A stretch of DNA of 64,000 bases from a virus: the IMG/VR virus record IMGVR_UViG_3300025108_004499. The stretch is one strand, 5' to 3'. How positions within the stretch are numbered: position 1 is the first letter of the stretch; each line of letters starts with the position of its first letter. This document shows positions 1 to 64,000 of this stretch, piece after piece. The position numbers and the translations under genes are program-made. Under the pieces are notes generated by a model. That model was given only the letters and a program-made list of their open reading frames with translations. It did no database searches and had not been told where the DNA came from.

Positions 1-252
1 ATTAATGTCAAAGCCGCCTTGAAATCCCCCTTGGTTAAAATGTTGTGAATTAAACTGTGGTTGTGGATTATCGTATGCTTGTCGTTTTTGTGGATCTTTT
101 AGTGTGCTGTATGCTTCGTTAACTTGCTTAAACTTTTCGTCACTACCACCTGTACGATCAGGGTGGTGTTGCATACTTAATTTCTTATATGCTTGTTTAA
201 GTTCTTTGTCCGAAGCGTTTCGATTAACACCTAATATATTGTAATAGTCCAT
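1..252 (-). CDS. dnaJ: DnaJ J-domain co-chaperone, 3' end runs off the window (not in ORF track)
   Basis: Manual translation [57 protein letters not shown] shows a J-domain with the HPD motif and then a G/F-rich linker. Confidence 0.95.
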
Positions 253-269
253 ACTATTACTTATAGAAA

Positions 270-656
270 CTATTTCTTAGATTTACTAGATCCGGTGTAT
301 AGTCCAAACCATGCCGCACCGGCACCTACAACAATACTAACAAGTCCGCTTTGTTCAAAACTTGGAGCATCTAAATTCATAAACCATATTACTACTTTAT
401 ATAATAGTACAATGTAAACAGTTAAGAATGCTCTTGGAAAAATTCTCCAAGCATCAATTGCTCTTGCTAAATGTATTAACCTAGCATATGGATTAGGACC
501 TAAGTCTTTTACACTTGTATCTACTTCTAAGTCTAGTTTGACTTTGCGTGTTGTACTATCTTGTGTAGCAACTACTACTGCGTCTGGCTTTGTTTCTGCT
601 ACTGGAGCAGGAGCCGCCTCTGGTTTATTCAAATCTTCTGGCTTCTTTCTTGGCAT
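270..656 (-). CDS. Two-TM membrane protein, holin candidate
   Basis: Two C-terminal hydrophobic helices and a basic tail; downstream of the lysis genes. Confidence 0.5.
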
Positions 657-937
657 TATCTTTTCCCCTCAAGATGTTTGATACGCTTTTCAAGCTCATC
701 TATTTTAGATGTAATTTTTGGATATTTCACACGCCAAGCATTTGGATCATTTTGTAACCATGTCCAACCCCAACGTATTGCTAGGTATTCTAGTGTGGCA
801 TCAAACTTTGTTACAGCCCATGTTGCCATTTTTGTATCTTTGAACCAGAATAAAAATCCTGCACCAAATACTGATCCAGCTAATGCTGTATAAATCCATA
901 AGCGATTGCTCGCCATTTGTTCAATCATTTCCCACAT
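656..937 (-). CDS. Small membrane protein
   Basis: One TM helix and a C-terminal coiled coil; GAGGG SD and upstream TAAATA. Confidence 0.6.
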   Translation of the reverse strand: MWEMIEQMASNRLWIYTALAGSVFGAGFLFWFKDTKMATWAVTKFDATLEYLAIRWGWTWLQNDPNAWRVKYPKITSKIDELEKRIKHLEGKR

Positions 938-969
938 AGTATTCCCTCATTATTATGTATGTATTTATG

Positions 970-1128
970 TCAAAAATCACAGGCTAAAGTCGCACCGGGC
1001 GTCACTTCGATATTACGTTTACCGTCTATAGTTACTTTTGGATTTGGTTTGGCTTCGCAATCCATTTGTTTTGCACATCCACTAGTCAGTATTAATGACA
1101 GTAGGGCAACAACAAATAATTTATTCAT
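970..1128 (-). CDS. 52-aa lipoprotein (not in ORF track)
   Basis: MNKLFVVALLSLILTSG-CAKQMDCEAKPNPKVTIDGKRNIEVTPGATLACDF: signal peptide with lipobox; TAATG overlap with the upstream gene. Confidence 0.7.
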   Translation of the reverse strand: MNKLFVVALLSLILTSGCAKQMDCEAKPNPKVTIDGKRNIEVTPGATLACDF

Positions 1129-1622
1129 TATTTGAATGGATTGATCTTATTTAAAATAGAGTCTTCTGGAGTAGAATTTTGCTTGTCGACTTCTTCTTTA
1201 GCACCTTGGATTTCACTGTTTGCATCTTCTAGTGCCTGTTCTGATTCTTCGTAGTAATTTTGGTAAGCGGCAATGATTGCTTTTTGCTGTTGTAACAGTT
1301 TCATAATATCGCTTATGTTCATTGCAAGTATTTCGTAGCCATCATCAGTTAATCCAATTAGTACAGGATCTTTTTTATCTTTTTTTAGTCTTTCCCAAAC
1401 TTCTTGAGCATTTTCTTCGTTAATAACTACCCATTCTAAATCTTTTAAGCGTAATTCATCTGCTGGTGGTAAAACTAATTTAGGTTTTTCAATTGGCTTT
1501 GCACTTATTTCAATTTGTCTTGGAGTTGATGTACAACTAGATAAAACAAACGCCGCCAATAATATAACTAAAACTATTACACCTCTGCCTACATGTCTGT
1601 TCATAAGTTCTTCCTTTTCCAT
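1128..1622 (-). CDS. Outer-membrane lipoprotein, o-spanin-like
   Basis: Lipobox LSS-C followed by a Pro-rich segment; overlaps an i-spanin-like gene next to the endolysin. Confidence 0.65.
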   Translation of the reverse strand: MEKEELMNRHVGRGVIVLVILLAAFVLSSCTSTPRQIEISAKPIEKPKLVLPPADELRLKDLEWVVINEENAQEVWERLKKDKKDPVLIGLTDDGYEILAMNISDIMKLLQQQKAIIAAYQNYYEESEQALEDANSEIQGAKEEVDKQNSTPEDSILNKINPFK

Positions 1623-2098
1623 GCATCTGATTGTATGTTAGGATCAAAGTTTGGATTTGCTGTGCGCCAACATTCGTTGTTTATTTCACTAGGCTTAGTT
1701 GCACTAAGTTCTTTTTCAGTCAATGCACTACCACTAAAAATTTCTAAACAACGCTGTGCATTTTTAGTTGCATTGTTTAAAACCTTTTCAGTTAAACCAG
1801 GCTTAGCAACTCCACTTGCGCCAATGTCGTGTCTAGAAAGTCTATTTTCTAGTGAACGATTTCTGTTGTTTATTTCTTTAAACTGTTCTTGTAGTTTATT
1901 GTTTTCTACAACCATTGCTTCAAAAGAAGCCCTTTGCGATGCTAGAGCTTCTTCATTTGTTTGGACTGCTGTTTCTAGTTTTGCGTTATTTTCGTTTAAG
2001 ATAGCAATACGTTCTTGTGTGTCATTATAATACCAATAGGCGCCACCGCTCATGGCACACATTAAAACAAACATTACTAATGCTAACTTTGCACCCAT
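1601..2098 (-). CDS. i-spanin-like protein
   Basis: N-terminal TM, long coiled coil and C-terminal Cys residues; directly after the endolysin. Confidence 0.65.
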   Translation of the reverse strand: MGAKLALVMFVLMCAMSGGAYWYYNDTQERIAILNENNAKLETAVQTNEEALASQRASFEAMVVENNKLQEQFKEINNRNRSLENRLSRHDIGASGVAKPGLTEKVLNNATKNAQRCLEIFSGSALTEKELSATKPSEINNECWRTANPNFDPNIQSDAWKRKNL

Positions 2099-2103
2099 AC
2101 CGC

Positions 2104-2952
2104 CTACCCTAGTAACTTTCCCAATGTTTTTGGTCCTACAATACCGTCAGCAGTAAGTCCGTTTGAACTCTGCCATTCTTTAACAATACGTGCAGTGCCT
2201 GGACCAAAGATTCCATCAGCAGGTGAAATATCAAGTTTCTCTTGTACTTCTGCTACTAGTGGACCACGTGATCCTTGCCTAATTGTTTGATTGTAATCTA
2301 CCTCTGGCTCTTCAAAGTCGCCACCTAGTACATCCATTGCATGTAGGTAATGTTTCTTGCGATCATCTAAACCAATAGTTCCGCCGTTAATACGTTTTGT
2401 TGCGCCTACAATATCCATAGCATCACAATACTTGTTTAAGTTGTTTGTATCCCAGAACCAACATGCTGAGTCTAGTGCGCCTTTCTTAGTGCGTACATAA
2501 TCAGTTGCTTCTTCCGGAGTCATTTCCATTTCTTTAGCAAACTGTGTATAATTGTAACGTCCAGTTAACTGAAGTATACCACCACCGCGAAAGCGCCAGC
2601 CGTCACCACTAGCAGTATCGCCGTTGTCCATACGTGAAGCGTAAATAACGTTTGCGATTTTTTCAGGTTGTCTATGATATTCATTTGCATCTCTATTTGC
2701 TCTCCTAAAATATTTAGGAAAAATTGTATTCAATGCTTTGGCGCTATAGTTCAAGTTTTCACTTAGTACTCTAAAGCCGCCACTCTCGTGTCCACATTGT
2801 GCTACAAACATTGCTACACGCTCTGCTGTATTCACTTCCCATAATGGTAAGATCTCGCACATTGCGTTGTACCAATCTTTCCAATCGTCTCTATGAATAA
2901 GCTCTTCAGCCATCCATTCTTCGAAATCAAATTTAAAGTGTTCTTTAGCCAT
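2104..2952 (-). CDS. Endolysin: GH19 chitinase-like domain plus C-terminal peptidoglycan-binding domain
   Basis: AQCGHESGGF, ENLNYS, FRGGGILQLTGRYNY, TKRINGG; C-terminal DGIFGPGT..Q...GLTADGIVGPKT. Confidence 0.93.
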   Translation of the reverse strand: MAKEHFKFDFEEWMAEELIHRDDWKDWYNAMCEILPLWEVNTAERVAMFVAQCGHESGGFRVLSENLNYSAKALNTIFPKYFRRANRDANEYHRQPEKIANVIYASRMDNGDTASGDGWRFRGGGILQLTGRYNYTQFAKEMEMTPEEATDYVRTKKGALDSACWFWDTNNLNKYCDAMDIVGATKRINGGTIGLDDRKKHYLHAMDVLGGDFEEPEVDYNQTIRQGSRGPLVAEVQEKLDISPADGIFGPGTARIVKEWQSSNGLTADGIVGPKTLGKLLG

Positions 2953-3100
2953 TTTCTTTTGTATCCTTTATTTGGCATGCCATACATCGACATTGCTCAC
3001 ATACTTTGATATTTATAGTTTGATTGTCGCCGTCTTTATGATCTTTGAATAAACTTGTTCCACAATGTGATTCGTGTCCGCAATTTTGACAGTTATTCAT
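2945..3100 (-). CDS. 51-aa Cys/His-rich metallothionein-like microprotein (not in ORF track)
   Basis: MNNCQNCGHESHCGTSLFKDHKDGDNQTINIKVCEQCRCMACQIKDTKENG; exactly fills the intergenic gap. Confidence 0.7.
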   Translation of the reverse strand: MNNCQNCGHESHCGTSLFKDHKDGDNQTINIKVCEQCRCMACQIKDTKENG

Positions 3101-3799
3101 TTAGATCCTTTTTAAATGTAAACTATAACCTTCGTTAGTTAGTATAACATTTTCACCATACTTAGTAATATTATAGTCTCCTAGTACTTTAGTAAGGAAA
3201 ATAACTTCACTCATGTCTTTCATGTTAATAGTTTCATTAATTACTGTATCTTTACCAAAGTCTGTTACTTCAAATCTTAGTGGCTGTGCATAAGTGTTTT
3301 TAACAATTAGTGTTTCACCTAGCATATCAATAGATTCGGCATAACTTTTAGTAAAGAAGTTTTTATAGTTTTCATACTGTGTTTCGTTAACAGCAATATC
3401 GTAACTTTCTTTATCAACAGGTATAGTTGCTAAATTTTCTTCGTCAAGTTCTTTACTTCTAAAGTTCTTGTAATATCTAAACTTCATTTTTTCTAAATCA
3501 GCTAGTTTACTTACACCGTCAGCAATTTCTATAATTTGCATTGGTATATCTTTGTTACGTTCCATTTCAACAAATACTTTGTACGTACCATCTGACTGTT
3601 CTCCTGAAGTAACATCAGCATCAAGCACAAACGGATAACCTTTTTCAATAAAGTTTTCTAAATCTTTTGCAGGTTCTTGTCCGTGTACACTAAATGCTAG
3701 TGTAACAATATCAGAATCTTCACCCATTTTTGATTTATAAGAATCAATTTCGATAATCTTATCTACTAAATGTCCTAGATCGTTTTTAAGTAAACCCAT
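3101..3799 (-). CDS. Hypothetical phage protein
   Basis: 232-aa ORF translationally coupled to its neighbours. Confidence 0.7.
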   Translation of the reverse strand: MGLLKNDLGHLVDKIIEIDSYKSKMGEDSDIVTLAFSVHGQEPAKDLENFIEKGYPFVLDADVTSGEQSDGTYKVFVEMERNKDIPMQIIEIADGVSKLADLEKMKFRYYKNFRSKELDEENLATIPVDKESYDIAVNETQYENYKNFFTKSYAESIDMLGETLIVKNTYAQPLRFEVTDFGKDTVINETINMKDMSEVIFLTKVLGDYNITKYGENVILTNEGYSLHLKRI

Positions 3800-4335
3800 T
3801 ATACTGTCTCTAACTCTTCGCCGCCAGCATCAGCACTTGCTTGTGCTCCTAAATCAGCTTCTTGTGTTTCTGCAGGAACAGTAGGTTGTGATCCAGCATC
3901 TACTTCGTAATTTTGCATTGCTTTCATGCCACCATAAATGTCTGCAATTAATTTTTTAGGCATCATAATCTCTACGACCCAAATTGGTAATGTATCTAAC
4001 TTACCTTTTTTAGTACCAGGACGAATATCATCTGGTTTACGTATTTTACGTGGTTTTATAATTTTATCTTTTTTATAGGTAACCTTACAGTCATAGTCTA
4101 ACAAACGTTTTCCGCCCATTGGATCAGGCATTTCGTCAATTGGCCACATAAACGCACAAGTTACCCAATGTCTGCTAATTTTAGGACCGTGTACTATTTC
4201 GCCTTCAGCCCAGTTTTCATACACATATATGTCTAAATCATCTAGCACTCTTTCAAAGTCTTTTAATACAGTGAATGCTACATCGCTGTCATATATCTCT
4301 GATATGTTTTTTACTACGTCTGTGATATCTCTCAT
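3799..4335 (-). CDS. Hypothetical phage protein
   Basis: 178-aa ORF with AGGTGG SD and upstream TAAATA. Confidence 0.7.
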   Translation of the reverse strand: MRDITDVVKNISEIYDSDVAFTVLKDFERVLDDLDIYVYENWAEGEIVHGPKISRHWVTCAFMWPIDEMPDPMGGKRLLDYDCKVTYKKDKIIKPRKIRKPDDIRPGTKKGKLDTLPIWVVEIMMPKKLIADIYGGMKAMQNYEVDAGSQPTVPAETQEADLGAQASADAGGEELETV

Positions 4336-4470
4336 TATATCGCCACCTATTCTATTATATAGTTATTTATCACATAAGTTGTGTTAGCACTTAACAGTTG
4401 ACAAACCTAGATAAATATTTTTGTAAACAAAGTAAGAGTTTATAGAAGTCACATTAAAGGAGGACACTTC

Positions 4471-5193
4471 ATGAGTGCAAAGCGAGCTCGCAAGAGTAAG
4501 AACTTTCACAATAATGTTGTTCAAATTAATAACTACCTTCCTGAAAAGCACAAAAATGTTAAAATTGTGCCTCGTAATAGGGCACAGGAATCTTACATGC
4601 TAACTCTGGCTGATGCAAAGAAAGACGTTGTCTTTGGCATTGGTCCGGCTGGTACTGGTAAGACTCTGATCGCAGTTTTAACAGCAATTAAACTTTTCAA
4701 AGAAGGTGTTGTGGACAAAATTATTGTTACAAGACCGGCTGTTTCAGTTGACGAGGATCTAGGTTTTTTACCTGGCACCTTAGAACAAAAAATGGCCCCC
4801 TGGACAAGACCTATATTTGACGTATTAAGAGATTATTTTACGGCAAAAGATATCGAAGGCATGATTGCAGAAGGTGTATTAGAAATAGCACCGTTAGCAT
4901 ATATGCGTGGTCGAACGTTTAAAAAGGCATATATCATTGCTGACGAGATGCAAAACTCAACAGCTAATCAAATGAAGATGCTACTAACACGTTTAGGGGA
5001 AGGTTCCAAGATGGCCGTGACAGGAGACTTAAATCAAGCAGACAGAATGAAAGATAATGGCTTAATTGACTTTATTGATCATTTAGGTAAGTTTGGTTAT
5101 GCGTCACACCTAGCATGTATAGAATTTGGTCACCAAGACATTGAAAGGCATGAAGCAGTGAAGGAGATATTAGAAGTATACGGAGACGAATAA
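4471..5193 (+). CDS. phoH: PhoH-family ATPase
   Basis: GPAGTGKT, TRPAV, LGFLPG, YMRGRTF, DEMQN, LTRLG, GDLNQ. Confidence 0.95.
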   Translation: MSAKRARKSKNFHNNVVQINNYLPEKHKNVKIVPRNRAQESYMLTLADAKKDVVFGIGPAGTGKTLIAVLTAIKLFKEGVVDKIIVTRPAVSVDEDLGFLPGTLEQKMAPWTRPIFDVLRDYFTAKDIEGMIAEGVLEIAPLAYMRGRTFKKAYIIADEMQNSTANQMKMLLTRLGEGSKMAVTGDLNQADRMKDNGLIDFIDHLGKFGYASHLACIEFGHQDIERHEAVKEILEVYGDE

Positions 5194-5194
5194 A

Positions 5195-5216
5195 GAAAGG
5201 GGTTTAGGCCCCTTTC
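5195..5216. terminator. Hairpin between convergent genes, probable bidirectional terminator
   Basis: GAAAGGGG-TTTAGG-CCCCTTTC. Confidence 0.6.
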
Positions 5217-5428
5217 AATACTTGAATTAAATATTCATTTTCTGTGTAGGTATATTCCCAACTTGAACACTTGATAGGTGGTTTACCCATATCATCATAG
5301 TGTGTGTATTTGATATAGTAGTGTGCTAACCACACACGTTTATTACTATTGGTTACTACAGGTAGCCAAGCAAACTTCTTTACAACAGAATGTTGTTGTA
5401 CGTCACGTTGCCAGTTAGCACCCATCAT
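5204..5428 (-). CDS. Hypothetical protein
   Basis: 74-aa ORF coupled to thyX by an ATGA overlap. Confidence 0.6.
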   Translation of the reverse strand: MMGANWQRDVQQHSVVKKFAWLPVVTNSNKRVWLAHYYIKYTHYDDMGKPPIKCSSWEYTYTENEYLIQVLKGA

Positions 5429-6090
5429 AGAGTTTTCATTAGTGGGAAAATCTCTGCAATAATTTTAGCACATTCATGAGCAATGTCCATGTGTTCTTTT
5501 TGTGTACCATTAGCACCACGTAGTTCAATGTAGTGTACCCAACTACGTAGAGTACCATTCATATACAATCTTGTTTTTGTATTACCTTCAGGTAGCACTA
5601 CACGAGCTTGCTCTTTAGCAATACCAGACTCAATAGCCCAATCATATACTTCACGAGCTTTATCGATTACTTCTTGTTGCTTAGACGCCCAAGCATAGTG
5701 AATGTCAGATTCACTGTCAACTTCTACACTGTTTTGTCTATTTGTATTATCTTGTAATCTTGCTTCTCTAGTAATAAACATTTCACCCATTTCTGCCGGA
5801 TTAGCATAACGCTGACTAAACTCTTGAAACGCAAAACTTCTGTGTCTTACAATCTGATGTGCAATATCACGTGTAGTATTAATTTCTAATACTGCATTAA
5901 CCATTTCTAAAGGTGACCAATGTTGATGTTTGATCAAATACTTAATTAAACGTTCACTTGTTTCCATATTAATTTGTGCTGTAGGATTTGATACTTTGGC
6001 ACAAAATGCAATAAGATCTTGAACGTTTTCAAGTCCTTCTTTTAAAAACTCGTCTGCTGGTTTACTATAACTTACTAATTTAACGTTCAC
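5425..6090 (-). CDS. thyX: Flavin-dependent thymidylate synthase
   Basis: HWSPLE, RHRSFAFQEFSQRY, KEQARVVLP. Confidence 0.95.
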   Translation of the reverse strand: MNVKLVSYSKPADEFLKEGLENVQDLIAFCAKVSNPTAQINMETSERLIKYLIKHQHWSPLEMVNAVLEINTTRDIAHQIVRHRSFAFQEFSQRYANPAEMGEMFITREARLQDNTNRQNSVEVDSESDIHYAWASKQQEVIDKAREVYDWAIESGIAKEQARVVLPEGNTKTRLYMNGTLRSWVHYIELRGANGTQKEHMDIAHECAKIIAEIFPLMKTL

Positions 6091-6624
6091 TTAAAACTCC
6101 ATATCTGCCGCTACAATATAGCGGTCTTGTTGTGATTGTACTATGCCTGGACGATGCCATACCTTTCCAGGATATATCATCCAGTGTCCTGTTTTCCAAG
6201 GTACAAAAAAGTTACCTTCACCTTCTGGACTAATAGGTGCTAATTCTGTTCCTGCTTTTTCTAAATCTTTTACATCATCAGGTAACTGCATATAGTATAC
6301 ACCGCTTACTGTAGTTGTTTCAGGATTGTGATTGTGATGGTGCCAAAGTGTATCTCTATCCTCAGCATGTTTTAAACTTGTACGAAAACTCCAACTTTGT
6401 ACGTTTTTAATTTGTACTTCTCTTCCTAAGTATCTAAAGCAACTCCAAAGGAAACTCATCTTTAGATCTGTAAAATCTTGAAACACGTTCCAATTTGTTT
6501 GATACTTTGGACTGTTAGTCCAAAACCTACCAGAGTCTATACCTGTTGATACAGTACGACACATTCTTTGTCTGTCGTCTTCCGTAAGCAAGTTATTCCA
6601 ATCGTAATATTCATACTCAACCAT
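6091..6624 (-). CDS. 2OG-Fe(II) oxygenase-like protein
   Basis: WHHHNH..SGVYY..GT..YPGKVWHRP..R..VAAD. Confidence 0.75.
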   Translation of the reverse strand: MVEYEYYDWNNLLTEDDRQRMCRTVSTGIDSGRFWTNSPKYQTNWNVFQDFTDLKMSFLWSCFRYLGREVQIKNVQSWSFRTSLKHAEDRDTLWHHHNHNPETTTVSGVYYMQLPDDVKDLEKAGTELAPISPEGEGNFFVPWKTGHWMIYPGKVWHRPGIVQSQQDRYIVAADMEF

Positions 6625-7255
6625 TCTTTATATACCTATCTTCTGTACACTGTTGATCAAAGTCAACTCTTTCATAATTATTCCTAGACATGATCCAATC
6701 TATCTTTGCTCTATTTTCTTCATTTTCATATTCTATGCTAAACATTTTAATATCATATTTAGAAAAGTCAAGGCCTGTTAAAACTTCAATTTCGCTTCCT
6801 TCAACATCAATGCTTATGTAATCAATCTTATTAGGTGCATTGTAAAGTTCTAACAAATCTGTAAGTGTAATTGTAAACACTTTATGATCGTTCATTTTAA
6901 CGGGCATATCGTTGCTTACAAGACCATCTATACCACTTCTAAGATTCCAACCATAAAACTCTGATTGATCACCTAAATATTTGAAGGGTAGTATTTTTCC
7001 TGATTCTTTATATACACACAGGTCGCTAACTATTGTATCTCTAGCACCACACATACTTTTTAATGTAACAGGATTTGGATCTACACAAATACCTTGCCAT
7101 TTATAAAACTTTTCAAGTAAGTATGTATTACTAGCAGTAACTCCGTCACTAGCACCAATGTCAACAAAGAAACCACTTCTGTAATAACTTTTTTCTAACG
7201 CCCAGAAGTCACACCCGTTTTCACTAAATTTTAAATTTGAACCTTCAGGACCCAT
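6617..7255 (-). CDS. FkbM-family methyltransferase
   Basis: FFVDIGASDG..SNT, IDYISIDVEGSE. Confidence 0.9.
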   Translation of the reverse strand: MGPEGSNLKFSENGCDFWALEKSYYRSGFFVDIGASDGVTASNTYLLEKFYKWQGICVDPNPVTLKSMCGARDTIVSDLCVYKESGKILPFKYLGDQSEFYGWNLRSGIDGLVSNDMPVKMNDHKVFTITLTDLLELYNAPNKIDYISIDVEGSEIEVLTGLDFSKYDIKMFSIEYENEENRAKIDWIMSRNNYERVDFDQQCTEDRYIKNG

Positions 7256-7575
7256 TAACCTTGCCTATACACAATATGTACACCCCAAGGTGATATGACT
7301 GGTGGACCAATATCGTCAACTTGAATTACTTTTACAGCATTACTAAAGTCAGGGTGCATCTTTTCTTCTTCAAACCATCCTAGCTCTCCGCCGTGTCTTG
7401 GACCACTTGCACATGCACTATGTTTTCCTGCCGCTTCGGCAAAACTAATTTTACTACTTTTAATATCTTTTATTAATTGTTCAGCATCAGCAACAGCAAC
7501 ACCTAAGGGTCTATCGTGCGAACTGTTTGGTGATTTATCAAAACTTAACAAGATATGTTTACATTTTAATTTCAT
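7255..7575 (-). CDS. Parvulin-type peptidyl-prolyl isomerase
   Basis: KHILL, FAEAAGKHS, GGELGWF, SPWGVHI. Confidence 0.9.
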   Translation of the reverse strand: MKLKCKHILLSFDKSPNSSHDRPLGVAVADAEQLIKDIKSSKISFAEAAGKHSACASGPRHGGELGWFEEEKMHPDFSNAVKVIQVDDIGPPVISPWGVHIVYRQG

Positions 7576-7917
7576 TTAATCTCCTCGTCCAGGTTTTTCT
7601 GAAAAATGCTCCATTTTATTTTCTACGCCTGCCCATTCCTCTGCATCTTTAGGAACATCCTCTTTACGCATCTGAGTAATATTAGGCCAAGTATTTGACC
7701 ATTTGTGATTAAGCTCATAAAATTTATTATCAGTATCTTGGAAGTCTGTAATAATAGCATCTACTGGACATTCAGGTTCACACACTCCACAGTCAATACA
7801 TTCGTCTGGATTAATTACAAGCATGTTTTCACCTTCGTAGAAACAATCTACAGGACAAACTTCTACGCAATCCATGTGTTTACATTTAATACAGTTGTCG
7901 TTGACTAAGTATGTCAT
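7576..7917 (-). CDS. fdxA: FdxA-type dicluster ferredoxin
   Basis: [34 protein letters not shown]. Confidence 0.93.
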
Positions 7918-8330
7918 AGATCTCCTTTATCTCGCATTTCTGCACGTATTTTTGTAGCACTAATATTATGTATCTCTTTTCCTAAGTCATGCTCTGTAAA
8001 AGTGTAACCTACACCTCTACCATAACTAATGTCTACAATATTAGGTACTTTCATAATAGTATATTCTTTTTTATAAGTATAGCCTGCTTTGTTTAGTCCT
8101 TCGATAATACCGTCCATTACATCTATATGTGTAAAAGGATTATCTGTTTGTGCTACAGTTCTTCCGGCTCCTGCATCGTCACCGACTATACCAAATACAT
8201 CACGTATTTGAATACACACTTGGCCTGTTTCTGCTAATGCACGTTTGAACAGTTCTGTATGTCCATCATGCCAAGGTTGCCATCTTCCTAGCATTTGTGT
8301 TGTAGGCTTTTGCCAATCAAAGTCCGTCAT
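7914..8330 (-). CDS. Cytidylyltransferase-like (HxGH) nucleotidyltransferase
   Basis: [10 protein letters not shown] and C-terminal ISATKIR. Confidence 0.8.
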
Positions 8331-8748
8331 ATTGTTTCCCCATAAATCTATTTACTACAGGCAACAATGCTGATGCAGTATCCTCAAACCATTTACCTAC
8401 ATGATAATCGCAACTAGGCGGAGTTTCAAACATTTTATTAGTATCTTCAAAACGTCCTTCTTCGATAGTATCCATCCAAACTGTATAGTCTGGTGCAAAC
8501 TCTGTACGTGCTTGTTCAGTGGGGCACACAAAGTCGGCAACTGCAATTTTGCCGGCCATGACTACTCCATCAGCTAAGTGACGCATACGTTGTGCTTGTC
8601 TAATACGTCCTTCGGGTGTAAAATCCCAATCATTGTATTGTGTACGTACTGCATCAGCATTGATATGTACTGCTCCAATTAACTCTGAAAAGGGTTTTGC
8701 AAGTGTAGTTTTCCCACTACCGGGTAGTCCAAATATTAAAATCTTCAT
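8317..8748 (-). CDS. Adenylyl-sulfate kinase-like P-loop kinase
   Basis: GLPGSGKTT, NADAVR, DFTPEGR. Confidence 0.8.
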   Translation of the reverse strand: MKILIFGLPGSGKTTLAKPFSELIGAVHINADAVRTQYNDWDFTPEGRIRQAQRMRHLADGVVMAGKIAVADFVCPTEQARTEFAPDYTVWMDTIEEGRFEDTNKMFETPPSCDYHVGKWFEDTASALLPVVNRFMGKQYDGL

Positions 8749-9666
8749 TTACAATCTCGCTAATCTAATTAACGTTGCAGACAAGTTAATCTCTGGGTCA
8801 GAAACTAATGTATGATCTACAAGACCTTGCTTAATAATTAAAATTGCACTTTCTTGTCTTTCTTCATCTTCACCAAACAATTCAATATTGTCATACAACC
8901 ATTTATATATGTCTTCAATTTCTTCTGGTCTTACTTGACTACAGACTAGTTTACGTGCATCTCTAATCTTGCCTTGCTTAAATAGTTCAACCATTTGAAT
9001 CTTATAATCAGCATCACCTGCATCTGCTTTAGCTGGCGGAACTAATACGCCGTCAACACAATTCATTTGCACCATGTTAATACATTTACGCAAATCAGGA
9101 TACGTTGCTTTTACATAAGTGTCTAAGATATCCAAGTCTGGAGTGACACCTTCTGTAAGAACAATTTCTGCTACACGAGCAGTAAATTCTGTTTGGTCAA
9201 TACGTTCAATATGAAAGCCTTGACACCTACTATGTAATGCAGGAATAATTCTGTTTGGATAGTTACAAGTTAAAATAAATCTTGCTGTTGTATGATACTC
9301 TTCCATTACGCCACGCAACGCCGCTTGTGCGTTTGGACTTAGATAATCAGCCTCATCAAGTAGTACACATTTAAACTCACCAAATGGAATCATTTGTACA
9401 AAGTTTACAATCTTGTCACGTACATCTTCTACTGAGTTTGTACGACTAGCATTAATCTCTAGTATATCAAGGTCACCTACTTCTAGTTGATTAAGAAGAA
9501 TCTTTGCAAGTGTTGTCTTACCAATACCTGCGTTACCACTAAACAATAAATGCGGAATAGTACCATCTTTTATCCATTGGTTGACTTGTTGCTTTTGTGC
9601 ATCATCTCTAAATACATATCCATCAACTGTGCTTGGACGATATTTTTCTACCCATAATTCTTTCAT
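8749..9666 (-). CDS. Clamp loader subunit (RFC small / T4 gp44-like)
   Basis: LWVEKYRP, GNAGIGKTT, EINAS, LDEAD, SRC. Confidence 0.93.
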   Translation of the reverse strand: MKELWVEKYRPSTVDGYVFRDDAQKQQVNQWIKDGTIPHLLFSGNAGIGKTTLAKILLNQLEVGDLDILEINASRTNSVEDVRDKIVNFVQMIPFGEFKCVLLDEADYLSPNAQAALRGVMEEYHTTARFILTCNYPNRIIPALHSRCQGFHIERIDQTEFTARVAEIVLTEGVTPDLDILDTYVKATYPDLRKCINMVQMNCVDGVLVPPAKADAGDADYKIQMVELFKQGKIRDARKLVCSQVRPEEIEDIYKWLYDNIELFGEDEERQESAILIIKQGLVDHTLVSDPEINLSATLIRLARL

Positions 9667-10202
9667 CTAGTAACTCCAAAGTGTTTGTATGTTTGCTGTA
9701 GGCATTTTGCTTGATAATAACAATCTGCTAGAGCATTGTGTAGTTGTTCTTGTATTGCTTTACGTGGATCACTTGGCATCATTGCAAACACCGTTCTGCT
9801 ATCTCTAATTTGCCAGTAGTTCCACGGACATGGCTTGCCAATGTTCTTGTATAAGTTTTGTAATATTGCATAATCAAATAACGGACCTTGACACCATAGA
9901 TAGTCAACTCCAACACACCATTTGTTGAGTTGCTTTGTTAAGTTATCCATATTTACTCGCTCATGATCTCCAAAGGCTTCGTCTTGGATTTCTTGCTTTT
10001 GTTTGCCCCACCATTCTAGTGTGTTATTATCAATACTACGACCATACTTCTCTGATTGTTCTTCTACATCACAACGTAGGTACAATCCATGATTGGGTTC
10101 AGCATCACTGAACGGATCAAACTTAACTGCACCTAAAGTGATTATAACACTATCAGGCTCAACGCCTAGTGTTTCTAAATCAATCATTCCATGTATTGCC
10201 AT
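9663..10202 (-). CDS. DEDDh 3'-5' exonuclease (start revised to 10202)
   Basis: MIDLETLG, FD, RDSRT, HNALADC; the ATG overlaps the stop of the upstream small ORF. Confidence 0.85.
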   Translation of the reverse strand: MAIHGMIDLETLGVEPDSVIITLGAVKFDPFSDAEPNHGLYLRCDVEEQSEKYGRSIDNNTLEWWGKQKQEIQDEAFGDHERVNMDNLTKQLNKWCVGVDYLWCQGPLFDYAILQNLYKNIGKPCPWNYWQIRDSRTVFAMMPSDPRKAIQEQLHNALADCYYQAKCLQQTYKHFGVTR

Positions 10203-10363
10203 TAGTCTTTCCTGTTTTCTTGGCCAATACCCATTAAAATAAGCGATACATAAAGTATGGGCCAAGCCCAGCCTGTTAGTTCATTTGTAATATGAAGGTA
10301 CATAAGAGCAATGCCAGTTAAGCCTGTTGTTCCTAAACCTGTAAATTGTGTTGGTAATTTCAT
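10202..10363 (-). CDS. 53-aa membrane protein (not in ORF track)
   Basis: MKLPTQFTGLGTTGLTGIALMYLHITNELTGWAWPILYVSLILMGIGQENRKD with GAGGA SD, downstream of a promoter. Confidence 0.65.
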   Translation of the reverse strand: MKLPTQFTGLGTTGLTGIALMYLHITNELTGWAWPILYVSLILMGIGQENRKD

Positions 10364-10383
10364 ATATAATTCCTCATTGTCTT

Positions 10384-10412
10384 ATTGTAACATTAACTAT
10401 AGTAAATGTCAA
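10384..10412 (-). promoter_or_regulatory. Sigma70-type promoter
   Basis: TTGACA-17-TACAAT. Confidence 0.7.
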
Positions 10413-10854
10413 CCATTCCTTTGTAAAATGTATCCAATTCCATCTTAGAACCCATGTCACTTTTAAACTGATTTGCTTTACGGCTTACAATAACATAATT
10501 ACTAATTTCATCTTTTCCTCCCATAGACCTTGCTATTTTATGATCTACAGTAGGCTGAAAGAATCCGTCATAGTTATCAATGTTTGGATTTGTTACTTTA
10601 TTTTTTCCACGTCCGTAGTCTAACGGTGTACCAAAAATAGGACACAAGTCTGGAGCAATTTTTGCAAGCTCAAACGGATCGCCTTCCCACTTAACTGTGT
10701 GAGCCCAAATAAGTTTTAAAAACTGATCTTGCTTTGTAGACTTTTTAAACATTTCAAAAAATGTTGCATATGTACTAGCATCGTCTAAAGAATGAAACTT
10801 ACGTGAGGAGAGAGCCCGAAGGCCCTCTTCTCTAATTTTTATTAAGTCTGCCAT
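10393..10854 (-). CDS. HNH endonuclease-like protein
   Basis: CPIFGTPL..PTVDHKIARSMGG..SNYVIVSRKANQFK. Confidence 0.75.
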   Translation of the reverse strand: MADLIKIREEGLRALSSRKFHSLDDASTYATFFEMFKKSTKQDQFLKLIWAHTVKWEGDPFELAKIAPDLCPIFGTPLDYGRGKNKVTNPNIDNYDGFFQPTVDHKIARSMGGKDEISNYVIVSRKANQFKSDMGSKMELDTFYKGMVDIYYS

Positions 10855-12309
10855 TTACATAAACTCCGCAAACTTATCATCTTCTTGCTTCTGTGCTTTA
10901 TTGTTAAAAGCATCAACATCAATGAGAGTTGAATACTCTGCAACGTTGCCGTTTGTATCTGTATATACATAAGGTACATCAATTGTAAAGTCAGAACCAC
11001 CTTTTACAACAGTAGGAATAACTAAATCATAACCTTTTTGTTTACCAGGCTGTGCTTGTATATGTTGCTCACGATTATCAATTAATGATTTAATTGCCGC
11101 GGCAATCATTAGTCCACGATTTGATCCTGATGTAAATCGATGATCTTTCCACTCTGTGTATTTGCCTGATTTTGTTTTTTCAGGATACTGTGAACGAATA
11201 CCTTTAAGTACGTCTGACCATACCTTACTACTCGAACTCCAACGTTCACTCATAACCTGTCCAATCTTAATAAGCAGATCATCAGTTACTGACTTCTTAG
11301 GCATCTGTGTAAACAGCTCTGTCAACCCCCATACTGGCGCATGATCGATTGCAGAGAAATGCCATGCATTGCGTACACATTTAAGTGCCATTTCAAATGC
11401 AAATCTATTTGAGTAATTGTCTTTACAAAACTCTTTAAAGTGTTTTTGCATATGAGCAGTATGTTTTGTTTCGCCAGCACCTGGTGTTGCACTTTCTGGC
11501 ACAGGTGTAATATTAACGTTATCAAAAACTCGCATAAGATTGTATGCTGGTTGATCTTCTAACTTTACATCAAGTCCTGCTTGAAGCATTGCTCTCGCTC
11601 TGTTGTTACGAACTTTAACAAAGTCATAGTCAGTAATAGGAACAACATCTGCGTTACAAGCCAAGAACTGATTAAAGTCAATGTATGGCATATCTTTCAT
11701 ACTAAAGCCTACAATAAGAGTCTTTACTCCGTGTAGTGCTAGTGCCATTGAACCCTGCATACCATCATTTAAAAATACACGTTCTTCGTCTGCGGCATAA
11801 CGTCCTTTAGCACCAAATACAAGACTGCTATCAAAGTTCATTGCAATCTCAAACATACGCCACAAGTAAATTACTCGTTGTGCTTTCATGTTCATAGCAA
11901 CAAGACTTTGATCAACAGCAAGTCCATTCATTACTGCTTCGTCTAAATTATATGATTGTAGTTGTACACCGTACAATACAGGCTTGCCTGTTTCAGGATC
12001 AACAACAGCATTAAGTGCATCTAGTGCCATTTTAAATGCAGTAACAAAGTCTACTGTACCCATTGACTCTAAGTTAAGGGCACCTTTGCTTACATTCAAC
12101 TTAGGCAAGTTTGCACGTTTGATTAATTGTAGTTTTCGTTGATAGTCTTCAGGTTCTAAAAATTTGATAGGTGTCCGTTCTTCTTTTGGACCAAAGAAGA
12201 TTGATAAGTCTTCTCCATAGGCAGATTGTATGCTGTCTGCATACCCGTTTACAATTGATTTCTTCCAATTGTCTACATAATTAAATAGGCTTACGTATGG
12301 CTCTTTCAT
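10855..12309 (-). CDS. 484-aa protein with a divergent ParB/Srx (DGQHR-like) domain
   Basis: AQR..IAMNFD..FLNDGMQGSMAL resembles QR...FD...DGQHR..A; strong GAGGAG SD and its own promoter. Confidence 0.45.
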   Translation of the reverse strand: MKEPYVSLFNYVDNWKKSIVNGYADSIQSAYGEDLSIFFGPKEERTPIKFLEPEDYQRKLQLIKRANLPKLNVSKGALNLESMGTVDFVTAFKMALDALNAVVDPETGKPVLYGVQLQSYNLDEAVMNGLAVDQSLVAMNMKAQRVIYLWRMFEIAMNFDSSLVFGAKGRYAADEERVFLNDGMQGSMALALHGVKTLIVGFSMKDMPYIDFNQFLACNADVVPITDYDFVKVRNNRARAMLQAGLDVKLEDQPAYNLMRVFDNVNITPVPESATPGAGETKHTAHMQKHFKEFCKDNYSNRFAFEMALKCVRNAWHFSAIDHAPVWGLTELFTQMPKKSVTDDLLIKIGQVMSERWSSSSKVWSDVLKGIRSQYPEKTKSGKYTEWKDHRFTSGSNRGLMIAAAIKSLIDNREQHIQAQPGKQKGYDLVIPTVVKGGSDFTIDVPYVYTDTNGNVAEYSTLIDVDAFNNKAQKQEDDKFAEFM

Positions 12310-12406
12310 AGTGTGTCTCCTCGACTGTTAAATTATTGGAACGTTTCTATGTTCCCTATTGTACAATAAGCTCATCATTACTGACTTTTTGCTTCATTGT
12401 CTATAC

Positions 12407-12435
12407 AGTATACTATAATATTGTTCTAATGTCAA
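12407..12435 (-). promoter_or_regulatory. Sigma70-type promoter
   Basis: TTGACA-17-TATACT. Confidence 0.8.
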
Positions 12436-12443
12436 CAGTTAAT

Positions 12444-13502
12444 TTAACCAAAATCAAATAAACTTGCCGCACTAGGATCTATGTTTGCTTGCGCCATAGT
12501 TCCATAATCAGTTGCTTCATGTACTTCTCGTGGTACAAACAATCTGTCCATGTACTTTTTAATTTGTCTGTGTTTCATGCCAATGTTCTTACCCCAATAC
12601 AAATCTCTTTGTTCTTTGTTCATTGGTCTGCGAACTGCACTTACACATACATAATCACGTTCTGCAAAGAAGTCATATAAGTCTTGTGGTTCGTATCCAA
12701 ACAATGTACATTGCTTAGGCACAATCTCAACTTGTACACTAGGACGACATCTATCGATTGTATCTTTTGCACCTTGCATAACTAATAGCTCACTGCCTTC
12801 AACATCAATCTTGATACAGTCTACATCTTCAAAGTTATAACTGTCAATAGTACGTGCTGGTACAGGTACTAAGTTTTGACTATCACGTAGTTTAACATTA
12901 TCACTATCTAATACAACATGATTATGCCCTCCGTGATCAGTATGATCTAAAATATCAATAGTACCTTCATTACGATTAGTTGCGGCAACTTCATGTACTG
13001 TAATGTTTGCAGTAATGTTCATACTTTGGTGTACACCTTTATGTATGTACCAACCTGCTTTTGCATATTCATCTCGCCACATATCGCCTTCTTGATCTGT
13101 ACCTTTCCAATACACTCCTTTTAGATCTTGATGCTTTGCAATATTAATATTTGCAAGTAACATTTTAAGTGTAGTTGGTGTAGGTTCAAAAGACTCTACA
13201 TTCTCTGCCCATTCTCCATAAGCAATAGTATTATTGCCTACGTTAGCACCAACGTCTATAATACGTTTTGCATTAGGATAAATTGTACGGATTAGTCTTG
13301 AGTTGTTGCCTTGATAATATACGTTGTTTCCGCTAAATCGAGGCCCTTGTAGGTTATCGTGTGCAAGTAACCAGTAACACCGTCCAAACTTGTTTACTAC
13401 AAGCCTAAACAATGGATCACTGTATAGTCCACTTGCTTCCTTAAAATTAAAATTTTCTTCAAATTGTTCTGCTGAGATTTCAGCTGTGATTTTTACTGCC
13501 AT
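12444..13502 (-). CDS. FkbM-family methyltransferase
   Basis: IIDVGANVG, FEPTP, IKIDVEGSE. Confidence 0.88.
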   Translation of the reverse strand: MAVKITAEISAEQFEENFNFKEASGLYSDPLFRLVVNKFGRCYWLLAHDNLQGPRFSGNNVYYQGNNSRLIRTIYPNAKRIIDVGANVGNNTIAYGEWAENVESFEPTPTTLKMLLANINIAKHQDLKGVYWKGTDQEGDMWRDEYAKAGWYIHKGVHQSMNITANITVHEVAATNRNEGTIDILDHTDHGGHNHVVLDSDNVKLRDSQNLVPVPARTIDSYNFEDVDCIKIDVEGSELLVMQGAKDTIDRCRPSVQVEIVPKQCTLFGYEPQDLYDFFAERDYVCVSAVRRPMNKEQRDLYWGKNIGMKHRQIKKYMDRLFVPREVHEATDYGTMAQANIDPSAASLFDFG

Positions 13503-13545
13503 CGTAACCTCCTATATTGTGTTATCTATAATAGCGTTTTGTAAT

Positions 13546-13573
13546 AGTATATATTCTTTTACTTAATTGTCAA
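13546..13573 (-). promoter_or_regulatory. Sigma70-type promoter
   Basis: TTGACA-16-TATACT. Confidence 0.6.
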
Positions 13574-14138
13574 CCTCAATAATGATATTAAGTATATCTT
13601 CCCAAGTATCTGCTCTTAATACACCTTCATGTTCAAAATCTTTGTTGTATTCATGTGTAATTAGAATAGGTTTGTGTCCTGCATTAAGTCCTGCAATAGC
13701 ATTTTCAGGCTTATCTTCAATCCACCAATGTCCTGGTTTCCATTGTTTTAAGTGTTCGTCCTTATCAGCACCTGTAGCAATACAAGTACAGTCTACAATT
13801 ACTTCATCTCCAAACACTTGTTCTAAATTATATCTACGAATATCACCAGCACATTTATCTTCGCTTTGACTAGTAAGACATTCAAAAGTATAACCTCGTC
13901 TACCCAATCGTTGAACAGCATCAACAGCACCAGGCATGGGATCTAAATATCCCATCCAAGCACTTTCGTTAAATTGACATACTAACTTATCTGCTAGGTC
14001 TTGTTCTAGTCCGTAGCGTGTTGATTGTTTGTATACGTTTGGAGTTTTTACAGTGTAGCCTTTAGAAGCCATCCACTTACTAAAGGATGCCTCCCATACT
14101 AGAAGTACACCGTCTACGTCAGTTAATATTGGTAACAA
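13563..14138 (-). CDS. HAD-superfamily 5'(3')-deoxyribonucleotidase-like protein
   Basis: LTDVDGVL, LTS, WIEDKPEN. Confidence 0.8.
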   Translation of the reverse strand: MLPILTDVDGVLLVWEASFSKWMASKGYTVKTPNVYKQSTRYGLEQDLADKLVCQFNESAWMGYLDPMPGAVDAVQRLGRRGYTFECLTSQSEDKCAGDIRRYNLEQVFGDEVIVDCTCIATGADKDEHLKQWKPGHWWIEDKPENAIAGLNAGHKPILITHEYNKDFEHEGVLRADTWEDILNIIIEVDN

Positions 14139-14139
14139 A

Positions 14140-14559
14140 CTAGATGTCGCCTTCTTGTCTATTTTCTGAATAGTAAGGATCGAATGATCCTCCCGGATAA
14201 CGCTTTTCTAATTTTTTAACATTCTCAGCAATAACATCATTTGGGTCAATACCTAATGCAGTACAACTATTCATCCAGTACCACATAATATCACCAAGCT
14301 CACGCATTGCATGATATTGTGTATCTTTATCCATAGGCTTACCTTGGAATACACACTTCTTAATAATTTCCATAAACTCACCACCTTCTGCACTAATGCC
14401 AATAGCACCAGTCATTAGCAATGACATGTTTACGCCCATCTTACTTTCAGTTGTTTCAATATCAACTATACGATTATACATCTGCATACTTGATAGTGAT
14501 TCACCACTAGTAACTTCTCGCACGAAATCTTTATACTTGTTTAAGTCTACGTTCTTCAA
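14140..14559 (-). CDS. MazG-like nucleotide pyrophosphohydrolase
   Basis: EGGEFMEIIKK..ELGDIMWY..NVKKLEKRY. Confidence 0.85.
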   Translation of the reverse strand: MKNVDLNKYKDFVREVTSGESLSSMQMYNRIVDIETTESKMGVNMSLLMTGAIGISAEGGEFMEIIKKCVFQGKPMDKDTQYHAMRELGDIMWYWMNSCTALGIDPNDVIAENVKKLEKRYPGGSFDPYYSENRQEGDI

Positions 14560-14573
14560 TTTATTTACTTTCT

Positions 14574-15032
14574 CTATTGATTCATTTGCCCATGGGCATT
14601 TGTAAAGTCTTCTGGTCTTGCTTGATCGCCAGTTAGATCTTGTTCTAGTCCGATACGTAAATCATTTGATGGTGCTTCTTCGCTCCATCCAATAATACTT
14701 TCAGATTCAACCATTCTAATAGTAACAGGCTCTCCTGCTAAATGAAGTTCAAGTCCTCTTGTCCAACGTCCATGTTCAACTAAGATCCAATCTCCTTCTT
14801 GGTATGGATCTTTGTTTTCTGGGCCTTTAGCATATACTTGTCCCCAACGTGGGTAAATGCCTCTAGTCTCGCCGTCGTCACTTCGAATAATAATTCCACC
14901 TTTAGTAGTTTGTTCACCAAAGTGCATATTATGTACTAGTACTCTATTCCTAATTGGGCGAATACTTTCTGCCTCAATTTTAGATTGAATACCTTTTCGG
15001 CCTTGGGCCATTGCTTGATAATCAATTGACAT
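14574..15032 (-). CDS. groES: GroES-like co-chaperonin
   Basis: IRPIRNRVLV..TKGGIII..VYAKGP..GDWILV. Confidence 0.8.
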   Translation of the reverse strand: MSIDYQAMAQGRKGIQSKIEAESIRPIRNRVLVHNMHFGEQTTKGGIIIRSDDGETRGIYPRWGQVYAKGPENKDPYQEGDWILVEHGRWTRGLELHLAGEPVTIRMVESESIIGWSEEAPSNDLRIGLEQDLTGDQARPEDFTNAHGQMNQ

Positions 15033-15427
15033 TAATCACCTCTTTTTACAAAGTTACCGTCTGCATCTTCTACCCATTCATCAGCTTCTTCTTTTGCTTC
15101 AGCTTTTGTTTGACCAGCTTTTGCTTTAGTAGAACGTGCCTTAGGTGCTTCAACTTCTGTTGCTTCAACTGCTGGCTCTTCTACTACCGGTGCTTTTTCA
15201 GATGCTTCAAACTGTGTAGGCTCAACATTATCTTCATAGAAATCACGTAAAACGTCTTCACGCTTTTTAATAATCTTTCCGCCTGGACCTAGTTCGTCGC
15301 CTCTAGCATTAACACGAACATTACCAACTGCTGGTGTTAGTTCGTTTCTTTGTCTAAGCAAATCCATATCAACAGGTTTACCCTGCATTGATCTGTATTG
15401 TTTTCGACCTGTTTGTTTTACTGCCAT
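15032..15427 (-). CDS. Hypothetical protein
   Basis: 131-aa ORF with AGGAG SD. Confidence 0.7.
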   Translation of the reverse strand: MAVKQTGRKQYRSMQGKPVDMDLLRQRNELTPAVGNVRVNARGDELGPGGKIIKKREDVLRDFYEDNVEPTQFEASEKAPVVEEPAVEATEVEAPKARSTKAKAGQTKAEAKEEADEWVEDADGNFVKRGD

Positions 15428-15452
15428 CTTCTTCTCCTGGTTATATACTTAC

Positions 15453-15974
15453 TTATCTCAAGAACTCTCTCCAATCCAGGTCAAACTGGATTGAATTAAT
15501 TTTGTGTATACCTATTAAGTATAACACATATGATGCTACAGAGCTACCTCTACCTACTCCCCAAACAATATTGTTCTCACGCATGAAGTCTACAAGGTAG
15601 ATCATATACTGTAACAGTGGCATCATTCCTCTGCCTTCAAACTGTGCAAGTTCTTCTGCACATCTTGCTGTTTCGTCTTGTGTAGTACATTTTGTTAGAA
15701 TATAGTTATGTACGTTTATCTTTTTATATTCATCAGGCATAAACCATTCACCTTGACATACACCGTCAAAAGTCTTTTGATCTACATCTAAAGGAATATA
15801 TTTTTGTAGTTTATCAAAGCCTTGTTCTTCCATTGCTTTGTTAAACATATCTACATCATCAGATTCATCACACAGAACTACATGACATTTATCAGCGTGT
15901 CCGCTATAAATCATGTCGACAAGGTCTTTATTGTTAAATCTCGGAATGCCGAGTGAGTCTGTTTTCATAAGCAT
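15453..15974 (-). CDS. Stand-alone fragment of DNA polymerase III alpha (DnaE)
   Basis: R..EEL..F....YLVDFMREN.IVWGVGRGSSVASYVLYLIGI..I...F.L...FL matches the DnaE GxGRGS region. Confidence 0.85.
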   Translation of the reverse strand: MLMKTDSLGIPRFNNKDLVDMIYSGHADKCHVVLCDESDDVDMFNKAMEEQGFDKLQKYIPLDVDQKTFDGVCQGEWFMPDEYKKINVHNYILTKCTTQDETARCAEELAQFEGRGMMPLLQYMIYLVDFMRENNIVWGVGRGSSVASYVLYLIGIHKINSIQFDLDWREFLR

Positions 15975-15983
15975 ACATGTATT

Positions 15984-16223
15984 TTAACTGATATTAATCA
16001 GTTTGTCAAGATCTAAATCGCCATTTTGTTGATTTTCTGCATCTTGAGTTCGGATTTTGGCTTCTTTTATAAGAGCTTCTTGCTTGTAGTATTCAATAAA
16101 CGTTGTAATTTGTTCTTGAACTTGAGGATTATTAGTTGCAAAATACTTTGAAGTTAGTTCTGCAACTTTATCGTATAATTGAGATACTGTCATATCTGAT
16201 GTATCTTCTGCAAACGGATGCAT
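15984..16223 (-). CDS. Hypothetical protein
   Basis: 79-aa ORF in operon context. Confidence 0.6.
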   Translation of the reverse strand: MHPFAEDTSDMTVSQLYDKVAELTSKYFATNNPQVQEQITTFIEYYKQEALIKEAKIRTQDAENQQNGDLDLDKLINIS

Positions 16224-16224
16224 C

Positions 16225-16830
16225 TTACTGATATATACCTAAGTATTCAGCCCATACAGTTGCACCACTGTCGTAACTTACAAATTCAAATGCAAAGTAC
16301 TTAGATTCTTCACCAGCACCTGGAGCACCAATTACTGCTGTAAGATCACCAGTTGGCCAGTTAGCATTTTTCTTAATAGTTCCACCACCTGCATTACTTG
16401 CAAATGTAACAGTTCTATTAGTAGCACTACCTGCCGCTTGATCACTTTTAATATGCAAACGTATTTTACCTGTTCTTGCTAGTTCACTTGACCAGTTAGA
16501 CAGTGTAAGTGTAATGTCTGCACCTACTGTAAACTCTTGATATGCGCCGTTGTCGAGGTTAATGTTTTGACTAGTATTAATAGTTGCACCAGCAATATAT
16601 CCTGTTTCGGTAGTATTTTGAAAGTTTGCATTATTAATAGTATTTCCTAAGAAATTATTCTCTGCATTCTTAACTGCACCGTTAGTTTGTATTGCTTCAA
16701 TCTCTGTCTTAGCCGCTACAAAGTTTGCTTTAATTGTTGTGAAATTATCACGAAATCCTTGCGAGTCGTTATCTTGTCCCGCTATAGGAAAATCACTGTT
16801 AATTCCTGTATCACTAATATTACTTGCCAT
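16225..16830 (-). CDS. Virion structural protein (baseplate/fibre-associated)
   Basis: N-terminal GQDNDSQGFRDNF..IKANF helix, then a beta-rich body; late TAAATA plus SD. Confidence 0.65.
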   Translation of the reverse strand: MASNISDTGINSDFPIAGQDNDSQGFRDNFTTIKANFVAAKTEIEAIQTNGAVKNAENNFLGNTINNANFQNTTETGYIAGATINTSQNINLDNGAYQEFTVGADITLTLSNWSSELARTGKIRLHIKSDQAAGSATNRTVTFASNAGGGTIKKNANWPTGDLTAVIGAPGAGEESKYFAFEFVSYDSGATVWAEYLGIYQ

Positions 16831-16863
16831 AGTTTATCCTCTCGTTGCTATTATTTATCAGCA

Positions 16864-19821
16864 TTATACATTGAATTGGTAATTTGCGAACGGAACATAT
16901 TGTTCGTTACTATTACCATCTGTACTGTCGATATTGTATCTTTCGATCTCAATATCTAGTTGTTTAAAGTTAAAATTACTATTGTTAATGTTAAGTATTA
17001 TACTATCAGCTTCACCTGGTTTACAGTAACATAGTGGTATTGCTAGTTTAAAGCCTAGTTCTGCTTGTCCTGCTGTTTGTGAAGTACGCATCCATAAAGG
17101 GTAAAACTCTCTAAGATTTTTACCAATAGCTCTTATTCTATCTCTCATATTAGTAATGTTACTAATATACTTTCTTTGATCATTACTATCACTAATCTTA
17201 ATTGCATCACTATCAATTTTAATTGTATTTGTTATTGGACGCAATCTTAATGGATCTGAACTAATACTATCATCAATACTTTGACTACTAATAGTTGTAC
17301 CATCTTGTAGTTCAACTGTAATACTACCGCCTGAAGCAAATGATATAGGTCCTACTCTAGTAAAGAATGAAATTGTTCCTGTATTTGCAGGACTAAGTCC
17401 GTCACCGCCACGTAGGCCTAAGTCAAAAAATCCTTGTCCTGTACCTACACCAGTATTATCATCTGTAACAGCATATTGAATTTGATCTGTTGTAATTTTA
17501 TTTTGTGTTGCAATAGTAAAGTTAGTATTTGTTTTTCCTTTACCTTCATCAGGTTCGGAAGGATCAATTACATCTACATATATTACTTCGTATACAGAAT
17601 CATTGTCTCCTGGATTTTTTGCTATTGCTTTTTTAACAGCACCTAATTTATATTGTTTACGCTTATGATTTTTAGCAACCGCCGCAACAAATTCTCCAAT
17701 AGACTTTGTTTCAATACCTGCATAAGCCAACATTTTTATTTGTGGTTGTAGACCAAACGAATCATCATTTGGTCTGTATATACTTGCTGGTGTAAAGATA
17801 GTAGGATCAGATATAAAGTTTCTAAATGTATTTCTTTGTGTTTGTTTCAACAACGGCACCATTGATATACTACTATAAAGAGTATCGTCTGGATCAGTTG
17901 TTGTAATAGTAAACGTTCTTGTTGTTGCACTAAATTGGAATTGGTCTTGTGCTTTAACTGTAAATGTATAACTTCTATCAATAGTTGTTGTAGCACCGTC
18001 AAATGTTGTTTGTGTTGTTGCTTTGTCTATTGTAGTCAATCCTGGATTACCCGGCTCACCAAATTGATTAATTTTACCTTGTAACTGTCCGTCAATAGCA
18101 AGAGTAAGTCCTGGCGGAAGTTTACCTGAATCTAATGTGTATAATACAACAGCATTAGGTACACTACTTGTAGCACTAACATTTAGTGTACTAACAAAGT
18201 TAGCTCTTAAGTTTCCTAGTGATGTTAGCGTGTTCCATGTAATAGCACTTTCAATTTCACCTAATAGTTTAACTGTAAATTGTTTGTCTTTAGATACTGT
18301 TGGATTAAATAATGATGTTGTTCTTTTATCAAAACTATAAAACGACATAGTAACAACTTTGTTTGCAACAGTTGCTCCAAATGCATCATAAGTTTTATAA
18401 CCTATGTTTGCAATAGTTCCTAAGAACGATCCTCTTAAATAGTCTACACTTCCTACTTCAATTTTTGTTACTGACTTATCAGCTGATGTAGATGTTACTC
18501 TACCATTTTCTATTGTCCAAACAGATTTATCTATAATATCGATTGCTTTATAACTTTTGTTATCACCTGAGTCTGCTTCTGTTACAGGAACTTCGTTAAA
18601 TACTATCCAACCTGTTGCTCCTAATCCGTTAAACAAACTATCAGCAAAATCAGTAAATGCTACATTATCGTCGCCACTCCAAGTTTCACCAACACCAATG
18701 TTGTTTGCAAATGGTTCTGTAGATGTAGTTTCTTTAGATCCAATTTGTCTTAGTGCTTCAATAGTAAATTTGTATTCTGTAGTAACTGCTGGTTGATAAG
18801 GAATACGTCCAGCAATCTCACCAGTTGTACTATCAATAGACATACCTGGCGGTAATGCACTTACACTACCATCTTCGTTAGAATCTTTAACTGTAAAACT
18901 AATAATACCAGTGTTGCTAGTAGGATCGTATACATCAAGGAATAATGTTACATAATTATTTGCTCTACGGTATCCTAAGTCACTTGGGGTTAACCAAACA
19001 GGAGCTCTTAAGTACGTATTGTCTGCTGTAAACAATCCAGTACCGAGTTGCATAATAGTATTATCTGTTCTTAGGAAGTCGTCACCTACAAGATAAATTT
19101 GAAATTTACGTTTTGCAATTACAACACCGTCGCTTGCACTTACTGTAAATTCGTAGTATCTATTTAATTTTTTAGGACTTTGTGTAGGAATATTATAATC
19201 ATAGAATGTTGTATCGTAGTAATAACTTTCAAAACCGTTTGCACTCTTTACACCAAAATCAAACGGAGAATTACCATATACATTACTATCAAAGAAGCCA
19301 CTGCTTGCTCTTTTTTCTAATGCTAGTATTGGTTCAACAACACCAGTAAGTTTACCAGTTGTTATACCTAGTTCAATGCCTGGAGGTAGTTCGCCATCAT
19401 TATCAGCAATAAAATATTCAATATTATCGCCTGCTGGTAAATCAGGATCTATAACTTGTAGTTGAAAGTCTACAGGACTACTATCTAGTATATAAAACTT
19501 ATTATTAGGACCAATAGGTAAAGAACCTTCTTCTGTGACCCAAACTGGAGCATCAGCTCCGTCGATAGTTAGTCTTAATGTTATATCTTCTTTGTCATTT
19601 CCTTTTACTGCACGAATAACAAATCTAAATAACTTTAGTCTTTTAACTTCGAACGGAGTACCTAATAAGTTGTCTCCTTCAATTCTTAACCCACCTGGCA
19701 ACTTTCCGCTAATAAGTGAAAGTGTACAACCAGCTACAACAGGTAATGCAATAGTCTGCGTAATACTTTCTTGGTATGTACCTAAGTTGTGTCCTGGTTT
19801 AACAGTCCATAATTGCGCCAT
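16864..19821 (-). CDS. Baseplate wedge-like protein with Ig-like repeats (start revised to 19821)
   Basis: Repeated G.LPPG...G.(L/I).G....F...A motifs; GGGAG SD before MAQLW. Confidence 0.7.
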   Translation of the reverse strand: MAQLWTVKPGHNLGTYQESITQTIALPVVAGCTLSLISGKLPGGLRIEGDNLLGTPFEVKRLKLFRFVIRAVKGNDKEDITLRLTIDGADAPVWVTEEGSLPIGPNNKFYILDSSPVDFQLQVIDPDLPAGDNIEYFIADNDGELPPGIELGITTGKLTGVVEPILALEKRASSGFFDSNVYGNSPFDFGVKSANGFESYYYDTTFYDYNIPTQSPKKLNRYYEFTVSASDGVVIAKRKFQIYLVGDDFLRTDNTIMQLGTGLFTADNTYLRAPVWLTPSDLGYRRANNYVTLFLDVYDPTSNTGIISFTVKDSNEDGSVSALPPGMSIDSTTGEIAGRIPYQPAVTTEYKFTIEALRQIGSKETTSTEPFANNIGVGETWSGDDNVAFTDFADSLFNGLGATGWIVFNEVPVTEADSGDNKSYKAIDIIDKSVWTIENGRVTSTSADKSVTKIEVGSVDYLRGSFLGTIANIGYKTYDAFGATVANKVVTMSFYSFDKRTTSLFNPTVSKDKQFTVKLLGEIESAITWNTLTSLGNLRANFVSTLNVSATSSVPNAVVLYTLDSGKLPPGLTLAIDGQLQGKINQFGEPGNPGLTTIDKATTQTTFDGATTTIDRSYTFTVKAQDQFQFSATTRTFTITTTDPDDTLYSSISMVPLLKQTQRNTFRNFISDPTIFTPASIYRPNDDSFGLQPQIKMLAYAGIETKSIGEFVAAVAKNHKRKQYKLGAVKKAIAKNPGDNDSVYEVIYVDVIDPSEPDEGKGKTNTNFTIATQNKITTDQIQYAVTDDNTGVGTGQGFFDLGLRGGDGLSPANTGTISFFTRVGPISFASGGSITVELQDGTTISSQSIDDSISSDPLRLRPITNTIKIDSDAIKISDSNDQRKYISNITNMRDRIRAIGKNLREFYPLWMRTSQTAGQAELGFKLAIPLCYCKPGEADSIILNINNSNFNFKQLDIEIERYNIDSTDGNSNEQYVPFANYQFNV

Positions 19822-19831
19822 GCAAAACTCC

Positions 19832-20521
19832 CTATAGCGTTCCCATATCTGCTTCAACTGCTGTTGACCCTGTGAACGTTTCAGTTCCGTTATCATAGTC
19901 AACTGTTAAATTATGTGCTAGATATTCTAATGTACTAGTAAACACTGTGGGAACTGCTTCGCCCATATCTAGTGTTAGATATTGTTGTAGTCCGTCAAAC
20001 GTTCTAATATCTAATCCATGTACATTACCAGTCATGTTACCTACGTTAGTAATGTCATTAGTTTGTGCGTTTAGTGTTGCTGTAAGTTTAGGATCTGTAT
20101 CAGTCTGTACAGAAGTTACACTACTAATTGTAAGTGTATTTCCACTTAAATTTGTTGTAGTAGTTCCACCGCCTGCAAGTGTTAAAGAATTACCGTTAGA
20201 ATCTAATGTAATATTATTGTTATCTGCAAATACTTGTACGCTAGGAAGTCCTGTTGCTGTGCTATTAATTGTAATAGCGTTAGCATCAGCCGCTAGTGAT
20301 ATTGCTGTACCTGCTACAATCTTTTTAAACTGTAGGTCAGTTCCACTTATTTGACCAAACACACCTTCACCTGCACTACCTAAGTTAGATACAGTAGTTG
20401 ATTCTGTACTTCTAGCATTTAGTTCTGCAAAGTTATTGTTTACTTTTACAAATGCTTCACGTAGATCATCACCTGTGCCGTCGTTTGCAATATTACCTAT
20501 ATTTACTATTTGAATTGCCAT
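19832..20521 (-). CDS. Baseplate/fibre protein with gp9/gp10-like N-terminus
   Basis: NIG..ANDGTGDDLREAFVKVNNNFAEL. Confidence 0.7.
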   Translation of the reverse strand: MAIQIVNIGNIANDGTGDDLREAFVKVNNNFAELNARSTESTTVSNLGSAGEGVFGQISGTDLQFKKIVAGTAISLAADANAITINSTATGLPSVQVFADNNNITLDSNGNSLTLAGGGTTTTNLSGNTLTISSVTSVQTDTDPKLTATLNAQTNDITNVGNMTGNVHGLDIRTFDGLQQYLTLDMGEAVPTVFTSTLEYLAHNLTVDYDNGTETFTGSTAVEADMGTL

Positions 20522-22093
20522 CTATATTCCCCTGTTACTGTATTTACCTGATATAGATGATGAGTAAGGTATACGCTTATTGTATCTAGATACCATTACT
20601 CTGCGTGGGCCACCCATAGCATCATCTGTGTCACCATATCCTGTAAGTGTTCCTGCTTCTAAAGTTTCACTTGAATCTTTGTGCATCATATCTTTTAGTT
20701 GTGCTGGTGTAAGCATAGGATTTGCTTGTAGGTATAATGCTCCTACACCACATGCTTGCGGACTAGCCATACTAGTACCACTAATGTTACACTGTCTAAA
20801 GCCACCACCATCATAATATGCGGCATCTCCAAATTTATTTGTAGTACTTGTACAACTAACAATATTATGTCCTGCGGCGTATATATCAACACCTGGTCCT
20901 GTTGTACTAAATCCTACTTTATTATCTTGTGTGTTTGACTGAGCATTTAGGCATCCAACCATAAACGCATTTACGCTATACGGAGAACTGCCTCGGTGAT
21001 AGTAATTACTACCGCCTCCACCGAAAAGTATATTATTATAATCATCTCCGCCATCTACATCTACTTTAAAACTATTATTACCTGCGGCAATACATACATG
21101 TACACCTTCATCAATTAATTCTTCTACATCTGCATCAACTGATGCTATTCGTACTGGAGCTCTATATCCACTAAAAGTATTGTATGGATAAAGTCCGTAA
21201 GTATCTCTTAGATGTGTTCTTGAAGAAAAACTAGGATCATTACTACTACTATATGTTGTACCTCGATATACAATACTTGTAGCAGTTCCGTATCCCGAAC
21301 TGTAGCCCCAACTCATGTTTACTATAGTTGGACGTTTACGTCCTGTAGTTGGATCAATTGGTTTATTTCTGTGCCATAATTTTATAACATCAAAACAATT
21401 ACTAATACTAATACCACTACCACTATCGCCTGTGCCTTCTAGTCCGCTAACTTTAACACTATACACTCTTGCATTTTTAGCCCAACCAAAATGTTTACCT
21501 GCGGCTGTACCTGCAACGTGTGTTCCATGTCCGTCATAGTCTCTATAATGATTAGAACTTTGCGATCCGCTTAATCCACTTTCAGTATACCAATTAATCT
21601 GTTGTACTCTTGATACTCCGTTAGCATCTTGGAATTCTGGATGATCAACTTGTAGGCCGCTGTCTTGTATAACAACATCTACACCTGTACCATCTAACGC
21701 ATAATTATATGAGCTATCTAAGTTTGTTGACCAAGTTGTATCTTCAGTAACTACACTGTGGCGTCTTTTACCCCAGTCGATATTTTTACTGCTAAGTTCT
21801 GAAGTTCCTTTATAAAAGTTACCTTGATATGTTGTTGTTAAACCAATTTCTAAGTTTTCATCTTGATCCGGTGGAATAGCAACATCAACAACTCTATCGT
21901 CTTTTCTAAGTTCTGTTGCTTCTTCATATGTAAGAGCATAATGTGTATTGCGTTGAGATCCAGGTCTTGCATCCGCGACTGTTGCTGATCTACTTGGAAT
22001 ATTACCAGCGCCAGTTTCTTCAATCATTTCTTGATTAAATGATTCGTAGTCTACACCTTTTTTTAGTGTAACGATATATTCTCGTTCGCTCAT
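20522..22093 (-). CDS. Subtilisin-like S8 serine protease with propeptide
   Basis: Triad motifs DSG, HGTHVAG and SGTSMASP; oxyanion AAGN; N-terminal YIVTLK propeptide. Confidence 0.92.
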   Translation of the reverse strand: MSEREYIVTLKKGVDYESFNQEMIEETGAGNIPSRSATVADARPGSQRNTHYALTYEEATELRKDDRVVDVAIPPDQDENLEIGLTTTYQGNFYKGTSELSSKNIDWGKRRHSVVTEDTTWSTNLDSSYNYALDGTGVDVVIQDSGLQVDHPEFQDANGVSRVQQINWYTESGLSGSQSSNHYRDYDGHGTHVAGTAAGKHFGWAKNARVYSVKVSGLEGTGDSGSGISISNCFDVIKLWHRNKPIDPTTGRKRPTIVNMSWGYSSGYGTATSIVYRGTTYSSSNDPSFSSRTHLRDTYGLYPYNTFSGYRAPVRIASVDADVEELIDEGVHVCIAAGNNSFKVDVDGGDDYNNILFGGGGSNYYHRGSSPYSVNAFMVGCLNAQSNTQDNKVGFSTTGPGVDIYAAGHNIVSCTSTTNKFGDAAYYDGGGFRQCNISGTSMASPQACGVGALYLQANPMLTPAQLKDMMHKDSSETLEAGTLTGYGDTDDAMGGPRRVMVSRYNKRIPYSSSISGKYSNRGI

Positions 22094-22101
22094 TTAAACT
22101 C

Positions 22102-24015
22102 CTAGTGTAAATCGACCCAAGCACCATTAGCATAGCCTTGGAATTTATTTGTAGTAGTATTGTAGATCATGTCACCATTAGTTGCTGTTAAATTATTACG
22201 ATCATTAGTTGTAAAACTTGCTAAGTTAATAGGACTTTGTGTAACTGTAACTCTATCCGAAGCTGATAAATTAATACTAGACGCACTTTCAATAGTTGGC
22301 ACACCTGTACCTGTACTAACAATACTATCTGCTGTAATACTACCTTGTACTACTAAGTCGTTCTGTACTGTAAGATCACTGCTTGTTGTTACTGCTGGAG
22401 TAATTGTAATACCACTTGAATCGTCTGTGTCAATAATACCAGAACTAAATGTAAAGTTACCAACTGACTCACCGCCAGCGGCGTTAGTCCAAATGCCACC
22501 TACATATTTTATAACTTGGCTTTCTTGTGGACTGTTGATACTTACATCTGATAGTGTAGTAATACTAGTTGTTGATAGGTTTGCTAGATATCCTGCACCG
22601 TTTGTAAGTTGATTATTATTTGTTGGAATAGTAGGCTTGTTAGTAATTGTACTACCTGTGTAATCAATACTAACACTTGTTAATGAACTAAACGGAATGT
22701 TTGTTAAGTTAGCACCGCTTCCATGAAAGTTAGTTGCATATACATTAGAATAAACATTGTTACTTGCACCTAAGTTATATGTTGCAGTAGTGTAAGGTGT
22801 TACATTACCAAAACTAACACTGTCACTTACTTCTGACCCGCCTGCTAGTATTTGGCTAAGTGTTATTCCTGTTAGGCTTGCACCACTACCAATAAACGAA
22901 GTAGCATTTACATCGCCTGCTACTGTAAGTTTGTGTGATGGATTACTATCAAATATACCAACACGCTTTGTACCTGTGTCAATTTTTATTGCTGTTTCAA
23001 CACCTGTTATTGGTTTTACTTTAATATCTAAATCTTGTTCATCTACTGTGCTTTCAATAATTACAGCATTGTCTACACGTAACTTAATATTATTATTCGT
23101 ACCAACTGTAATTCCTGCATCACTATTAAATGTTACACTACCGTTTTGTGTATAACTTTGGTTTGCACTAATAGAATCAGTAATTCCGTAACCTGATAGT
23201 GTAGTTGGTAATCCAACTATTGAAGTAAAGTTACCGTCAAACAAAGTAGGTCTATTGGTTAAGTTATTATAATCTAAAAAGTAAGGACTATCAAATCCAT
23301 CAAGTGTATCAGCGTTTAGTCCGCCACCACCTGATGTTGCATCATTTGCAGGAGCCCATTTAAGTCCGTCCCACTTTAATACTTGTCCTGGAGTTGGTGG
23401 TGTACCTTGTGTATCAACATCTGATAAATCACTAATGTCGTTGACTAAGTCTGGTTTGTTAGCTAAGTTATTGTAACTGCCAGTTGTTGCTACTGCGGCT
23501 AAACTAGGTGTACCAACAATTTCACTATAGTTAATAAAACTGTTTACCCATGCTCCATTATTATCTTGGCCTGCTGTTGTGTTCCATTTTAATACGTTAC
23601 TTGATGCTAGTCCTGTTAGGTCAGTAACAAGTCCACTACCTCCGGCGCCACCGCCGCCACCACCTGTTGCGGCAATAGTAATAGTTCCGTTTAAGTCATC
23701 GTATGTAATATCAATTCCGCTACCTTCTCTAAGGATAGCATTTACTCTGTCATCAACTCTTTCGTTTGTAAAGTATTGATTAGTACCTTCTGTTAATTCT
23801 GTTGTAGTTGCGGCTACAGTAGGTTTATCTGCTAAGTCATTCCAACTGCCACTAAATGGATTATAGTTAACTCCAGCAAGTGTAAGTCCTGTTGCAGAAA
23901 TCATTCCTGCTCCAGTAATACCTGATCCTGTTAAGTCTAAATTATCACCTATTGGCAATTCTTTAAGTTTGTTGCTATCGTCTCTGTCAACTATGAGTGG
24001 TATTCTATTTGCCAT
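22102..24015 (-). CDS. Tail fibre protein
   Basis: G/S/T-rich with repeated SYNDL.NKP, LSDV, VLKW and G.GA.LT.I motifs. Confidence 0.8.
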   Translation of the reverse strand: MANRIPLIVDRDDSNKLKELPIGDNLDLTGSGITGAGMISATGLTLAGVNYNPFSGSWNDLADKPTVAATTTELTEGTNQYFTNERVDDRVNAILREGSGIDITYDDLNGTITIAATGGGGGGAGGSGLVTDLTGLASSNVLKWNTTAGQDNNGAWVNSFINYSEIVGTPSLAAVATTGSYNNLANKPDLVNDISDLSDVDTQGTPPTPGQVLKWDGLKWAPANDATSGGGGLNADTLDGFDSPYFLDYNNLTNRPTLFDGNFTSIVGLPTTLSGYGITDSISANQSYTQNGSVTFNSDAGITVGTNNNIKLRVDNAVIIESTVDEQDLDIKVKPITGVETAIKIDTGTKRVGIFDSNPSHKLTVAGDVNATSFIGSGASLTGITLSQILAGGSEVSDSVSFGNVTPYTTATYNLGASNNVYSNVYATNFHGSGANLTNIPFSSLTSVSIDYTGSTITNKPTIPTNNNQLTNGAGYLANLSTTSITTLSDVSINSPQESQVIKYVGGIWTNAAGGESVGNFTFSSGIIDTDDSSGITITPAVTTSSDLTVQNDLVVQGSITADSIVSTGTGVPTIESASSINLSASDRVTVTQSPINLASFTTNDRNNLTATNGDMIYNTTTNKFQGYANGAWVDLH

Positions 24016-24025
24016 ATTCTTTTCC

Positions 24026-24481
24026 TTATAATGCCGCTATTCTAGTTTGGAAGTCTGCAAAGTCAGCACTTGCCGCTACTTCTGCTTTTAATGTTGTTAG
24101 TGTAATTGTCTCTGCTTGTAACGCACTTGCCGCCAATGCACCTTGTGCAGACGTTGCCGCATCTGTGATTCCATAACCTGCTAATGTAGTTGGCTTACTT
24201 GTAAGTGAAGCAAACGTCTGTGCCGGGATAGTTAAGTTTGTTAATGCTGATCCATTTAATGCTGGAAGTGTACCAACTAATACTGCCGCTGTAATTGTTC
24301 CGTTAACAGCATCAACTAGTAACGTACTATCGTCAGCAAATACAGATCCGTTAATATCTCTGTTTTTGTTTGTTACATCTAATTCAGCAAAGTTATCATT
24401 TATCTTTTTAAAAGCTGTTCTTAATGGATCGCCATCACCTTTGTTTACACTAGACCCAATGTTAATTATTTGTATAGCCAT
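24026..24481 (-). CDS. Short fibre/baseplate protein
   Basis: GDGDPLRTAFKKINDNFAEL N-terminus; KPTTLAGYGITDA fibre repeat. Confidence 0.75.
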   Translation of the reverse strand: MAIQIINIGSSVNKGDGDPLRTAFKKINDNFAELDVTNKNRDINGSVFADDSTLLVDAVNGTITAAVLVGTLPALNGSALTNLTIPAQTFASLTSKPTTLAGYGITDAATSAQGALAASALQAETITLTTLKAEVAASADFADFQTRIAAL

Positions 24482-27400
24482 TATACTCTCCCTACCACAA
24501 CTTCAACGAACCCTGGTTCATCTCCGTCTTTAGTTCCAACTGCTTTACCAATAACAGTTCCTACTAGTGGATCGTTCTGTACCATACCATAACCTGGAAT
24601 TGCACTAGATACAATTATGTCACCTTTCTCAACAACACCAATTACTTTACAAGGTACTCTACCCTGTAGTGCTAATGCTGTAACATAGTCTCCATGTAAA
24701 TCACTATTCATTAAATGTGCTGGGTTAGTTGAAACAACGCCAGCAACTTTTCTATCGCCTTTGTACATAGTAGTTGTTATTTCATTCTCGCCGCCGAACA
24801 CTAAAACAGTTCCTGCTTCATACTCTGCATCAGCTAAGTAATTCTCAGCCAAGTCAGCATATTGTGCCGCTGTAGCAGTTCCGTAGAATGTACCAAAACT
24901 TAATGAACCTGTACCTATATCGTATCCGCCGTTAGTTGCAGGAGTCATAGCCGCTTGTTTAAATACTACTGCCGCTGTATTATTGTTAGCAACAATAGCA
25001 ACTTCACCTGCACTACTAAATCCTGTACCAGCACCTATACCAATACCTGTACTTGATGTACTCTTTTCTCCTGGTGCTTCAATAAATGAACTATACATCC
25101 AGTCTGACGCAATACGTGAACTATTTTGTGTAGCATCACTTGGATCACCGTAACTACTGTTCTGTTGGAAGAACGAGGCTGTAACACTTGTACTACCTAT
25201 TTGTAATGAACCTGGTAATGTTGTAGTAGTGTTACTTGGAACTGTACCAACTGTATCAAACACTGTTGCACCACCCGGTGTTTTCATTGTCATTGTTAAG
25301 TTAGTTTGATCTAAGATATCATAGTTATCTAATTTAAATTTCTGTCCATCAATACTTCCATCTGCACCTGTTTTAACAATTCTATCAGCAACACCTGTTG
25401 TAGTAAATGAACCACCAGTTTCAACAATGTCTGCAAATGTTACTGCACTTGCATCACCTGTGCCTGTAGCACTTCTAGCAAATACTGTGTTTTGTGCAAT
25501 GTCTGGTAAGTCAGCAAAGTCAACACTACTTGCTTTTAGTGTTACCCAACCATCTGTTACTGTAAAGTCATCTGCATCAAATGCTGAAAGTCCTAAATCT
25601 GATTGTGCAATACCTGTTGCGTCAGCTCTTGTAGTTGCGGCTTGCATTGCAAGTTTACTTTGTAGTATTCCTGCTGTAGGACTTACATCACCATTTACAA
25701 TTACTTCTGAACTAATTGCCGCTGTTGCAACATTACTACCGTTACTTGTAAACACAACATCACCTGTAACAGTATGATTATCATAAAGTCCTCCATGGAA
25801 CATTAAGATATCATTGTTTACTCTGTTACCAATGTCTGCACCAATTGCTTCTGTATCAAATGGTGTTCTAGCATCCACATATGATTTTGTAGTTACATCT
25901 TGTGGGTTAGTTGGATCACTGTGGTTATAAATTTTATTACTACCAGCGTTGATATCACCTGTAATACTTGTAGTACCATCTCTAGCAATAGCACCTGGAC
26001 CAATAGTACCAGTTGCAATAATTACACCGTCTCTATCAAAGTGTAATCTCTTTTCAATAAATTTCTCTGTAGCAAATTCTGTAGGTACTGCCGCCGGATC
26101 ACCATCTGCCATAGTATCATCATTACTAAATTCTTGAATTCTAACACCTTGTCTAAATCCTAATCCGTCTAAGTTACTAATAGCAATTGAAGCCGCAAAT
26201 GTAACTGTACCTGTTCCTTGGTCTACACTAAAGAACTTACCAACACGGAAGAATCCATCTTGGTCTGTACTTGCAAAGAACACTCTACCTTTACCACGTT
26301 CGTTAACTTCTGCATCTTGGTTTGCACTTATAGTTGGCTCACCGTAAATAATACTTGGATAGTTAGTAGTATTAAATCCACCAGTACCAATTTTATCAAA
26401 GTCATGTCCGTTAGCTCTTAGTGTTGAAATACCAACTGTAATTGTACCAGCTTCGTTGTCTTGTAATGATAATGGAATAGTTCTTGTTGCCGCAGGACTA
26501 AATCTTACATCTGCCGCAATACCTGAACCAGTATATAGTCCATTGTTACTGTTAATGTTTGAAGCCGCTAGATCGTTAAGTTCAACAGTAGCATAGGAGC
26601 CTCTGTCAGTGTAGTTTGCAACAATATGAGTCTTACCTGCAAAACTAAAGAGCATATCATTATTATCAATACGAGCTTGTTGTGTTGATGTTAGTTTTTC
26701 AATAGCAAGTACTACGTCACCTGCTGTAGCACCCATTGTAGTACCAGTGCCTGCATATGTATTCAATGCCGCTTCTGTATTTCTAAGTGTTAAGTTTAAG
26801 TGACTAAATGCTGAGTCCATTACAACTTGGAATCTATCACTTGCTAATGAAGTACCATCTGCGTCTTGATTGTTGAAACTAATTGTTCTATAAACCTGAC
26901 TTGGATTTTCAGCATATATTAATGCTGTTGAAGGCCTTGTTGCTGTAACACCACTCAAGTCATCTAACAAGTGGTTCTTGTTCATTCTAATTACTGCGTA
27001 TGCACTTGTGTCATTTGATGCTGTAGGATTGTGTGCGCCTGTAATTGCTGTTTCTAATCCAGTACTACCTGAAACACTTAATCTATATATAGGTCTATTT
27101 GCGCCTTTACGTCCTGTAGGACCAGTAGCACCTGTATAGCCTCCAATGTTACTTGTTGGTACTGTAACAATACTTGTAGCTGTTACTTCGTATGTAGTTA
27201 CACCTGTTGTTGTATAAATGTCAACTAAACTATTTGGATACGGCATGTAATCACAGTCATATACAAATATACTAAATGATCCTGCTGTGTGTGCAAATGT
27301 GCCAAAGCCATAAACGTTTGTTTCGTCATTGAAAACCTTAGCAGGCTGTTGCATGTTTCTTAATGTTGTAATTGTATCAACAGTTTCGTTTGGATCTGAT

Positions 27401-30400
27401 CCTGCCGCAACTAAACCAAAGTTACCATTTGCGTTAGAACAGTTAAGGGCTCTAATCTCTGAACCGTTGTTACTAAAGAACGCTGTGTGGTTGTAGTAAG
27501 TAAATGTCGAAACTTGCTCTGAAAGTGCCGCGTTGTTACAGAACAATCCGTAACCTAAATCGTTAACCTGAGTATAGTCGTTTGCCAACATACTTCTGTT
27601 ACCAGCAGTTTGAACATATATCTGTTGTGGGAATGTAGTATCAGTATAACCATTACCTTCGTTTGAAAGTTTGTTAATTAATAGTTTTGCTGTACCTGTT
27701 CCGCCATCGTATTCTGAAACAGCATCAACTTGATAACGTACACCGTTAATAAAGAACGGAGCAGGTGTCTGTGGTTTTCTAATTCTTAAACCTGTGCCTG
27801 CATCTGATTGTACATTAAGTGTATAGTTGTCGTCTTTGCTTGTAATCTTAGTTTCTAAGTTACCTGAGAAACCGTCAATATACATACCACCTCTAAAGGC
27901 TTGCTTGTTAACACTGCCTGAGAAACTACCACAAACCTGTGTGTATGGTGATTTAACTAATACTTGTCCTGCTGGATCTAGTACCTGTGCAAATCCTCCA
28001 TGTCCTTGGAATGACATATTTGCTAGTCTAGTAGCATCGTTCATTAAGAACACATCCATTTGGTTGTTTAGTTTAGGTGTACTTGCAGAATTACTTGGAT
28101 CAGTTAAGTAGTGATAACCATAATTTACTGTTTGTTTAATATGCCATTCACCACTTGAAATACCACTTAGGTTTGGTAGTATATCAGTAGTTAGTGTAAC
28201 GTCAAAATCACTTCCGCCATCAGCATTACTAATAAGTCCAACAGCACCACTGTCTGTATAGAACCAAGCACCATCCCATGATGTAGGTGCAATATTATCT
28301 GCTGGTGTTACAGTAATAACGCCGCCTGCTTGATTACTACCTGATATTGTAATTGCTTGTGGTGTCGCTAAGTCTGCACCTGTGTAGTCTGTAATTTTAA
28401 GATTGTCTAGTAACTTGTCTCTGTAGAAATAAGTGTTAACCCAAGGTGATTGTGAAATTCTTGGAGCTGGTCTAATTTGACAACGTCTAAAGTCTGAACC
28501 TTTAATTGAAACGTTAGCAGGGACTTTCAATGGATAATCTTCGTAGTAAATACCTGTTTCAACGTGTACAGTAATTTGTTTTTCTTTAGTTCCATTACCG
28601 TATTCTAATTCTTCACCAATTCTAAAATCTCTTGGTTCAACTAGTACAACTTCACATCTATCATATGCTACGCCGCCTAAGTCTATGCCGCTTGTATATT
28701 TTACAATACGTCCTCTAGCACCTGATGTCTTACCAACAATAATTTTACCTGGAAGTATATCAACGTTAGTATTAATACCTTGGTCAGTACTGTCGTTACC
28801 TGCTCCGTTACCAAAGTCAATTGTGTATGTACTACCTTCAACTAGTGTGTAATTATTTCTTGCTTGGAATCCGTTTTCTAAAATATCAAGTATAATATCA
28901 AATTTAGCATTAAGAGCATCTTTAACTTGTGTGCTTACATCATTAATATTAGAATCAAACCATTGCGGAATAAGAGTTGTATAATCTGTAGGATAAAGTT
29001 TAGTACCTTCATAACCTGTACATTCAAATGTAATTGCATCAAGTACTACAACATCTCCTGCACCTAACCCGTGTGCAGATGTAGTTGTAATAATACCTTT
29101 ACCAGTTACATTGTCATAATTAAATCCGCTAATGTTATATGTATTACCGCCAAATGTAACTGTACCACCACTTATATATGTGTGTACTACTGTAGACGTA
29201 CCTACATCTACTTGGAATATGTTTGTTGCTAAATTATCTGATTCAACTGCAAATCGTTTACTCTGTGTTAACAAATCAATATTTTGTACTACACTATTAA
29301 CAATAGCCTTAGCCTTTGTCATAGCCGCTCTAGTTTCTTGTCCTTGACTAATACGTGCTCTAGCACCTGAACTTGTACTAAAGTAACGTGTAGCCGCTTG
29401 TATAGCGTTGTAGTTACTGTTTGTACCATTACCAATATCAATAATCATTCCATCGATAATAAGCCCAACGTCACGTTCACAAGTGTTGTCAACTATAGCT
29501 GGTTTCTCTGGTGCTACCAAAGAAGTAAGTCCGTTGGATATTACATCTGTAATAACACTTGTTAGTGTGCTTGCTCTGTTTGCAACATCATTAACACCTG
29601 TACCTGATTCACATGCAAGTGATGTAACAACTTGTGGTAAACTTTCTGGATATACTTTTGCTACTGTAGATCCTTCAAATGTACAAGTAACATTAATACC
29701 TGCTATTGTAACAACATCTGTTGCACTTAGTCCGTGATTACCGACTGTTGTAATACTAGCAATACCTGTTGCTTCATCGTAAGCAAATACACTTACTGGT
29801 AATACTGTAGTATCTGCTTTAGTTACTGTACCGCCGTTTACATAAGTGTTTGCGTAGCTACTTCTACCAATATAGAATTGAAAACTGTTTGCTGATAGGT
29901 TTTGATCATCTACAACAAATGTTCCTTGTTTGGATGCATATGCTGAGTTAGATAATACATTGTTTACAACAAGGTCTCTTGCAAATTCAATTGCCGCATT
30001 TGTTTGTGCTATTTGATCTACTGTACCTAATCCTGCAGATCCAACAGCATTTGTCATACCTGCTAAGTAACTTGAAGCCATTCTACGTGTTTCAATATTA
30101 CCGCCTCTTGATAAGTCATTAATCCATGCATCAACAATATAACCTACGTCACGTTTACATTTCGCACTACTGTAATCAAAGTTGTTCCATATACCAGCAC
30201 CGCCAGCATTTCCAACATTGTGGTTAATCCAGTATGTAACTTCTTCTTGAATAAACTTTTTATTCTGTGCTAGAATTGCTTCTGCATTTGGATTTGAAAC
30301 ACTTGTTGAATTATATGATAGATTTGGAAATGTATCGTTTACATAATCAAGTACTGCTTTTTGAATAAATCTTTTGTTTTCTCTTAGGTAAGTTTGTGCA

Positions 30401-31683
30401 TGGTATGCTGATGTATTTTGTGTTGTTGGTCCTACACCAGTAACAAGCGAGATGTTCTTACCGTTATTGTATGTAATTGTTTGTCTATAAGCACCTGGTT
30501 CAATTGGAGCACTTTCAATAACTTCTTCAGCTTTTAATAGTGCGGCTTTTAAACTGCCGTATGCATAACCTAGTCCACGTCCTTCAAGTCCTACTGGAGT
30601 ACGTGCTTGTGTGTCGTCACCTTGTTTAGTTACAAAGATATCTTCTGTTGAACTGTAACTATTGTTGTCGACATATAATTTTGTTGCCGCTTGTTTATCT
30701 TTAACATCACCTGTATCAATACCTGATAAGTCACCTGGATGATCATGCAAGTACAATGCACCTGTCATATCATCACCTTGGCGTCTTACTGTTGCACTTC
30801 TTGGTAGTGTTTCATCTGTTTTGTAGAAGCCGTAATATGAATCATCGTATGCTGTGTCTCTTACAACATCAACACCCGATACTGATGTTTGTGTACCTAG
30901 TGCAATGTTTATCTTAACACGAGTAGTATCGTTATTGTTTTGTGCTTCTGCTTTAGATGCATGTAGACTTAGTTGATCTTCGTTTACCCATCTTACATAG
31001 TAATCTGTATTAGTTGTTAAACCGTTTGGTGCTGAACCTGTAGTTGAGTATTTCCATTTGGTTCCGTTAATACTCCAGTCAAACCCGTGATCACTAACTA
31101 CAATATTACCTGCTCTATATTCTGCAATAGTTTTTGTATATTCGTTTGCGTTTGCAGGTTCTGCTCTAGCATAAACAGGCTTGGTTGGTTCAAATGTTGT
31201 GTTTGGTGCATAGTATTGATCTTGGAATTTTTTATCTGTAACAATATCATTAATTGTAATAGCACTACCATGTGTAGTATTAAATTCTGCAATAGCTTGA
31301 GGTGATGTAGCAATTTTACCAATTGGATAAACTTGGTTACCGCTTAAAGGTCCACCTAGTATCGGACTTGTATCAGCGTTAATATTAGCACCTGTGTTAG
31401 TAATTGTAATATTAGTTGCACTTGAGTTGTCAATACTAATACCTGTTCCTGCCGAAAGCGTTTTAGCTAGGATTTCAGTACCTGTTGTATTACCAATTAA
31501 TACGCCGCCTGGTGTAATGCCTGCTGGTGTGTCATTGAGTGCTGTGAAACTAATTGTTCCGCCTTGCCCAAATACAGCATATAGTTCTGTGAAGTTCTCA
31601 TTTGCTTTACGGAACGCTTCACGTATACTATCACCTGTACCGTCGTTACCTTCTACACCTAAATAAATATCTTGTTTTGCCAT
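24481..31683 (-). CDS. 2400-aa virion protein (fibre/spike) with phycobiliprotein-like helical domains, beta-helix region and C-terminal chaperone-like domain
   Basis: N-terminal DGTGDSIREAF..NENF.EL; G.Y.E..P..VP..VSI.G beta-helix start; C-terminal YADLAENY..G.V...GVVS.NPA..ALQGRVPCKV; internal KCKRDVGY and TCERDVGL. Confidence 0.8.
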   Translation of the reverse strand: MAKQDIYLGVEGNDGTGDSIREAFRKANENFTELYAVFGQGGTISFTALNDTPAGITPGGVLIGNTTGTEILAKTLSAGTGISIDNSSATNITITNTGANINADTSPILGGPLSGNQVYPIGKIATSPQAIAEFNTTHGSAITINDIVTDKKFQDQYYAPNTTFEPTKPVYARAEPANANEYTKTIAEYRAGNIVVSDHGFDWSINGTKWKYSTTGSAPNGLTTNTDYYVRWVNEDQLSLHASKAEAQNNNDTTRVKINIALGTQTSVSGVDVVRDTAYDDSYYGFYKTDETLPRSATVRRQGDDMTGALYLHDHPGDLSGIDTGDVKDKQAATKLYVDNNSYSSTEDIFVTKQGDDTQARTPVGLEGRGLGYAYGSLKAALLKAEEVIESAPIEPGAYRQTITYNNGKNISLVTGVGPTTQNTSAYHAQTYLRENKRFIQKAVLDYVNDTFPNLSYNSTSVSNPNAEAILAQNKKFIQEEVTYWINHNVGNAGGAGIWNNFDYSSAKCKRDVGYIVDAWINDLSRGGNIETRRMASSYLAGMTNAVGSAGLGTVDQIAQTNAAIEFARDLVVNNVLSNSAYASKQGTFVVDDQNLSANSFQFYIGRSSYANTYVNGGTVTKADTTVLPVSVFAYDEATGIASITTVGNHGLSATDVVTIAGINVTCTFEGSTVAKVYPESLPQVVTSLACESGTGVNDVANRASTLTSVITDVISNGLTSLVAPEKPAIVDNTCERDVGLIIDGMIIDIGNGTNSNYNAIQAATRYFSTSSGARARISQGQETRAAMTKAKAIVNSVVQNIDLLTQSKRFAVESDNLATNIFQVDVGTSTVVHTYISGGTVTFGGNTYNISGFNYDNVTGKGIITTTSAHGLGAGDVVVLDAITFECTGYEGTKLYPTDYTTLIPQWFDSNINDVSTQVKDALNAKFDIILDILENGFQARNNYTLVEGSTYTIDFGNGAGNDSTDQGINTNVDILPGKIIVGKTSGARGRIVKYTSGIDLGGVAYDRCEVVLVEPRDFRIGEELEYGNGTKEKQITVHVETGIYYEDYPLKVPANVSIKGSDFRRCQIRPAPRISQSPWVNTYFYRDKLLDNLKITDYTGADLATPQAITISGSNQAGGVITVTPADNIAPTSWDGAWFYTDSGAVGLISNADGGSDFDVTLTTDILPNLSGISSGEWHIKQTVNYGYHYLTDPSNSASTPKLNNQMDVFLMNDATRLANMSFQGHGGFAQVLDPAGQVLVKSPYTQVCGSFSGSVNKQAFRGGMYIDGFSGNLETKITSKDDNYTLNVQSDAGTGLRIRKPQTPAPFFINGVRYQVDAVSEYDGGTGTAKLLINKLSNEGNGYTDTTFPQQIYVQTAGNRSMLANDYTQVNDLGYGLFCNNAALSEQVSTFTYYNHTAFFSNNGSEIRALNCSNANGNFGLVAAGSDPNETVDTITTLRNMQQPAKVFNDETNVYGFGTFAHTAGSFSIFVYDCDYMPYPNSLVDIYTTTGVTTYEVTATSIVTVPTSNIGGYTGATGPTGRKGANRPIYRLSVSGSTGLETAITGAHNPTASNDTSAYAVIRMNKNHLLDDLSGVTATRPSTALIYAENPSQVYRTISFNNQDADGTSLASDRFQVVMDSAFSHLNLTLRNTEAALNTYAGTGTTMGATAGDVVLAIEKLTSTQQARIDNNDMLFSFAGKTHIVANYTDRGSYATVELNDLAASNINSNNGLYTGSGIAADVRFSPAATRTIPLSLQDNEAGTITVGISTLRANGHDFDKIGTGGFNTTNYPSIIYGEPTISANQDAEVNERGKGRVFFASTDQDGFFRVGKFFSVDQGTGTVTFAASIAISNLDGLGFRQGVRIQEFSNDDTMADGDPAAVPTEFATEKFIEKRLHFDRDGVIIATGTIGPGAIARDGTTSITGDINAGSNKIYNHSDPTNPQDVTTKSYVDARTPFDTEAIGADIGNRVNNDILMFHGGLYDNHTVTGDVVFTSNGSNVATAAISSEVIVNGDVSPTAGILQSKLAMQAATTRADATGIAQSDLGLSAFDADDFTVTDGWVTLKASSVDFADLPDIAQNTVFARSATGTGDASAVTFADIVETGGSFTTTGVADRIVKTGADGSIDGQKFKLDNYDILDQTNLTMTMKTPGGATVFDTVGTVPSNTTTTLPGSLQIGSTSVTASFFQQNSSYGDPSDATQNSSRIASDWMYSSFIEAPGEKSTSSTGIGIGAGTGFSSAGEVAIVANNNTAAVVFKQAAMTPATNGGYDIGTGSLSFGTFYGTATAAQYADLAENYLADAEYEAGTVLVFGGENEITTTMYKGDRKVAGVVSTNPAHLMNSDLHGDYVTALALQGRVPCKVIGVVEKGDIIVSSAIPGYGMVQNDPLVGTVIGKAVGTKDGDEPGFVEVVVGRV

Positions 31684-31686
31684 CTT

Positions 31687-32010
31687 TTAAAATCCTACGC
31701 TTTCACCGCAACCACAGCTACTTGTGCTTGCAGGGTTTCTAATATCAAAGTATGAACCGAATAGTTCTTTTTTGTAGTCTATAGTAGACCCTAATAGGTA
31801 CATTACACTCATACTATCTATAATAAACTTACCATTTAGTAAGTCTATAACTTCATCGCCTTCTTCTGCACCATCTGTCATTACCCAATCATACTTAAAT
31901 CCTGCACATCCACCACCTTGCATTTGTAGTTTAATTGCTGTTTTGTCGTTATCTTTGAGTAAATGTGTCATTTGTTCTTTAGCTGAATCAGTTAAAAATA
32001 CTACGCTCAT
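31687..32010 (-). CDS. iscA: HesB/IscA Fe-S cluster carrier
   Basis: GGGCAGFKY and CGCGES. Confidence 0.92.
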   Translation of the reverse strand: MSVVFLTDSAKEQMTHLLKDNDKTAIKLQMQGGGCAGFKYDWVMTDGAEEGDEVIDLLNGKFIIDSMSVMYLLGSTIDYKKELFGSYFDIRNPASTSSCGCGESVGF

Positions 32011-32069
32011 GTCCTTCTCCTATTGTATTTATGCAATGCTTTATAATCCGAATGTAAATAAATACAATT

Positions 32070-32357
32070 ATGTTCAAAAGAATTGAAAAAGAAGTGCGTT
32101 TTTACGTTCGTAAAAGTAAGACTGGAAAAAGTCATACATACAAACGCATACGTAGTTATGCTCTATTCCAATGTGACGAGTGTAAAGAAGACTTTAAGAG
32201 AGAAAAGGGCAAAGTAGACCCAAAGCGTTTAGATAACTTCTATGTCCACGTTTGCCCAGATTGTGATCCTAAGCGTTTTGCTCAACGTAAAGGTGTTGAA
32301 CAGCGTAAGATATTAAACTTACCTGCAGGATCTAATATAAGGATTGACGAAATTTAG
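32070..32357 (+). CDS. Basic zinc-binding protein
   Basis: CDEC...CPDC; TAAATA 5 nt before the ATG. Confidence 0.7.
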   Translation: MFKRIEKEVRFYVRKSKTGKSHTYKRIRSYALFQCDECKEDFKREKGKVDPKRLDNFYVHVCPDCDPKRFAQRKGVEQRKILNLPAGSNIRIDEI

Positions 32358-32518
32358 TCTTCTTTTTTCCAAATAGTCCATGCACCGTATGCAATAGCCG
32401 CATAAGCCGCTAGTTTTGCAAATGGTCCTGCAATAAGGACTACTAGTCCTACTGCGATAAGAGCCGCTCCATCTAGTGATGTACGCTCTTCGATTCTTGC
32501 TTTAATCCAATTTTTCAT
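32354..32518 (-). CDS. 54-aa membrane protein (not in ORF track)
   Basis: MKNWIKARIEERTSLDGAALIAVGLVVLIAGPFAKLAAYAAIAYGAWTIWKKED with GGAGG SD. Confidence 0.7.
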   Translation of the reverse strand: MKNWIKARIEERTSLDGAALIAVGLVVLIAGPFAKLAAYAAIAYGAWTIWKKED

Positions 32519-32520
32519 AA

Positions 32521-32727
32521 TTATCCTCCTAAGATTTCTGTATGTTTGATAGAAGCAAAAGGTATAGGTTGACCGTTTTCGTCAACTACCATTTCGCCGT
32601 TTACCGATCCACATAGCATTTTACCTTTAGCACCATAATACATTGACGGTTTAATTTCTACGCCGTTAATAGCTCTTTTATAGTTTTTTGGTTTTTGTTT
32701 GCCTGCTGGTCCTCTTTGTCCTGCCAT
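32521..32727 (-). CDS. Hypothetical protein
   Basis: AAGGAG SD and TATAAATA upstream. Confidence 0.65.
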   Translation of the reverse strand: MAGQRGPAGKQKPKNYKRAINGVEIKPSMYYGAKGKMLCGSVNGEMVVDENGQPIPFASIKHTEILGG

Positions 32728-33797
32728 ATATCTCCTTTGGTTAAGTATTTATATAGTGCAATACTGGCTAGGTTTTTGCATTTAGACTCGCACATAATAT
32801 CTGCATAGTCTAAAAACTGTAAGGCCCAATCGTTAACTACATTGTTAGGATAGTAGTCACTGTGGGCTCGTAATTTTGCTTTCTTGTATCCTGCTTCTAG
32901 TAGTGCAGGCATGTTGGGTTTTGTGTTGTGTGCAAAGTCTGCAGGCAATGCTTCGTTGCGACTGTATGAATAATGTATTGTAGGTCGCACACCACGCCAG
33001 CTGTCTATTACGCGAGCAAATCTATCGTCGGTGGGCAGTATGTATTCACCTTCACGGCACCAGTGATGGTGTATGTCAAGAACCAATGCACATGTGTCGA
33101 CGAGCTCGAGTGAGTGTTCGAGTCCCCATTTGTTTTCGTCGTTCTCGATCGTGATACAGTTTCTCGCCTCCGGAGAAAGTCTGTTGTTGACTGCGTGTTT
33201 GATACCGGCTGGACCTTGCCTACCGGATATATGGACGTTGCATTTAAAGTCTTGGAAGGTACGCCCGTATCCCATCCACCTGATGACATCGGTGTGATAT
33301 TCAAATTCTTCTATGCTCCTCTCAACTATTTCTTCGTTGTCGCTCGCAAGTACAGTAAATTGGCCTGGGTGCATCGATAGTCGGACATCGAGGGCTCTTG
33401 CTCTCTTACCGACGTTTGCAAAGTTACTTTCACAGTAGGCACGTACATCGGGCTTCTGCCAAAAGTAAGACCAATCTGCTTGCGTATATACTGGTAACAC
33501 ATCGCTACCCAGTCTAAGCATACGTAGTTCATTTGGTAATCCTCCTACATAGGTAATAAGATTCATATACGATTGTATATTGTGAACCATGATATCCCAC
33601 AACCGTTGTTCGGCAACTTCACGTGTTTGTCTGTTAAGCCACTGTACTGTTGTGCTACGTGTATTTAGTGGTCGTTGAATTTCTTCTAGTAGTTTCTTTT
33701 TTTGTTCTTGGTCTGGATGCATATACTTGCAAGCAAAGCCGATACGTTGCTGTTGTGATTTCACATAGTCTCCTGCTGTTGTAAATTTAAGATCCAT
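32658..33797 (-). CDS. uvsE: UV-damage endonuclease
   Basis: RIGFACK, RLSMHPGQF.VLAS, IENDE, LVLDIHHH, IHYS, AHSD, CESK.K. Confidence 0.92.
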   Translation of the reverse strand: MDLKFTTAGDYVKSQQQRIGFACKYMHPDQEQKKKLLEEIQRPLNTRSTTVQWLNRQTREVAEQRLWDIMVHNIQSYMNLITYVGGLPNELRMLRLGSDVLPVYTQADWSYFWQKPDVRAYCESNFANVGKRARALDVRLSMHPGQFTVLASDNEEIVERSIEEFEYHTDVIRWMGYGRTFQDFKCNVHISGRQGPAGIKHAVNNRLSPEARNCITIENDENKWGLEHSLELVDTCALVLDIHHHWCREGEYILPTDDRFARVIDSWRGVRPTIHYSYSRNEALPADFAHNTKPNMPALLEAGYKKAKLRAHSDYYPNNVVNDWALQFLDYADIMCESKCKNLASIALYKYLTKGDIWQDKEDQQANKNQKTIKELLTA

Positions 33798-33813
33798 AAG
33801 TTACCATTTTCTG

Positions 33814-34506
33814 TTATACATACGTTTTTAATATGTCCCAAGTTTCGTTATAATCCTTTACATTATAGCATGTTCCCATATCGTTGTCAAGTATTATTTT
33901 CTTCAAAGGATAGTCGTTTCCTGCAGGATCCATACGATCACCAAAGAACACAAGTTCTTCGTCATCTATAAACTTAATTACTTGACTTTTATCTGATCCT
34001 TTTGGACCAATATCAATTCCTGTTTCACCACCTGCCATAGCAACAAGCTCAGGGAAGCGGAAGTTAAACTGTGCTACAATGTGTAGACGTTCTAAATTGT
34101 TTTCATCCCAATCAACATACTGTTTACGTTCATCCATTGTTGCATTACGTCCTACAACACTAAAGTTTATCATGCCAGGACGTTCTTCAATATGTTTACC
34201 TGTACGTAAATTAAAGTCACTTTGTTCTAATTTTTCTTCTAACCAATTTCTTGCTGTTACAGGTAACGTCCAGTCATTAGTATGCGTCTGCCTGCCATAA
34301 AAATTTACATCATTCCCATTACAATTAAAACTATACTTTGCACCAACAAACATATCTAAACCAACTTGTTCGATAGTTTTATCTCTATCACTTCCTGTTA
34401 CAAAACAGTAGTTCTGTATATTTTCTTGGAACCACCATTTAAAAACATTATTAATTTCTCTACGGCTTGGAGTAAGTGTGCCGTCTACATCAAATACAAA
34501 CATCAT
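33814..34506 (-). CDS. Eukaryote-type phosphomannomutase (HAD IIB)
   Basis: FDVDGTLTPSR, VTGSD, IEERPGMINFS.VGRN, FFGD....GNDY. Confidence 0.85.
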   Translation of the reverse strand: MMFVFDVDGTLTPSRREINNVFKWWFQENIQNYCFVTGSDRDKTIEQVGLDMFVGAKYSFNCNGNDVNFYGRQTHTNDWTLPVTARNWLEEKLEQSDFNLRTGKHIEERPGMINFSVVGRNATMDERKQYVDWDENNLERLHIVAQFNFRFPELVAMAGGETGIDIGPKGSDKSQVIKFIDDEELVFFGDRMDPAGNDYPLKKIILDNDMGTCYNVKDYNETWDILKTYV

Positions 34507-35408
34507 TTCCAATTCTCCTTTACCCAATTATCTTCGCATTGGTGTGGGTGTGGTTCACCATGGAATACTGCTACACATGTCTTTGGTAGTACTTTAGGAT
34601 CTTTCTTTTCTCTAAAGTTACGAGGTTGATTGTGTAATTTAACTAAATCGTTTCTATCACGCATTTCCCATTTGTAACTTAGAATCCATTCGTCTGGCCA
34701 AAATGCCCAGTCCTTTCTATTAGGTCCTACTTCAGCAAAAATCCAATCTTGGTCTCCGTGGAATCTACGCATATTCATTGCATGATCTTTCATGAAGTTG
34801 TCAAATACATATCCCATTGAACATGATTTTAGTCTAAAGATACTGCTGTTCATTCTGCTCCAATCAGATCGTAATGAACGATTGAAGTCACGTATAATAC
34901 AAAACTTATCAGGTTGATGTGTAAACAACTTATCAATATTTGCATTAATAACAATATCTAAATCCATGTACAGTAAAGTACCATCAAGAGGAAAATTCTT
35001 GTCAAAGAACATAGGCTTGTACCACCAACCTGACACACCAATCTCCTTTAGTGTAATGGTTTTGATATTTGCATCAATACCACGTAGGTCGTCTGTAAAG
35101 CAAACAAATTCAAAAGGCACTGTTAAATGTCTTTTGCACATGTTGTGAAGTTTATTGACATACTCTGATGAGTACTTACTGCCATGTTTTAAACAAACTA
35201 CATAATTTTTAGTATCTTGATTATGTACTTCGATAGTAGAGCTTACCGTTGGCTCTTGCGGAGGTATTACGGCCTCAACCGGGGGACTGCTTTTTGCTAA
35301 TTTTTCTTGTGCTTTCTCAGCTCGTCGTTGATCTTTTTCAGCTCTCCTAGCCGCACGAACAATATTCCATTGTGCTTTAGTGTACTGACTTTTATCAACC
35401 TTGGCCAA
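34503..35408 (-). CDS. GT-A glycosyltransferase-like protein
   Basis: CLKHGSKY..YVNKL, FVCFTD, GWWYK, YMDLD, NSS, GDQD, FHG.P.P. Confidence 0.75.
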   Translation of the reverse strand: MAKVDKSQYTKAQWNIVRAARRAEKDQRRAEKAQEKLAKSSPPVEAVIPPQEPTVSSTIEVHNQDTKNYVVCLKHGSKYSSEYVNKLHNMCKRHLTVPFEFVCFTDDLRGIDANIKTITLKEIGVSGWWYKPMFFDKNFPLDGTLLYMDLDIVINANIDKLFTHQPDKFCIIRDFNRSLRSDWSRMNSSIFRLKSCSMGYVFDNFMKDHAMNMRRFHGDQDWIFAEVGPNRKDWAFWPDEWILSYKWEMRDRNDLVKLHNQPRNFREKKDPKVLPKTCVAVFHGEPHPHQCEDNWVKENWK

Positions 35409-35410
35409 TT

Positions 35411-35860
35411 TTATGCCTCGTATATTGCCGAGTTAGCGCCGTGTTCTGCACATTCAACTCTTACAACATAACAACGGTTATCACTTTGTTCTCTAATTAG
35501 TTTGTCTGCAAAGTTAAAAGCATGTTCTGCAAACTTCTCTGCACCAACACCATCAAAGACTCTAATCTCTGCAAGGTCAAGTGCTTCAAGTTGCTCCATT
35601 ACATCCATGTGCGGATCTTTTTTGTCAACTGCTACTTTATGATCAAAGTTATCTTCAAGCCATGCTTTGATTTGTTTTAGTCCACCAAAGTCTACTGCCC
35701 AGTTCTTGTTATCTAATTCATCACATCCAAAAGTAAATGTAAATGCTAGACTGTAACCATGTAACAAATGACAGTGTGAATGACCTGCGTTTGGTTGTCT
35801 AAAGACGGCACTCAACCCAATGTTGTGTCCGTAATGTTTTGTGCTATAATGTTTTCCCAT
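35411..35860 (-). CDS. queD: 6-carboxytetrahydropterin / 6-pyruvoyltetrahydropterin synthase
   Basis: CHLLHGYS, VDFGGLK, FDH, GAEKFA, C-terminal E..ANSAIY. Confidence 0.85.
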   Translation of the reverse strand: MGKHYSTKHYGHNIGLSAVFRQPNAGHSHCHLLHGYSLAFTFTFGCDELDNKNWAVDFGGLKQIKAWLEDNFDHKVAVDKKDPHMDVMEQLEALDLAEIRVFDGVGAEKFAEHAFNFADKLIREQSDNRCYVVRVECAEHGANSAIYEA

Positions 35861-35881
35861 TATGTTCTCCTATAAGTATAA

Positions 35882-35921
35882 CGGCGGAGTATTTAAAGAG
35901 GGTCGACGCATAAAGTCCTCT
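35882..35921 (-). promoter_or_regulatory. Candidate preQ1/preQ0-type riboswitch-like element in the queD 5'UTR
   Basis: AGAGG-ACTTTATGCGTCGAC-CCTCT-TTAAATACTCCGCCG between a perfect promoter and the SD. Confidence 0.45.
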
Positions 35922-35935
35922 GTGTTAATGTACTT

Positions 35936-35964
35936 ATTATACTACAAATTGTTTAGCGTGTCAA
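35936..35964 (-). promoter_or_regulatory. Sigma70-type promoter for queD
   Basis: TTGACA-17-TATAAT. Confidence 0.85.
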
Positions 35965-36496
35965 GTGAAACATTATCCAATTTCCACTCTTTTGGCAGTT
36001 GCCAATCAGCTGTATTGTATATTCTAAATGTTGTCTTTGGAAACCATTCGAACACTTTGGCTATTTGATATATCCAATAACTGTGATCAACGGCATGTGA
36101 GTTAGCACTACTGTATCCTTCTGTGCCTTTGTATATATTATTAACTTTATTATTAGTACTATATAGATCAAATCCTATAACATTAATTTTATTGTCAAGT
36201 GTTGCACCTAGAAGTAATGCGTAAGGTCCACTGCCCCAATGAAAGGGATCATCCATTCTTTGTGTACCTTTTTCAATTAAACTAGGTAATGCTAATACAC
36301 CTAATTCTTTGTTCCAACGTTGCCTAGTGTATATATTTTTGTGATGTGTTAGTGCTTGTTTAACCATACGCTTGTCGCAACATACTAGATGCTGTACATA
36401 ATGATCTCTAAAGATTGCATTACAGCCTATTTTTTCTTGATATATTTTGTCAAGAGGTATACTACTACGGCTAGATCCGTTTCCAATTACTAACAT
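35942..36496 (-). CDS. MptE/DUF115-like Rossmann-fold protein
   Basis: VIGNGSSR, GCNA, SGPYAL, IGFD. Confidence 0.55.
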   Translation of the reverse strand: MLVIGNGSSRSSIPLDKIYQEKIGCNAIFRDHYVQHLVCCDKRMVKQALTHHKNIYTRQRWNKELGVLALPSLIEKGTQRMDDPFHWGSGPYALLLGATLDNKINVIGFDLYSTNNKVNNIYKGTEGYSSANSHAVDHSYWIYQIAKVFEWFPKTTFRIYNTADWQLPKEWKLDNVSLDTLNNL

Positions 36497-36504
36497 AAAT
36501 TTAT

Positions 36505-36984
36505 TTAGCGGGGGTCTACTTTTAGATAGATGTTATCGAACTCTTGCTTTTTGTGTGTTTTAAATATCAAGTGTACACATGTAAACTCGCCTGTCATACT
36601 AACACGATACTCGCCACCATGTACCATATCATCAGGCACTTTCATATGCCAACCATTTTCAACTCGCTCGCCTGGTGCTGTGTTTTGCACATAGCGTTTT
36701 GTAAATGTGTTTAGTTGATGTGAGTGTGAGCCGTCTGTTGCGTATGCTACACCATATGCGGCTGTGCTGTTGCATTCGTAACGCTTTGATCCTACCATGT
36801 AGAACTCTATGTCTTGGTCTGCTGTTACTGGATTGTTTGTTACGCTTATTTCTGTATCTGTAAACACAAATGCATTGTCAAAGCTCATGTACATTATACC
36901 TAACGATATAATTGTTACCATACTAAGTCCGCTTATCAGATTTAGTATTGCTTTTTTTAATATAAATTTTCTATTACTGTTCAT
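36505..36984 (-). CDS. Single-TM protein with extracytoplasmic beta domain
   Basis: Basic N-terminus, TM helix, two Cys. Confidence 0.6.
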   Translation of the reverse strand: MNSNRKFILKKAILNLISGLSMVTIISLGIMYMSFDNAFVFTDTEISVTNNPVTADQDIEFYMVGSKRYECNSTAAYGVAYATDGSHSHQLNTFTKRYVQNTAPGERVENGWHMKVPDDMVHGGEYRVSMTGEFTCVHLIFKTHKKQEFDNIYLKVDPR

Positions 36985-37291
36985 TTCTAAGTTCCTGTAC
37001 TTCTCTAGAAACTGCTTTAAATTCGCTTCGTACTTCAGACAAGTTCTTACTAGCTCTATTTAGCGTCTTTACTAGTTGTCTTATCGTGTAAATTGTCCAG
37101 AACCACCACGTTACTGCTGTTACAGCAAATAGCCCTAACCCTACATAAAATGCTTGTTCAAAATTAATTACACCTGTAGCAACTAAGATTCCGGCAACCA
37201 CCAGAAAAATAGTAGGGACTATCCTTGCGAATGTATCCCATCTCTCGACTTGGGCTTCTATTTGTTTTTCGTTTAATTCCATAATCTTCAT
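36974..37291 (-). CDS. Two-TM protein with C-terminal coiled coil
   Basis: Hydropathy pattern. Confidence 0.65.
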   Translation of the reverse strand: MKIMELNEKQIEAQVERWDTFARIVPTIFLVVAGILVATGVINFEQAFYVGLGLFAVTAVTWWFWTIYTIRQLVKTLNRASKNLSEVRSEFKAVSREVQELRNEQ

Positions 37292-37294
37292 TCT

Positions 37295-37328
37295 GCCTTT
37301 TGTTATCGGAGGCTCGTGGCGAACTCCG
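37295..37328 (-). promoter_or_regulatory. preQ1-I-like H-type pseudoknot (candidate riboswitch)
   Basis: CGGAG-TTCGCCACGAGC-CTCCG-ATAACAAAA-GGC; loop GCC can pair with tail GGC, 3 nt before the ATG. Confidence 0.55.
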
Positions 37329-37397
37329 TGTTACTCATGACTTTAGTGTCATAACGCATACTATTTAATACTTTCTAAGGGTTGATTAAATTGGAAC

Positions 37398-37817
37398 TTA
37401 ACCTGATATTGCACCAAAAGATCTCCACTCACCTGGAGTACCAGTTCTAACACAAATCCAACCTAAGTTGCCGCCTGGGGTAGGTGCATCATGCCATACA
37501 ATATCACCTTGATTGTAAAGACCAATAGTTGGGATACCGTCACCAACTTCCATCTTTTTGTTTTGAAACTTAACAGGTCCGTTAGTTTCTAATGCTACGC
37601 CATTTGATACTGCTGAAACACCAATTCCTACATTACCTTCAAATACTGTGTTTGAAGATCCTTGTACTTTAAGTGTGCCGCCGCCATCAATAATAAGTCT
37701 TGATGTTGTATCGTCTCCAGCGATTTGATTGATTGATAGAAGTGCATTACCTAAACTGTTTAGACCTTCTTTAATTGCAAGAACGTTCTCTGCACTTATG
37801 TTTACTAATGCTGTCAT
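37398..37817 (-). CDS. Fibre-tip-like protein, paralog of the upstream gene (start revised to 37817)
   Basis: C-terminal PT.G.YNQGDIVW..P..GG..GW.C...G.PG.W..FG. Confidence 0.65.
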   Translation of the reverse strand: MTALVNISAENVLAIKEGLNSLGNALLSINQIAGDDTTSRLIIDGGGTLKVQGSSNTVFEGNVGIGVSAVSNGVALETNGPVKFQNKKMEVGDGIPTIGLYNQGDIVWHDAPTPGGNLGWICVRTGTPGEWRSFGAISG

Positions 37818-38881
37818 GCTTCTATCTTCCCAAATTGTTTCCATGTACCAGGTGCACCACTTTCTACACATACCCAACCCATAAAGCCTCCTGCTTGTGG
37901 ATTAGTATCGTATACAATATCACCTTGGTTGTTGTTTCCTGTAGTAGGCATTTCGTTACCTACTGCTAATCTTTTGTCTGCAAATCTAATTGCGCCTGCT
38001 ACTTGTAAATCTACATCGTCACCTGGATACTGTACTTTAATACCTAGTGTGCCTTTTACTTCAACACCGCCTTGTTCTTTAATAACAATACGTTCTTTGT
38101 TGTCTGTAATTAGACTCATTTTACTTGTAGTATATGCACCTACTCTAATATGATCAAACTCAGGATCAACTACAAACTCTGCTTCGTTACTTGCTACACT
38201 TAATTGTGCATTAGGTGCTTCAGCACCAATAGCAAAACGCATTGTTCCACTATCGTATGTAACAAATTCGTCAACACTTAGATCGCCTGCTATACGTAGA
38301 CTGTTTAATGTTCCTACAGTTTCAAGTTCACTGTGCTTAACAGTAACACCTAACTTGTCTGCACTTAGTACAGGAATATTATCAATTTCAATTACTGCAT
38401 TTCTATGTAGGTCAATTGTATTACTAATGTAGAATCTATCTCCACGCCATACAATTTGTTTAGTTGCTTCACCGTCTTGTCTCCATTGCATACCCATCAT
38501 GTCAATGGTTCCGCCTTGAGCAGTAAAGTCAATATTTTGTGTAACTTTTTGTGTTGAACTTAGTTCTTCAACGTGTAGTTTGCCAGCAGTGAGAGTTCCC
38601 TGCACATTTAATGCTCCACTTACGTCAATGTCGCCTATTAGGCTATCAACGTCCATACTACCTACAGTAATCAAATCATCTTCTACAAGCAAACTAGTTC
38701 TAGTTGCTTTGTCATTGATACCTGTACTTCTAAGTAGTGTAATTTTACCGCCATGCACTGCATTACCGCTAATACTGTTTACAGTTGCGGGTGGCATTTC
38801 TGCGGCTTGTGTGTTTGCTATGGTCTCAACAGTCGTTGCTAGACGTGCGAGGCCTTCTCTTATATTATCTATCTGGCTCAT
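37814..38881 (-). CDS. Fibre-like virion protein (start revised to 38881)
   Basis: Beta-strand repeats, SELETVGTL, same C-terminal domain as its neighbour; TAAATA 5 nt before the ATG. Confidence 0.65.
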   Translation of the reverse strand: MSQIDNIREGLARLATTVETIANTQAAEMPPATVNSISGNAVHGGKITLLRSTGINDKATRTSLLVEDDLITVGSMDVDSLIGDIDVSGALNVQGTLTAGKLHVEELSSTQKVTQNIDFTAQGGTIDMMGMQWRQDGEATKQIVWRGDRFYISNTIDLHRNAVIEIDNIPVLSADKLGVTVKHSELETVGTLNSLRIAGDLSVDEFVTYDSGTMRFAIGAEAPNAQLSVASNEAEFVVDPEFDHIRVGAYTTSKMSLITDNKERIVIKEQGGVEVKGTLGIKVQYPGDDVDLQVAGAIRFADKRLAVGNEMPTTGNNNQGDIVYDTNPQAGGFMGWVCVESGAPGTWKQFGKIEA

Positions 38882-38892
38882 GTAAGTATTTA

Positions 38893-40200
38893 TCAACTTA
38901 CCTTCAGAAGCACTGTATCCGCATTTATCCTACCGTTAAGTTTAATGTCTACAGCATTGATATCTTCTAAGAATGTACGTAGTTTAACCTTGCCTGCCTC
39001 TTTAAACTCTTTAAGTTTTTCTTCAGGCTTACGCATTGTCTTTTGAATACTTTCTGTTTCATTAAATCCAATAATAGTAGTACCTTTTACACTAAGTCCA
39101 CTACCTTCACGTTGCATACCTTGCGGATCTATGTTCTTAGCAACATACTTACCAATCTTACGTGTCTTAACATTAAACACCCAAAGCTCATTTGCATAGA
39201 TAATTTCTATTGGATTAATACTTGCAAGACTGTTCTTATTGTCCACTTTGCAATATTTTAACTTCTCAACTAGTTTCTCAGCACTCTTAGGCTTACGTTT
39301 TCTAGTCTTACGTGTTGCTTTACTTGTATCAACTACTAGTTGGCAAGCCATTTGTATATTGCCCATTGCTTCTAATATTTTTTTAACATCATCTTTGTTA
39401 AGATGTGCATATGCTTCTTTGAGTTGTTCCAACATGTCTTGTGCATGTTCGTCCATCTTTGCAATTTTAGCCTTACTAGGATAGTTCAATAGTTCTGTGT
39501 ACTCTGATATTTCATCATCATAGAAACTAGATATTCTACGTGCATGAGCTTGTGTTACACCAAAGTTTTGAAAGTGTTGTTTAAAATTAAACCCTTTAGG
39601 GTCAAATGACTTTGGGTCTGTTATCCACCCATCTAACCATTCTTCAATTTCTTCTGATTGAATATTTACTTGCTCACGTATACGTTCTTGTATAGTAGGT
39701 TGATGTACTTTTGCTTTTTCTTCTTCTACTTCTTTCTTTTGTGTAAGTAGATATTCGCCTTGTGATATTGCTTCTACAATACGTTTCTTTAAGAATACAC
39801 TAGCAGGAGCAACATCGCCCATTGTTCCAGCAAGTGTTTGCCAGTAGTCGTCATGCTTCTTATTGTAGTCAGGCATTCCTGCCATTAATAGTTTAGCAGT
39901 AATGCTACCTGTAATGCTTAATGCATGTGTTGGTGCGGCCCTAACTGCTTTAATTTGTTCTTTTGTATAACCTTCTTTAGTCATCCAACCTGAAACTGCT
40001 GGATATAAGTCTGCAGGTTTATAATTCTCGTAATACCATGCTCGTGCATGTTGACTGGCTTTGTGAAACTGCTCTCCAGTCCATTCTTCCCAACCGTCCC
40101 AACTAGGTTCAGTAAGTTTATTGCCTCGTTTAATACGTGGTGCACCACGGGGAGCCTTCTTTTTAACAGCTCTACCTGTGATCTTATTTACTCTAGCCAT
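38893..40200 (-). CDS. Hypothetical phage protein, early-promoter driven
   Basis: 435-aa ORF with GAGGAG SD. Confidence 0.7.
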   Translation of the reverse strand: MARVNKITGRAVKKKAPRGAPRIKRGNKLTEPSWDGWEEWTGEQFHKASQHARAWYYENYKPADLYPAVSGWMTKEGYTKEQIKAVRAAPTHALSITGSITAKLLMAGMPDYNKKHDDYWQTLAGTMGDVAPASVFLKKRIVEAISQGEYLLTQKKEVEEEKAKVHQPTIQERIREQVNIQSEEIEEWLDGWITDPKSFDPKGFNFKQHFQNFGVTQAHARRISSFYDDEISEYTELLNYPSKAKIAKMDEHAQDMLEQLKEAYAHLNKDDVKKILEAMGNIQMACQLVVDTSKATRKTRKRKPKSAEKLVEKLKYCKVDNKNSLASINPIEIIYANELWVFNVKTRKIGKYVAKNIDPQGMQREGSGLSVKGTTIIGFNETESIQKTMRKPEEKLKEFKEAGKVKLRTFLEDINAVDIKLNGRINADTVLLKVS

Positions 40201-40226
40201 GTGCCACTCCTCTAATGTGTATAAAC

Positions 40227-40255
40227 AGTATATAGCCGACTTAACAAAAAGTCAA
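40227..40255 (-). promoter_or_regulatory. Sigma70-type promoter
   Basis: TTGACT-17-TATACT. Confidence 0.75.
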
Positions 40256-40258
40256 GCA

Positions 40259-40960
40259 TTATTGGAAATATTTTTTTTGATGAAATGCTCGTTTGTACAT
40301 ATTATGTAAGAACAAGTTCATTTTACTTCTAGTAGTTGGAGCCTCATATTTGAGTGTATGCTTCCAATTTTCTCTTTTAAAAGGTATTACTTGTACCAAC
40401 GGTTCGCCTGGCTTAATTAGTTTTACAGGATCAGTTAGGTAACAAGGAAAATTAAGATTGTTTAAATCAAATTCATCAGTATCAATAATTGCAGGCATTA
40501 TTACAAACTCTTGATCAAAATGCCAAAACGGTTGTACAAACAAACAACTATAACCTGGAGGAGTTTTGATCTTCCAAGGCACAGATACTTTAATAAAAGA
40601 TTTCTTTTTGCCTTGTATGTGTACAGGACATTGTTGGTTTGAATGAAATGCACTTGGAGAAGTAAACTTGTTTTGTACTTCCATAAACTCACCAATGCGT
40701 TCAACAGGATATACTCTTTCAAGTTCTTCTTCGCCTGTATCATGATTAGTTTGTGCTATAATTTCTTGTTCATATACATTAGGTATAATGTAACCTGCAG
40801 TTACCATATCTCTCACAGGCCAACAGCCTGCAATGGTTGGAACACCATTGTCGTCATTTGCTTTAAGACTGCTATACCAATCAGGCAAGCAATCTTTAGC
40901 AGGTACGATAGGAAAATTTGTTAAGACACTTTTGTCACCACAAATAAATTCGATATCCAT
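40259..40960 (-). CDS. DUF6065-like (dUTPase-like fold) protein
   Basis: C.PVRD..TAGY.I, PWKIKTPPGYSCLF, IIDTD, GEPLVQVIPF. Confidence 0.55.
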   Translation of the reverse strand: MDIEFICGDKSVLTNFPIVPAKDCLPDWYSSLKANDDNGVPTIAGCWPVRDMVTAGYIIPNVYEQEIIAQTNHDTGEEELERVYPVERIGEFMEVQNKFTSPSAFHSNQQCPVHIQGKKKSFIKVSVPWKIKTPPGYSCLFVQPFWHFDQEFVIMPAIIDTDEFDLNNLNFPCYLTDPVKLIKPGEPLVQVIPFKRENWKHTLKYEAPTTRSKMNLFLHNMYKRAFHQKKYFQ

Positions 40961-41157
40961 TAAGTACTTTCGTTCATGTTAATACAAATTGCTTGATGTC
41001 CTGCTTCAAAGTAACCATTACCTTTGCCATGTTCTACACTAAGAACATCTCTTGCTTGAAAGCATTCAGTCATTGTTGAATGAACACTAACAAGTTCTGC
41101 AAAAGGTGTTACTTCAAAAAAGTATACAAATACTAGAGTCCACATATTATTCTCCAC
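40960..41157 (-). CDS. Hypothetical protein
   Basis: Short ORF tiling the operon. Confidence 0.55.
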   Translation of the reverse strand: MENNMWTLVFVYFFEVTPFAELVSVHSTMTECFQARDVLSVEHGKGNGYFEAGHQAICINMNEST

Positions 41158-41380
41158 CTCCAGAAACTACGTATGTTCCTACTGTGCGATTATATGCTTC
41201 TATAAGCATTTCCCACATTTCGTTACTTAATAATAACATTTCGTCAACATCGATAGTTTCGTTGTACTGCACAAGATACACACCCTCTTCATCAAAGTGT
41301 GCTTTTACATCTTCAAACTTTCCTGTTGTATCCATTACAGTTACAACAGATTCGTCAAAGTTTTCTTCTACAGTAAACAT
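41147..41380 (-). CDS. Acidic hypothetical protein
   Basis: Short ORF tiling the operon. Confidence 0.6.
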   Translation of the reverse strand: MFTVEENFDESVVTVMDTTGKFEDVKAHFDEEGVYLVQYNETIDVDEMLLLSNEMWEMLIEAYNRTVGTYVVSGGGE

Positions 41381-41381
41381 T

Positions 41382-41597
41382 TTATAATCCTAGTATACCA
41401 AATAGGTTGAACCAACCCATTGATGTTCCAATAATTATAGGTACACCTAACATCATAAAAGCAATGATGAAGAACGCTATGCCTACACCTTTGTTGTGAT
41501 ATGGTTCGTTTGGATTACTCATGTTCGCCACCATAACCACGTGAGTTAATTCCGTTGTCTCTACGGAACGCACTTGGATTACGTTTTGCGGTTTCAA
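41382..41597 (-). CDS. Small membrane protein (true start probably MSNPNEP near 41521)
   Basis: C-terminal TM helix. Confidence 0.5.
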   Translation of the reverse strand: MKPQNVIQVRSVETTELTHVVMVANMSNPNEPYHNKGVGIAFFIIAFMMLGVPIIIGTSMGWFNLFGILGL

Positions 41598-41955
41598 ATG
41601 TTGCTACTGTTACTGCAATCGCTCCTAGCAATAGTGCGTGTATAATCATACTAATTACACCTGCCCACATACTACTTACAATAATTGCAAATACAATACA
41701 CCACATCCATGCAAGTACTTGCATGATCATATGCCGTGTGCTAAAGTCTGGAATGTTACTCAACGGATTCATATTATGATCCATTACTACATTCCAACAA
41801 TTATAAATCCATTCTCTCATTGATATAACCTTTCTAAATGTTACCTTTACTGGATAATGTGCGTCGGCGACATCGCGCCAATCTATTGCGTCATACAGAT
41901 CATGAAATGTCTGTGTAACTTTGTGATTCTTAAAATATGCTGTGACCTTATACAT
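41515..41955 (-). CDS. Membrane protein
   Basis: Two TM helices in the C-terminal half. Confidence 0.6.
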   Translation of the reverse strand: MYKVTAYFKNHKVTQTFHDLYDAIDWRDVADAHYPVKVTFRKVISMREWIYNCWNVVMDHNMNPLSNIPDFSTRHMIMQVLAWMWCIVFAIIVSSMWAGVISMIIHALLLGAIAVTVATFETAKRNPSAFRRDNGINSRGYGGEHE

Positions 41956-43277
41956 TAGATCTTCTCACCAGCTTGAAATCCACGAAACGTTTTGAATCGT
42001 GGAAATCTCAAACTGTAAGTGTCACTGTCTTGTGATTGTGTTCGAGCATCTGCTCTAATTTCAATTAACTGACCAATGAGACTAGAACGTTCAGTCCAGT
42101 ACTCATCACGTTGAGCGTCAGTGAAACCGCTCCCACAGTTAAGGCGATAATTGTATCCATCGTCTTCTCCTTCTACTATTACGGCACCTAGTCTTCCTTC
42201 GTTACGTCCTGTGCCTTCCTCAACGTCAACGACGGTTAGTGTAATTTCAATAAAAGGTTTTGCTTTGAGCCAAGCATGTGTACGTTTACATTCGTAGGGT
42301 GCATCAATGTCTTTTATCATAACCCCTTCATAGCCACCGTCTACAGCCGTCTTATTAAGCTCTACAAAGCGTCTATTGCCTTCATCAGTACTCAAGTCTA
42401 CCTCTTCCCATTCACACGCTGTAACGTGCTCTAAGAGGTCTTGATTCTCCAGTACCCAATACTTGACTAAGTTACTACGATATGTTTGTGGTTTATCCCA
42501 ACCACCTTCTAAAAAGTCTTTCAATGGAATAAAGTCAAACAAGTGTAGTACACTATCAGTTGCGGCTTTACCATCTTTTCTATGTACTTGCTTCATAAGG
42601 TCTTGGAAGTCTTTGCTCATTACTTCGCCGTCAAGTACACAATCATATGGACTAGGCTTTGCGGCAAGTACTGCTTCAATCTCTGCGATGATGTGCGGAA
42701 AGTTATGAAACTGTTTTCCATTACGTGAGAACAATTCTACCTTACCACCTTTGCATACTGCTAGTACACGAACACCGTCTAGTTTAACTTCAATTTGTTT
42801 TTTGCCTACCATCTTCTTTTCATGGTTAGCTGAGTCGTGTGCAAGTGAACAAGTAAATGTAGGAATTGCATACTGTGGAAACTTTTTAGCAATCTTGTTT
42901 ACAGTCTTTTCACTACAACCACAACGTAGGTCTTTGATTAAGATACGTCTATAAAATCCATTCCACTGTTCAGTAGTAGCAACACCCATTGCTAATATGA
43001 TAGCATCACGTGCCGCATGACCTGTAAGTTCTCTATTAATAAGTTGGTTAGCAAGGACTTTAAATGTATCCCAATCTAATCCTTGTCCTGTAAGCACATC
43101 TGTACGTTCAGGTACTTGCTTCACACCAAATGTAACAAGTGGATCAAGAGCCATACGTACACCTTCAAAGAACTCATCTAGTCCTTCTTCCATTGCTTCT
43201 AGTATTACTTGTTCCTTAGCAAGACGTGAATTATCTGCTTCTAACTTTTCTATAATAGCCTGTGGTTGCGTTCTCAT
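41955..43277 (-). CDS. lig: ATP-dependent DNA ligase
   Basis: KLDGVR, LDGEV, FD, EGVMIK, WLKAKP, GSGF, LRFPRF. Confidence 0.95.
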   Translation of the reverse strand: MRTQPQAIIEKLEADNSRLAKEQVILEAMEEGLDEFFEGVRMALDPLVTFGVKQVPERTDVLTGQGLDWDTFKVLANQLINRELTGHAARDAIILAMGVATTEQWNGFYRRILIKDLRCGCSEKTVNKIAKKFPQYAIPTFTCSLAHDSANHEKKMVGKKQIEVKLDGVRVLAVCKGGKVELFSRNGKQFHNFPHIIAEIEAVLAAKPSPYDCVLDGEVMSKDFQDLMKQVHRKDGKAATDSVLHLFDFIPLKDFLEGGWDKPQTYRSNLVKYWVLENQDLLEHVTACEWEEVDLSTDEGNRRFVELNKTAVDGGYEGVMIKDIDAPYECKRTHAWLKAKPFIEITLTVVDVEEGTGRNEGRLGAVIVEGEDDGYNYRLNCGSGFTDAQRDEYWTERSSLIGQLIEIRADARTQSQDSDTYSLRFPRFKTFRGFQAGEKI

Positions 43278-43305
43278 GTGTGCCTCATTAATTAATTATG
43301 TTACT

Positions 43306-43334
43306 ATAATAGCATCAGTATATACAAATGTCAA
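43306..43334 (-). promoter_or_regulatory. Sigma70-type promoter for the ligase
   Basis: TTGACA-17-TATTAT with extended -10 TG. Confidence 0.7.
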
Positions 43335-43354
43335 CCTCTTTTGGACAATAAAAT

Positions 43355-43428
43355 TGGCATAGGTGGAGGGAATCGAACCCCCATTAACTGGTTTGGAATC
43401 AGTTGTGTTACCATTACACCACACCCAT
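43355..43428 (-). tRNA. trnW: tRNA-Trp(CCA)
   Basis: Acceptor stem ATGGGTG/CACCTAT, anticodon loop TTCCAAA, T-loop TTCGATT, encoded CCA. Confidence 0.9.
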
Positions 43429-43465
43429 AAAAAAAGCCCCTAATAAAATTAATTACTAGGGGCTT
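43429..43465 (-). terminator. Intrinsic terminator (attenuator) abutting the tRNA-Trp 5' end
   Basis: AAGCCCCTAGTAA-loop-TTATTAGGGGC followed by T7. Confidence 0.85.
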
Positions 43466-43494
43466 ACTGAAATAACTTTTTTTACAAAGTCATG

Positions 43495-43554
43495 TCAAGA
43501 CATACCCCCGGATGGTGGCCAACAAGTAATATATGTTGTATTAGTCTGTGACAT
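43495..43554 (-). CDS. 19-aa Trp-containing leader peptide MSQTNTTYITCWPPSGGMS
   Basis: AAGGA SD 8 nt upstream; lies between a perfect promoter and the terminator in front of tRNA-Trp. Confidence 0.7.
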   Translation of the reverse strand: MSQTNTTYITCWPPSGGMS

Positions 43555-43585
43555 GTTAGTATTCCTTATTTCTTATTATGTATTT

Positions 43586-43614
43586 AATATACACTCTTTA
43601 TTTTAGTTTGTCAA
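43586..43614 (-). promoter_or_regulatory. Sigma70-type promoter of the leader/tRNA-Trp unit, overlapping a TAAATA
   Basis: TTGACA-17-TATATT. Confidence 0.8.
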
Positions 43615-43771
43615 CATCTTTTTTGTCTGCTCTACCTTTTTTTCCGCAGTGTGGACAATGAAATGTTGTTCGTTCAATGCAATACTTGTCTTCCATAGTA
43701 GCGAATGTAAACCAGCCCTTACATTGAGTGCAGGTTAAATGCCATATGATTTCTTTTACCGCATTGAACAT
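43598..43771 (-). CDS. 57-aa zinc-ribbon protein (not in ORF track)
   Basis: MFNAVKEIIWHLTCTQCKGWF...FHCPHCGKKG. Confidence 0.7.
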   Translation of the reverse strand: MFNAVKEIIWHLTCTQCKGWFTFATMEDKYCIERTTFHCPHCGKKGRADKKDVDKLK

Positions 43772-43798
43772 TGTAAAAGTATTTAGCTTACCTATCTT

Positions 43799-43951
43799 TT
43801 AGATTTTTTGTAATCTTGGATCTGAACTTAGTATGTTCTTTTCAGCTCTTGGTCTAGACAAACGATTCTCAGCCATTTTGCGTATTATTGCTTTATGTGC
43901 TAGTTCTGTTTTTCTTTTCTTACGAGCTAGTTCGAAGTCTTTGTGATTCAT
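43799..43951 (-). CDS. 50-aa basic protein downstream of the glutamine riboswitch (not in ORF track)
   Basis: MNHKDFELARKKRKTELAHKAIIRKMAENRLSRPRAEKNILSSDPRLQKI; GGGAG SD. Confidence 0.75.
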   Translation of the reverse strand: MNHKDFELARKKRKTELAHKAIIRKMAENRLSRPRAEKNILSSDPRLQKI

Positions 43952-43975
43952 AACACTCTCCCTTTTACAGTTAAG

Positions 43976-44021
43976 TGCGTTCCTTCGCTTAGTGCTACTT
44001 CCGGGCTTATTGCCTGAACGT
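43976..44021 (-). ncRNA. glnA-motif (glutamine-I) riboswitch aptamer
   Basis: CGTTC-AGGC-AATAA-GCCC-GGAAGTA-GC-ACTAA-GC-GAAG-GAACGC has P1, P2, P3 and the conserved GGAAGUA/GAAG junction. Confidence 0.8.
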
Positions 44022-44025
44022 AATA

Positions 44026-44403
44026 TTATTTAGCTCTAGATTGGTAGTCTTTTATTGCTGATTTGATTGCATCTTCGGCAAGTACACTGCAATGTATCTT
44101 AACTGGCGGTAGTGCAAGTTCTTCTACAATGTCCATATTCTTAACTGCTGATGCTTCGTCTAGTGTCATTCCTTTTACCATTTCAGTTACTAAACTTGAA
44201 CTTGCTATTGCACTACCGCAACCGTAAGTTTTGAATTTAGCATCTACAATAACGTTATCTTCTACTTCTATCTGTAGACGCATAACATCACCGCAGGCAG
44301 GTGCTCCTACCATTCCTGTTCCGATGTTATCTTTACTAGGATCAAACTTTCCAACGTTGCGGGGGTTTTCGTAATGGTCCATTACTTTTTCTGAGTAGGC
44401 CAT
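44026..44403 (-). CDS. iscU: Fe-S scaffold IscU
   Basis: YSEKVMDHYENPRNVG, PACGD, GCGSAIAS, LPPVKIHCS. Confidence 0.95.
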   Translation of the reverse strand: MAYSEKVMDHYENPRNVGKFDPSKDNIGTGMVGAPACGDVMRLQIEVEDNVIVDAKFKTYGCGSAIASSSLVTEMVKGMTLDEASAVKNMDIVEELALPPVKIHCSVLAEDAIKSAIKDYQSRAK

Positions 44404-44448
44404 ATAATAGTCTCTGTAGTTATACTACATTTATTTATGACCATTAGT

Positions 44449-44523
44449 TGGTAGTCCCAAGGGGAATCGAACCCCTCTTTTCAGGATGAAAACCTGATGT
44501 CCTAACCGATAGACGATGGGACC
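44449..44523 (-). tRNA. trnE: tRNA-Glu(TTC)
   Basis: GGTCCCA/TGGGACT, anticodon arm TCAGG-TTTTCAT-CCTGA, CCA end. Confidence 0.92.
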
Positions 44524-44533
44524 ATATCTTACT

Positions 44534-44608
44534 TGGCTGGAACGATAGGACTCGAACCTATAATCACTTGTACCAAAAACAAGGGCATTACCATTATGCT
44601 ACGTTCCA
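44534..44608 (-). tRNA. trnQ: tRNA-Gln(TTG)
   Basis: TGGAACG/CGTTCCA, CTTGT-TTTTGGT-ACAAG, CCA end. Confidence 0.9.
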
Positions 44609-44621
44609 TTACCAGTTAAAC

Positions 44622-44697
44622 TGGTGCCGGCACACGGACTCGAACCGCGGACCTACTGATTACAAATCAGTTGCTCTACCAACTGAGCTATGCCGGC
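44622..44697 (-). tRNA. trnT: tRNA-Thr(TGT)
   Basis: GCCGGCA/TGCCGGC, ACTGA-TTTGTAA-TCAGT, CCA end. Confidence 0.95.
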
Positions 44698-44699
44698 AT

Positions 44700-44789
44700 T
44701 GGCGGAAGATGTAGGATTCGAACCCACGGTAGAGTCACCCCTACGACGGTTTAGTAAACCGCTCCTTTAAACCACTCAGGCAATCTTCC
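44700..44789 (-). tRNA. trnS: tRNA-Ser(ACT), class II
   Basis: GGAAGAT/ATCTTCC, GCGGT-TTACTAA-ACCGT, long variable arm GTAGGG-GTGA-CTCTAC, G73, CCA. Confidence 0.9.
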
Positions 44790-44799
44790 AGTTTGTTAT

Positions 44800-45210
44800 T
44801 TATTTTGTAAACTTTAGTCTTTGTTGTTTACCGTTATACATAAAAGTTACAACCGAATGACTATAAACTTCACGCTGTGATTCTTCATATCTAGTTTCAA
44901 TTTGACACTCTCGACGTGTACCACTTGGTTTCTTTTGTGCTTTATCTGCACCAATAACTCCTCCAAGTATTGCACCTGCCGCGGCACCTTTATCATTACC
45001 ACCTAGTACTTTACCTAGTACACCGCCAATAATCATTCCGCCCAAGGCACCTTCTCCTGCATTAGATCCTTGAACAGTTACATCTTTACACACTTCAACT
45101 CTGTAAGGTGTTTGCTCAATAACTATTTTATATTGATCTGTTACAGTTTCAGCTATTGCTGATGTAGACATCAAAGTAAAAATTCCTGCTGTAATAAATT
45201 TATTCATCAT
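44800..45210 (-). CDS. Glycine-zipper 2TM protein
   Basis: Signal peptide; GALGGMIIGGVLG..GAAAGAILGGVIG. Confidence 0.8.
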   Translation of the reverse strand: MMNKFITAGIFTLMSTSAIAETVTDQYKIVIEQTPYRVEVCKDVTVQGSNAGEGALGGMIIGGVLGKVLGGNDKGAAAGAILGGVIGADKAQKKPSGTRRECQIETRYEESQREVYSHSVVTFMYNGKQQRLKFTK

Positions 45211-45373
45211 TGTCTCCTTTTAATTGTTTAATTCTATCTTTCATCCAACCAATTGCGGTATGTATATGTCCTGTGTCATGTTCTTGTAACTGACTCTGTG
45301 CATATTTAACTTCATCTTCTAAGTACTTGACTCGGATAAGGTTTCCGCTAAAGTCTTTTAATTTTCCTTCCAA
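45200..45373 (-). CDS. 57-aa hypothetical protein (TTG start, not in ORF track)
   Basis: EGKLKDFSGNLIRVKYLEDEVKYAQSQLQEHDTGHIHTAIGWMKDRIKQL fills the gap; AGGTGAG SD. Confidence 0.5.
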   Translation of the reverse strand: MEGKLKDFSGNLIRVKYLEDEVKYAQSQLQEHDTGHIHTAIGWMKDRIKQLKGDNDE

Positions 45374-45720
45374 AACTCACCTAACCTTACTTTGTAATCT
45401 TCTTTAGCAATAACTTCAATGTTAGTTACTCGGTCGTATCTAAAACTACGAAAGCCTTTTGATTCAACTGCCCACACTGCACAGACTTTGTCCGATATCT
45501 CTCGAACTTTCTTTTGGGTGATTGCATCATCTTTTTTAGCTGGAGGAAGAAAGTCTGCAATAAGTGTACAAGGCATTTTGCGTTCATCACCATTTAATTT
45601 TTTAAATGTAACTACTGCTACTTCTTTCTTTAACAACTCCATAAGTGCATCTCTTGTTGGGATGCCTTTTAAACTTGCTACTGTTTCTTCTACAGTTGTA
45701 TCTACCATATTATTCTCCAC
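45358..45720 (-). CDS. WYL/Sm-like SH3-fold protein
   Basis: VTFKKLNGDERKMPCTL..VWAVESKGFRSFR. Confidence 0.7.
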   Translation of the reverse strand: MENNMVDTTVEETVASLKGIPTRDALMELLKKEVAVVTFKKLNGDERKMPCTLIADFLPPAKKDDAITQKKVREISDKVCAVWAVESKGFRSFRYDRVTNIEVIAKEDYKVRLGEFWKEN

Positions 45721-45838
45721 TTTTTATTATTGCTGTGTACTGTAAAATTGACACTGAGAACAGTTAGTATAAATTACTGTTAGGACAGTTGCTAACATAA
45801 ACAGTACAATGAAAATTTGTTTACCCATGCTCATGGAA

Positions 45839-46003
45839 CTATAACTCCTCTACAATACCAAGTATTTCTGCAACAAGAAATCCTACGGCTAACCAGCCCC
45901 AACTATATGTAACTAATGCAACTACACAACCTGCAATACGTACTGCACTTTTTACAAGACTAATATAAAAATGTTTCTTACTTACGTCTACTGGTTCAGC
46001 CAT
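45839..46003 (-). CDS. 54-aa membrane protein (not in ORF track)
   Basis: MAEPVDVSKKHFYISLVKSAVRIAGCVVALVTYSWGWLAVGFLVAEILGIVEEL; TAATG coupling to clpP. Confidence 0.65.
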   Translation of the reverse strand: MAEPVDVSKKHFYISLVKSAVRIAGCVVALVTYSWGWLAVGFLVAEILGIVEEL

Positions 46004-46593
46004 TACATTTTCTCCACAATGCGATCAATAAGTCCGTACTCAAGAGCTTGCTGTGCAGACATAAATGTATCTCTATCCATGTCTCTAGTAAAGTCCTCAA
46101 ATGTTTTACCTTTAGTGTTGTGCTTTACATACAAATTAGTAAGCATTTCTTTATAGTGCATAATCTCTTTGTATGAGATTTCAATATCACTAGCCATACC
46201 TCTTGCTCCGCCACTAGGCTGATGAATCATGTGCCTTGCGTGTGGTAACATCATTCTATGTCCTGCTTCTCCTGCCTGTGCTAGGAAACTACCCATTGAA
46301 CATGCTTGACCCATTACAATAGTATGTACTGGTGACTTAATAAATTGCATTGTATCGTAAATGCTTAGACCGTCACTGATAACACCGCCTGGACTATTAA
46401 TATAAAAACTAATAGGCTTACCTGGTGCTTGTGATTCTAAGAATAATAATTGTGATACAATTAGACTTGCTGACATTGAATTAACATCAGTGTCCATAAT
46501 TATAATACGGTCCTTTAGTAGTCGACTATAAATGTCATAACTACGTTCACCTTTAGATTCTTTTTCAACAACAACTGGTACTAAATTAGGCAT
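46003..46593 (-). CDS. clpP: ClpP protease subunit
   Basis: DIYSRLLKDRII, YINSPGG, ACSMGS, MIHQP, MDRD. Confidence 0.95.
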   Translation of the reverse strand: MPNLVPVVVEKESKGERSYDIYSRLLKDRIIIMDTDVNSMSASLIVSQLLFLESQAPGKPISFYINSPGGVISDGLSIYDTMQFIKSPVHTIVMGQACSMGSFLAQAGEAGHRMMLPHARHMIHQPSGGARGMASDIEISYKEIMHYKEMLTNLYVKHNTKGKTFEDFTRDMDRDTFMSAQQALEYGLIDRIVEKM

Positions 46594-46786
46594 CTTTCCA
46601 CTCCATTAACGGATCAACTGATTGCGAGTCGTGCCAGTCAGTTTGATCTTTATTAAATTTACGTGATGTTATTTCTTTACGTAGCATACCGTCTTTGATT
46701 CGATATGTAATTAGTTCTTGTTTAACAACACCTGTAGGTTCAGTTTGAAAAGCACTTACAAGTGGGCCATCGTATTTTTCGTTCAT
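46586..46786 (-). CDS. Hypothetical protein
   Basis: Tiles the operon. Confidence 0.55.
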   Translation of the reverse strand: MNEKYDGPLVSAFQTEPTGVVKQELITYRIKDGMLRKEITSRKFNKDQTDWHDSQSVDPLMEWKDA

Positions 46787-47055
46787 TATCGTCCTTCCTT
46801 TACATTATATGATTCTGGTCCTGGTGTAGTAAATTCGTATCCAAACGCATTACCTACATACACTCTTCCGTTATATTTCATATGGATTTTATTAGTAGCC
46901 ATAAACACATTCATAGACTCTTTAGTTCTAAAGTTATCTACTTCTGCTTCTACAATCTTATCGTTGTTTGTACATGTTACCATGCATTTGTTTTCAAATA
47001 CTTCCATTTTACACCTTATAAAGTTTAACGTAGTTAAGTCTAGTTTCGTTTGCAC
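46786..47055 (-). CDS. Hypothetical protein (start uncertain)
   Basis: Tiles the operon. Confidence 0.5.
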   Translation of the reverse strand: MQTKLDLTTLNFIRCKMEVFENKCMVTCTNNDKIVEAEVDNFRTKESMNVFMATNKIHMKYNGRVYVGNAFGYEFTTPGPESYNVKEGR

Positions 47056-47728
47056 TAAACAATTTGTTTTTTGTTTGAGCTTTTACTTTGCCTTTTACAC
47101 GTAGCATACGGCCTACGTCATATGGAAACTTATTCATAAAGCTCACTAAGTTTCCATCTATAACTGCTGTGTAGTTATAGCTCTCCCAATGTTCGCTGTA
47201 ACGCTTGTCGAGAATCTTTATAACACCTTCAACAATATCTTTTTCTTTGCCTAGGTATTGGCTGTCACGATACTCAATACGGATTTCTTTTGTAAGTCCT
47301 GTTTCGTGTTTGTCACGTTTTACAAACTCTGGTACAAATGCAATAAGTCCTAGTCTAGTAACAGGTACATTGTTTTCTGCTACTGCGTTAATTATATCAC
47401 GTTTGAAATTATCTAGGTCAGCAAGTCCTAACATTACATAACGTTTCATCCATTTATGTATTTCTGCTACTTCTTCGTAGTCTTGTGCTGTTAGTGTAGG
47501 CTTTACATAATCGGTTGGCGCATGAAAATCAAAGAAGAATCTAACAATCTCTTTGTTACTAAACTGTGTTTTGTTTTCTGGTTCTGAAAAGCGTCTAGTA
47601 TCTTTGATATAATTACCATTAATACGTTGTGCCGCTACTGCAATAGCAAGTGCATCTTGTATAGGTACTGTCTTCAATGGTAAAACGTTTTCATTCTTTA
47701 CGTATCCGTCTTTAACTTGTGTCAACAT
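47009..47728 (-). CDS. Hypothetical protein, possible C-terminal OB fold
   Basis: 239 aa directly after a perfect sigma70 promoter. Confidence 0.6.
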   Translation of the reverse strand: MLTQVKDGYVKNENVLPLKTVPIQDALAIAVAAQRINGNYIKDTRRFSEPENKTQFSNKEIVRFFFDFHAPTDYVKPTLTAQDYEEVAEIHKWMKRYVMLGLADLDNFKRDIINAVAENNVPVTRLGLIAFVPEFVKRDKHETGLTKEIRIEYRDSQYLGKEKDIVEGVIKILDKRYSEHWESYNYTAVIDGNLVSFMNKFPYDVGRMLRVKGKVKAQTKNKLFSANETRLNYVKLYKV

Positions 47729-47757
47729 TTTAAGCCTTTAATTAATTTTACTTGTAT

Positions 47758-47786
47758 ATTATAGCATCTACTAATACACTTGTCAA
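47758..47786 (-). promoter_or_regulatory. Sigma70 consensus promoter
   Basis: TTGACA-17-TATAAT with extended -10 TG. Confidence 0.88.
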
Positions 47787-47789
47787 GTA

Positions 47790-48257
47790 TTAATCTTCCA
47801 AAACCCAATGTTTTTTTGCAAGTCCTTCTGCTTCACAGTAACGTATAAACAATCCTATTTCACGTCCGTGTGCTTCTATTTCCCAAGGTTGATCCCAGTA
47901 AGTAGGTTCTTTAGGTAACCACTTACCTTTCCAGCGATGCTTGTTAGTACGCCCGCTTTCGTAAAGTTCTCCACGTGCAAATTGCTTTACGTGTACAAAT
48001 TCATGTGCTACAGTTTCTAATAGTCTACGTAATTTGATTTTCTTATTAATATCTATATCAAATTCTCTTGGACGAGCCGCATCTGCATAGTCAGTAGGTA
48101 TGCAATAACCATAGCTCTCGTCTTTGCCAAAGTCACGAAGTCTTATATTAAGTTCAAGACTATGCATACGTGGCATTAGTTTAGATTTACAGAAACGTAA
48201 AATCTTTTCAGTATGCTTGCGTTGAGACTTCGAGCCGCCTGTAAAGTTAATCTGCAT
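47790..48257 (-). CDS. HExxH zinc metallopeptidase-like protein
   Basis: TVAHEFVHVKQ..PWEIEA. Confidence 0.75.
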   Translation of the reverse strand: MQINFTGGSKSQRKHTEKILRFCKSKLMPRMHSLELNIRLRDFGKDESYGYCIPTDYADAARPREFDIDINKKIKLRRLLETVAHEFVHVKQFARGELYESGRTNKHRWKGKWLPKEPTYWDQPWEIEAHGREIGLFIRYCEAEGLAKKHWVLED

Positions 48258-48284
48258 CTATCGTTCCTCTGTTAGTATCTTATT

Positions 48285-48313
48285 ATTATACTACTATTTA
48301 CGACAAATGTCAA
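48285..48313 (-). promoter_or_regulatory. Sigma70 consensus promoter
   Basis: TTGACA-17-TATAAT. Confidence 0.88.
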
Positions 48314-48322
48314 GTTTTTTGG

Positions 48323-48796
48323 CTATAACATATACTCAAAGTTTTGGCAAGAATCGTGCTTTGCGACTAGTTTAGCGCCGTTGCGTAGATGAAAACGCTC
48401 TGCCATCTCAGTTAAAGGGCTCAAAGTTACGAATCTTTTGGCTTTTTTGACACGTTTTAGCTCACGAGCAACATCAAATACTATCTCACGGCCAGCACCT
48501 TTTGAGTAACTCCATACAGTATAAAACACTGCAATGTCGCCTTTTTGTCCGTCTTGACATGCTTGTTGACTATACAAATCTAGCTCATATTCGTCCTTAG
48601 GAACTTCATTAGTATAGGCTACACATATAATTGCACGTATATCATCATCTGGATAATGTTCTACTGCATACTTACTTTCATATAATGCATATACTTCTCT
48701 GTCTGCATCTAACCTAAAGTCAGATGTTAAGTGTGGACGTACAGGATCGTCCTTTAAAATAATTTTTACTTTGTCTTTACCAATACTCGTTATCAC
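48323..48796 (-). CDS. GNAT-fold protein resembling the malonyl-CoA decarboxylase catalytic core
   Basis: AVFYTVWS, FVTLSP, RFHLRNGA. Confidence 0.55.
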   Translation of the reverse strand: MITSIGKDKVKIILKDDPVRPHLTSDFRLDADREVYALYESKYAVEHYPDDDIRAIICVAYTNEVPKDEYELDLYSQQACQDGQKGDIAVFYTVWSYSKGAGREIVFDVARELKRVKKAKRFVTLSPLTEMAERFHLRNGAKLVAKHDSCQNFEYML

Positions 48797-49082
48797 GTTG
48801 TCCTCTTTTCACTAGTAGTGCTTTGTTATATTTAAGTGCAAATAAAGTTGCTTGTTTTGAGTCTTCTACATCTACATATATATCACAACGACAGTATGTA
48901 GCTCCAGGTAGTATTTGACTGTCACTTCTAACATAGACTAAATCAAATCCTGGTTGATTGCATTGTAGGAATAGTTCGTCGCCTAGTTCGCGCCTTACCC
49001 ATATGTCTTCCATTTCCATGCGGGCGTGGTTCCATTTATATTCACACTGGGATAGAAAAAATCTCAATTGGTTTGTTTCCAT
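48777..49082 (-). CDS. Hypothetical protein
   Basis: Tiles the operon. Confidence 0.55.
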   Translation of the reverse strand: METNQLRFFLSQCEYKWNHARMEMEDIWVRRELGDELFLQCNQPGFDLVYVRSDSQILPGATYCRCDIYVDVEDSKQATLFALKYNKALLVKRGQRDNEYW

Positions 49083-49258
49083 TTTTCATATGCTTCTTCA
49101 AATCCTTCTAACGCATATTGAGATCTTTCATGATTACCCCATAGTCTTTTAAAGTAACCGTTATAAGAATCTTTCATAGTTTCAAATTCTACTAAATGTC
49201 CTTTAACCATATAAAAGATTCTTGCAATTTCTTTTTCGTCTATGTCCATTACCACCAT
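49064..49258 (-). CDS. Hypothetical protein
   Basis: Tiles the operon. Confidence 0.55.
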   Translation of the reverse strand: MVVMDIDEKEIARIFYMVKGHLVEFETMKDSYNGYFKRLWGNHERSQYALEGFEEAYEKWKQTN

Positions 49259-49458
49259 CCTATAGTTTTAGAATTACCTGCTATAATCATAAGACAAGTA
49301 GTAACATGCAACACAATCCAAAAGGTACGAAAGGCCAGTGCCTTCTTTACATCTGATTGTGTAATAGGAAGGAACTCTGGCTTATCGTTGTCATCAATGC
49401 CAACTGGCATGCCAACGGTTCTAGCCCATACTCTAAGCCATCGCCGTTGTCCGCTCAT
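49249..49458 (-). CDS. Small membrane protein
   Basis: C-terminal TM; coupled to the peroxiredoxin gene. Confidence 0.55.
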   Translation of the reverse strand: MSGQRRWLRVWARTVGMPVGIDDNDKPEFLPITQSDVKKALAFRTFWIVLHVTTCLMIIAGNSKTIGWW

Positions 49459-49979
49459 TAGTGATTACCTTTGAGGTAGTCTAAACAATTCTTTGGAGTT
49501 GATTGCTCATACGGATCATCATCAGCACCTTCGTTGTTGATGCCAGGTTCTTGCCACCATTGCTCAACTACGCCGTCATTGACAATACACATAAAACGCC
49601 AACTACGTAACCCAAAGCCTAGATGGTTTTTACCAATAAGCATTCCTAAGAAACGTGTCATATTACCACTACCGTCTGGAATAACTTTTACGTGTTTGAT
49701 ACCCTGGTCTTTTGACCAAGCGTTCATTACAAATGCATCGTTAACACTCATACAATAAACTTCGTCAATATCATTATTACGAATGTTATCGTAGCTTTCT
49801 TCAAACCCTGGTAGTTGGTATTCACTACACGTAGGTGTAAAGGCACCCGGTAGGCTGAATAATACTACTCGCTTGCCTTTGAAGTAATCTTCTGTTGTTT
49901 TATCTTCCCAACGATAATCTTCACCATCGCGGACTCTTGTTTTAAATGTTACATGCGGTAACTTAAAACCTTCAATCAT
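49458..49979 (-). CDS. Prx5-type peroxiredoxin
   Basis: LPGAFTPTCS, SVNDAFVM.AW, DGSG, RSWR. Confidence 0.93.
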   Translation of the reverse strand: MIEGFKLPHVTFKTRVRDGEDYRWEDKTTEDYFKGKRVVLFSLPGAFTPTCSEYQLPGFEESYDNIRNNDIDEVYCMSVNDAFVMNAWSKDQGIKHVKVIPDGSGNMTRFLGMLIGKNHLGFGLRSWRFMCIVNDGVVEQWWQEPGINNEGADDDPYEQSTPKNCLDYLKGNH

Positions 49980-50011
49980 AGTCTTTAATCTCCATTGTTA
50001 GTATTAGTGTA

Positions 50012-50040
50012 ATATTAACACCTATAGGTGCAAAAGTCAA
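50012..50040 (-). promoter_or_regulatory. Sigma70-type promoter
   Basis: TTGACT-17-TAATAT with extended -10 TG. Confidence 0.55.
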
Positions 50041-50142
50041 CCTATATTTTCTTACTCAAATATTTATAAATTGCATAATAATTGCATTGCAAACATGGCT
50101 AAATATAATTAGGGTCAACGAAGTATAGAGGGCAAAGTAAAT

Positions 50143-50421
50143 ATGGATTTTTTAACAATAGCAAAAGATTTAGGATTCCCAATCGCAGGGGCACTTGGTG
50201 CTGGCGGCTTTGTATTTTTAACACTTAAATTTATCCTAGCAGGTGTTACTGACTCTGTGACTACACTCAAAGGAATTATTGGATCTCTTGACAATCGTGT
50301 TCAAACTATGAACAACGACTTAGTTAAGATTGATGCACTACTGAGTCACGCATTACATATTAAACCAAACGTAGACAGAATTGCCGCTAACGAAGGCAAG
50401 GATGACGCAAGACGAGATTAA
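50143..50421 (+). CDS. Single-TM coiled-coil protein (paralog A)
   Basis: KDLGFPIAGALGAG..F...RV..MNNDLVKID. Confidence 0.7.
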   Translation: MDFLTIAKDLGFPIAGALGAGGFVFLTLKFILAGVTDSVTTLKGIIGSLDNRVQTMNNDLVKIDALLSHALHIKPNVDRIAANEGKDDARRD

Positions 50422-50434
50422 AGGAGAAACTAAA

Positions 50435-50638
50435 ATGATGTGGTTAGATTACACAATTAACCAAGCACCAGGAAGAGGCTTTAAAGTCGAAGGTGACACT
50501 CCAACAGAAGTAATGGACAAAGGCTTGTATAAGCCAGGCGATGTGTTTATTGTTAATGAAAGCGGCTGGCTAGTTAAGTCAGACGAATTATCATCAATGA
50601 TAATCAAACACGAAGCAAAGAAAAAGGAACCAGCATAA
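50435..50638 (+). CDS. Hypothetical protein (start revised to 50435)
   Basis: AAGGAG SD before MMWLDY. Confidence 0.6.
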   Translation: MMWLDYTINQAPGRGFKVEGDTPTEVMDKGLYKPGDVFIVNESGWLVKSDELSSMIIKHEAKKKEPA

Positions 50639-50641
50639 TCT

Positions 50642-50971
50642 ATGGAGTCAGAACTAACAAACGTAATTAAAGACTTAGGATTTCCAGTAGTTGCCGCTCT
50701 AGGTCTTGGTTACTTCATTTACTTTATTTGGAAATGGGTTACAGAAGTTATTGATCCTGTTATAGGTCAAACTATGGGTACACTAATTAAATTAGTTGAC
50801 CGTGTGCGTATGTTAGATAATGATATTATTCGCTTAAACACAAAGTTAAGCATGGTATTAGAAAACGAAGCCAAACTAGATAAAAAACGTAGAGCTGAAC
50901 TAGAAGAAATAGTTTCAAAATATACAGACATAACAAACGACCCATTTAATACAACGGGTACAAAAGATTGA
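50642..50971 (+). CDS. Single-TM coiled-coil protein (paralog B)
   Basis: KDLGFPVVAALGLG.F...RV.MLDNDIIRLN. Confidence 0.7.
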   Translation: MESELTNVIKDLGFPVVAALGLGYFIYFIWKWVTEVIDPVIGQTMGTLIKLVDRVRMLDNDIIRLNTKLSMVLENEAKLDKKRRAELEEIVSKYTDITNDPFNTTGTKD

Positions 50972-51132
50972 TAGGGCCAGTTCGCTACTGTGAGAGTTGC
51001 GGACATAGATGTCACTGTTACCAACCAGACTGCAAGGAGTGTGTGAATGATGTATGCACAAACTGCAAATGTAAAGATTCCAATGGAACACTACATAGCA
51101 AAACTAAAGGAACACGAAGCAAAGAGACTTAG
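50968..51132 (+). CDS. 54-aa Cys-rich metallothionein-like microprotein (not in ORF track)
   Basis: (M)IGPVRYCESCGHRCHCYQPDCKECVNDVCTNCKCKD..; TTGA overlap with the upstream stop. Confidence 0.6.
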   Translation: MIGPVRYCESCGHRCHCYQPDCKECVNDVCTNCKCKDSNGTLHSKTKGTRSKET

Positions 51133-51184
51133 TACTAACGAGCGTAATGCTTATTGGAAAGCGTACTTACTTACTTCGAAGTAG
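51047..51184 (+). CDS. 45-aa overlapping ORF
   Basis: AGGAG SD 7 nt before MMYAQTANVKIPMEHYIAKLKEHEAKRLSTNERNAYWKAYLLTSK. Confidence 0.35.
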   Translation: MMYAQTANVKIPMEHYIAKLKEHEAKRLSTNERNAYWKAYLLTSK

Positions 51185-53219
51185 CAATAAACACACCGGA
51201 CCAGTCTTTAGGAAGGTCTTGTGTTTTCTGGAATTCACAACGTTCAATCCACATGTCATAGTATGCACTCATTTTGCCATCAAAGTGGCTGTGTAGTGTA
51301 TTACATAATTCTATTGCTTTGTCAAAGTCTTGTGCTAGATATGCTTTGTGCATTTCTTCATGCTTACGTTGTGCTGTACGCCAAGCAGGGCGTCTATTAT
51401 CTAACACTGTCCATATTGTAATACCTACAGTTTTACCTTTAACTGCTAAATCGTCGATTTTTAAATAGAAAAAGTCGGTTTTAGTACGTTGGTATGTCGC
51501 ATCTCCAACAAGTAATACACATCCGTATTCTTTACACTTGCTTTCAATACGAGCGGCTGTACTGACTGAGTCTCCAAGGACGTCATAACTGTGTCGGGCT
51601 GTTGAACCCATCTCGCCAAGATAGCCAAGCCCAGTATTAATACCAGCCCCCATACCCACTGGGGGTCTTCCTTCTTTGGTAATCTTATCATTAAATATCT
51701 CCACTGCTTTTAACATATCCAATCCGCATTGTACTGCTGTCTTTGGATGTTGCGGATCTTCAATTGGTGCATTGTGTACGTGCATACTTGCATCGCCAAT
51801 GTACTTAATAACCATACCGTCTGCGTCAAGTATAGGTTGTGTGATGGCATCCATGTAACCATTCATAATTTTTGTTAGACCTTTTACATCATCACCAAAT
51901 GATTCACCTAATGGTGTAAAGCCTCTTAGGTCTGAGAAACAAATTGAAACTTCTTTCTTCATACCATCTTTTATAAGTGCAGGATTCTCTTGTAGCATAC
52001 GTACTACTGTTGGTGATGCATATCCTGCAAACTGTTTTTTGATTGCTTGTTTCTGTGCATACTCACTTACAAATCTATTAAAGATTGCATGTAAGCCTAC
52101 TACAAATACAGTTACCATAGGCATTGTACCATCTAACAAGTACAAATAATTAACCCATGCATAATGTACACTATAGGTGAGTCCTCCCACAAACGCAACT
52201 AATATTCCTCCAGCCAACCAGTAAGGGGCAAACCTTCCAACGCACACCAGTGCTATGCCTAGTAGTCCGGTTGTGATAAGCTCTGCTAAGAATGCCCAAT
52301 AGGGACGCTCAATTTGATCGCCATCTATCACAGTTTGAAGTGTTACTGCGGCCGGTATATAGTTGTGTTGTGGTCCAGTCGGACTAGCGATTAAACCACC
52401 TATGCCTTCTGCGGTTACTCCTATAATAACAGTCTTCCCTTCAAACGATCTATAATCATCTGAGGCCGCACTAATAGTTTCAAATTGTTTATTCCATCTC
52501 AACCATATCTGTGCATTAGGATCTGTTTTTATAATTGGGTAACCAGGAACTCGTACTGCTTCTATTCCACCACCAGCTTCTTTAACTTGGTAACTAGGGT
52601 TTCCTGTTGCTACACGAATAACTTCAATTGCTAAAGCGGGATACGTGTCTTCGCCGACACGCATTAGGAGTGGTACTCGTCTTACAACACCGTCGATTTC
52701 TGGGTTAGTGTTCAACACGCCCACACCGTCAGCATTATCTCCTAGCAATTGGATTGGTCCTAACATTCCTGGCCATTCAAACATATATGGCACAGGATCA
52801 CCAATTTTCGCAATGCCTCGAGGGACCGCATTACGATTGGCTTGGGTACTTCCTACTTGTGCTATTACAACACCGTTACCCGCAAGTGCTTCAGCTAATT
52901 GAATATCACCACCTAGTCTATCTGTCTCAGACATGATAACAGGAATTACGATGATACCAGCACCTGCTTCGCGAAGTTTCCAGATTATATCTGCAATTAT
53001 ATCACGCTTCCAGGGCCATTGCCCGTACTTTTCAATGGCGGCTTCGTCAATGGTCACGATGCCGACGTCCTGGGATAATGTTGCCTTATCAGTTTGTTGA
53101 AGTAAGTCGAATTGCTTAAGGCGAGCAGTCTGCACTAATTGACCATCTGTGTAATGCAGACCTATCATAATGAACGCTGTGACAAACGCCACAGTCCAAT
53201 GTGTAATATACTTCGTCAT
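51171..53219 (-). CDS. CHASE2-domain class III adenylate cyclase with C-terminal TPR-like domain
   Basis: IDEAAIEKYGQWPW.R, DGVVRRVPL, three TM, FSDLRGFT, KYIGD, GINTG, GDSVSTAARIE, VKGK. Confidence 0.93.
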   Translation of the reverse strand: MTKYITHWTVAFVTAFIMIGLHYTDGQLVQTARLKQFDLLQQTDKATLSQDVGIVTIDEAAIEKYGQWPWKRDIIADIIWKLREAGAGIIVIPVIMSETDRLGGDIQLAEALAGNGVVIAQVGSTQANRNAVPRGIAKIGDPVPYMFEWPGMLGPIQLLGDNADGVGVLNTNPEIDGVVRRVPLLMRVGEDTYPALAIEVIRVATGNPSYQVKEAGGGIEAVRVPGYPIIKTDPNAQIWLRWNKQFETISAASDDYRSFEGKTVIIGVTAEGIGGLIASPTGPQHNYIPAAVTLQTVIDGDQIERPYWAFLAELITTGLLGIALVCVGRFAPYWLAGGILVAFVGGLTYSVHYAWVNYLYLLDGTMPMVTVFVVGLHAIFNRFVSEYAQKQAIKKQFAGYASPTVVRMLQENPALIKDGMKKEVSICFSDLRGFTPLGESFGDDVKGLTKIMNGYMDAITQPILDADGMVIKYIGDASMHVHNAPIEDPQHPKTAVQCGLDMLKAVEIFNDKITKEGRPPVGMGAGINTGLGYLGEMGSTARHSYDVLGDSVSTAARIESKCKEYGCVLLVGDATYQRTKTDFFYLKIDDLAVKGKTVGITIWTVLDNRRPAWRTAQRKHEEMHKAYLAQDFDKAIELCNTLHSHFDGKMSAYYDMWIERCEFQKTQDLPKDWSGVFIATSK

Positions 53220-53231
53220 ACTGTATTTATG

Positions 53232-53447
53232 TTACTTTGTGAGGTGTGAAGATTTTATTATTTCACGCTGTTCTAGTTGTTGTTTGAACATTGCTCGAAC
53301 TTCAGGTGCGTTGTCTGTTGCTTCTAAGAACTGTAATATACCGCTCCAACTGTTGCCCATAAACAGTATCCAACCGTCCTTGTATAATACGCTACGGCTG
53401 TTTAAATTTTTGAAGTAGAAGTTTTTATAGTGATATTCGTTCATCAC
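53232..53447 (-). CDS. Hypothetical protein
   Basis: Short ORF with its own TAAATA, inside the curli-like locus. Confidence 0.55.
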   Translation of the reverse strand: MMNEYHYKNFYFKNLNSRSVLYKDGWILFMGNSWSGILQFLEATDNAPEVRAMFKQQLEQREIIKSSHLTK

Positions 53448-53453
53448 TAATAT

Positions 53454-54884
53454 TTAGTTTTGGGTAATAGTAGTTGTGCCACAACCATTTGCGTTTACAC
53501 AATTTTGATTTATTGAATATACTTGTCCTGTTGAACTATCTTGTGTAAGATCAAGTCCTGAGTCATAACCTGACATTGAGATACTAGCATTGTGATTGCC
53601 ACTTCCGTCTTGTGTTATGTCAACTGTTTGATCGTTACCTACTGCTATTTCTGTATAGTGAGATCCTGATCCCCATTGGTTAACATCTATATCGTTGTCA
53701 TCACCTTGTACAGAAATAAATGCTTTTTTATCACTGTCATTTAACTGGCTGGTATTAACATTATTAATATCTCCATCTATATCTACTGCAATATAGTGTC
53801 CGTTGTTACCTACAGTATTATTATGATTTTGTGTAATACTTAATATATTAGAGTCACCGTCAATATCAAACTCAACTCTATTATCATCTGCACCTGTTGT
53901 AACTCCTTGGTCAACTGTTGTTGTATTAGAGTTGCCAGTAATCCCAAACAATATAACATTGTTTTCACCTTTTTGTTTGAGTGTAGTGTTGTTATTATCT
54001 CCAACTATCTCTGCTTTTGCTAAACTGCCGTTACCTGCAATAAGATTGTCATCGCCGTCTTGTACGATAGTAAGTGTATTGCTGTCTCCTATTTGTTCAA
54101 TGTATACACCGTTGCCACTGTGTGTTACACCTCTGGCTGTTGAGATCTGATTAGTTTGTGCATTGCTTATACTTGAAGTATATGTTGTCGTTGTTGCAAC
54201 TAATCCTGCTTCTGTCATTGCACGAGTTAGGAAGTCTACCATGTTATTACTATATTGATGTGTTGATAGTAATTGTCCATAACCAAATGAAACTGTAATT
54301 GATCCACCATTACTACCATACTCCCAATTATACCAAGTGTTCCAACTACTGCCTGTACTATTTTTTGCCATTGCTGTACCGCCACTTGCTGTAAACAGTT
54401 TGTCTGGTCCTGGCAATGTGTTTTCACTTGATGTGCTTGAAGCATAATCGCCTACCGCATATGAACCCCAACAGGTATTACAACTACCTGCTATATACAT
54501 ACTTCCTACACTTAATTTACTTTCAACCAACGATTCAATGCTACCTATTCTATTGGTTGCTCCGTTGGGTGCAAGAATGACTACGTGTCCTCCGTTGCCT
54601 ATAAAACTTTCATAGTTTGTTTTACACGTACTGCCACAGTTTGAAGTTCCTGCTATATCAATTACAAGTTCTTTGCCTGATAGATCATTTGAACTTACTG
54701 TGCCACTTGTACTTCCTGTCACAGTAAAACCTAAATCTTCAAGTTCACTTTTTAAATGATTGTAGTGTGAACTTGTGTTTGTTCCACCTGTGCTGTAATA
54801 TATTAAGGCATCATTTGCCCAACTAGTTGTTGGACTGAATAATAGTAATACTATTAGTGCCTTCGCTACCCAATCTATAGTCAT
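53454..54884 (-). CDS. Secreted curlin-repeat protein with N-terminal alpha/beta domain (start probably 54884)
   Basis: Signal peptide; C-terminal repeats of N...I.Q.G..N.....Q. Confidence 0.75.
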   Translation of the reverse strand: MTIDWVAKALIVLLLFSPTTSWANDALIYYSTGGTNTSSHYNHLKSELEDLGFTVTGSTSGTVSSNDLSGKELVIDIAGTSNCGSTCKTNYESFIGNGGHVVILAPNGATNRIGSIESLVESKLSVGSMYIAGSCNTCWGSYAVGDYASSTSSENTLPGPDKLFTASGGTAMAKNSTGSSWNTWYNWEYGSNGGSITVSFGYGQLLSTHQYSNNMVDFLTRAMTEAGLVATTTTYTSSISNAQTNQISTARGVTHSGNGVYIEQIGDSNTLTIVQDGDDNLIAGNGSLAKAEIVGDNNNTTLKQKGENNVILFGITGNSNTTTVDQGVTTGADDNRVEFDIDGDSNILSITQNHNNTVGNNGHYIAVDIDGDINNVNTSQLNDSDKKAFISVQGDDNDIDVNQWGSGSHYTEIAVGNDQTVDITQDGSGNHNASISMSGYDSGLDLTQDSSTGQVYSINQNCVNANGCGTTTITQN

Positions 54885-55983
54885 ATAGGAAGAAATCTCC
54901 TTGTTCAATATCTAGTGTGTAATCGTGTCTAGTATTTAATCTTAATCTAATAAAACCGCCTTGTTCAAAGTCTTCACGTTGCCATACCCAGTGCGGTTCT
55001 ATTTTGTCTAATCTAATTTGTGTTTTAGGATCAAACCCTACCTTAGGAACATTTGATAATAGTCTTGCGTTTTGTCTTTTTAATTCATCTTGGAACAATG
55101 CCGCTAGTGCTTCATTAAGTTTGTCTAGCATGTCATGTAGCATGTCAGCTAACATGTAATCAGTTTCGTCTAGTGCTGTTTTCCAAATACCTTCAATGCT
55201 ATCTTTGAGTGCATCGCCTTCTAAGCCGTCAAACTCTAAAAAGTCAACACCTAAGAAGTCTGCTAGTTTTCTACGTCTTTGCATTTCTGCTTCTGAGTAT
55301 TCATCAATAGGTGTACGCTTACGCAATAGTAATAGGTTGTTGATTTGGTCTTCGCTTAGATCTAACAGTACTGGCGGTGTTGGCTTACGCATACCATGTA
55401 CTGTTGCTGTTGCCTGGAACGCTTGATTCATAATAACCATACCAGCATCTGTTTCTACAGTAATTTCTCCTACGTAGCACATGCCTGCTGTATCACAACT
55501 AGGCAATAGTGTAATCATTGACCCGCCCACTTCATCTACGACCATTACGAAGTCTGTACCACGAACACCAATAGTAGCACTAGGTGTTCTTATCTTTACA
55601 TTCTGTTTGTATTTTTTTGCAATTTGGCCACTTGCATAACGCACTGTGCCTAAACTTGCTTTGAGGGAAAGTGACCCTACATCGTTTGCTGGGTCGTATA
55701 CAAACTCGTCAATTACTAGTCTTGATTGTTCTGTAAGTTCAACTCTTGTTTCGTCAACAAAGTCAATACGCATAGTACCGTTTGCTGTAACAGCAGAGTC
55801 CATGCTTTGAACACCAACACCTGCGTCTCCTTCAATAACAACATCGCCGTCTCTTTCAAGTACACCTGATCCTTTGATCTGTCCGATCTCTCCTACATTA
55901 CCATATGCAGGTCTAGCTATAATAGCTATTACTATCAAACCTAGGAGCAGAAACCATGTATACTTGTTCGGCGCCATTGTCAT
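54823..55983 (-). CDS. FecR-domain protein
   Basis: Signal/TM, I.F.D.T.V.L.E.S.L.ID.F.YDP, IRTPSATIGVRGTDF, G.I.V. Confidence 0.88.
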   Translation of the reverse strand: MTMAPNKYTWFLLLGLIVIAIIARPAYGNVGEIGQIKGSGVLERDGDVVIEGDAGVGVQSMDSAVTANGTMRIDFVDETRVELTEQSRLVIDEFVYDPANDVGSLSLKASLGTVRYASGQIAKKYKQNVKIRTPSATIGVRGTDFVMVVDEVGGSMITLLPSCDTAGMCYVGEITVETDAGMVIMNQAFQATATVHGMRKPTPPVLLDLSEDQINNLLLLRKRTPIDEYSEAEMQRRRKLADFLGVDFLEFDGLEGDALKDSIEGIWKTALDETDYMLADMLHDMLDKLNEALAALFQDELKRQNARLLSNVPKVGFDPKTQIRLDKIEPHWVWQREDFEQGGFIRLRLNTRHDYTLDIEQGDFFLYDYRLGSEGTNSITIIQSNN

Positions 55984-55986
55984 TCC

Positions 55987-56736
55987 TTAGTCGCTTTGTG
56001 TTATATCAACGTCTTGATCATCACCAGCAAAATCAGCGTCAACCATATTATCGTTGACTCCACTTTGTGTAACTGTATAACTACTTGCACCGCCTGTAGC
56101 ATCAATTTTAACTGTGTGTCCTGCACTGTCGCCGTCACCACTTATGTTAATATCAACTACATTACCTGCACCACTTGATGTTAAATTGTTTCCACTAGCC
56201 GCACCGCCACTTGCTGTGCTTGAACTATTGTTTACAGTAACCGCAACCAATGCACTTTTGCCGTCAACGTTTGAGTTAATAACGTTTCCGTCTCCAGTGA
56301 TTGTGAATCCAATTGTAGATCCATCTGCATCAGCTGTATCGCCAATGTCAAATGTAAATGCGTTTGAATCACCTGTTGCTGTAATATTTAAAGTTATGTT
56401 TTCACAATTGGTTCCACTTGTACTATCACAACTTAAATCCACTGTGTTACTATCTCCTGTAAACACCCATGTACCAGTATAAGTGTCACCTTGGATATCT
56501 GCTACGATTGTGTTTAAGCTACCTGTTTGTGTTATAGCAAATGTCATCGAGTCACCATCTAAGTTTACGTCTGTTGTTGATGTACCGATTACGTTATTTG
56601 CTCCGTCTTGCACAATATCTAAATCTAATGTATCACCCACTTGCTCAATGTATATGTCGTTAGCCAAAGCAGGAGCCACACTAAAGATTAGTAGTACTAA
56701 TGCTGTTAAGCTATTTGAAATGTACTTTCTTGTCAT
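55987..56736 (-). CDS. Secreted curlin-like beta-solenoid protein
   Basis: Signal peptide (ALA-), IYIEQVGD..IVQDGANN, repeated TG.SN and I.Q.G; acidic and G/S/T/N-rich. Confidence 0.75.
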   Translation of the reverse strand: MTRKYISNSLTALVLLIFSVAPALANDIYIEQVGDTLDLDIVQDGANNVIGTSTTDVNLDGDSMTFAITQTGSLNTIVADIQGDTYTGTWVFTGDSNTVDLSCDSTSGTNCENITLNITATGDSNAFTFDIGDTADADGSTIGFTITGDGNVINSNVDGKSALVAVTVNNSSSTASGGAASGNNLTSSGAGNVVDINISGDGDSAGHTVKIDATGGASSYTVTQSGVNDNMVDADFAGDDQDVDITQSD

Positions 56737-57703
56737 TGTTGTCCCTCGTTGTATTTGTTATTATTTTTTCTTCAGCTTCTATAGGCCAACATAAATCTTT
56801 CTCGCTACAGTACAATCTAGCTTTAGGCCATTTTTCCAATGCATCTTTTAATGGTAATGGTCTCAGCTTAGGCACCTCGCCTTTGTATTTTGTACTGACC
56901 TCTTTAAACTTCCAAAGTCCTTCCTTTTCACCTTCATATACCAGTTGCACTACACCTGCTTCAATTGCCGCCCTTACAGCATAATTTACTGGCTCGTTAA
57001 CAGAGTAACCTGTCTCCGACTCTATCAATTTAGTTCCCATATCTAAGAACTTAAATACGTCTGCTCCAGACCTTGAACTTGCAATAGTTTTTTCTGTTGC
57101 AATACTCAATAACACCTTTCCAGTGCTAACTGATACAATTCTCATCACTACTGTGACTGTATCAACTCTATACTCAGTTTGTGCGCCTACTCCAAGATAT
57201 CTTGCACCAGCACCTCCAATAGCTACATTGCTATCGTAACCAATAATGCCGCCTTCAAGTATCAGTCCTGCAAATACCATTGGCTTTAATGCTCTTGGAC
57301 CGTTCGGTAAGTTTTTCTCGTATACTTCTCTAGTGTTACGGATCAACTGTCTTTCTTTAATCAAGTTATCCATACCTATACGTTCAACAACTTCGAACCA
57401 TGTTTTGTTGCCTATATCTTGCAGAGCTTTTATAACCCAAACCTCTGAACCTTGCGTTACTGCACTAGATAGATTAGCAATATTATCTGCAGGTTTACGT
57501 TGTCCAGTTTTATCTGAAAAACTATAAACTGCAATAGTAATTTTCTGCCCGTCTAACTCAGGAACTGCAATCATCCTGTCTGCTAATGGAGCCGGCTGTA
57601 TCCTTGGTGGACCAGCATTTTCCTTTATAGCCAGTGACTGTTGCATTGTTCCACTGCATCCAGTTAGTAACAATAAGCCTATGATAGTTAAGATCTTGTT
57701 CAA
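56711..57703 (-). CDS. csgG: CsgG-family curli secretion lipoprotein
   Basis: Lipobox LTGC; AVYSFSDKTGQRKP, SSAVTQG, WFEVVER..L..ERQLIR, EGGIIGYDSN..GGAGARYLGVG, NEPV. Confidence 0.92.
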   Translation of the reverse strand: MNKILTIIGLLLLTGCSGTMQQSLAIKENAGPPRIQPAPLADRMIAVPELDGQKITIAVYSFSDKTGQRKPADNIANLSSAVTQGSEVWVIKALQDIGNKTWFEVVERIGMDNLIKERQLIRNTREVYEKNLPNGPRALKPMVFAGLILEGGIIGYDSNVAIGGAGARYLGVGAQTEYRVDTVTVVMRIVSVSTGKVLLSIATEKTIASSRSGADVFKFLDMGTKLIESETGYSVNEPVNYAVRAAIEAGVVQLVYEGEKEGLWKFKEVSTKYKGEVPKLRPLPLKDALEKWPKARLYCSEKDLCWPIEAEEKIITNTTRDNNDKKVHFK

Positions 57704-58170
57704 AAGTTAAAATTCCCTGAGCCTGGTATTTCAATAGTAGTAGTGCTTCCATCTTCTTCAACAATGGTTAGCGTAATTGCTCCTGTTGTTGTGTCTTTAG
57801 CCCACGATATTTGCGAACCTTCGATTTCTGCTGATCCACTGTTTGCACAACTATTACCACAATCAGCGAACATACTATCTACCATTTGCTTACTTAACGT
57901 TGCGTAAATTCTTGACTCAACGTTCTTAATAAACTTATTCAGGGTAGTATTTTCTAACTCTCGTTCTAATCTTTTAGCCTCTGCGTTTGCCTCATCTTGT
58001 AAATCTTTCTTTCTATTAAATTGTAGTTGCTCAACACTTAAAACATGTGACGAGTAACCATTTCCATAATGGAAAGCTGGAGATTTAAAACCCCAAGTAA
58101 GTTCGGCGGCCACTGGCTTGCTGATTAATAACATAATTGTAACGCCTATGTATATAATACTTTTGTACAT
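57700..58170 (-). CDS. csgF: CsgF-like curli assembly protein
   Basis: Signal peptide then EL.W.FKSPAF..GNG..S.VL..EQ; F...VESRIY..LS; C-terminal DGSTTTIEIP. Confidence 0.8.
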   Translation of the reverse strand: MYKSIIYIGVTIMLLISKPVAAELTWGFKSPAFHYGNGYSSHVLSVEQLQFNRKKDLQDEANAEAKRLERELENTTLNKFIKNVESRIYATLSKQMVDSMFADCGNSCANSGSAEIEGSQISWAKDTTTGAITLTIVEEDGSTTTIEIPGSGNFNF

Positions 58171-58219
58171 TTGTCAGACTCCTATATATGATATTTATCA
58201 GATCGTAATAGTGTTGCCT

Positions 58220-58233
58220 CCCTCACGCTTTAC
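58220..58233 (-). repeat. Copy 1 of the 14-bp repeat GTARAGCGTGAGGG
   Basis: 13/14 identical to 58568-58581; both sit just downstream of TAAATA. Confidence 0.6.
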
Positions 58234-58250
58234 ACATCTATTTATATATA

Positions 58251-58270
58251 GGTGTAAATAATTTTACACC
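58251..58270. promoter_or_regulatory. Palindromic operator GGTGTAAA-TAAT-TTTACACC (TGT-N10-ACA)
   Basis: Perfect 8-bp inverted repeat between the divergent csgF and Fis-like genes. Confidence 0.6.
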
Positions 58271-58313
58271 AATATAACATACTTACGTATAGATAAGCAT
58301 ACTAAATACTTTT

Positions 58314-58544
58314 ATGACAACATATAAAGAAGAACAAGATGGATTATGGGCCGCATTAGACGAAGCATTTCCTATCAACACTAAATTACAAACAAATCTC
58401 AATGATGAAGTTACTAAACTTGAAATGAGTCGTATAAGTGAAGCACTAAGAGAACATGATGGTAATCAAACTAAAGCCGCAAAGTCTTTGGATTTAGGTA
58501 GAGTTACATTTATTGCTAAGGCAAAAAAGTACGAATTAGTTTAA
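58314..58544 (+). CDS. Stand-alone Fis-family HTH protein
   Basis: LE..RI.EAL..HDGNQTKAAKSLDLGRVTF..K.KKY. Confidence 0.88.
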   Translation: MTTYKEEQDGLWAALDEAFPINTKLQTNLNDEVTKLEMSRISEALREHDGNQTKAAKSLDLGRVTFIAKAKKYELV

Positions 58545-58567
58545 TATTATTTCTTTGTAGTGAGGCG

Positions 58568-58581
58568 CCCTCACGCTCTAC
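58568..58581 (-). repeat. Copy 2 of the 14-bp repeat, within a hairpin
   Basis: GTAGAGCGTGAGGGCGCCTCACTAC. Confidence 0.6.
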
Positions 58582-58590
58582 TATAAGTAT

Positions 58591-59277
58591 TTATTTAATC
58601 TTAGGAAAGAGCATGTCTGTGCAGAATTTATCAACGTCTGCTTCATTAAGCCCTAGGCTTTTCATTACTCTTGGGGTATGTGGATTTTGTTGCTGATTAT
58701 GGCAATAGTAGTTTTGACTTGCAATAGTTAAGTCTCTATCACCTTCGCCTGTATACTGGCCAACGGAATCAAAGTACGTTTCAAGGTTGTCAAGCGCCAG
58801 TTGAATAATAACAGTTGCTTCTTCTTCCTTTACATTGCTTGCCGCAATCATACTTGGAGTAAAGATGTTTGTTGCCCACTCGGGTAACTCACGCTTCTTT
58901 TCTGGCACAAAGTCTTGTACTGCACTCTGATACCATTGAACCATAGGGTGATCTTCTCCGCCTGAACTAGCAGAAAAATCATGGAAAGCACCAGTCATTT
59001 TAGTCTTTCCTGCAATAACGTCAAATCCGTAAATTGGACCGTTATTGTTAAGTTGTGGAAATACACAAACATGCATCATCCACAAACCTTTAGTATCTCT
59101 TGCGTCGACTACATCAATATGAGCTCTGCGAACATGTTCGTTCTCCCATACTCTGTTAATCCAACTCCCGTCAGCCTGATTAAAATGGTCCATTCCTGGT
59201 TCATTTATTTCAGTGCCGCGGGCATTGAACATTTGAATGATATCTTCTTGACAGTCGACGAGTTGATCCCAGATCAC
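58591..59277 (-). CDS. pcyX: Ferredoxin-dependent bilin reductase, PcyX/PcyA-like
   Basis: W.NRVW...RRAHIDVVD..GLWMMH.C.FP, PIYGFDVIAG..K.TGAFHDFS, RELPEWA..IF, QN.YC.NQQQNPHT; next to heme oxygenase. Confidence 0.85.
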   Translation of the reverse strand: MIWDQLVDCQEDIIQMFNARGTEINEPGMDHFNQADGSWINRVWENEHVRRAHIDVVDARDTKGLWMMHVCVFPQLNNNGPIYGFDVIAGKTKMTGAFHDFSASSGGEDHPMVQWYQSAVQDFVPEKKRELPEWATNIFTPSMIAASNVKEEEATVIIQLALDNLETYFDSVGQYTGEGDRDLTIASQNYYCHNQQQNPHTPRVMKSLGLNEADVDKFCTDMLFPKIK

Positions 59278-59296
59278 TTTACTCTCCTACTTAACT

Positions 59297-59890
59297 TTAG
59301 TAAGTGAAATTGTTTAGTTCTTCAAAAATTGCTGTTGAAAGTTCAAAAGCCTTATTAGCTTCGTCAGCCATGCTATCTTTAGTACGCTTACGAATTAATG
59401 CTTTCATTTCATCTACAGAATGATTCATATCTGCGAATGCATACATTCTACCTGATCCAGGTACTTTGTTTGCAATCATTTGTCCGCCACTCAAATCGCC
59501 CATGTGTCTTACATAAACGTGTGCAAACAATTTGTCTTTATCGTGTTGACAATTTTTTACAATGTGACTTCTGTATGCTTCTGCTGAAGGTGCTATCTGT
59601 GGTGGATTTGAACCATCTTCGGCTCCACCTAATTCTACGTAGTCTGCCCAAATATCATCTGCTTGGATTAAACCATCTAATGGTAGATCGTCATCCGGCA
59701 TTGATAAATCTTCTGGTCCAAAACAACCCATGCTTAGTGCAACATCTTCTAGGATGTCATATACTAACCACATGTTGTATAGGTATGTTTTATATTTTAC
59801 TTCGCTCATTTTGCCAGACATCATTTCTCTTGCGAATTCCTGACGTTCTGCGTTCTGATGAGCGGCTTGTGTTAGTGATGCTAAACTCAT
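59297..59890 (-). CDS. hemO: Biliverdin-producing heme oxygenase
   Basis: LT..AH..AE, AHVYVRHMGDLSGGQMI, EAN.AF. Confidence 0.92.
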   Translation of the reverse strand: MSLASLTQAAHQNAERQEFAREMMSGKMSEVKYKTYLYNMWLVYDILEDVALSMGCFGPEDLSMPDDDLPLDGLIQADDIWADYVELGGAEDGSNPPQIAPSAEAYRSHIVKNCQHDKDKLFAHVYVRHMGDLSGGQMIANKVPGSGRMYAFADMNHSVDEMKALIRKRTKDSMADEANKAFELSTAIFEELNNFTY

Positions 59891-59941
59891 TTAATTACTC
59901 CTTGTGTAATAGTTATCATTCAATTTACTAGTGTATTTATA

Positions 59942-60253
59942 CTATTCTTTTTCAATTGCCACCTGTAAAGGATAGCCATGTTCTCTAGAAATCTTAGTAC
60001 ATTCCACTGCTTTTTGTTCAGCAATCTCATATGTGTATAGTCCAACTACTGCTGAACCTTTCTCATGTATTGCCATAGTTAGTTCTTGTGCAGTTTGTGC
60101 TGAATGCCTAAAAATATCTACTAATAAATCTACAACAAAATCCATAGGAGTTTCGTTGTCGTTAGCAAAGATTACTTTGTATTTGCCCGGCTCTTGGACA
60201 ACTTCTTTAATCTTTTCTTTTACATTAATTTCTGTTTCTAGTTCTACGCTCAT
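59942..60253 (-). CDS. clpS: ClpS adaptor
   Basis: YKVIFAND..TPMDFVV..L...F, IHEKG.AVVG.YT.EIAE.K, YPL. Confidence 0.92.
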   Translation of the reverse strand: MSVELETEINVKEKIKEVVQEPGKYKVIFANDNETPMDFVVDLLVDIFRHSAQTAQELTMAIHEKGSAVVGLYTYEIAEQKAVECTKISREHGYPLQVAIEKE

Positions 60254-60271
60254 ATCATTTTCCTTTGTTTC

Positions 60272-60293
60272 GGGGGAGTTATTGCACTCCCCC
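60272..60293. other. Stable intergenic hairpin (mRNA 3' stabiliser or terminator)
   Basis: GGGGGAGT-6nt-ACTCCCCC between hsp20 and clpS; no U-tract. Confidence 0.5.
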
Positions 60294-60301
60294 TAGACTG
60301 T

Positions 60302-60760
60302 TTACTTACTTTCACCGTCAATTGTAAGACCATCATTGATCTTAATTGTTTTAGGCTTTAATGCCTCTGGCAATTCACGTTCTAAGTGAATGTTAAGCAT
60401 GCCTAGCTCAAGGCTTGCATTTTTAACATTTACATGATCTGCAAGTGTAAACTCCCTGCGGAAACTACGTCCGCCAATACCTTTGTGTAGGTAATTGACT
60501 TGTTCATCTCCTTTAGGGGCAGTTCCTTCAATCTTTAGTGTATCACCGTCTTTAGTAATATTAAGATTGTCCATACCAAAGCCAGCAACTGCGACTGAGA
60601 TCATATACTCGTCATCGTTGATTTGTGCTATGTTGTATGGTGGATACCCATTTCCGTTTGGACTATTTGCGAACTGCGTGTTCATTTGTTCAAATAATCT
60701 ATCAAAGCCTACTGTGGCTCTGTGGAAGTGTGGTAGGTCTAGAGTTGTTAGTCTTGTCAT
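60302..60760 (-). CDS. ibpA: Small heat-shock protein, IbpA-like
   Basis: VGFDRLF, YPPYNI, AVAGF, YLHKGI..RSF.R.FTLA, GML.I.L. Confidence 0.93.
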   Translation of the reverse strand: MTRLTTLDLPHFHRATVGFDRLFEQMNTQFANSPNGNGYPPYNIAQINDDEYMISVAVAGFGMDNLNITKDGDTLKIEGTAPKGDEQVNYLHKGIGGRSFRREFTLADHVNVKNASLELGMLNIHLERELPEALKPKTIKINDGLTIDGESK

Positions 60761-60842
60761 TGTTTTCTCCTTATATTAAGCAAGATTAATTTTACAGTCC
60801 CTTATGGGCACTGCATGTACATTGAGCTCTTCTCTTTGTACG
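60761..60842 (-). promoter_or_regulatory. ROSE-type RNA thermometer in the hsp20 5'UTR
   Basis: Two upstream hairpins, then TCTTGCTT-AATAT-AAGGAGA pairing the SD with a bulged G. Confidence 0.7.
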
Positions 60843-60845
60843 TTA

Positions 60846-61964
60846 TTATTTATCATCTGACGCATATACTCCATTAAATTGTTGAGTACAACGTACAAAC
60901 GTTGTGCATTTGCTAAGTTGCTTTAGCTTCAAAGCGCCTGCGTATGTGCAAGTACTACGCAAACCGCCTAGTATATCCTGCACTGTAACCGCGACATCGC
61001 CCCTATACGGAACAAAAACTTCGCGGCCTTCTGATGAACGATAGTCTTTAAGTCCACCAAAATGCTTTGTGTTAGCGGCATCACTACTCATACCGTAGAA
61101 CTGTACAAACTGTTTTTCTTGTACTTTACGTTTATGATTACTTAAATGATCGCCAACTTCATATTCTAATTCATCTGTCTGATAGTACTTGGTAATTACT
61201 TCACCGCCGCCTTGATCATGGCCAGCAAGCATACCACCGAGCATAACATAGTCTGCTCCACCTGCAAAGGCCTTAGCAACATCACCAGGGCAAGTACACC
61301 CACCGTCAGCAATAATGTGACCCCCAAGTCCATGGGCGGCATCTGCACATTCGATGACGGCAGATAACTGCGGATATCCAACACCAGTTTGTATCCGAGT
61401 AGTGCAAACACTCCCGGGACCAATACCCACTTTAACAATATCTGCTCCACTTAAAATTAACTCCTCTGTCATTTCTCCGGTAACCACGTTACCTGCTATA
61501 ATTACTATATCTGGAAACTTTTCACGTACTTTACGTACTCTTGCCGCAAAGTGATCCGAGTATCCATTTGCAATGTCCATACAAACATATTTTAAATTAT
61601 GTACTACATTGTTGTACACATCAACCAACTTATGAAAGTCAGCATCACTTGTACCAATACTCATAGCAACATTGGCTGTACGCTCTGGTATGTCACTGTT
61701 AAAGTATTCCGTAAGTTGTTCTACTGTATATGTCTTTACTAGACACGTAAAGATGTTGCCTTCAGCAAGTTTGTCTGCCATTTCAAATGTACCAACACCG
61801 TCCATGTTAGCCGCCATAATAGGAACACCTTCGTATTCTGCTTTACTGTTTCTAAATTTAAACTTGCGTTCAAGCCTAACTTGTTTGCGTGATACAAGTG
61901 TTGAACGCTTTGGACGTATTAATACATCTTTGTAGTCTAGTTTGATATCTTGATCAATCCGCAT
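60846..61964 (-). CDS. guaC: GMP reductase
   Basis: [56 protein letters not shown]. Confidence 0.93.
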
Positions 61965-62541
61965 TTTTTGGTTTCATCCCGTAATTAAAAGAAATACTAA
62001 TTCTATCTTCGTTGGATAGGTTAGGTTGTACACTATGCTTTAACCAGCCTGGAAAGATATAAATTGCATTTGTCATTGCTTTGTATGTTGTTGCTGTACT
62101 TGTAAAGTAATTAGGCTTCTCCATAGGTGGAAGGAAATATTCAGCATTGTCACCTCTTTCAAAAAAGATGTTACCTTGCTCTGGAGTTGCTTTTACATAA
62201 TATACTCCACTAAGTATACTACCTGCATGATTATGCAAGTGATTATATGATCCTGGTGTATTTACATTGATCCAAATATTTTGAATTTCTAGTTTTGGTA
62301 TATCTGCTTGTACGGCACAATTATTAACTTGTTCTGTAATTGTTCCAACTAACTTATCAAATTCTTCGTTATCACCATGTCGCATTGGGCCACTTTGCCA
62401 ACCTATATAGTTTGATACTTGTACACCTTCGTCAAGTTGTTTACGGTCTTGAGCATATGTTTCAATTGCAGAATTATCTACACCGTCCATCATACCAGAC
62501 CAAATGACCGAAGGGAACCACTGTTCAGCAGTAAGTGCCAT
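61954..62541 (-). CDS. 2OG-Fe(II) oxygenase-like protein (TIGR02466 type)
   Basis: WINVN..G.YN..HNH...[16 protein letters not shown]....RISISFN. Confidence 0.85.
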
Positions 62542-62837
62542 TAGTAACCTCTATCGACTTTTGATTTTTCTTGTAATTTTAACCAACGCTTACGTCCAGC
62601 CGCTTTTGCTTTTTTACGTTTAGCACTAGGCTTTTCGTAGTGTTGTCTTTCTTTGTATTCTTGTAGAATACCTTCTTCTTGAACTTTCTTCTTAAAAATT
62701 CTAAGAGCTTTCATAACGTCACCGTTACGCACTTCTACATAAAGACCTCTTTTAGATGCCATTGGATCTTTGTTGTCAAAGTTACGTCTTGGTTTAAAGT
62801 TGCTTGAACCTCTTCTGTTATTATTGTTGTACGCCAA
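62541..62837 (-). CDS. rpsU: Ribosomal protein bS21 with N-terminal extension
   Basis: VEVRN.DV.KALR.FKKKV..EGIL.EYKERQHYEKPS.KRK. Confidence 0.9.
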   Translation of the reverse strand: MAYNNNNRRGSSNFKPRRNFDNKDPMASKRGLYVEVRNGDVMKALRIFKKKVQEEGILQEYKERQHYEKPSAKRKKAKAAGRKRWLKLQEKSKVDRGY

Positions 62838-63213
62838 AGTAGTTTACTCCTTCCATAAATTGTTTTAGTTCGTATATTCTATTATTATTAATTACATTAT
62901 ACACTGTTTCAGGGGTGTTTGTCAAGTAAAAAGTTTTACCAAAACCTAACAAATATCCAATAATCCAATGCGAAACATTAGTATTATCAATATCCAAAAT
63001 AATATAATCTACAACCTGTGATACTTCTATTAGCCAACCTAGGTTAACTTCTGCATTCTCATGTAAGTATAAATTTACATCATTCTCAAACTGTTGAGCA
63101 TAATGGTTAAAATTTTCTTTAATTGTATCACTAGGGTTTACTAACAACAAACTAGGATTGTCGTTGAATAGTTTATCAGGTGAAGTGATTAAGTTTAATA
63201 CAGGATCAGACAT
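62821..63213 (-). CDS. Hypothetical protein
   Basis: 130-aa ORF; TAAGTA 6 nt before the ATG. Confidence 0.6.
   Translation of the reverse strand: MSDPVLNLITSPDKLFNDNPSLLLVNPSDTIKENFNHYAQQFENDVNLYLHENAEVNLGWLIEVSQVVDYIILDIDNTNVSHWIIGYLLGFGKTFYLTNTPETVYNVINNNRIYELKQFMEGVNYFGVQQ
62896..62925 (-). promoter_or_regulatory. Sigma70-type promoter upstream of rpsU, inside the preceding ORF
   Basis: TTGACA-18-TATAAT. Confidence 0.6.
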
Positions 63214-63218
63214 TAATA

Positions 63219-64000
63219 TTACTTATTGTTGTCGTCTTGTATTTTCTTCCAAACTGAACTTTCACTTTGTTCTGCATTTTGTACATAACCTTCTTGTTCA
63301 TTTTCTATTGGTGCCCATGGTAGTTCGTGTATTCTACCTGACACATATGCTTGTTTCCAATCCTTTATACTTTGATCAGGATTGTCATCTTTCCATTTAC
63401 GTTTTGCTTTTGTCCATTCCGCATCATTTTCGTACTTTGCAACAAGAGTAGCTCTTTCTTTAATCTCTTGTGATTTAAGATTGTCGTCTCCAAACATCAC
63501 TGCTTGTTCTTGAGCAACTTCTTTCTCTGCGGCCTCAACCCATTTGTTCCATTGTTCAATGTCACTAGGTTCTTCTTTTAATTCTTCCGATGATTCTTGT
63601 TCTTTTTTTTTAGGTTCTTCTTTCGGAGTATCTGCTAGTTGCTCTAGTATTTCTTTATCTTCTTCCATAATCTCTTCAGCAACTTTAACTGCTTCGTCTA
63701 CAGGCTCCTCTTCAGGAGCATCAGGCTTTTTTGGCGTTTCATTCCTCGCAATCATATTACCACGATTAGTTTCATAGTCTTTCCATTCTTTGCTTCTTCC
63801 ATTCTTTCTAGCAAACTCAAATGTGTATTGTGAGGCAATCAATAGCAATACTGCTAGTGGATCAAACACAAAGATAATAATCATAATGACCCAACGTACT
63901 GCTTCTTCAAGCATTGTGTTGTCAGCAGTTTCACCATAAACAAATTCAGCAATGTATTTGATTGGCCCTACTTCAGCTTCGAGCAAACGATACTCGCCTT
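63219..64000 (-). CDS. Membrane protein, 5' end outside the window
   Basis: Frame is open to the window edge; EVGPIKYIAE..AVRWVI..IIFVFDPLAV.LL TM then an acidic tail. Confidence 0.65.
   Translation of the reverse strand, partial: GEYRLLEAEVGPIKYIAEFVYGETADNTMLEEAVRWVIMIIIFVFDPLAVLLLIASQYTFEFARKNGRSKEWKDYETNRGNMIARNETPKKPDAPEEEPVDEAVKVAEEIMEEDKEILEQLADTPKEEPKKKEQESSEELKEEPSDIEQWNKWVEAAEKEVAQEQAVMFGDDNLKSQEIKERATLVAKYENDAEWTKAKRKWKDDNPDQSIKDWKQAYVSGRIHELPWAPIENEQEGYVQNAEQSESSVWKKIQDDNNK

Follow-up and report, generated by a model that had tools for sequence, protein, structure and literature searches.

Five conserved structured leader RNAs within 25 kb of an uncultured marine T4-like phage genome

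The window analysed here, the whole 64,000-nt stretch of IMG/VR virus record IMGVR_UViG_3300025108_004499, belongs to an uncultured marine T4-like myophage that is kin to Methylophilales phage Melnitz and Pelagibacter phage HTVC008M. Its 682-aa cyclase-like protein is 65% identical to that of Melnitz and 45% identical to that of HTVC008M, and a DNA-level search of GenBank phages returned no close match to the window. Within 25 kb, the minus strand, on which all features described below lie, carries five short leader RNAs that a sequence-only reading had put forward as candidate sensors. We found all five at the positions claimed, each recurring at homologous sites in dozens of contigs from related uncultured marine phages; the unique versions collected from these relatives comprise 55 leaders of a PTPS/QueD-like gene, 29 leaders of a gene named p105, 53 Trp units, 16 glutamine aptamers and 56 hsp20 leaders. 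The elements head five separate transcription units, with late-type promoters on three (p105, glutamine and hsp20) and sigma-70-type promoters on two (PTPS and Trp). The glutamine and Trp elements do lie close together by the tRNAs, as had been noted, about 420 nt apart and adjoining a four-tRNA cluster, and it is reasonable to suppose that such a density of leaders is unusually high for a virus.

The element with the clearest family membership is a glutamine riboswitch aptamer of the glnA type (43974-44022), whose RF01739 score of 42.5 bits exceeds the gathering score of 35 (E = 6.8e-6 in a search of the whole 64-kb window), confirming the riboswitch named in the sequence-only reading. A late-type promoter, TAAATA (44027-44032), stands immediately before the aptamer and overlaps the IscU/NifU stop codon. 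The expression platform and ORF that follow (43799-43977) are conserved after phage aptamers: CACUU (43973-43977) is able to pair with AGUG (43954-43957), the two flanking an SD, GGGAG (43958-43962), and the ORF (43799-43951) encodes a basic protein of 50 aa. The stems differ among the 16 unique phage aptamers, one of which is a tandem (relative L316), and in every complete phage unit found, that of Melnitz included, the aptamer leads into the same CACUU...SD...AGUG platform, with a small basic ORF of 32-63 aa behind it.

Glutamine riboswitches have been reported as common in Melnitz-like phages (PMC9004378), and the element in the window shares the small three-stem aptamer of the RF01739 riboswitches in cyanobacterial gifB leaders, Melnitz-like phages and pelagimyophages (PMC9004378; PMC6212724). 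Like cyanobacterial gifB, it precedes a gene for a small basic protein (PMC9004378; PMC6212724); as a difference from these systems, it lies between iscU/nifU and the 50-aa ORF and heads a late-type transcript. The riboswitch of Melnitz was read as controlling tmRNA, yet it too leads into this platform and then a 32-aa ORF that lacks annotation. The aptamer at the 5' end of the late transcript would gate translation of the 50-aa protein, and by analogy with the cyanobacterial gifB case it may act as an ON switch.

The Trp unit (43355-43614) opens with a promoter, TTGACA, 17 nt, TATATT (43586-43614), that matches 11 of 12 consensus positions and is conserved in relatives. It is followed by a leader mini-ORF of 19 codons plus UGA with its own SD (43495-43554), which 51 of the 53 unique variants retain, and by an intrinsic terminator with a U7 tract (43429-43465), in which a scan found a 13-pair stem (43434-43465) with arms AAGCCCCUA and UAGGGGCUU. 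A tRNA-Trp(CCA) gene (43355-43428; ARAGORN; RF00005, 62 bits) begins one base past the U-tract. The terminator, lying between a consensus promoter and a tRNA, is the only strong intrinsic one within positions 35500-45500. The mini-ORF contains a single UGG (43519-43521), followed by a C-run (43513-43518) and a G-run (43505-43509). The 53 variants were collected with a pattern that excludes the UGG, and contig ends cut two of the leaders; the UGG is present in all 51 readable leaders, at codon 10-12 of a 17-21-codon frame. The first downstream gene is tRNA-Trp in 52 of the 53, though the tRNA diverges to about 74% identity. The peptide varies, while the consensus fold keeps its RNA pairs with compensatory changes, and the region of the ORF start pairs with that of the stop in a helix found in all variants.

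Predicted duplex energies are -18.4 kcal/mol for the 3:4 helix, -11.2 for 2:3 and -6.6 for 1:2, and in constrained folds an antiterminator arises only with a ribosome at the UGG. The 2:3 helix has only about 6 pairs, formed by the G and C runs, and since these strands are nearly invariant, covariation cannot probe it. The parts match those of E. coli trpL-type attenuators (promoter, SD, short ORF with a regulatory codon, 1:2, 2:3 and 3:4 helices, intrinsic terminator), and the predicted energies are of similar size. Classical trp leaders, however, have two or more Trp codons where this leader has one, and its target is tRNA-Trp itself, unlike the biosynthetic operons or synthetases behind amino-acid operon attenuators. 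We know of no precedent for a leader-peptide attenuator controlling tRNA-Trp, and a literature search for an attenuator-controlled tRNA-Trp found none.

The most distal element precedes an hsp20 gene of 152 aa (60302-60760; PF00011, 53.7 bits; phrog_432). Its late-type promoter, ATAAATA (60847-60853), was read from the sequence and is kept in relatives. Two upstream hairpins follow, GUACA...UGUAC (60817-60841) and CAGUGCCC-AUAA-GGGACUG (60795-60813), the second of which is present in 50 aligned leaders, where all five of its outer pairs have changed on both sides in a compensatory manner. In the third hairpin (60766-60785), UCUUGCUU (60778-60785) pairs with the SD, AAGGAGA (60766-60772), leaving the bulged G of the U(U/C)GCU ROSE signature. 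When 121 nt were searched against all of Rfam, the top match of the leader (60758-60853) was RF02523 ROSE_3 (26.8 bits, E = 4e-4). Of 20 relatives, 6 match this model at the equivalent place with scores of 24-36 bits, and the gathering score of 43 is reached neither in the window nor in relatives. UYGCUU is nearly invariant across the 56 unique leaders, and U-to-C variants convert a U.G pair facing the SD into C-G. The signature and a GCC-N4-GGG hairpin are kept even where Hsp20 is only 30-40% identical, including in Melnitz and cyanophages P-SSM3 and S-RIM12. Since the SD strand cannot vary, the evidence for the SD helix is confined to conservation.

By model, signature and gene context, the hsp20 leader is ROSE-like in its architecture, and to that extent the thermometer proposed earlier is upheld. 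It shares with the short ROSE-like thermometers of Pseudomonas ibpA (RF02523) a two-hairpin layout, a U(U/C)GCU facing the SD with a bulged G, and a position upstream of a small heat-shock gene (Hsp20/IbpA family). It differs in being sub-threshold, phage-encoded and behind a T4-late-type promoter, and the window has a third, 5' hairpin. At 4 C the SD hairpin has a predicted free energy of -7.6 kcal/mol, and at 37 C one of -2.2; in the full leader, predicted SD accessibility shows no smooth rise with temperature. On the late hsp20 mRNA, the hairpin formed by UCUUGCUU and the SD should, by prediction, hold at sea temperatures and become marginal on warming, which would amount to a temperature response. 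Its AU-rich stem, marginal at 37 C, suggests a lower set point.

At the other end of the region, a 12/12 sigma-70 consensus promoter (TTGACA, 17 nt, TATAAT; 35936-35964), the best in 10 kb and conserved in relatives, precedes an H-type pseudoknot (35880-35921) in the 5' leader of a PTPS/QueD-like gene encoding 149 aa (35411-35871 with its SD, AGGAGA, at 35866-35871; PF01242, 52 bits; phrog_2389, QueD-like). A glycosyltransferase-like gene (phrog_1962) and a PMM/HAD-like gene (PF03332) lie downstream. P1 pairs AGAGG (35917-35921) with CCUCU (35897-35901); P2 pairs loop GCG (35907-35909, within 35907-35910) with CGU (35881-35883, within 35880-35883); and a conserved L3 ends in UCCGC. Among the 55 unique leaders (23 haplotypes), P2 occurs in 9 distinct combinations, with about ten compensating versions. 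Under fixed-rule parsing the covariation of P2 is significant, with 3.44 of 4 positions paired as compared to 2.07 after permutation, a level that 15 of 5000 permutations reach, and two variants found later follow the same P2 rule. Conservation of loops L1, L2 and L3 is accompanied by covariation in the helices. The element is present in one copy per contig, always ahead of PTPS, with the SD 10-30 nt past the pseudoknot behind an AU-rich spacer. These comparisons establish a real conserved pseudoknot, which matches no Rfam family and is a candidate small aptamer.

A second pseudoknot (37295-37328), compared in 29 distinct sequences, follows a late-type promoter core, TAAATA (37362-37367), that was read from the sequence and also occurs upstream in relatives. 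Its P1 joins CGGAG (37324-37328) to CUCCG (37307-37311), the 12-nt loop is UUCGCCACGAGC and the tail is AUAACAAAA, and P2 joins GCC (37318-37320) to GGC (37295-37297), a strand that overlaps the SD of p105. This gene (36974-37291) encodes 105 aa with two transmembrane segments by hydropathy and is followed by a gene for a 159-aa N-terminally anchored protein (36505-36984). Neither a Pfam family above threshold nor a PHROG was found for the p105 protein, and none of its 319 marine metagenomic homologues has an assigned function. In the 29 sequences, 95% of cells are paired and 3 pairs have changed on both sides; at most 1 in 500 shuffles scores as high on four of five measures of pairing. Covariation is little and comes mainly from one divergent lineage (L045/L046) plus one U-A change. 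The pseudoknot occurs only ahead of p105, and it is missing from the equivalent place in about 60% of relatives, many having a plain hairpin instead. This too is a real conserved pseudoknot; when folded it would hide the p105 SD, and it is likewise a candidate small aptamer.

That these elements are chance look-alikes drawn from AT-rich intergenic sequence is extremely improbable. Loose searches do give such look-alikes, a relaxed descriptor of the p105 pseudoknot matching about 13 times per megabase of shuffled sequence and an unconstrained search finding a 4-nt complement to the PTPS leader tail in 43% of swapped controls. However, homologous positions are reused for all five elements in tens of diverged contigs, comparative data that contradict a chance origin, and fixed rules gave model matches or covariation. 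The sequence-only reading is supported in part: the RF01739 match passed and the PTPS, Trp and hsp20 leaders covary, while the ROSE_3 match is sub-threshold, RF00522 gives none and the p105 leader has little covariation. The two pseudoknots had been called preQ1-like, a label that neither earns by matching the PreQ1 model. No RF00522 match was obtained at E <= 10 for either (66 nt, 1.65 kb and ten relatives), whole contigs gave at most 15 bits at other sites, and QueC, QueE, FolE and TGT, the queuosine partners, were not found among the scanned window ORFs. The p105 element, perhaps also the PTPS one, could be a divergent preQ1-I aptamer with a swapped P2, forming a preQ1/preQ0-type riboswitch. 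Compared with the RF00522 consensus, aGuGG-UU[10]-CCaCu-AUAAAAAACUAAGg, the p105 element shares the dimensions of P1 (5 bp), of a 12-nt loop opening UU and closing C, and of an A-rich tail opening AUAA; its P2 lies at the RF00522 loop positions, GCC/GGC replacing UAG/CUA, with the 3' strand in the SD. Its P1 closes with A-U and G-C instead of G-C and G-C, and it precedes membrane protein genes without an assigned function, not queuosine genes. Bacterial preQ1 riboswitches control QueD-like genes, as found under the PTPS element, but that element is further off, with 13-15-nt loops starting ACUU, an L3 ending UCYGC and a tail that is not A-rich. A preQ1 ligand is not supported for either pseudoknot, and we consider the divergent-aptamer explanation improbable.

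A somewhat more credible, though still doubtful, alternative is that sensing is confined to the glutamine riboswitch and perhaps the hsp20 leader. The pseudoknots would then be constitutive leader structures that stabilise the 5' end of the mRNA or fix its rate of translation, or else operators for a phage RNA-binding protein. The leader pseudoknot of T4 gene 32 is an autogenous translational operator for gp32, and the PTPS leader has its layout (H-type pseudoknot heading an early mRNA, AU-rich spacer, SD) ahead of a PTPS/QueD-like gene, not one for an ssDNA-binding protein. A search of 4227 Rfam families gave no match to either pseudoknot, both are confined to a single gene context, and a plain hairpin replaces that of p105 in many relatives. 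Both are absent from 50,697 GenBank phage records (blastn) and from 42 small alphaproteobacterial genomes, and with no second gene context found there is no hint at a ligand. Conserved loops with covarying helices are typical of aptamers, but a protein site would look alike; the overlap of the p105 P2 strand with the SD and its preQ1-I dimensions speak for sensing, and no candidate binding protein was identified. Comparable doubt attaches to the idea that the Trp leader is an independent small gene, giving a 19-aa peptide or an sRNA of about 130 nt with its own strong terminator, while tRNA-Trp comes from constitutive read-through or an internal promoter (TTGACA at the leader stop, 16-18 nt, TATTTY). 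The block GGGGUAUGUCUUGACAUGACUUU around the stop codon is more conserved than the peptide and could be the -35 box of such a promoter, TATTTT or TATATT following it at promoter-like spacing in many variants. Yet that conservation is accounted for by the helix that the block forms with the ORF start in every variant, the -10-like hexamer is absent from several variants (L304, L346 and L352), and an internal start would land at the foot of the terminator hairpin. Selection on the peptide is disfavoured by the compensatory changes within the ORF, and the linkage between UGG and tRNA-Trp holds in 52 of the 53 variants despite the drift of both peptide and tRNA.

We regard it as the most likely explanation, and hold it with somewhat more confidence than doubt, that the five units each begin with a conserved structured leader RNA that would set the amount of the downstream product. 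A sensor role is established for glutamine, likely for temperature and plausible for Trp-tRNA, the latter two judged from sequence comparisons. No link among the five units was found, and the coordinated "host-state monitoring layer" of the sequence-only reading would be an extrapolation from them. Its Trp attenuator finds support in the conserved RNA structure, in the UGG of every readable leader and in predicted folds with attenuator logic, which fit classical attenuation and make the mechanism plausible. From the sigma-70-type promoter, transcription would run through the 19-codon leader with its one UGG to the strong terminator abutting tRNA-Trp. With a ribosome stalled at the UGG, the G-run would be left free for pairing with the 5' arm of the terminator, leading to read-through into tRNA-Trp, whereas with no ribosome, or with one at the stop codon, the terminator would form. 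If the leader does attenuate in this way, the supply of tRNA-Trp would feed back on the tRNA-Trp gene of the phage.

We found that the window has a G+C content of 37% and densely packed genes, mainly on the minus strand. Its cyclase-like protein of 682 aa shares 65% identity with Methylophilales phage Melnitz and 45% with Pelagibacter phage HTVC008M. The genes for DNA ligase, IscU/NifU, tail-fibre-like proteins, Hsp20, ClpS, ClpP, ThyX, PhoH, heme oxygenase and bilin reductase fit a T4-like marine myophage, and a DNA-level search of GenBank phages returned none close to the window. It is worth mentioning that ClpP, ClpS and Hsp20 are all phage-encoded (46003-46593, 59942-60253 and 60302-60760, minus strand), and that the same phage carries a heme oxygenase together with a ferredoxin-dependent bilin reductase (58591-59890).

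The sequence-only reading had proposed five RNA sensors forming one host-state monitoring layer, and had named the failure of most elements in covariance tests as the result that would speak against it. The opposite was observed: all five elements are conserved, and four of them have support from a covariance model or from covariation, while the support for the fifth, the leader of the p105 gene, is mainly conservation. Late-type promoters precede three elements and sigma-70-type promoters the other two, and nothing joins the five into one layer.

The glutamine riboswitch claimed from the sequence was borne out. The element at 43974-44022 (minus strand) matches the full RF01739 model (positions 1-53) with 42.5 bits against a gathering score of 35 (E = 6.8e-6, 64 kb searched), and RF01739 is the sole non-tRNA family above its Rfam gathering score within the window. 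Sixteen unique phage aptamers from related contigs have the conserved core CGUUC...GGAAGUAG...AAGGAACG in common and vary in their stem sequences; because the core was fixed by the pattern used to gather them, variation was possible in the stems alone. The element begins a few bases past a TAAATA late-type promoter, which overlaps the iscU/nifU stop codon, and behind every complete aptamer unit lies the same platform of CACUU, the ribosome-binding site (SD) and AGUG, with a small ORF for a basic protein of 32-63 aa. Judged by this sequence evidence, the element very probably acts as a sensor and adds a phage member to an already known kind of riboswitch. The small basic ORFs behind phage glutamine riboswitches belong to at least three unrelated families. 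In one related contig (L316, minus strand), tandem glutamine aptamers lie about 10 nt apart (4209-4253 and 4263-4309, reverse-complement orientation), and the basic ORF behind them has 32 aa and belongs to the 'WCYLK/FCYLK' type.

Glutamine riboswitches were described as 'common but not defining' in the Melnitz phage group, and the Melnitz copy was read as a control of the tmRNA (PMC9004378). In our comparison, the Melnitz copy (L001, the Melnitz contig, 11573-11615) is followed by the same platform and then by an unannotated 32-aa ORF. In the Melnitz record (MZ577097.1, about 46400-46567; L001:11573-11740), the riboswitch runs into CACUU...SD...AGUG and then into the basic ORF MTLYQQWCYLK..., across which a minus-strand 'hypothetical protein' is annotated. 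With the platform and the 32-aa ORF directly behind the riboswitch, its sequence context suggests that it most likely gates the small basic ORF rather than the tmRNA.

The second element with a model match is the hsp20 leader at 60766-60853 (minus strand), directly upstream of a small heat-shock gene (PF00011, HSP20). When 121 nt were compared with all Rfam families, the top match was ROSE_3 (RF02523), the family of the short thermometer of Pseudomonas ibpA, with 26.8 bits (E = 4e-4) and both hairpins aligned; ROSE_2 scored 10.7 bits and RF00435 was absent among the matches listed. ROSE_3 was matched at the same place in 6 of 20 related loci (24.3-35.8 bits), and its gathering score of 43 was reached neither by the window nor by any of these six relatives. 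The ROSE signature, in which U(U/C)GCU faces the SD within the last hairpin and a G is left bulged, is present in the window as UCUUGCUU/AAGGAGA.

We compared 56 distinct hsp20 leaders. They come from IMG/VR relatives and from Melnitz, Prochlorococcus phage P-SSM3 and Synechococcus phage S-RIM12, and the Hsp20 proteins of these phages share only about 30-40% identity with that of the window. All leaders have in common a late-type promoter, a hairpin built on a GCC-N4-GGG core, and U(U/C)GCUU followed by an AU loop of 3-6 nt and the SD AAGGAG. The upstream hairpin shows compensatory changes at all five outer pairs; in the SD hairpin both UUGCU and UCGCU occur, and the U/C alternation converts a U.G pair to C-G. 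The SD hairpin was misaligned by MAFFT, as were the tails of the PTPS leader described below, and our own counts were used for these helices. Folded in isolation, the SD hairpin has a predicted free energy of -7.6 kcal/mol at 4 C, which weakens to -5.0 at 20 C and to -2.2 at 37 C; for the full leader, the predicted probability that the SD is unpaired is 0.34-0.51, with no clear trend with temperature. Melnitz was the sole blastn match of this leader among 50,697 GenBank phages, and no thermometer on an hsp20 gene of a phage came up in a literature search.

Of the thermometer that had been claimed, the signature, the HSP20 context and the recurrence in 56 leaders stand, while the score stays below the family threshold. 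We read the leader as a putative ROSE-like thermometer, a family variant rather than a member at the level of the model, and it probably acts as a sensor. The 'freshwater-2' motif (RF02980) also matched hsp20 leaders below its cut-off of 49.9 bits, with 34.9 bits in a related contig (L158:1425-1503) and 17.9 bits in the window (60758-60812); this motif may be the freshwater-phage counterpart of the hsp20 leader.

The Trp unit (43355-43614, minus strand) comprises, in order, a promoter (11/12), the SD AAGGA, a 19-codon ORF, an AU hairpin, a terminator with a 13-pair stem and U7, and the tRNA-Trp, which starts at the next base; the terminator is the only strong one in 10 kb. Relatives were sought with a pattern derived from the block around the leader stop codon, UGG lying outside this pattern. 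It recovered 53 distinct units from 87 viral contigs. In 51 units the leader ORF can be read, and in the other two it is truncated where the contig ends. UGG occurs in all the readable leaders, at codon 10-12 of a frame of 17-21 codons, and the first gene downstream is tRNA-Trp in 52 of the 53 units. The tRNA has diverged to about 74% identity among these relatives, and the peptide varies (e.g., MSQTNTTYITCWPPSGGMS, MSKTIRTQLCWPLRGMS and MLRQIQQKLYWCLYRGMS).

In 40 leaders, RNAalifold predicted a helix between the start and stop regions that is kept in all variants, a hairpin internal to the ORF (compensatory changes were counted in 9 and 4 sequences), a hairpin of the C-run with the G-run directly after UGG, and the terminator, the 1:2 pairing lying within the consensus fold. 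The G-run is located 10-19 nt past UGG. The predicted duplex energies are -6.6 kcal/mol for 1:2, -11.2 for 2:3 and -18.4 for 3:4; the 2:3 pairing is short and, being invariant, offers no covariation. In constrained folds, a leader free of ribosomes pairs with itself and leaves the terminator arm unpaired, and a ribosome located at the stop codon covers the G-run. Only with the ribosome at UGG do the G-run and the following bases pair with the 5' arm of the terminator (-19.3 kcal/mol, pre-3' arm).

These folds are consistent with classical attenuator logic acting on a tRNA gene through a single Trp codon. The supply of Trp-tRNA would be measured at the one UGG, and when it is short the terminator would open ahead of the phage's own tRNA-Trp or, in relatives, ahead of a tRNA array. 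The attenuator suggested by the sequence-only reading agrees with the UGG-containing ORF, the terminator before tRNA-Trp and the predicted folds, while the presence of only one Trp codon speaks against it. An internal promoter is a possible alternative. The chance that this unit acts as a sensor falls just short of even. A literature search found no precedent for attenuation of a tRNA gene of this kind.

Several variants of the neighborhood were observed. About 9 of the 53 units (including those of contigs L068, at 3066-3157, and L069) contain an insert of about 90 nt between the terminator and tRNA-Trp; the insert includes a long inverted repeat of its own (ACUACACUA...UAGUGUAGU) as well as a U/A tract. 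The sole unit without tRNA-Trp, on contig L333 (306-442, minus strand), is followed about 70 nt further on by a tRNA-Cys called by ARAGORN, and its leader peptide reads W then C (…LQFWCSP…). In the window, ARAGORN also called a tRNA-Ser with the anticodon ACT (A34) at 44700-44789 (minus strand), an uncommon anticodon in the AGY box.

The remaining two elements are pseudoknots, which had been taken for two preQ1-like elements. The one at 35880-35921 (minus strand) is the leader of a QueD-like PTPS gene, and the sigma-70-type promoter ahead of it (12/12) is the best in 10 kb. It has a 5-bp P1 (AGAGG/CCUCU), a loop ACUU...UCGAC, and a tail ending in UCCGC and followed by P2', and 55 distinct leaders of the homologous gene have the same layout. 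In P1, three positions show compensatory changes. For P2, the four bases ahead of the UC-R-AC loop end pair with the four after UCYGC, in nine sequence combinations; pairing occurs at a mean of 3.44 of 4 positions, compared with 2.07 on permuting the partners, and the observed value was reached in 15 of 5000 permutations. Here the parse was fixed by unpaired motifs only, and it replaced two earlier ones: a free-register test was uninformative, as 43% of swapped controls succeeded, and a pairing-maximising parse was dropped because it chose shifted registers. Variants found later fit the P2 rule, with ACUU:AAGU in contig L388 and, in contig L400, ACGC:GUGU together with a P1 of AGUGG/CCACU.

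The second pseudoknot (37295-37328, minus strand) stops 3 nt short of the first AUG of p105 and consists, in order, of CGGAG, UUCGCCACGAGC, CUCCG, AUAACAAAA and GGC. It is carried by about 37% of the relatives, the rest having plain hairpins. Its pairing holds in 95% of cells across 29 distinct sequences, with both-sided changes at three pairs that come mainly from one divergent lineage. A loose structural descriptor was dropped as unspecific, with about 13 matches/Mb in shuffled sequences. Models of the two pseudoknots built in this analysis (R1 and R2) found one copy per viral contig; in 42 small alphaproteobacterial genomes they gave only spurious 17-19-bit matches inside genes. Except for one terminator-like match, blastn of both pseudoknots and the Trp leader against the 50,697 GenBank phages returned nothing.

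Whether these leaders belong to the preQ1-I class can be weighed from shape, score and gene context. The p105 leader has the shape of the class, an H-type pseudoknot with a 5-bp P1, a loop of about 12 nt (UU...C), an A-rich tail and a P2 reaching the SD. Compared with the RF00522 consensus, aGuGG-UU[10]-CCaCu-AUAAAAAACUAAGg, its helix, loop and tail are equal in length, its loop likewise begins with U and ends with C, and P2 occupies the same loop positions; when folded, it would hide the SD as a translational preQ1-I switch does. Its P2 is GCC/GGC, in contrast to UAG/CUA in RF00522. At permissive thresholds, neither pseudoknot gave a PreQ1 or other Rfam match in a 26.5-kb span, in 1.65 kb, in 66 nt or in ten relatives. 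For the p105 leader, RF00522 (gathering score 39) gave no match at E <= 10 in the 66-nt, 1.65-kb and ten-locus searches, and over whole related contigs it gave only matches of 15 bits or less, located away from the element. The sequence comparison thus does not place the p105 leader in RF00522. The PTPS leader was rejected as a member as well, given the absence of an RF00522 match and a tail, UUAAAUACUCCGC, and ACUU loop start that are unlike a consensus with an A-rich tail and a CUA P2 strand.

The gene contexts differ. A QueD-like PTPS gene does fit the preQ1-I association, while the genes behind the second pseudoknot (p105, p159 and p184) include none for queuosine synthesis or transport, and the claim of two preQ1-like elements was not supported. 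The PTPS leader was not found at true bacterial QueD loci. Because PTPS is followed in its operon (33814-35860, minus strand) by a glycosyltransferase-like gene (phrog_1962) and a PMM/HAD-like gene, and QueC, QueE, FolE and TGT were not found by Pfam scans of 30 window ORFs, a pterin-related ligand is as plausible as a 7-deazaguanine; the operon could encode a pathway of the pterin-glycoside type instead of one that makes 7-deazaguanines. A preQ1-type ligand is unlikely for the PTPS leader and equally improbable for the p105 leader. From their sequences, sensing of some ligand or factor is a nearly balanced question for the PTPS leader and a somewhat weaker prospect for the p105 leader. Each may represent a riboswitch class that is new and limited to abundant marine phages.

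No family was assigned to p105 (two TM helices), p159 (an N-terminal TM anchor) or p184, and a homology search with p105 found 319 marine relatives, none with a function. In the window (36505-37291, minus strand), p105 has a charged C-terminal helix after its two TM helices, and p105 and the N-terminally anchored p159 lie directly after tail-fibre-like genes, behind a late-type promoter. The holin gene t of T4 occupies the same position. As a guess from position and topology, p105 and p159 may be a lysis cassette under the control of the pseudoknot. Genes of the lineage's PTPS type (71-83% identity) were also found on contigs binned into MAGs (L387-L392) labelled Rickettsiales, Rhodobacteraceae, Crocinitomicaceae and Neomarinimicrobiota. 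Two of the contigs (L388 and L392) carry the PTPS leader as well, and most of the contigs are probably phage sequences wrongly binned with bacterial genomes.

Taken as a whole, it is conceivable, at somewhat less than an even chance, that the Trp unit is a leader-peptide transcription attenuator with a tRNA as its only product and that the pseudoknots are new riboswitch classes of marine phages. One genome segment of an abundant, uncultured marine myophage lineage carries five conserved leader RNAs, and to our knowledge phage-encoded riboswitches and thermometers have rarely been described. The two pseudoknots and the Trp leader lie outside all Rfam families, and their alignments can be used directly in tests for new classes of aptamer. 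The Melnitz comparison suggests a correction to the literature, with the small basic ORF in place of the tmRNA as the riboswitch target. The ROSE-like hsp20 leader reaches Melnitz and both cyanophages checked and, if general among such phages, would offer a simple, testable account of how a common phage hsp20 gene is controlled. The Trp leader is a possible route for phages to regulate their own tRNA supply; if true, attenuation would here be put to a new use, and no earlier case of cis-acting feedback on phage tRNA genes is known.

Follow-up and report, generated by a model that had tools for sequence, protein, structure and literature searches.

Leader-peptide attenuation is the textbook mode of control of amino-acid biosynthesis and is known too for one synthetase operon; the pheM leader controls the pheST aminoacyl-tRNA synthetase operon of E. 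coli. Multivalent leaders are represented by that of ilvGMEDA with Ile, Val and Leu codons and that of thr with Thr and Ile codons. The class of leader-peptide attenuators is taken here as defined in PMC1183508, where rare control codons are linked to high sensitivity. Full-text literature searches have revealed no description of an attenuator of tRNA genes.

In the current analysis a module encoded on the minus strand of a DNA of 64,000 nucleotides from an uncultured marine phage (the whole stretch analysed, referred to below as the window) has been identified as a likely ribosome-mediated, that is leader-peptide, transcription attenuator gating the phage's own tRNA genes. We assign a probability of roughly 0.8 to this reading, which is based on sequence comparison in the absence of expression data and with the host, and hence its coupling of transcription to translation, unknown. 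Directly evident from the sequences are the anatomy of the module and its conservation, the translation-type constraints on the leader, the helices P1 and P2 and that of the terminator, the conserved distances, and the agreement of leader codons with tRNA genes.

The features of the module are listed in Table 1. An earlier note on this DNA had placed a promoter, a Shine-Dalgarno sequence, a 19-codon ORF with one UGG, a terminator and an abutting tRNA-Trp gene at these positions, and all of them are confirmed. The 5' UTR of the leader, from the presumed start of transcription to the ATG, is ~24 nt long, and the leader folds with an energy of -44.7 kcal/mol (z = -5.5 against dinucleotide shuffles). 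The first base of tRNA-Trp is the base right after the T7 run, and tRNA-Trp is the sole gene of the gated unit in the window. No promoter is present between the terminator and tRNA-Trp, and tRNA-Trp can therefore be transcribed only by read-through of the terminator. The small hairpin P4 is possibly a pause site.

Table 1. Coordinates of the features of the leader and tRNA-Trp module in the window
Feature	Position	Strand	Remarks
Sigma-70-type promoter	43586..43614	-	-35 43614-43609, 17-nt spacer, -10 43591-43586; 11/12 consensus
Shine-Dalgarno AAGGA	43563..43567	-	8 nt 5' of ATG
Leader ORF, 19 codons + UGA	43495..43554	-	ATG 43554-43552, UGA (TGA) 43497-43495
Control codons in leader ORF	UGU 43524-43522, UGG 43521-43519	-	Single UGG in ORF
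P1 5' arm, over start codon	43544..43555	-	Partner 43501-43491; compensatory changes
P1 3' arm, over stop codon	43491..43501	-	UGA to UAA coupled with UCA to UUA in 5' arm
P2 hairpin	43520..43538	-	3' arm is the Cys codon and first two bases of UGG
Region 1, C-rich strand	43514..43519	-	Last G of UGG and two Pro codons; partner is the G run
Region 2, G run	43504..43509	-	Partner is region 1 or terminator 5' arm; proposed antiterminator strand
P4, small A/U hairpin, then U-rich stretch	43475..43490	-	80% of cells paired, little covariation
Intrinsic terminator	43429..43465	-	13-pair stem 43465-43434 and T7 run 43435-43429
Terminator arms	Region 3 (5' arm) 43465-43453; region 4 (3' arm) 43446-43434	-	
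tRNA-Trp (anticodon CCA, 3' CCA encoded)	43355..43428	-	ARAGORN; Rfam 62 bits

A candidate internal promoter, composed of TTGAC in the 3' arm of P1 and a -10-like hexamer after P4, has been considered and rejected. A TAnnnT at 16-18 nt is present in 39 of 76 variants of the leader and absent in the window, the -35 element reads TTAAC in 12 variants, and a transcript starting there would contain nearly the whole terminator.

The region upstream of the module encodes a Cys-rich ORF of 57 aa, a 50-aa ORF preceded by a glutamine riboswitch, an IscU-like gene and a block of Ser, Thr, Gln and Glu tRNA genes. On the downstream side, a second promoter, at 43334-43306, serves the gene of an ATP-dependent DNA ligase. 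The 57-aa ORF (43598-43771, minus strand) has two Cys pairs in a zinc-ribbon-like arrangement and its end lies inside the leader promoter, which overlaps it; the sole Pfam match, to a segment of the terminase ATPase, is below threshold. The aptamer of the glutamine riboswitch (RF01739; 43974-44022, minus strand) reaches 42.5 bits, above its gathering score of 35, and is situated directly 5' of the 50-aa ORF (43951-43799, minus strand), which is basic and has no Pfam match. ARAGORN also reports, at 44700-44789 of the minus strand, a tRNA-Ser with the unusual anticodon ACT (A34) that recurs in related loci, among them L003, L012 and L028. PHROGs assignments of the large neighbouring ORFs gave no taxonomic placement of the phage.

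Variants of the module have been collected from 474 IMG/VR relatives of the DNA ligase and by pattern scans of viral and metagenome contigs. The first set comprises 76 distinct leader variants (alignment A1, profile search) and the enlarged set 124, all on contigs from marine viruses and metagenomes, the longest of which has 275 kb. An ORF containing Trp is found in every one of the 124 variants and its UGG is invariant. The first gene behind the terminator is tRNA-Trp in all 120 variants with enough sequence, two of which were missed by ARAGORN and identified by eye, and it is followed by varying sets of Cys, Pro, Gln, Tyr, Ser, Ile, CAU-anticodon, Gly, Arg and Glu tRNA genes. The earlier note had proposed aligning the regions upstream of tRNA-Trp in related phages; in such an alignment the Trp codon is invariant, the ORF is kept and the helices covary.

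Of 77 variants, 71 retain the promoter pattern (TTGAC, 16-17 nt, TAnnnT). In L177, L172 and L205 the sigma-70-type promoter is replaced by a hairpin and then TATAAATA (or GATAAATA), a sequence similar to the T4 late-promoter motif, and the leader in these three may perhaps be driven at another time of infection. A few relatives have no leader and carry tRNA-Trp directly behind a plain promoter, which indicates that the module is an optional regulator and not a requirement for processing. Cultured phages gave matches through the tRNA only and none to the leader, and the conserved motif was not found in 185,579 prokaryote genomes. The covariance model R1 detects one copy of the module in the window, and the weak matches it gives at other loci correspond to plain terminators at the ends of genes, with no tRNA there.

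Among the new evidence most weight falls on the codons at positions -3 to +2 around the UGG (those for Cys, Gln, Tyr, Ser and Gly, and AUA), which track the tRNA genes present behind the terminator. A tRNA-Cys gene is found downstream of 65 of the 97 leaders with a Cys (UGY) codon and of none of the 16 without it. For AUA and a tRNA with anticodon UAU or CAU the corresponding counts are 24/29 with the codon and 0/84 without, for CAR and tRNA-Gln 10/23 and 1/90, for UAY and tRNA-Tyr 4/11 and 0/102, for UCN and tRNA-Ser(UGA) 10/16 and 5/97, and for GGN and tRNA-Gly 2/3 and 2/110. The codons AUU and AUC, synonymous with AUA, show a negative link to tRNA-Ile(UAU). Altogether 273 of the 309 tRNA genes in the operons have a cognate codon at -3 to +2; the Glu, Arg and Lys tRNA genes, which mostly take distal positions, have no counterpart among the leader codons.

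Since the variants are related to one another, this match has been assessed with a null that keeps both traits on the tree and scrambles only the map of amino acids to tRNAs. The true map attains S = 3.18 against 0.05 +/- 0.49, a value reached by none of 100,000 random maps. The cognate residue is ranked first of 19 for 6 of 11 tRNA types, and the signal fades at positions -8 to -4 and +3 to +8. Comparison of independent sister pairs gives 7 concordant and 0 discordant of 11 for AUA (median p 0.016), and 4.7 concordant and 0 discordant of 9 for Cys. The earlier note had described a sensor of Trp only, and this part of its proposal has to be given up, as the codons flanking the UGG match other tRNAs of the operons. 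The window itself has the control codons UGU-UGG, yet tRNA-Trp alone follows, and its Cys codon is without a tRNA-Cys behind it.

These leaders could represent an evolvable gauge of several tRNAs, in which four to six control codons are rewritten as tRNA genes are gained or lost and by which the phage switches on its own set at shortage, a proposal towards which we incline without regarding it as settled. If it is true, the phage would have an on-demand supply of tRNAs with negative feedback, which could buffer it against depletion or cleavage of the host tRNAs during infection. A response to a host defence nuclease, as raised in the earlier note, is purely conjectural.

A number of unusual tRNA predictions have been observed in these operons. 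Genes called as Met(CAT) by ARAGORN, among them those in the operons of L070, L076, L078, L205, L260, L110 and others, occur only behind leaders with AUA next to the UGG (14/29 vs 0/84) and may be AUA-reading tRNA-Ile2 of the lysidine type and not tRNA-Met. Over-long tRNA-Trp models of 85-88 nt are reported in L005, L007 and L017, and a 100-nt 'tRNA-Stop(tta)' at L037:143-242; these may reflect introns, mis-set 5' ends or a suppressor-like tRNA.

The segment between the terminator and tRNA-Trp is also variable. A structured insert of 70-95 nt occupies it in L027 (L027:3695-3787), L105, L189, L019 and ~20 other variants, with a closing stem of 10-16 bp, two or three inner hairpins and a folding energy of -21 to -26 kcal/mol. 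The inserts are of three sequence types and have no Rfam match. The 71 nt at the same place in L206 hold a mini-ORF of 15 codons with two Trp codons, led by an SD, that may be a second leader.

According to the proposed mechanism, transcription would start ~24 nt 5' of the leader ATG and a ribosome would load on the nascent leader. When charged tRNA-Trp is scarce the ribosome would wait with the UGG in its A site, and likewise at a flanking control codon, here the UGU. The waiting ribosome is predicted to cover the C-rich region 1 and to end just short of the G run located 12 nt downstream; the free G run would capture the emerging 5' arm of the terminator (2:3 pairing, that is region 2 with region 3), no terminator would form and RNA polymerase would enter tRNA-Trp. 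If decoding is fast, the ribosome would be at the stop, 11-12 nt past the start of the G run, and would sit on the run; with the G run covered the terminator would form and transcription would stop on the T run, the tRNA beginning only at the following base. The phage would probably make these tRNAs only while ribosomes read the control codons slowly. Since the stall is relieved by the very tRNA that is produced, the circuit would be a negative-feedback supply loop, the tRNA being made when its codon decodes slowly and turned off once the supply is restored. The blocking of termination by the 2:3 pairing and the response of read-through to tRNA supply are inferences.

The geometry of the leader is highly conserved. 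Of 123 variants, 116 have their last control codon 12-16 nt before the G run (the UGG of the window is at 12 nt), and 115 have the stop 11-12 nt past the start of the run. The spacer to the G run is lengthened from 12-16 nt to ~19 nt in leaders whose Trp codon is succeeded by one for Cys or Tyr.

The potential for mutually exclusive 1:2, 2:3 and 3:4 hairpins is present in all the variants; 3:4 covaries, 2:3 shows almost no covariation and 1:2 none. The G run is complementary to the 5' arm of the terminator in every variant, with duplex energies of -9 to -17 kcal/mol, and several variants extend the match to 8-9 pairs, their leader thus containing almost a duplicate of the 3' arm of the terminator. 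Duplexes of 2:3 formed with own partners are at -12.28 kcal/mol against -12.08 with swapped partners (p ~0.03, phylogeny not corrected). The earlier note had suggested the G run as an antiterminator: the pairing is possible, with a duplex energy of -11.2 kcal/mol in the window, but covariation in its favour is almost nil and antitermination is only inferred. Helix 1:2 is predicted independently by RNAalifold and has a pairing probability of 0.79 in the window and a mean of 0.77 across variants before region 3 is made. The comparison of own and swapped partners gives no sign of 1:2 co-evolution, own-partner duplexes being no better. Both the 2:3 and 1:2 pairings rest on a near-invariant G run opposite C-rich strands.

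In folding with a stretch the size of a ribosome masked, 2:3 has a probability of 0.96-0.98 for an A site placed on the UGG or one codon earlier, and of 0.04 for a ribosome placed at the stop. At equilibrium 2:3 is favoured as well in the truncated transcript without a ribosome (mean 0.85, window 0.48), and the attenuator model therefore needs 1:2 to be kinetically trapped.

The near absence of covariation in 2:3 leaves some room for a translated sensor, its codons still reporting on the cognate tRNAs, with another output. The position of the ribosome might set the processing or stability of the RNA, or release a leader small RNA acting in trans, with the tRNA supplied by constant leaky read-through. 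As no base separates the T run from the tRNA, the terminated leader and the leader processed by RNase P would be the same RNA, a hairpin with a U tail. Small RNAs derived from attenuators are also known, as exemplified by rnTrpL (PMC6614838). The fixed spacing of control codon, G run and stop is nevertheless what a switch between terminator and antiterminator requires, the complementarity of the G run to the terminator 5' arm is maintained in every variant and extended in several, and no other target of the leader is apparent. We regard this explanation as improbable in comparison with the attenuator.

The attenuator reading further requires that the leader is translated, and several signs of translation have been observed. 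Of 77 variants, 67 have an SD core (AGGA, GGAG or GAGG) 6-11 nt 5' of the start codon, the distance being 8 nt in 49, and the start codon is ATG in 64 and GTG in 12 of 76 variants. The distance from the start to the UGG is in frame in 76/76 variants with four different lengths, and that from the start to the aligned stop, for which six lengths between 51 and 66 nt occur, in 70/76; the remaining six, although out of frame, have likewise kept the Trp and end at a stop nearby. At least nine separate length changes can be recognised, seven of them in frame (p ~0.008 for a one-in-three null). The two pairs of P2 that hold the U and G of the UGG show no covariation and neighbouring pairs do covary. 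The invariance of the UGG inside otherwise covarying helices points to a constraint on the codon itself.

The amino acids following the Trp are not similarly constrained. The earlier note had interpreted WPP as a ribosome-stalling motif, an interpretation not supported by the variants, which read PP, PL, PS, CP, CT, YP and RR after W. The conserved element at the Pro-Pro site is the C-rich RNA strand that pairs with the G run and not the protein, and L203 has CGC-CGC codons opposite an altered G run. The G run is GGGG in nearly all variants (GGGC in three), and the residue encoded by it varies among G, R and W.

Compensatory changes support P1, P2 and the terminator. Considering P1, P2, P4 and the terminator together, the proportion of paired cells is 89.7%, whereas sliding the partners never brings it above 47%; double-change cells number 81 against 23.6 in shuffles. 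The pairing of the start-codon region with the stop-codon region, already suggested in the earlier note, corresponds to P1 and covaries; in 12 variants, for example, an A-U pair involving the start codon has been replaced by G-C. Both sides are changed in 3 of the 5 pairs of P2. The terminator has 95% of its cells paired and both sides changed at 5 pairs. A further helix tried, between the 5' UTR/SD and the U-rich stretch after P4, was rejected as no better than shuffled or swapped partners.

Searches of the leader against Rfam detected no amino-acid operon leader family up to E 10, including Trp_leader (RF00513), and only chance-level matches to small RNAs and leaders, below thresholds. The T-box family (RF00230), with its Stem I, specifier loop and antiterminator, likewise gave no match up to E 10.

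The covariation of P1 and P2, which together with P3 close a three-way junction with the UGG at its centre, may also be expected of an RNA that works without the ribosome and, in the manner of a riboswitch or T-box, binds tRNAs through codon-like triplets and thereby sets the terminator; a match between codons and tRNAs is in principle possible by codon-anticodon pairing alone. Such an RNA would leave unexplained the retention of SD, start, stop and frame despite insertions and deletions, the agreement of several adjacent triplets with several different tRNAs and a spacing that equals the ribosome footprint, and the Rfam searches up to E 10 revealed neither a T-box nor any other family. We consider a ribosome-free element very unlikely.

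That an ordinary small gene or the terminator of an upstream operon precedes the tRNA by chance, without any regulation, is extremely unlikely: terminators of hairpin and T run with the same GC core do end ordinary genes in unrelated contigs, but these look-alikes share the terminator alone and have no tRNA behind, whereas here the UGG is invariant, covariation is seen in helices within the ORF, leader codons change with the tRNA genes behind them and the abutment of terminator and tRNA 5' end is specific to tRNA-Trp (40/74 tRNA-Trp contexts against 0/323 for other tRNAs, in 397 distinct upstream contexts from fetched loci).

The ribosome-mediated attenuator remains the preferred reading. As put forward in the earlier note it consists of a translated leader, a sensed UGG, alternative hairpins and a terminator gating tRNA-Trp, and it is supported by the invariant UGG, the kept frame and the covarying helices. 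Further support has come from the fixed ribosome-footprint spacing and from leader codons that co-vary with the downstream tRNA genes. If the reading is true, the ribosome would test the supply of a tRNA and the answer would set the synthesis of that very tRNA, and large phages would be seen to regulate their tRNA genes and not merely to carry them. The module would provide a testable handle on the question why phages encode particular tRNAs, here those reading the rare codons of Trp and Cys and AUA, and it would represent a small natural device for sensing how fast chosen codons are decoded.

Among the known systems the T-box resembles the phage element in sensing a specific tRNA through a codon and in setting a choice between terminator and antiterminator. 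The T-box acts without the ribosome, possesses a Stem I and an antiterminator with a conserved bulge, and responds to the ratio of charged to uncharged tRNA; the phage element is devoid of these features and, unlike the T-box, carries a conserved in-frame ORF.

The closest resemblance in layout is to the trpL leader of the enterobacteria (PMC1183508). Both have a promoter-proximal short ORF with regulatory Trp codon(s) and an intrinsic terminator before the structural genes, and in both the stop is placed such that a finishing ribosome would cover region 2. The exclusive 1:2, 2:3 and 3:4 pairings of regions 1-4 in trpL have a counterpart in the phage as pairing potential, with hardly any covariation of 2:3 and none of 1:2. 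The use of rare control codons, here Trp, Cys and AUA, is a further property shared with this class (PMC1183508). The phage module differs from trpL in gating a tRNA that reads the codon and not enzymes that make the amino acid, in its single UGG as against two in trpL, in the extra helix joining start and stop, and in being phage-borne. It also has, unlike trpL, no sequence match to the Rfam leader families; it would work like these families and is not a sequence member of them.

The module would share with pheM-pheST the application of leader-peptide attenuation to a gene of the translation apparatus and not to a biosynthetic one. The product of pheST is a synthetase protein, in contrast to the phage products, which are the tRNAs themselves. 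As in ilvGMEDA and thr, several regulatory codons are found in one leader and a shortage of any of the charged tRNAs would open the operon. In the phages, unlike in ilvGMEDA and thr, the set of codons is rewritten from one phage to another in step with the gain and loss of tRNA genes, and the match of codon and tRNA extends down to synonymous codons (AUA versus AUU/AUC). The class of mechanism is known; its use on tRNA genes, with control codons that mirror them, would constitute a new regulatory logic.

Follow-up and report, generated by a model that had tools for sequence, protein, structure and literature searches.

A glutamine-I riboswitch behind a late-promoter-like element precedes a phage-only micro-protein gene in a large marine myovirus

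The window analyzed here, a stretch of 64,000 nucleotides from the IMG/VR virus record IMGVR_UViG_3300025108_004499, carries on its minus strand a late-promoter-like CTAAATA element, a glutamine-I riboswitch aptamer, a hairpin covering the Shine-Dalgarno (SD) sequence and a 50-codon gene, four parts that probably work together as a translational ON switch. In the mechanism that we propose, CTAAATA would give rise to a transcript bearing a type-1 aptamer at its very 5' end. When glutamine is scarce, the SD hairpin would keep the ribosome off. At millimolar glutamine, the aptamer would compact and the conserved C located directly 3' of P1 would be recruited by the core to form a long-range pair, which would destabilize the P1-attached hairpin and let the micro-protein be translated. 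In this scheme, translation would be ON late in the infection of nitrogen-replete cells. Up to the direction of switching, a late-transcribed and glutamine-gated micro-protein is well supported by the evidence presented below.

A scan of the whole window with the Rfam covariance models returned five tRNAs and a single riboswitch, RF01739. The match spans the full model (positions 1-53); at 42.5 bits, it exceeds the gathering score of 35 by 7.5 bits only, with an E-value of 6.8e-06 over the whole window and 4.8e-08 in a local scan. The original prediction of a glnA-motif glutamine-I aptamer was thus confirmed by the Rfam model, and all the aptamer letters that it had listed were found at their places on the minus strand. 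P1 (CGUUC/GAACG) pairs 44020-44016 with 43982-43978, P2 (GGC/GCC) pairs 44014-44012 with 44006-44004, and P3 (GC/GC) pairs 43995-43994 with 43988-43987. The core CGGAAGUA occupies 44003-43996 between P2 and P3, and GAAG lies 3' of P3, with the conserved C coming after it. P2 and P3 are as short as had been claimed, with 3 and 2 pairs compared to 5 and 3 in the Rfam consensus and 3-5 pairs for P2 among relatives, which makes "minimal" a fair word for this aptamer. All strongly conserved letters of RF01739 were matched, namely CGUUCA, CGGAAGUA (the E-loop strand) and GAAGGAACGC, which includes the C after P1, and the same core letters form invariant or nearly invariant columns in the family leader alignment A2. 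The resulting layout is compact and contiguous, 49 nt in all, with the gene downstream. This C is the counterpart of the "linchpin" C (C60 in Synechococcus, C68 in Synechocystis), which, according to the account of the structures of Ren et al. in PMC6212724, forms a long-range pair with a core G once glutamine is bound. Judging from the sequence, we infer that the RNA described here would bind glutamine as well.

Features of the cassette and of its upstream neighbor in the window.
Feature	Position	Strand	Basis or remark
iscU (NifU_N scaffold protein), upstream neighbor	44026..44403	minus	Pfam PF01592, E 2.5e-52
CTAAATA, T4-type late-promoter-like element	44027..44033	minus	overlaps last codons and stop of iscU
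Glutamine-I (glnA-motif) riboswitch aptamer	43974..44022	minus	Rfam RF01739 and covariation
Conserved C directly 3' of P1	43977..43977	minus	invariant in alignments A2 and A5
SD-sequestering hairpin (predicted expression platform)	43953..43978	minus	minimum-free-energy folds
Shine-Dalgarno GGGAG	43958..43962	minus	6 nt before AUG; kept in all family leaders
50-residue basic micro-protein gene	43799..43951 (stop included)	minus	ORF, purifying selection, homologues

The iscU gene ends with a stop codon at 44026-44028 and lies outside the switch, and the promoter-like element sits within its last codons. A late-type TAAATA overlapping this stop codon had been predicted, and the element is indeed present as CTAAATA, for which promoter activity itself is a putative property. 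T4-type late promoters consist of TATAAATA without a -35 element, and the transcript starts shortly downstream. CTAAATA agrees with this consensus at 7 of 8 letters and its TAAATA starts 12 nt before the first C of P1; from what is known of T4-type late promoters, the transcript would therefore start a few nt before P1. To place this arrangement in context, we used viral loci chosen by the aptamer pattern alone, which provided 111 distinct upstream sequences. TAAATA started between -11 and -15 from the aptamer in 60 of the 111, with a mode at -12 as in the window, and was found inside the last 22 nt in 68 of the 111, compared to 5-7 in size-matched control windows. The two bases located 5' of TAAATA were most often TA (22), which gives TATAAATA, or AC (21). 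Furthermore, TAAATA keeps its place at the peptide loci, a few nt 5' of the aptamer, irrespective of whether the sequence preceding it is iscU, a different gene, a rho-independent terminator or a tRNA. CTAAATA is not enriched across the window (15 observed vs 18.5 expected), and only its position relative to the aptamer makes it informative. A gp44-like clamp loader is the sole item related to T4-type late transcription that was identified in the window. Altogether, the sequence context suggests that the cassette is a separate late transcription unit.

The original prediction had placed a basic ORF of 50 residues behind an SD. This ORF is present, its product has 15 K/R against 6 D/E, and our results support it as a real gene. 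Among 40 distinct ungapped coding sequences, the median dN/dS relative to the window was 0.13, and third codon positions varied at 47 of the 50 codons while first and second positions varied at 30 and 28, respectively. The other five frames of the ORF contain stop codons. The ORF is therefore a gene under purifying selection. Its exact product was found on 46 contigs and its relatives form 36 clusters at 90% identity; when 1.8 billion proteins were searched with a profile, 53 clusters at 50% identity emerged, nearly all of about 50 residues. A 380-residue protein matched by the profile (P0081) was rejected as it is a repeat protein that has a short motif in common by chance.

AlphaFold2 run with the family alignment predicted a helix spanning residues 3-32 (pLDDT 86-96), followed by a C-terminal tail of pLDDT about 60 that is nevertheless conserved, with an invariant RP, an invariant N and a terminal Q-[KG]-I. 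This combination of a basic helix and a conserved, apparently disordered tail suggests a peptide that folds on a partner, and such a build would suit a small protein that binds a target of the host or of the phage. Pfam gave no convincing match for any member of the family, searches of PHROG and of PDB chain sequences with the micro-protein returned no match, and neither a signal peptide nor a membrane segment was predicted in it. From these searches, the family appears to be confined to phages and to lack known relatives.

Homologues sharing 36-48% identity and annotated as hypothetical proteins were found in four Pelagibacter phages, namely HTVC023P (gp47), HTVC103P (gp49), HTVC104P (gp51) and Mosig (Mosig_00116). 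In the Pelagibacter phage Mosig, a 50-bit RF01739 match lies directly before the homologue. In contrast, RF01739 was not found at the homologues of the three Pelagibacter podoviruses HTVC023P, HTVC103P and HTVC104P, indicating that the protein exists independently of the switch. The examined myovirus lineages therefore placed the protein under glutamine control. The podovirus homologues sit in late or lysis-side gene blocks, and in HTVC023P the gene is located two genes before an M15 endolysin. No neighbor is conserved across the lineages, and the genes that follow the homologue in HTVC023P and HTVC104P are unrelated. A search of 185,579 species-representative genomes of bacteria and archaea located the peptide once, on a Mosig-like phage contig binned into a marine metagenome-assembled genome (MAG), where the riboswitch is present as well.

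The same regulatory slot accommodates other genes. Sampling 120 viral loci by the aptamer pattern alone revealed a short ORF (20-81 codons) behind an SD in 108 of them. These ORFs fall into 15 sequence clusters, 8 with several loci and 7 with a single one; the largest contain 29, 18, 16, 15 (the family of the window) and 11 loci. The products are mostly basic in the tabulated cluster examples, and one cluster includes ORFs that match DUF4278 above the Pfam cut-off. Profile-profile comparison detected no similarity between the family of the window and two other cargo families.

Glutamine riboswitches were reported in the Methylophilales phage Melnitz, in Mosig and in pelagimyophage metagenomic genomes by Buchholz et al. 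in 2022 and tied to the tmRNA (PMC9004378). The leader of Melnitz is 89% identical to that of the window over 56 nt and is located at the end of an annotated SsrA feature. Behind it we found an ORF of 32 codons without annotation (L219:954-1052), a member of the largest cluster and not of the family of the window, at a place where an ORF on the opposite strand is annotated instead. This ORF makes the published control of the tmRNA by the Melnitz switch doubtful, and the tmRNA reading seems to have missed a small gene. A late-transcription co-activator is annotated next to the cassette of Melnitz.

RF01739 was also found in bacteria, specifically in 20 of the 46 genomes of the order to which the MAG with the Mosig-like contig belongs, with scores of up to 68 bits. 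Several of these matches (G012, G020, G029) lie more than 100 kb into their contigs. At the 12 bacterial loci inspected, the ORF downstream codes for a 467-residue protein in five, for a multi-pass membrane protein of 405 residues, interpreted as amtB, in one, and for a secreted-looking protein of 110-127 residues in four, whereas in two it is a basic ORF of 35 codons (31 where the contig end truncates it). The 467-residue protein P0089 is named type I glutamate--ammonia ligase of a "Pelagibacterales bacterium" at NCBI; identities were assigned by reading the ORFs and from this name. These pairs of riboswitch and gene agree with the metagenomic gene associations of Weinberg et al., and the loci of this bacterial order qualify the published statement that the switch is exclusive to cyanobacterial genomes.

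What the micro-protein might do was considered in the light of these associations. The original prediction had likened it to an inactivator of glutamine synthetase (GS), and the corresponding reading is that of a functional analogue of the GS inactivating factors IF7 and IF17 that would bind and shut down the host GS at high glutamine, thereby saving ATP and glutamate for the phage. Such a role would be compatible with the proposed switch mechanism. As for IF17 and IF7, a small basic protein is encoded behind a glutamine riboswitch, which is a likeness of regulation only, and the protein of the window is largely disordered outside its one helix. In cyanobacteria, this riboswitch class is tied mainly to gifB and DUF4278 (PMC6212724). 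The same viral slot holds ORFs that match DUF4278, three of them above the Pfam cut-off, and MAGs, one of which is labeled Pelagibacterales at NCBI, use the same riboswitch class on their own glnA.

Sequence comparison, however, gave no support to kinship with these factors. None of 28 family members matched DUF4278 (PF14105) at E<=10 using hmmscan, a test in which other riboswitch-linked viral ORFs served as the positive control and scored 26-30 bits against a cut-off of 25.3. An hhalign comparison of the family (A4) with the viral DUF4278-like ORFs returned a probability of 0.08, and no PDB chain was related. Membership in IF17/IF7 by sequence and kinship with DUF4278 were both rejected, and no test supports the predicted likeness to a GS inactivator. 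A complex prediction carried out without controls on two GS copies (P0089) and the peptide alignment gave a score of 0.00, which speaks neither for nor against binding. Since the protein has no match in Pfam, PHROG or PDB and does not belong to DUF4278/IF17, the GS idea is an analogy only, and the one element that would tie the protein to GS is the regulatory slot common to the DUF4278 genes of other viral contigs. This slot does not define function as at least seven other unrelated cargo families use it, and the three podovirus homologues stand without a riboswitch in late or lysis-side blocks. We thus regard a functional analogue of IF7 and IF17 as possible, yet doubtful.

A broader idea, which we advance just as tentatively, is that the cargoes of this modular cassette, the 50-residue family among them, are previously unrecognized effectors under glutamine control with which cyanophages and the phages of SAR11-type and OM43-type hosts, the most abundant heterotrophs of the ocean, would switch off nitrogen assimilation in the host or redirect it; they could, for example, include GS inhibitors fitted to non-cyanobacterial GS. 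To our knowledge, SAR11-type hosts lack the usual PII/NtrBC control. If the idea held true, the gene of the window would be the first handle on a GS inhibitor for such hosts.

Alternatively, the protein could be a late structural, DNA-associated or lysis-timing factor that would not act on nitrogen metabolism, glutamine only tuning its dose to the biosynthetic capacity of the cell. A strongly basic product in a late-type promoter context would fit this role, as would the position of the HTVC023P gene near an endolysin, and Buchholz et al. raised, as a speculation, that the Melnitz riboswitch might be linked to the timing of lysis (PMC9004378). Nevertheless, the absence of a signal peptide, a membrane segment, a conserved neighbor or a match to a structural-protein family makes such a factor unlikely.

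The leader between the aptamer and the gene bears directly on how translation would be controlled. Its minimum-free-energy fold is a hairpin based on the very CACUU:GAGUG pairing that had been predicted. The 5' arm GCACUU (43978-43973) pairs with GAGUGU (43958-43953), and an inner pairing of CU (43970-43969) with GG (43962-43961) covers part of the SD; the AUG is located at 43949-43951, 25 nt from the aptamer. Of 98 distinct viral leaders, 90 have an SD hairpin that begins at the conserved C and in which this C is paired. Although the arms differ by lineage (GCACUU/GAGUGU, GCACCU/GGGUGU, GCUCUUU/AAGGAGU and GCAUCUUU/AAGGAGAUGU), their cores remain complementary (ACUU/GAGU, ACCU/GGGU, CUCUUU/AAGGAG and AUCUUU/AAGGAGAU, respectively). 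In the alignable class A5 (53 sequences), 96.8% of the hairpin cells are paired. One pair is U-A in 26 sequences, C-G in 23 and unpaired in 2; it is the sole hairpin pair that covaries on both sides, and its 3' partner lies in an SD-like stretch that is itself under selection. These observations support a functional SD hairpin, which as such does not fix the direction of switching.

Klahn et al. (2018) called the mode of action of the type-1 switch unclear and, drawing on the structures of Ren et al., postulated a mechanism in which the C after P1 and its 3' neighbors pair with the ribosome-binding region, and glutamine melts this inhibitory helix (PMC6212724). In vivo, a reporter fused to the Synechocystis gifB leader rises after an ammonium upshift in a P1-dependent manner, i.e., it is ON with glutamine (PMC6212724). 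Nearest-neighbor modeling of the leader with the conserved C blocked cost about 1.2 kcal/mol and left the Gs of the SD about 90% paired, and reproduced no switch. Because modeling barely frees the SD, the ON reading depends on analogy with the cyanobacterial case and on tertiary effects known only from it; by this analogy, we somewhat favor the ON direction.

In the opposite scenario, glutamine would stabilize P1 and an SD hairpin stacked on it, and the protein would be made only at low glutamine. The hairpin abuts P1 and could stack on it, and withdrawing the conserved C gives almost no release of the SD in the model. Moreover, the same aptamer class precedes bacterial glnA and amtB, where repression by glutamine is the expected logic, and the aptamer alone therefore cannot fix the direction. 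However, in the leaders of bacterial glnA the platforms are quite different and longer, the start codon lying about 80-95 nt away, and the sole type-1 example tested with the layout in which the C pairs near the ribosome-binding site turns ON with glutamine. An OFF switch is accordingly improbable in our view, and the ON switch remains the reading that we prefer.

To assess whether the aptamer is maintained by selection, relatives of the peptide were collected from IMG/VR, which provided at least 578 matching stretches, of which 80 were kept. A strict aptamer pattern was found directly upstream of the peptide gene in 68 of 85 loci, and two further loci (L067, L068) carry the UGGAAGUA variant with U for C in the core. 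The linker between aptamer and ORF is mostly 25 nt long and ranges from 19 to 27 nt across lineages. Each genome among the related large contigs carries one cassette, single or in tandem, always before this gene. A covariance model built from 37 distinct leaders was used to produce a structure-aware alignment, in which 98.7% of the cells are paired, both sides change in 6 of the 10 pairs, and the observed covariation score was reached by none of 500 shuffles. The signal was lost when the partner columns were shifted by one to three. A second alignment of 53 leaders located before several different ORF families behaved likewise (97.2% paired, 0/500 shuffles). Among relatives, the pair types of P2 include UA, AU, GC and CG. 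Since the helices covary, across about 50 related viral loci, and no shuffle attained the observed score, the three-helix aptamer is beyond chance and under structural selection. That the match is a chance hit or a decaying element, or has the 3' end of iscU and not the ORF as its target, is extremely unlikely: a modest score and very short stems would fit such readings, but covariation and near-perfect pairing over dozens of distinct leaders and the nearly fixed distance to the ORF speak against them, and the unit travels with the ORF and not with iscU, as it recurs behind terminators, a tRNA and unrelated genes.

The source of the window is a large, jumbo-type marine myovirus. Its clamp loader is 55% identical to that of PA5oct-like jumbo Pseudomonas phages, genes for ClpP and for a CHASE2 adenylate cyclase are likewise present in the window, and a related contig of 221 kb was rated 60% complete. 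An apparently non-cyanobacterial host had been predicted, and a non-cyanobacterial marine host is plausible given the homologues in Pelagibacter phages, a clamp loader resembling that of jumbo phages of Proteobacteria, and the fact that psbA was not found on five related, incomplete contigs.

The aptamer class is known, and glutamine riboswitches in SAR11 and OM43 phages were published in 2022 (PMC9004378). What is new is the identification of the regulated gene family and its spread over unrelated phages of SAR11-type hosts, the covarying SD hairpin, and the modular nature of a cassette with many cargoes. Riboswitches in viruses are rare and their targets have mostly been guessed. Here, a target can be named, a conserved phage-only micro-protein that would be made only in a glutamine-rich infected cell, and hundreds of marine viral contigs have one or another of several unrelated micro-proteins in this slot. 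If these micro-proteins act on nitrogen assimilation, they would represent a means by which phages steer the metabolism of the most abundant marine bacteria, and a source of new small inhibitors. Furthermore, the expression platform offers natural variation for testing how ligand binding is coupled to translation in the type-1 glutamine riboswitch.

Among known systems, the glutamine-II riboswitch (Downstream-peptide motif, RF01704; Weinberg et al. 2010, PMC2864571) is also a glutamine-sensing leader that precedes a very short conserved ORF (17-100 codons). It differs from the RNA of the window by its two hairpins and pseudoknot, its occurrence in marine picocyanobacteria and its DUF4278-like cargo. 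The gifB (IF17) leader of Synechocystis sp. PCC 6803 (PMC6212724) belongs to the same aptamer family, RF01739, and occupies the 5' UTR of a gene encoding a small basic protein; in both leaders, the stretch that begins with the conserved C 3' of P1 can pair with the ribosome-binding region. In contrast with gifB, the cargo of the window is not a DUF4278 protein, P2 and P3 have fewer pairs, and the cassette is viral, in a phage whose host is probably no cyanobacterium, and is preceded by a late-promoter-like element where gifB has an NtcA-regulated promoter. Melnitz and Mosig (PMC9004378) are closer in that they carry the same riboswitch class in phages of streamlined marine heterotrophs, and Mosig bears the same riboswitch-peptide unit as the window. 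The phage of the window is of a different type, with a clamp loader nearest to those of PA5oct-like jumbo phages. While the switch was treated in that work as part of, or controlling, the tmRNA gene and no downstream ORF was named, the regulated gene in the window is the micro-ORF.

In Methylophilales phage Melnitz, the annotated SsrA feature has a glutamine riboswitch at its 3' end; an SD hairpin of the same kind as in the window comes next, and then a 32-codon ORF. In place of this ORF, the Melnitz record (MZ577097.1) annotates one of 33 codons that runs on the opposite strand. The published interpretation, according to which the riboswitch controls the tmRNA (Buchholz et al. 2022, PMC9004378), probably overlooked the 32-codon gene.

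Short ORFs of 20-81 codons were found behind the glutamine aptamer in 108 of 120 IMG/VR loci selected by aptamer pattern (L099-L218). By sequence, their products group into 15 clusters, 8 of them with two or more loci and 7 with just one; some products are DUF4278-like, and most have no family name.

RF01739 matches also occur in bacteria: within one marine order, that of the MAG 'Rickettsiales bacterium MED606', 20 of 46 genomes contain them, frequently in tandem and in several cases more than 100 kb inside their contigs. These matches contradict the view that the glutamine riboswitch is exclusive to cyanobacterial genomes. Twelve bacterial loci were inspected (L087-L098, from genomes G003-G034). 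The ORF following the riboswitch encodes a 467-aa protein read as glnA in five, a secreted-looking protein of 110-127 aa in four and, in one, a membrane protein of 405 aa interpreted as amtB, while the remaining two carry a basic ORF of 35 codons. One of the 467-aa proteins is named type I glutamate--ammonia ligase ('Pelagibacterales bacterium') at NCBI.

Downstream of the peptide gene, a second CTAAATA precedes a 57-codon zinc-ribbon-like ORF with two CxxC pairs, which, given this motif, may have its own late promoter. We also observed an Fe-S assembly gene immediately 5' of the cassette in two unrelated phage lineages, represented by the window and by a contig resembling Pelagibacter phage Mosig; its presence in both may be a coincidence. 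Elsewhere in the window, a tRNA-Ser called by ARAGORN bears an A at the wobble position, which is unusual for serine AGY decoding, and ClpP was identified by a Pfam match (E 7.6e-74).

Coordinates of the features in the window and in related loci
Feature	Location	Strand	Remarks
Second CTAAATA	window 43780-43786	minus	directly after the peptide's stop codon
Second CTAAATA and 57-codon ORF	window 43598-43786	minus	
iscU	window 44026-44403		upstream neighbour of cassette
IscA/HesB-type gene	L085:3163-3471		Mosig-like contig; upstream neighbour of cassette; Pfam Fe-S_biosyn
tRNA-Ser, anticodon ACT	window 44700-44789	minus	ARAGORN
ClpP protease, full	window 46003-46593	minus	
CHASE2-domain adenylate/guanylate cyclase	window 51171-53219	minus	
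Riboswitch and ORF region, Melnitz	L219:884-1052		MZ577097.1
32-codon ORF, Melnitz	L219:954-1052	plus	without annotation
Tandem-aptamer relatives of the window cassette	L041-L043, L058		contigs G047, G049

Whereas the window's cassette contains a single aptamer, some of its close relatives carry two in tandem ahead of the same peptide gene.

Follow-up and report, generated by a model that had tools for sequence, protein, structure and literature searches.

The window analysed here is a 64,000-nt stretch of viral DNA (IMG/VR record IMGVR_UViG_3300025108_004499), for which a preliminary description had given eight genes with their domains. The ORF list and the Pfam searches both agreed with that reading. 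On the minus strand, in the order of transcription, lie the genes of a CsgF-like secreted protein (57700–58170; 156 aa), a CsgG-like outer-membrane lipoprotein channel (56711–57703; 330 aa), a curlin-like repeat protein A (55987–56736; 249 aa), an exported FecR-fold protein (54823–55983; 386 aa), a curlin-repeat protein B (53454–54908; 484 aa), a small conserved ORF of 71 aa (53232–53447) and a CHASE2 receptor-type class III adenylate cyclase (51171–53219; 682 aa). The eighth gene, on the plus strand (58314–58544), diverges from csgF and encodes a 76-aa DNA-binding protein of the Fis/NtrC-type HTH_8 family (Pfam HTH_8, E 2.9e-10). The central genes are tightly packed: csgF shares 4 nt with csgG and csgG 26 nt with the gene of curlin A, a gap of 3 nt separates curlin A from FecR, and the FecR gene overlaps that of curlin B. 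Inspection of the sequences revealed export signals on all five central proteins. The module adjoins a hemO/bilin-reductase cassette, and no close DNA relative of the window was found among catalogued phages.

A Pfam CsgG match (E 1.9e-48) covering 203 of the 210 profile positions assigns the second protein, which bears an LTGC lipobox, to the type VIII secretion channels; it is 42–49% identical to alphaproteobacterial CsgG. The CsgF-like protein has an N-terminal hydrophobic signal peptide, scored above the Pfam cut-off for this type VIII accessory protein (CsgF, E 4.4e-13) and also matched phrog_35372 (E 1.3e-51). The earlier assignment of two curlin-like proteins held directly for one of them. 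Protein B matched Curlin_rpt at aa 303–334 (E 1.3e-11) and has an N-terminal non-repeat domain of ~210 aa; its Atlas copy begins at residue 9, and the ATG at 54884 is the likely true start. Protein A, which carries a signal peptide and two conserved Cys, gave no Pfam match in its window copy and was recognised as curlin-like through its orthologues, 4 of 12 of which matched Curlin_rpt. The alignment of these proteins shows IxIxQxGxxN-type repeats, and the profile retrieves proteins adjoining csgFG in bacteria. The curlins had no sequence match to solved CsgA. According to the literature, cultures infected with the related phage Melnitz did not clump. The reported lack of csgE was upheld, with PF10627 unmatched in five related phage records and in the ORFs of the window region; Wittmers et al. 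(2022; PMC9599517) report that the alphaproteobacterial type VIII secretion system (T8SS) modules to which the viral ones are similar lack CsgC, CsgD and CsgE.

In the cyclase, Pfam placed the CHASE2 domain (E 1.3e-38) at aa 15–321 and the class III catalytic domain (Guanylate_cyc, E 1.7e-16) at aa 421–601, with a hydrophobic block at 307–400. The predicted arrangement of a periplasmic CHASE2 domain, membrane helices and a cytoplasmic class III domain is that of a receptor. Alignment to CyaB (3R5G) bore out the catalytic residues read previously: D430, K472, D476, D546, R557 and K596 are all in place and Asn is replaced by S553, which leaves six of the seven positions of the class III set (two Asp, Lys, Asp/Thr, Asn, Arg, Lys) occupied as expected. 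Because Ser stands for the transition-state Asn, the activity of the enzyme may be low. Nineteen of 30 phage cyclases share this Ser as a fixed feature; Asn is preserved in the other phage subtype and in the bacterial relatives, both of which have Ser or Thr at the position of the Asp. Judged by these residues, the phage cyclases fall into two subtypes, and that of the window belongs to the Asp/Ser subtype. It is 65% identical to the cyclase of Melnitz and 45% identical to that of HTVC008M.

The FecR-fold protein (Pfam FecR, E 3.9e-09) has a signal peptide of the cleavable type at its start. A beta domain (31–205) adjoins this peptide immediately, and a helical linker leads on to a second beta domain at the C-terminus (316–383). 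The predicted structure of the protein (pLDDT 83.7) matched the PupR CCSSD 6OVK (Z 15.4, 135 residues, rmsd 2.6) and 4M0N (Z 14.4). The FecR domain noted before has a fold known from the periplasmic parts of cell-surface-signalling regulators, and no anti-sigma part accompanies it. The fold of the periplasmic domain is common to this protein and the FecR/PupR anti-sigma regulators; unlike them, the window protein lacks a cytoplasmic anti-sigma domain and, apart from its signal peptide, any membrane anchor, and the cassette contains neither a TonB-dependent transducer nor an ECF sigma gene. A FecR-type anti-sigma regulator was excluded as an identity for this protein, which has no cytoplasmic or transmembrane part.

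Bacterial homologues of the FecR-fold protein cover only profile positions ~4–227, and the C-terminal domain was seen only in phage homologues. In many alphaproteobacteria, FecR-like genes adjoin CHASE2 sensors whose output varies between cyclase and SpoIIE phosphatase. Among the matches listed, at least 20 FecR–CHASE2 pairs separated by 7 kb or less were counted in 19 genomes, where chance would give ~0.5. Among the best 20 bacterial FecR-homologue loci, several encode CHASE2 proteins whose output is a cyclase or SpoIIE, and CsgG/CsgF was not found at any of these 20. Within 9 kb of seven alphaproteobacterial csgFG loci, curlins were present and neither FecR nor cyclase was found. These gene neighbourhoods suggest that the cassette is chimeric and arose in phages by the joining of an alphaproteobacterial csgF-csgG-curlin operon to a FecR/CHASE2 sensor pair. 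Alternatively, the FecR-fold protein might relay no signal and act in the periplasm as a retention or plug module, holding the fibre at the pore or nucleating it there. The stretch 27–122 of its model aligns with 5IX9, a "cell surface anchoring domain" (Z 10.4, 74/76 residues), which we take to be a retention domain, as at the N-termini of giant RTX adhesins. Alphaproteobacterial homologues of the FecR domain also form the N-terminus of giant RTX-repeat proteins, and the cassette is without a CsgB-type nucleator or CsgE. The repeated pairing of the FecR domain with CHASE2 sensors in bacteria speaks against a purely structural role, which we regard as quite unlikely. The anchor and relay roles are compatible with each other.

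Besides the cultured phages HTVC008M and Melnitz, ~140 viral contigs show the order csgF-csgG-curlin-FecR-curlin-(cargo)-CHASE2 cyclase, and the cassette therefore represents a real, selected unit. Judged as far as each contig extends, the same order was found in 73 of 73 CsgG-seeded and 65 of 65 FecR-seeded viral loci. The FecR-seeded loci carried CsgF, CsgG and curlin A in all 65 cases, the second curlin in 50 of 51 and the cyclase in 23 of 25. This arrangement is far beyond chance, and the proposal of one conserved phage unit was supported by a co-occurrence of FecR and cyclase with the csg genes that is nearly exceptionless in the FecR- and CsgG-seeded loci. Ocean viromes contain the cassette very commonly: the FecR protein alone is represented by more than 5,000 clusters at 90% identity, and the cassette is reported from all 65 GOV2.0 stations, with module expression evident in metatranscriptomes (Wittmers et al., 2022; PMC9599517). 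Homologues of the 71-aa ORF (39–67% identity) occur at varying positions in related contigs. Pfam and phrog searches assigned it to no family, and neither Melnitz nor HTVC008M has it at this site. The ORF is probably a genuine small gene; its membership of the module is uncertain.

The position of the cyclase is less strict: in relatives it has often been shifted upstream or stands apart from the other genes, with unrelated cargo (SOD, radical SAM, nuclease, CHAP) in between, and its subtype sometimes departs from FecR relatedness, as at locus L008. Such mobility, an exchange of subtypes between lineages and the unlinked state of the two gene sets in bacteria would fit two independent cargo units, in which a hypervariable island carries the curli genes along with the FecR/CHASE2-cyclase pair as separate auxiliary functions, and neither set signals to the other. 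Against this stand the nesting of the FecR gene between both curlin genes, with reading frames abutting or overlapping, the near-total co-occurrence from both search directions, and the gain by the FecR protein of a C-terminal domain not found in bacterial homologues. We accordingly give independent travel a low probability.

Upstream of csgF, a palindrome TGTAAA-N4-TTTACA (58253–58268), a candidate operator, lies between csgF and the HTH_8 gene. It occurs once in the window (0.03 expected), and one copy was present at the same location in 24 related loci. The HTH_8 gene and the palindrome occurred together in 22 loci, the gene alone in 7, the palindrome alone in 1 and neither in 106, making the HTH_8 protein and the conserved operator a candidate lineage-specific regulator pair. 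A T4-type late-promoter-like box, TATAAATA (58239–58246, minus strand), was read ~70 nt upstream of csgF. Of 96 distinct csgF upstream regions, 30 carry this motif no farther than 200 nt from the gene, where ~2.6 would be expected.

On the other side of the module, two paralogous membrane/coiled-coil proteins of 92 and 109 aa, both matching phrog_18771 and both single-pass with N-terminal TM segments, are encoded together with an 85-aa ORF on the plus strand (50143–50971); their membership of the module is uncertain. Genes of phrog_18771 adjoin the module in 45 of 45 two-flank loci (before csgF in 21, beyond the cyclase in 20 and at both ends in 4). These constant small flanking proteins, the late-type box before csgF and the lack of a CsgE gate in the five related phage records would suit a pore-only explanation, in which CsgG/CsgF form a gated outer-membrane pore (pinholin- or secretin-like) for lysis timing or uptake and the other genes are accessory. 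Both functions have been put forward in print (Buchholz et al., 2022, PMC9004378; Zaragoza-Solas et al., 2020, PMC7029224). A pore alone presumes no fibre subunits, whereas nearly every copy keeps two curlin-repeat genes, and it leaves the strict linkage of FecR and cyclase unexplained. We consider it improbable.

The cassette is not new. The first description had implied high novelty, which does not stand: a phage curli region with FecR and cyclase has been in print since 2022 (Wittmers et al., 2022; PMC9599517). The window matches the pelagiphage T8SS region in genes and order (PMC9599517; Zaragoza-Solas et al., 2020, PMC7029224; Buchholz et al., 2022, PMC9004378), and the two are alike in having no CsgC, CsgD or CsgE and in having alphaproteobacteria as nearest cellular relatives. 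They differ upstream, where the window has the HTH_8 gene and candidate operator, podophages are reported to have a histidine kinase, and myophage-type relatives carry phrog_18771 genes. Further differences of this copy are the neighbouring hemO/bilin-reductase cassette, which its lineage carries in addition to the HTH_8 regulator, and the Asp/Ser subtype of its cyclase. Neither the CHASE2 domain nor the bacterial FecR–CHASE2 pairing is mentioned in these three papers (PMC9599517, PMC7029224, PMC9004378). Two cellular systems offer partial parallels. In Sinorhizobium meliloti, the inner-membrane CHASE2 class III cyclases CyaD1, CyaD2 and CyaK need the outer-membrane beta-barrel NsrA for activation, and the system includes the FecR-domain gene smc02177; the partner there is NsrA, not CsgG/CsgF, the output is the CRP-type Clr, no counterpart of which turned up in the phage records and SAR11-type genomes searched, and the system is cellular rather than viral. 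The Burkholderia "BiofilmReg" operon likewise encodes an exported FecR-domain protein beside a CHASE2 sensor and has a surface/biofilm phenotype, but it employs a histidine kinase and a response regulator, its FecR protein bears LysM, and it has no curli genes.

We tentatively favour, with somewhat less than even confidence, a cassette fused from two bacterial units that supplies a channel, fibres and a FecR–CHASE2 relay to cAMP. The cassette genes would be transcribed from the late-type promoter suggested by the motif. By homology, the CsgG lipoprotein and CsgF would form an outer-membrane channel in the infected cell, through which the two Sec-exported curlin-repeat proteins, one with its extra N-terminal domain, may pass to polymerise at the surface. 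The exported FecR-fold protein would stay periplasmic, with its N-terminal domain as partner of the CHASE2 ectodomain of the inner-membrane cyclase; this partnering is suggested because bacterial FecR–CHASE2 gene pairs recur. The phage-restricted C-terminal domain might tie the FecR protein to the pore or fibre. The cyclase, with its nearly complete catalytic set, is predicted to change cytoplasmic cAMP. Trans-envelope signalling from the cell surface to cAMP is a plausible hypothesis.

Searches of the complete phages Melnitz and HTVC008M, of three related contigs and of 26 SAR11-type genomes recovered no cNMP-binding receptor, and the 26 genomes yielded no class III cyclases. Since no cNMP-binding protein was found in the related phages or SAR11-type genomes, the reader of cAMP is missing from this scheme. 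SAR11-like hosts being without a class III cyclase and a CRP-type receptor, an unrecognised phage-encoded receptor would therefore read the cAMP. A self-contained phage sensory pathway of this kind, with FecR physically bridging pore or fibre, through its phage-restricted C-terminal domain, to the CHASE2 ectodomain, through its ancestral N-terminal domain, surface events setting cAMP and a phage receptor reading it, we hold to be unlikely. The surface events envisaged are contact, superinfection and envelope damage, and the cAMP signal might then delay or trigger lysis.

The cassette gives streamlined hosts a whole surface structure and a second-messenger enzyme otherwise absent from them. If envelope sensing and cAMP synthesis are both real, they would amount to phage-owned signalling in some of the sea's most abundant cells, and the missing cAMP receptor would become a concrete search target. 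The window contributes one further, somewhat divergent copy of the module, which offers a testable regulator–operator pair and a distinct cyclase subtype.

In the window, seven genes lie on the minus strand in the order csgF (57700-58170), csgG (56711-57703), curlin-like gene A (55987-56736), a FecR-domain gene (54823-55983), curlin-repeat gene B (53454-54908, probably beginning in truth at the ATG at 54884), a 71-codon ORF between the curlin B and cyclase genes (53232-53447), and a CHASE2/class III cyclase gene (51171-53219), and a 76-codon HTH_8 gene (58314-58544) is divergent from csgF. The preliminary description had reported this arrangement from sequence alone, and Pfam matches above the curated cut-offs confirmed all its named domains except curlin A, the window copy of which has no Pfam match. 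The first five genes, from csgF to curlin B, overlap or abut. Signal-peptide-like N-terminal segments were found in CsgF, in both curlins and in the FecR protein, and CsgG carries an LTGC lipobox. The cyclase shows the arrangement usual for CHASE2 proteins, its sensor and catalytic domain being separated by a hydrophobic block. The window is phage-like: matches to PHROG families for tail fibre, ligase, endonuclease and others were found among its large ORFs, and its relatives are IMG/VR contigs.

The module is already known, and the window adds a divergent member to it. Zaragoza-Solas et al. (2020; PMC7029224) reported csgF and csgG in pelagimyophages, together with partners that they left unnamed, and put forward "sibling capture"; Buchholz et al. 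(2022; PMC9004378) proposed the csg genes of phage Melnitz as a lysis-timing pore. The explicit series CsgF, CsgG, CsgA/B, FecR, a second CsgA/B and adenylate cyclase was given by Wittmers et al. (2022; PMC9599517), who found a histidine kinase joining the module in podophages, an alphaproteobacterial affinity, movement of the module across the myophage-podophage divide, its occurrence at every one of the 65 GOV2.0 stations, and transcript evidence. The same paper interpreted FecR as an iron regulator, and makes no mention of CHASE2, protein topology or a bacterial FecR-CHASE2 pairing.

The annotations of Pelagibacter phage HTVC008M and Methylophilales phage Melnitz show the same six-gene order. 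With the FecR protein as seed, 70 loci were obtained from viral contigs, and gene presence in them was scored where the flank allows. The results showed that CsgF, CsgG and curlin A were present in 65/65 loci, a second curlin directly followed FecR in 50/51, and the cyclase was found in 23 of 25 (20 downstream, three upstream). In the reverse scan seeded with CsgG, all 73 viral loci kept this order up to where the contig ends. A lack of co-occurrence of FecR and cyclase with csg genes in relatives, which the preliminary description had named as an outcome that would refute its reading, was therefore not what was found. In metagenomes, clustering at 90% identity gives more than 5,000 clusters for the FecR protein alone.

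To characterize the FecR protein, its structure was modeled; a model from 14 sequences was too poor (pLDDT 53), and an alignment of 52 sequences raised the pLDDT to 83.7. Residues 31-205 form a beta domain with structural matches to the domain with which PupR serves cell-surface signalling in the periplasm (6OVK; Z 15.4 over 135 residues, rmsd 2.6) and to a putative anti-sigma factor of Parabacteroides (Z 14.4), followed by a helical part (residues 225-310) and a second beta domain (residues 316-383). The phage protein has the periplasmic fold in common with PupR/FecR regulators but, unlike them, has neither an anti-sigma domain nor a membrane anchor, and therefore shares the fold of FecR regulators without being one. 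Anchoring is raised as a competing or further function by the match of residues 27-122 to 5IX9, a "cell surface anchoring domain" of 76 residues (Z 10.4), and also by the FecR-like domain standing at the N-terminus of giant RTX-repeat proteins of Alphaproteobacteria, e.g., at bacterial locus L121 (G267). The RTX calcium-binding repeats number 30 in one of these giant FecR-headed proteins, and the open frame runs to 5,000-6,900 codons in some cases.

For the C-terminal domain of the FecR protein, a curlin-like nature was considered and rejected as unsupported, since hhalign against the curlin A profile aligned 11 columns (G..N.I.I.QS) with a probability of 1.3% and Pfam gave nothing. Its profile retrieved, from 1.84 billion representatives, phage FecR proteins or fragments and a few giant repeat proteins of mixed Pfam content (FN3, cadherin, ACP, MBG), whose best pairwise E value of 0.25 is insignificant, and it matched nothing in the bacterial loci examined. 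In these searches, the domain was recognised only in phage proteins. As for the curlins, the curlin A profile had no significant match among solved structures, and an Atlas search with the N-terminal domain of curlin B returned viral curlin clusters only.

To trace the origin of the module, about 400 alphaproteobacterial genomes were searched. CsgG at 42-49% identity was found in seven of them, each time in a locus with both csgF and csgG, and the phage curlin A profile recognised curlin-like genes in four of the seven loci. No FecR or cyclase gene lay within 9 kb of csgFG in any of these seven, and no csgG or csgF was present in the best 20 alphaproteobacterial FecR-homologue loci, where similarity to the phage protein is confined to its N-terminal ~200 residues. 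Some of these bacterial FecR genes adjoin a CHASE2 gene, which encodes a cyclase very like the phage one at L126 (E 1.4e-135) and CHASE2-SpoIIE phosphatases at L127 and L132. Such a swap of output domain behind CHASE2 is a classic signature of a sensor with its partner. A cross-match of the places listed by the FecR and CHASE2 searches gave, as a lower bound, at least 20 FecR-CHASE2 pairs whose members lie within 7 kb of each other, from 19 genomes, among the matches listed, against a chance expectation of roughly 0.5. Because the bacterial csgFG loci come without FecR or cyclase, and the bacterial FecR loci without csgFG but in some cases with CHASE2, the cassette appears to have been made in phages by joining an alphaproteobacterial curli operon to a FecR/CHASE2 sensor pair. 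Near the FecR-CHASE2 genes, L132 encodes a ShlB/POTRA two-partner-secretion outer-membrane transporter (11816-13534) and L126 an OmpA-like outer-membrane gene (9593-10627). There are hints that FecR-CHASE2 sensor pairs work generally with an outer-membrane partner; our literature search found no paper naming both CHASE2 and ShlB.

The trans-envelope signalling reading put forward in the preliminary description is a reasonable proposal. It gains some strength from the pairing of FecR with CHASE2 in bacteria, from the fold match and from the precedent in S. meliloti, where CHASE2 cyclases need the outer-membrane protein NsrA and a FecR-domain gene belongs to the same system. With positive controls that worked, the cNMP-binding domain PF00027 was found neither in the complete Melnitz and HTVC008M genomes and three large related contigs nor in 26 SAR11-type genomes, and the latter had no class III cyclases. 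For the best-known hosts, a cAMP receptor is not in sight.

Alignment of the cyclase with CyaB (3R5G) bore out the residues called earlier, with D430 and D476 as the metal-site residues, K472 and D546 as those that specify the substrate, R557 and K596 also in place, and S553 where Asn is usual. Asp546 with Ser553 defines the window/Melnitz subtype (19/30 phage cyclases), whereas the HTVC008M subtype keeps the normal Asn and has Ser in place of the Asp (10/30); bacterial relatives also keep the Asn, with Ser or Thr at the Asp site. Because the phage cyclases fall into two subtypes, Ser553 appears from the alignments to be a fixed, paired change and not decay. The viral locus L008 has a FecR 68% identical to that of the window, yet a Ser/Asn cyclase, whereas L012-L015, with FecR at 58-59% identity, have the window's Asp/Ser subtype at 83-84%, an incongruence suggesting that the cyclase may have been exchanged between lineages. 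In relatives (L003, L008, L011, L049), the gap between curlin B and cyclase is a hot spot for unrelated cargo, including an Fe/Mn superoxide dismutase, a radical SAM/SPASM enzyme, a staphylococcal-type nuclease, a CHAP domain and an autotransporter beta-domain. Given this cargo and the other subtype in L008, the cyclase, though its linkage is conserved, is less tightly bound to the module than the first five genes are.

Upstream of csgF, the window has a single copy of the palindrome TGTAAA-N4-TTTACA (58253-58268) versus 0.03 expected, and the palindrome recurs at the same place in 24 related loci. The HTH_8 gene and the palindrome go together across loci: both were present in 22 loci, the gene only in seven, the palindrome only in one, and neither in 106. 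Adjoining the palindrome, a TATAAATA box was read on the csgF strand (58239-58246); among 96 distinct regions upstream of csgF, 30 have this motif within 200 nt of the gene versus about 2.6 expected, an enrichment which suggests that the module could undergo T4-type late transcription.

On the cyclase side, two paralogous single-pass membrane/coiled-coil proteins of phrog_18771 are encoded at 50143-50971. Proteins of this family flank the module in all 45 loci with both flanks, in either relative orientation, and may belong to its system. Directly adjoining the module at 58591-60760 are genes for a bilin reductase-like protein (phrog "ferredoxin oxidoreductase") and a heme oxygenase-like protein, followed by ClpS and Hsp20 genes; this block is conserved in the window's clade and resembles the marine phage hemO-pcyX cassette of the literature.

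The genome-contig search returned mostly phage contigs mis-binned in MAGs from unrelated taxa, and the bacterial context was drawn from the whole-genome searches. Near-identical module-bearing phage contigs (L073-L079) were binned in MAGs of Pirellulales, Legionellales, Rhodobacteraceae, Polynucleobacter, Pelagibacter and Flavobacteriaceae, most likely through mis-binning, and one Rhodobacteraceae bin had five CsgG copies. In the window's clade, CheckV completeness was 23% for the 84-kb L006 (G406), 27% for the 96-kb L012 (G405) and 37% for the 133-kb L021 (G404), which implies genomes near 350 kb, far above the ~145 kb of pelagimyophages; further module-bearing contigs reach 237 and 300 kb.
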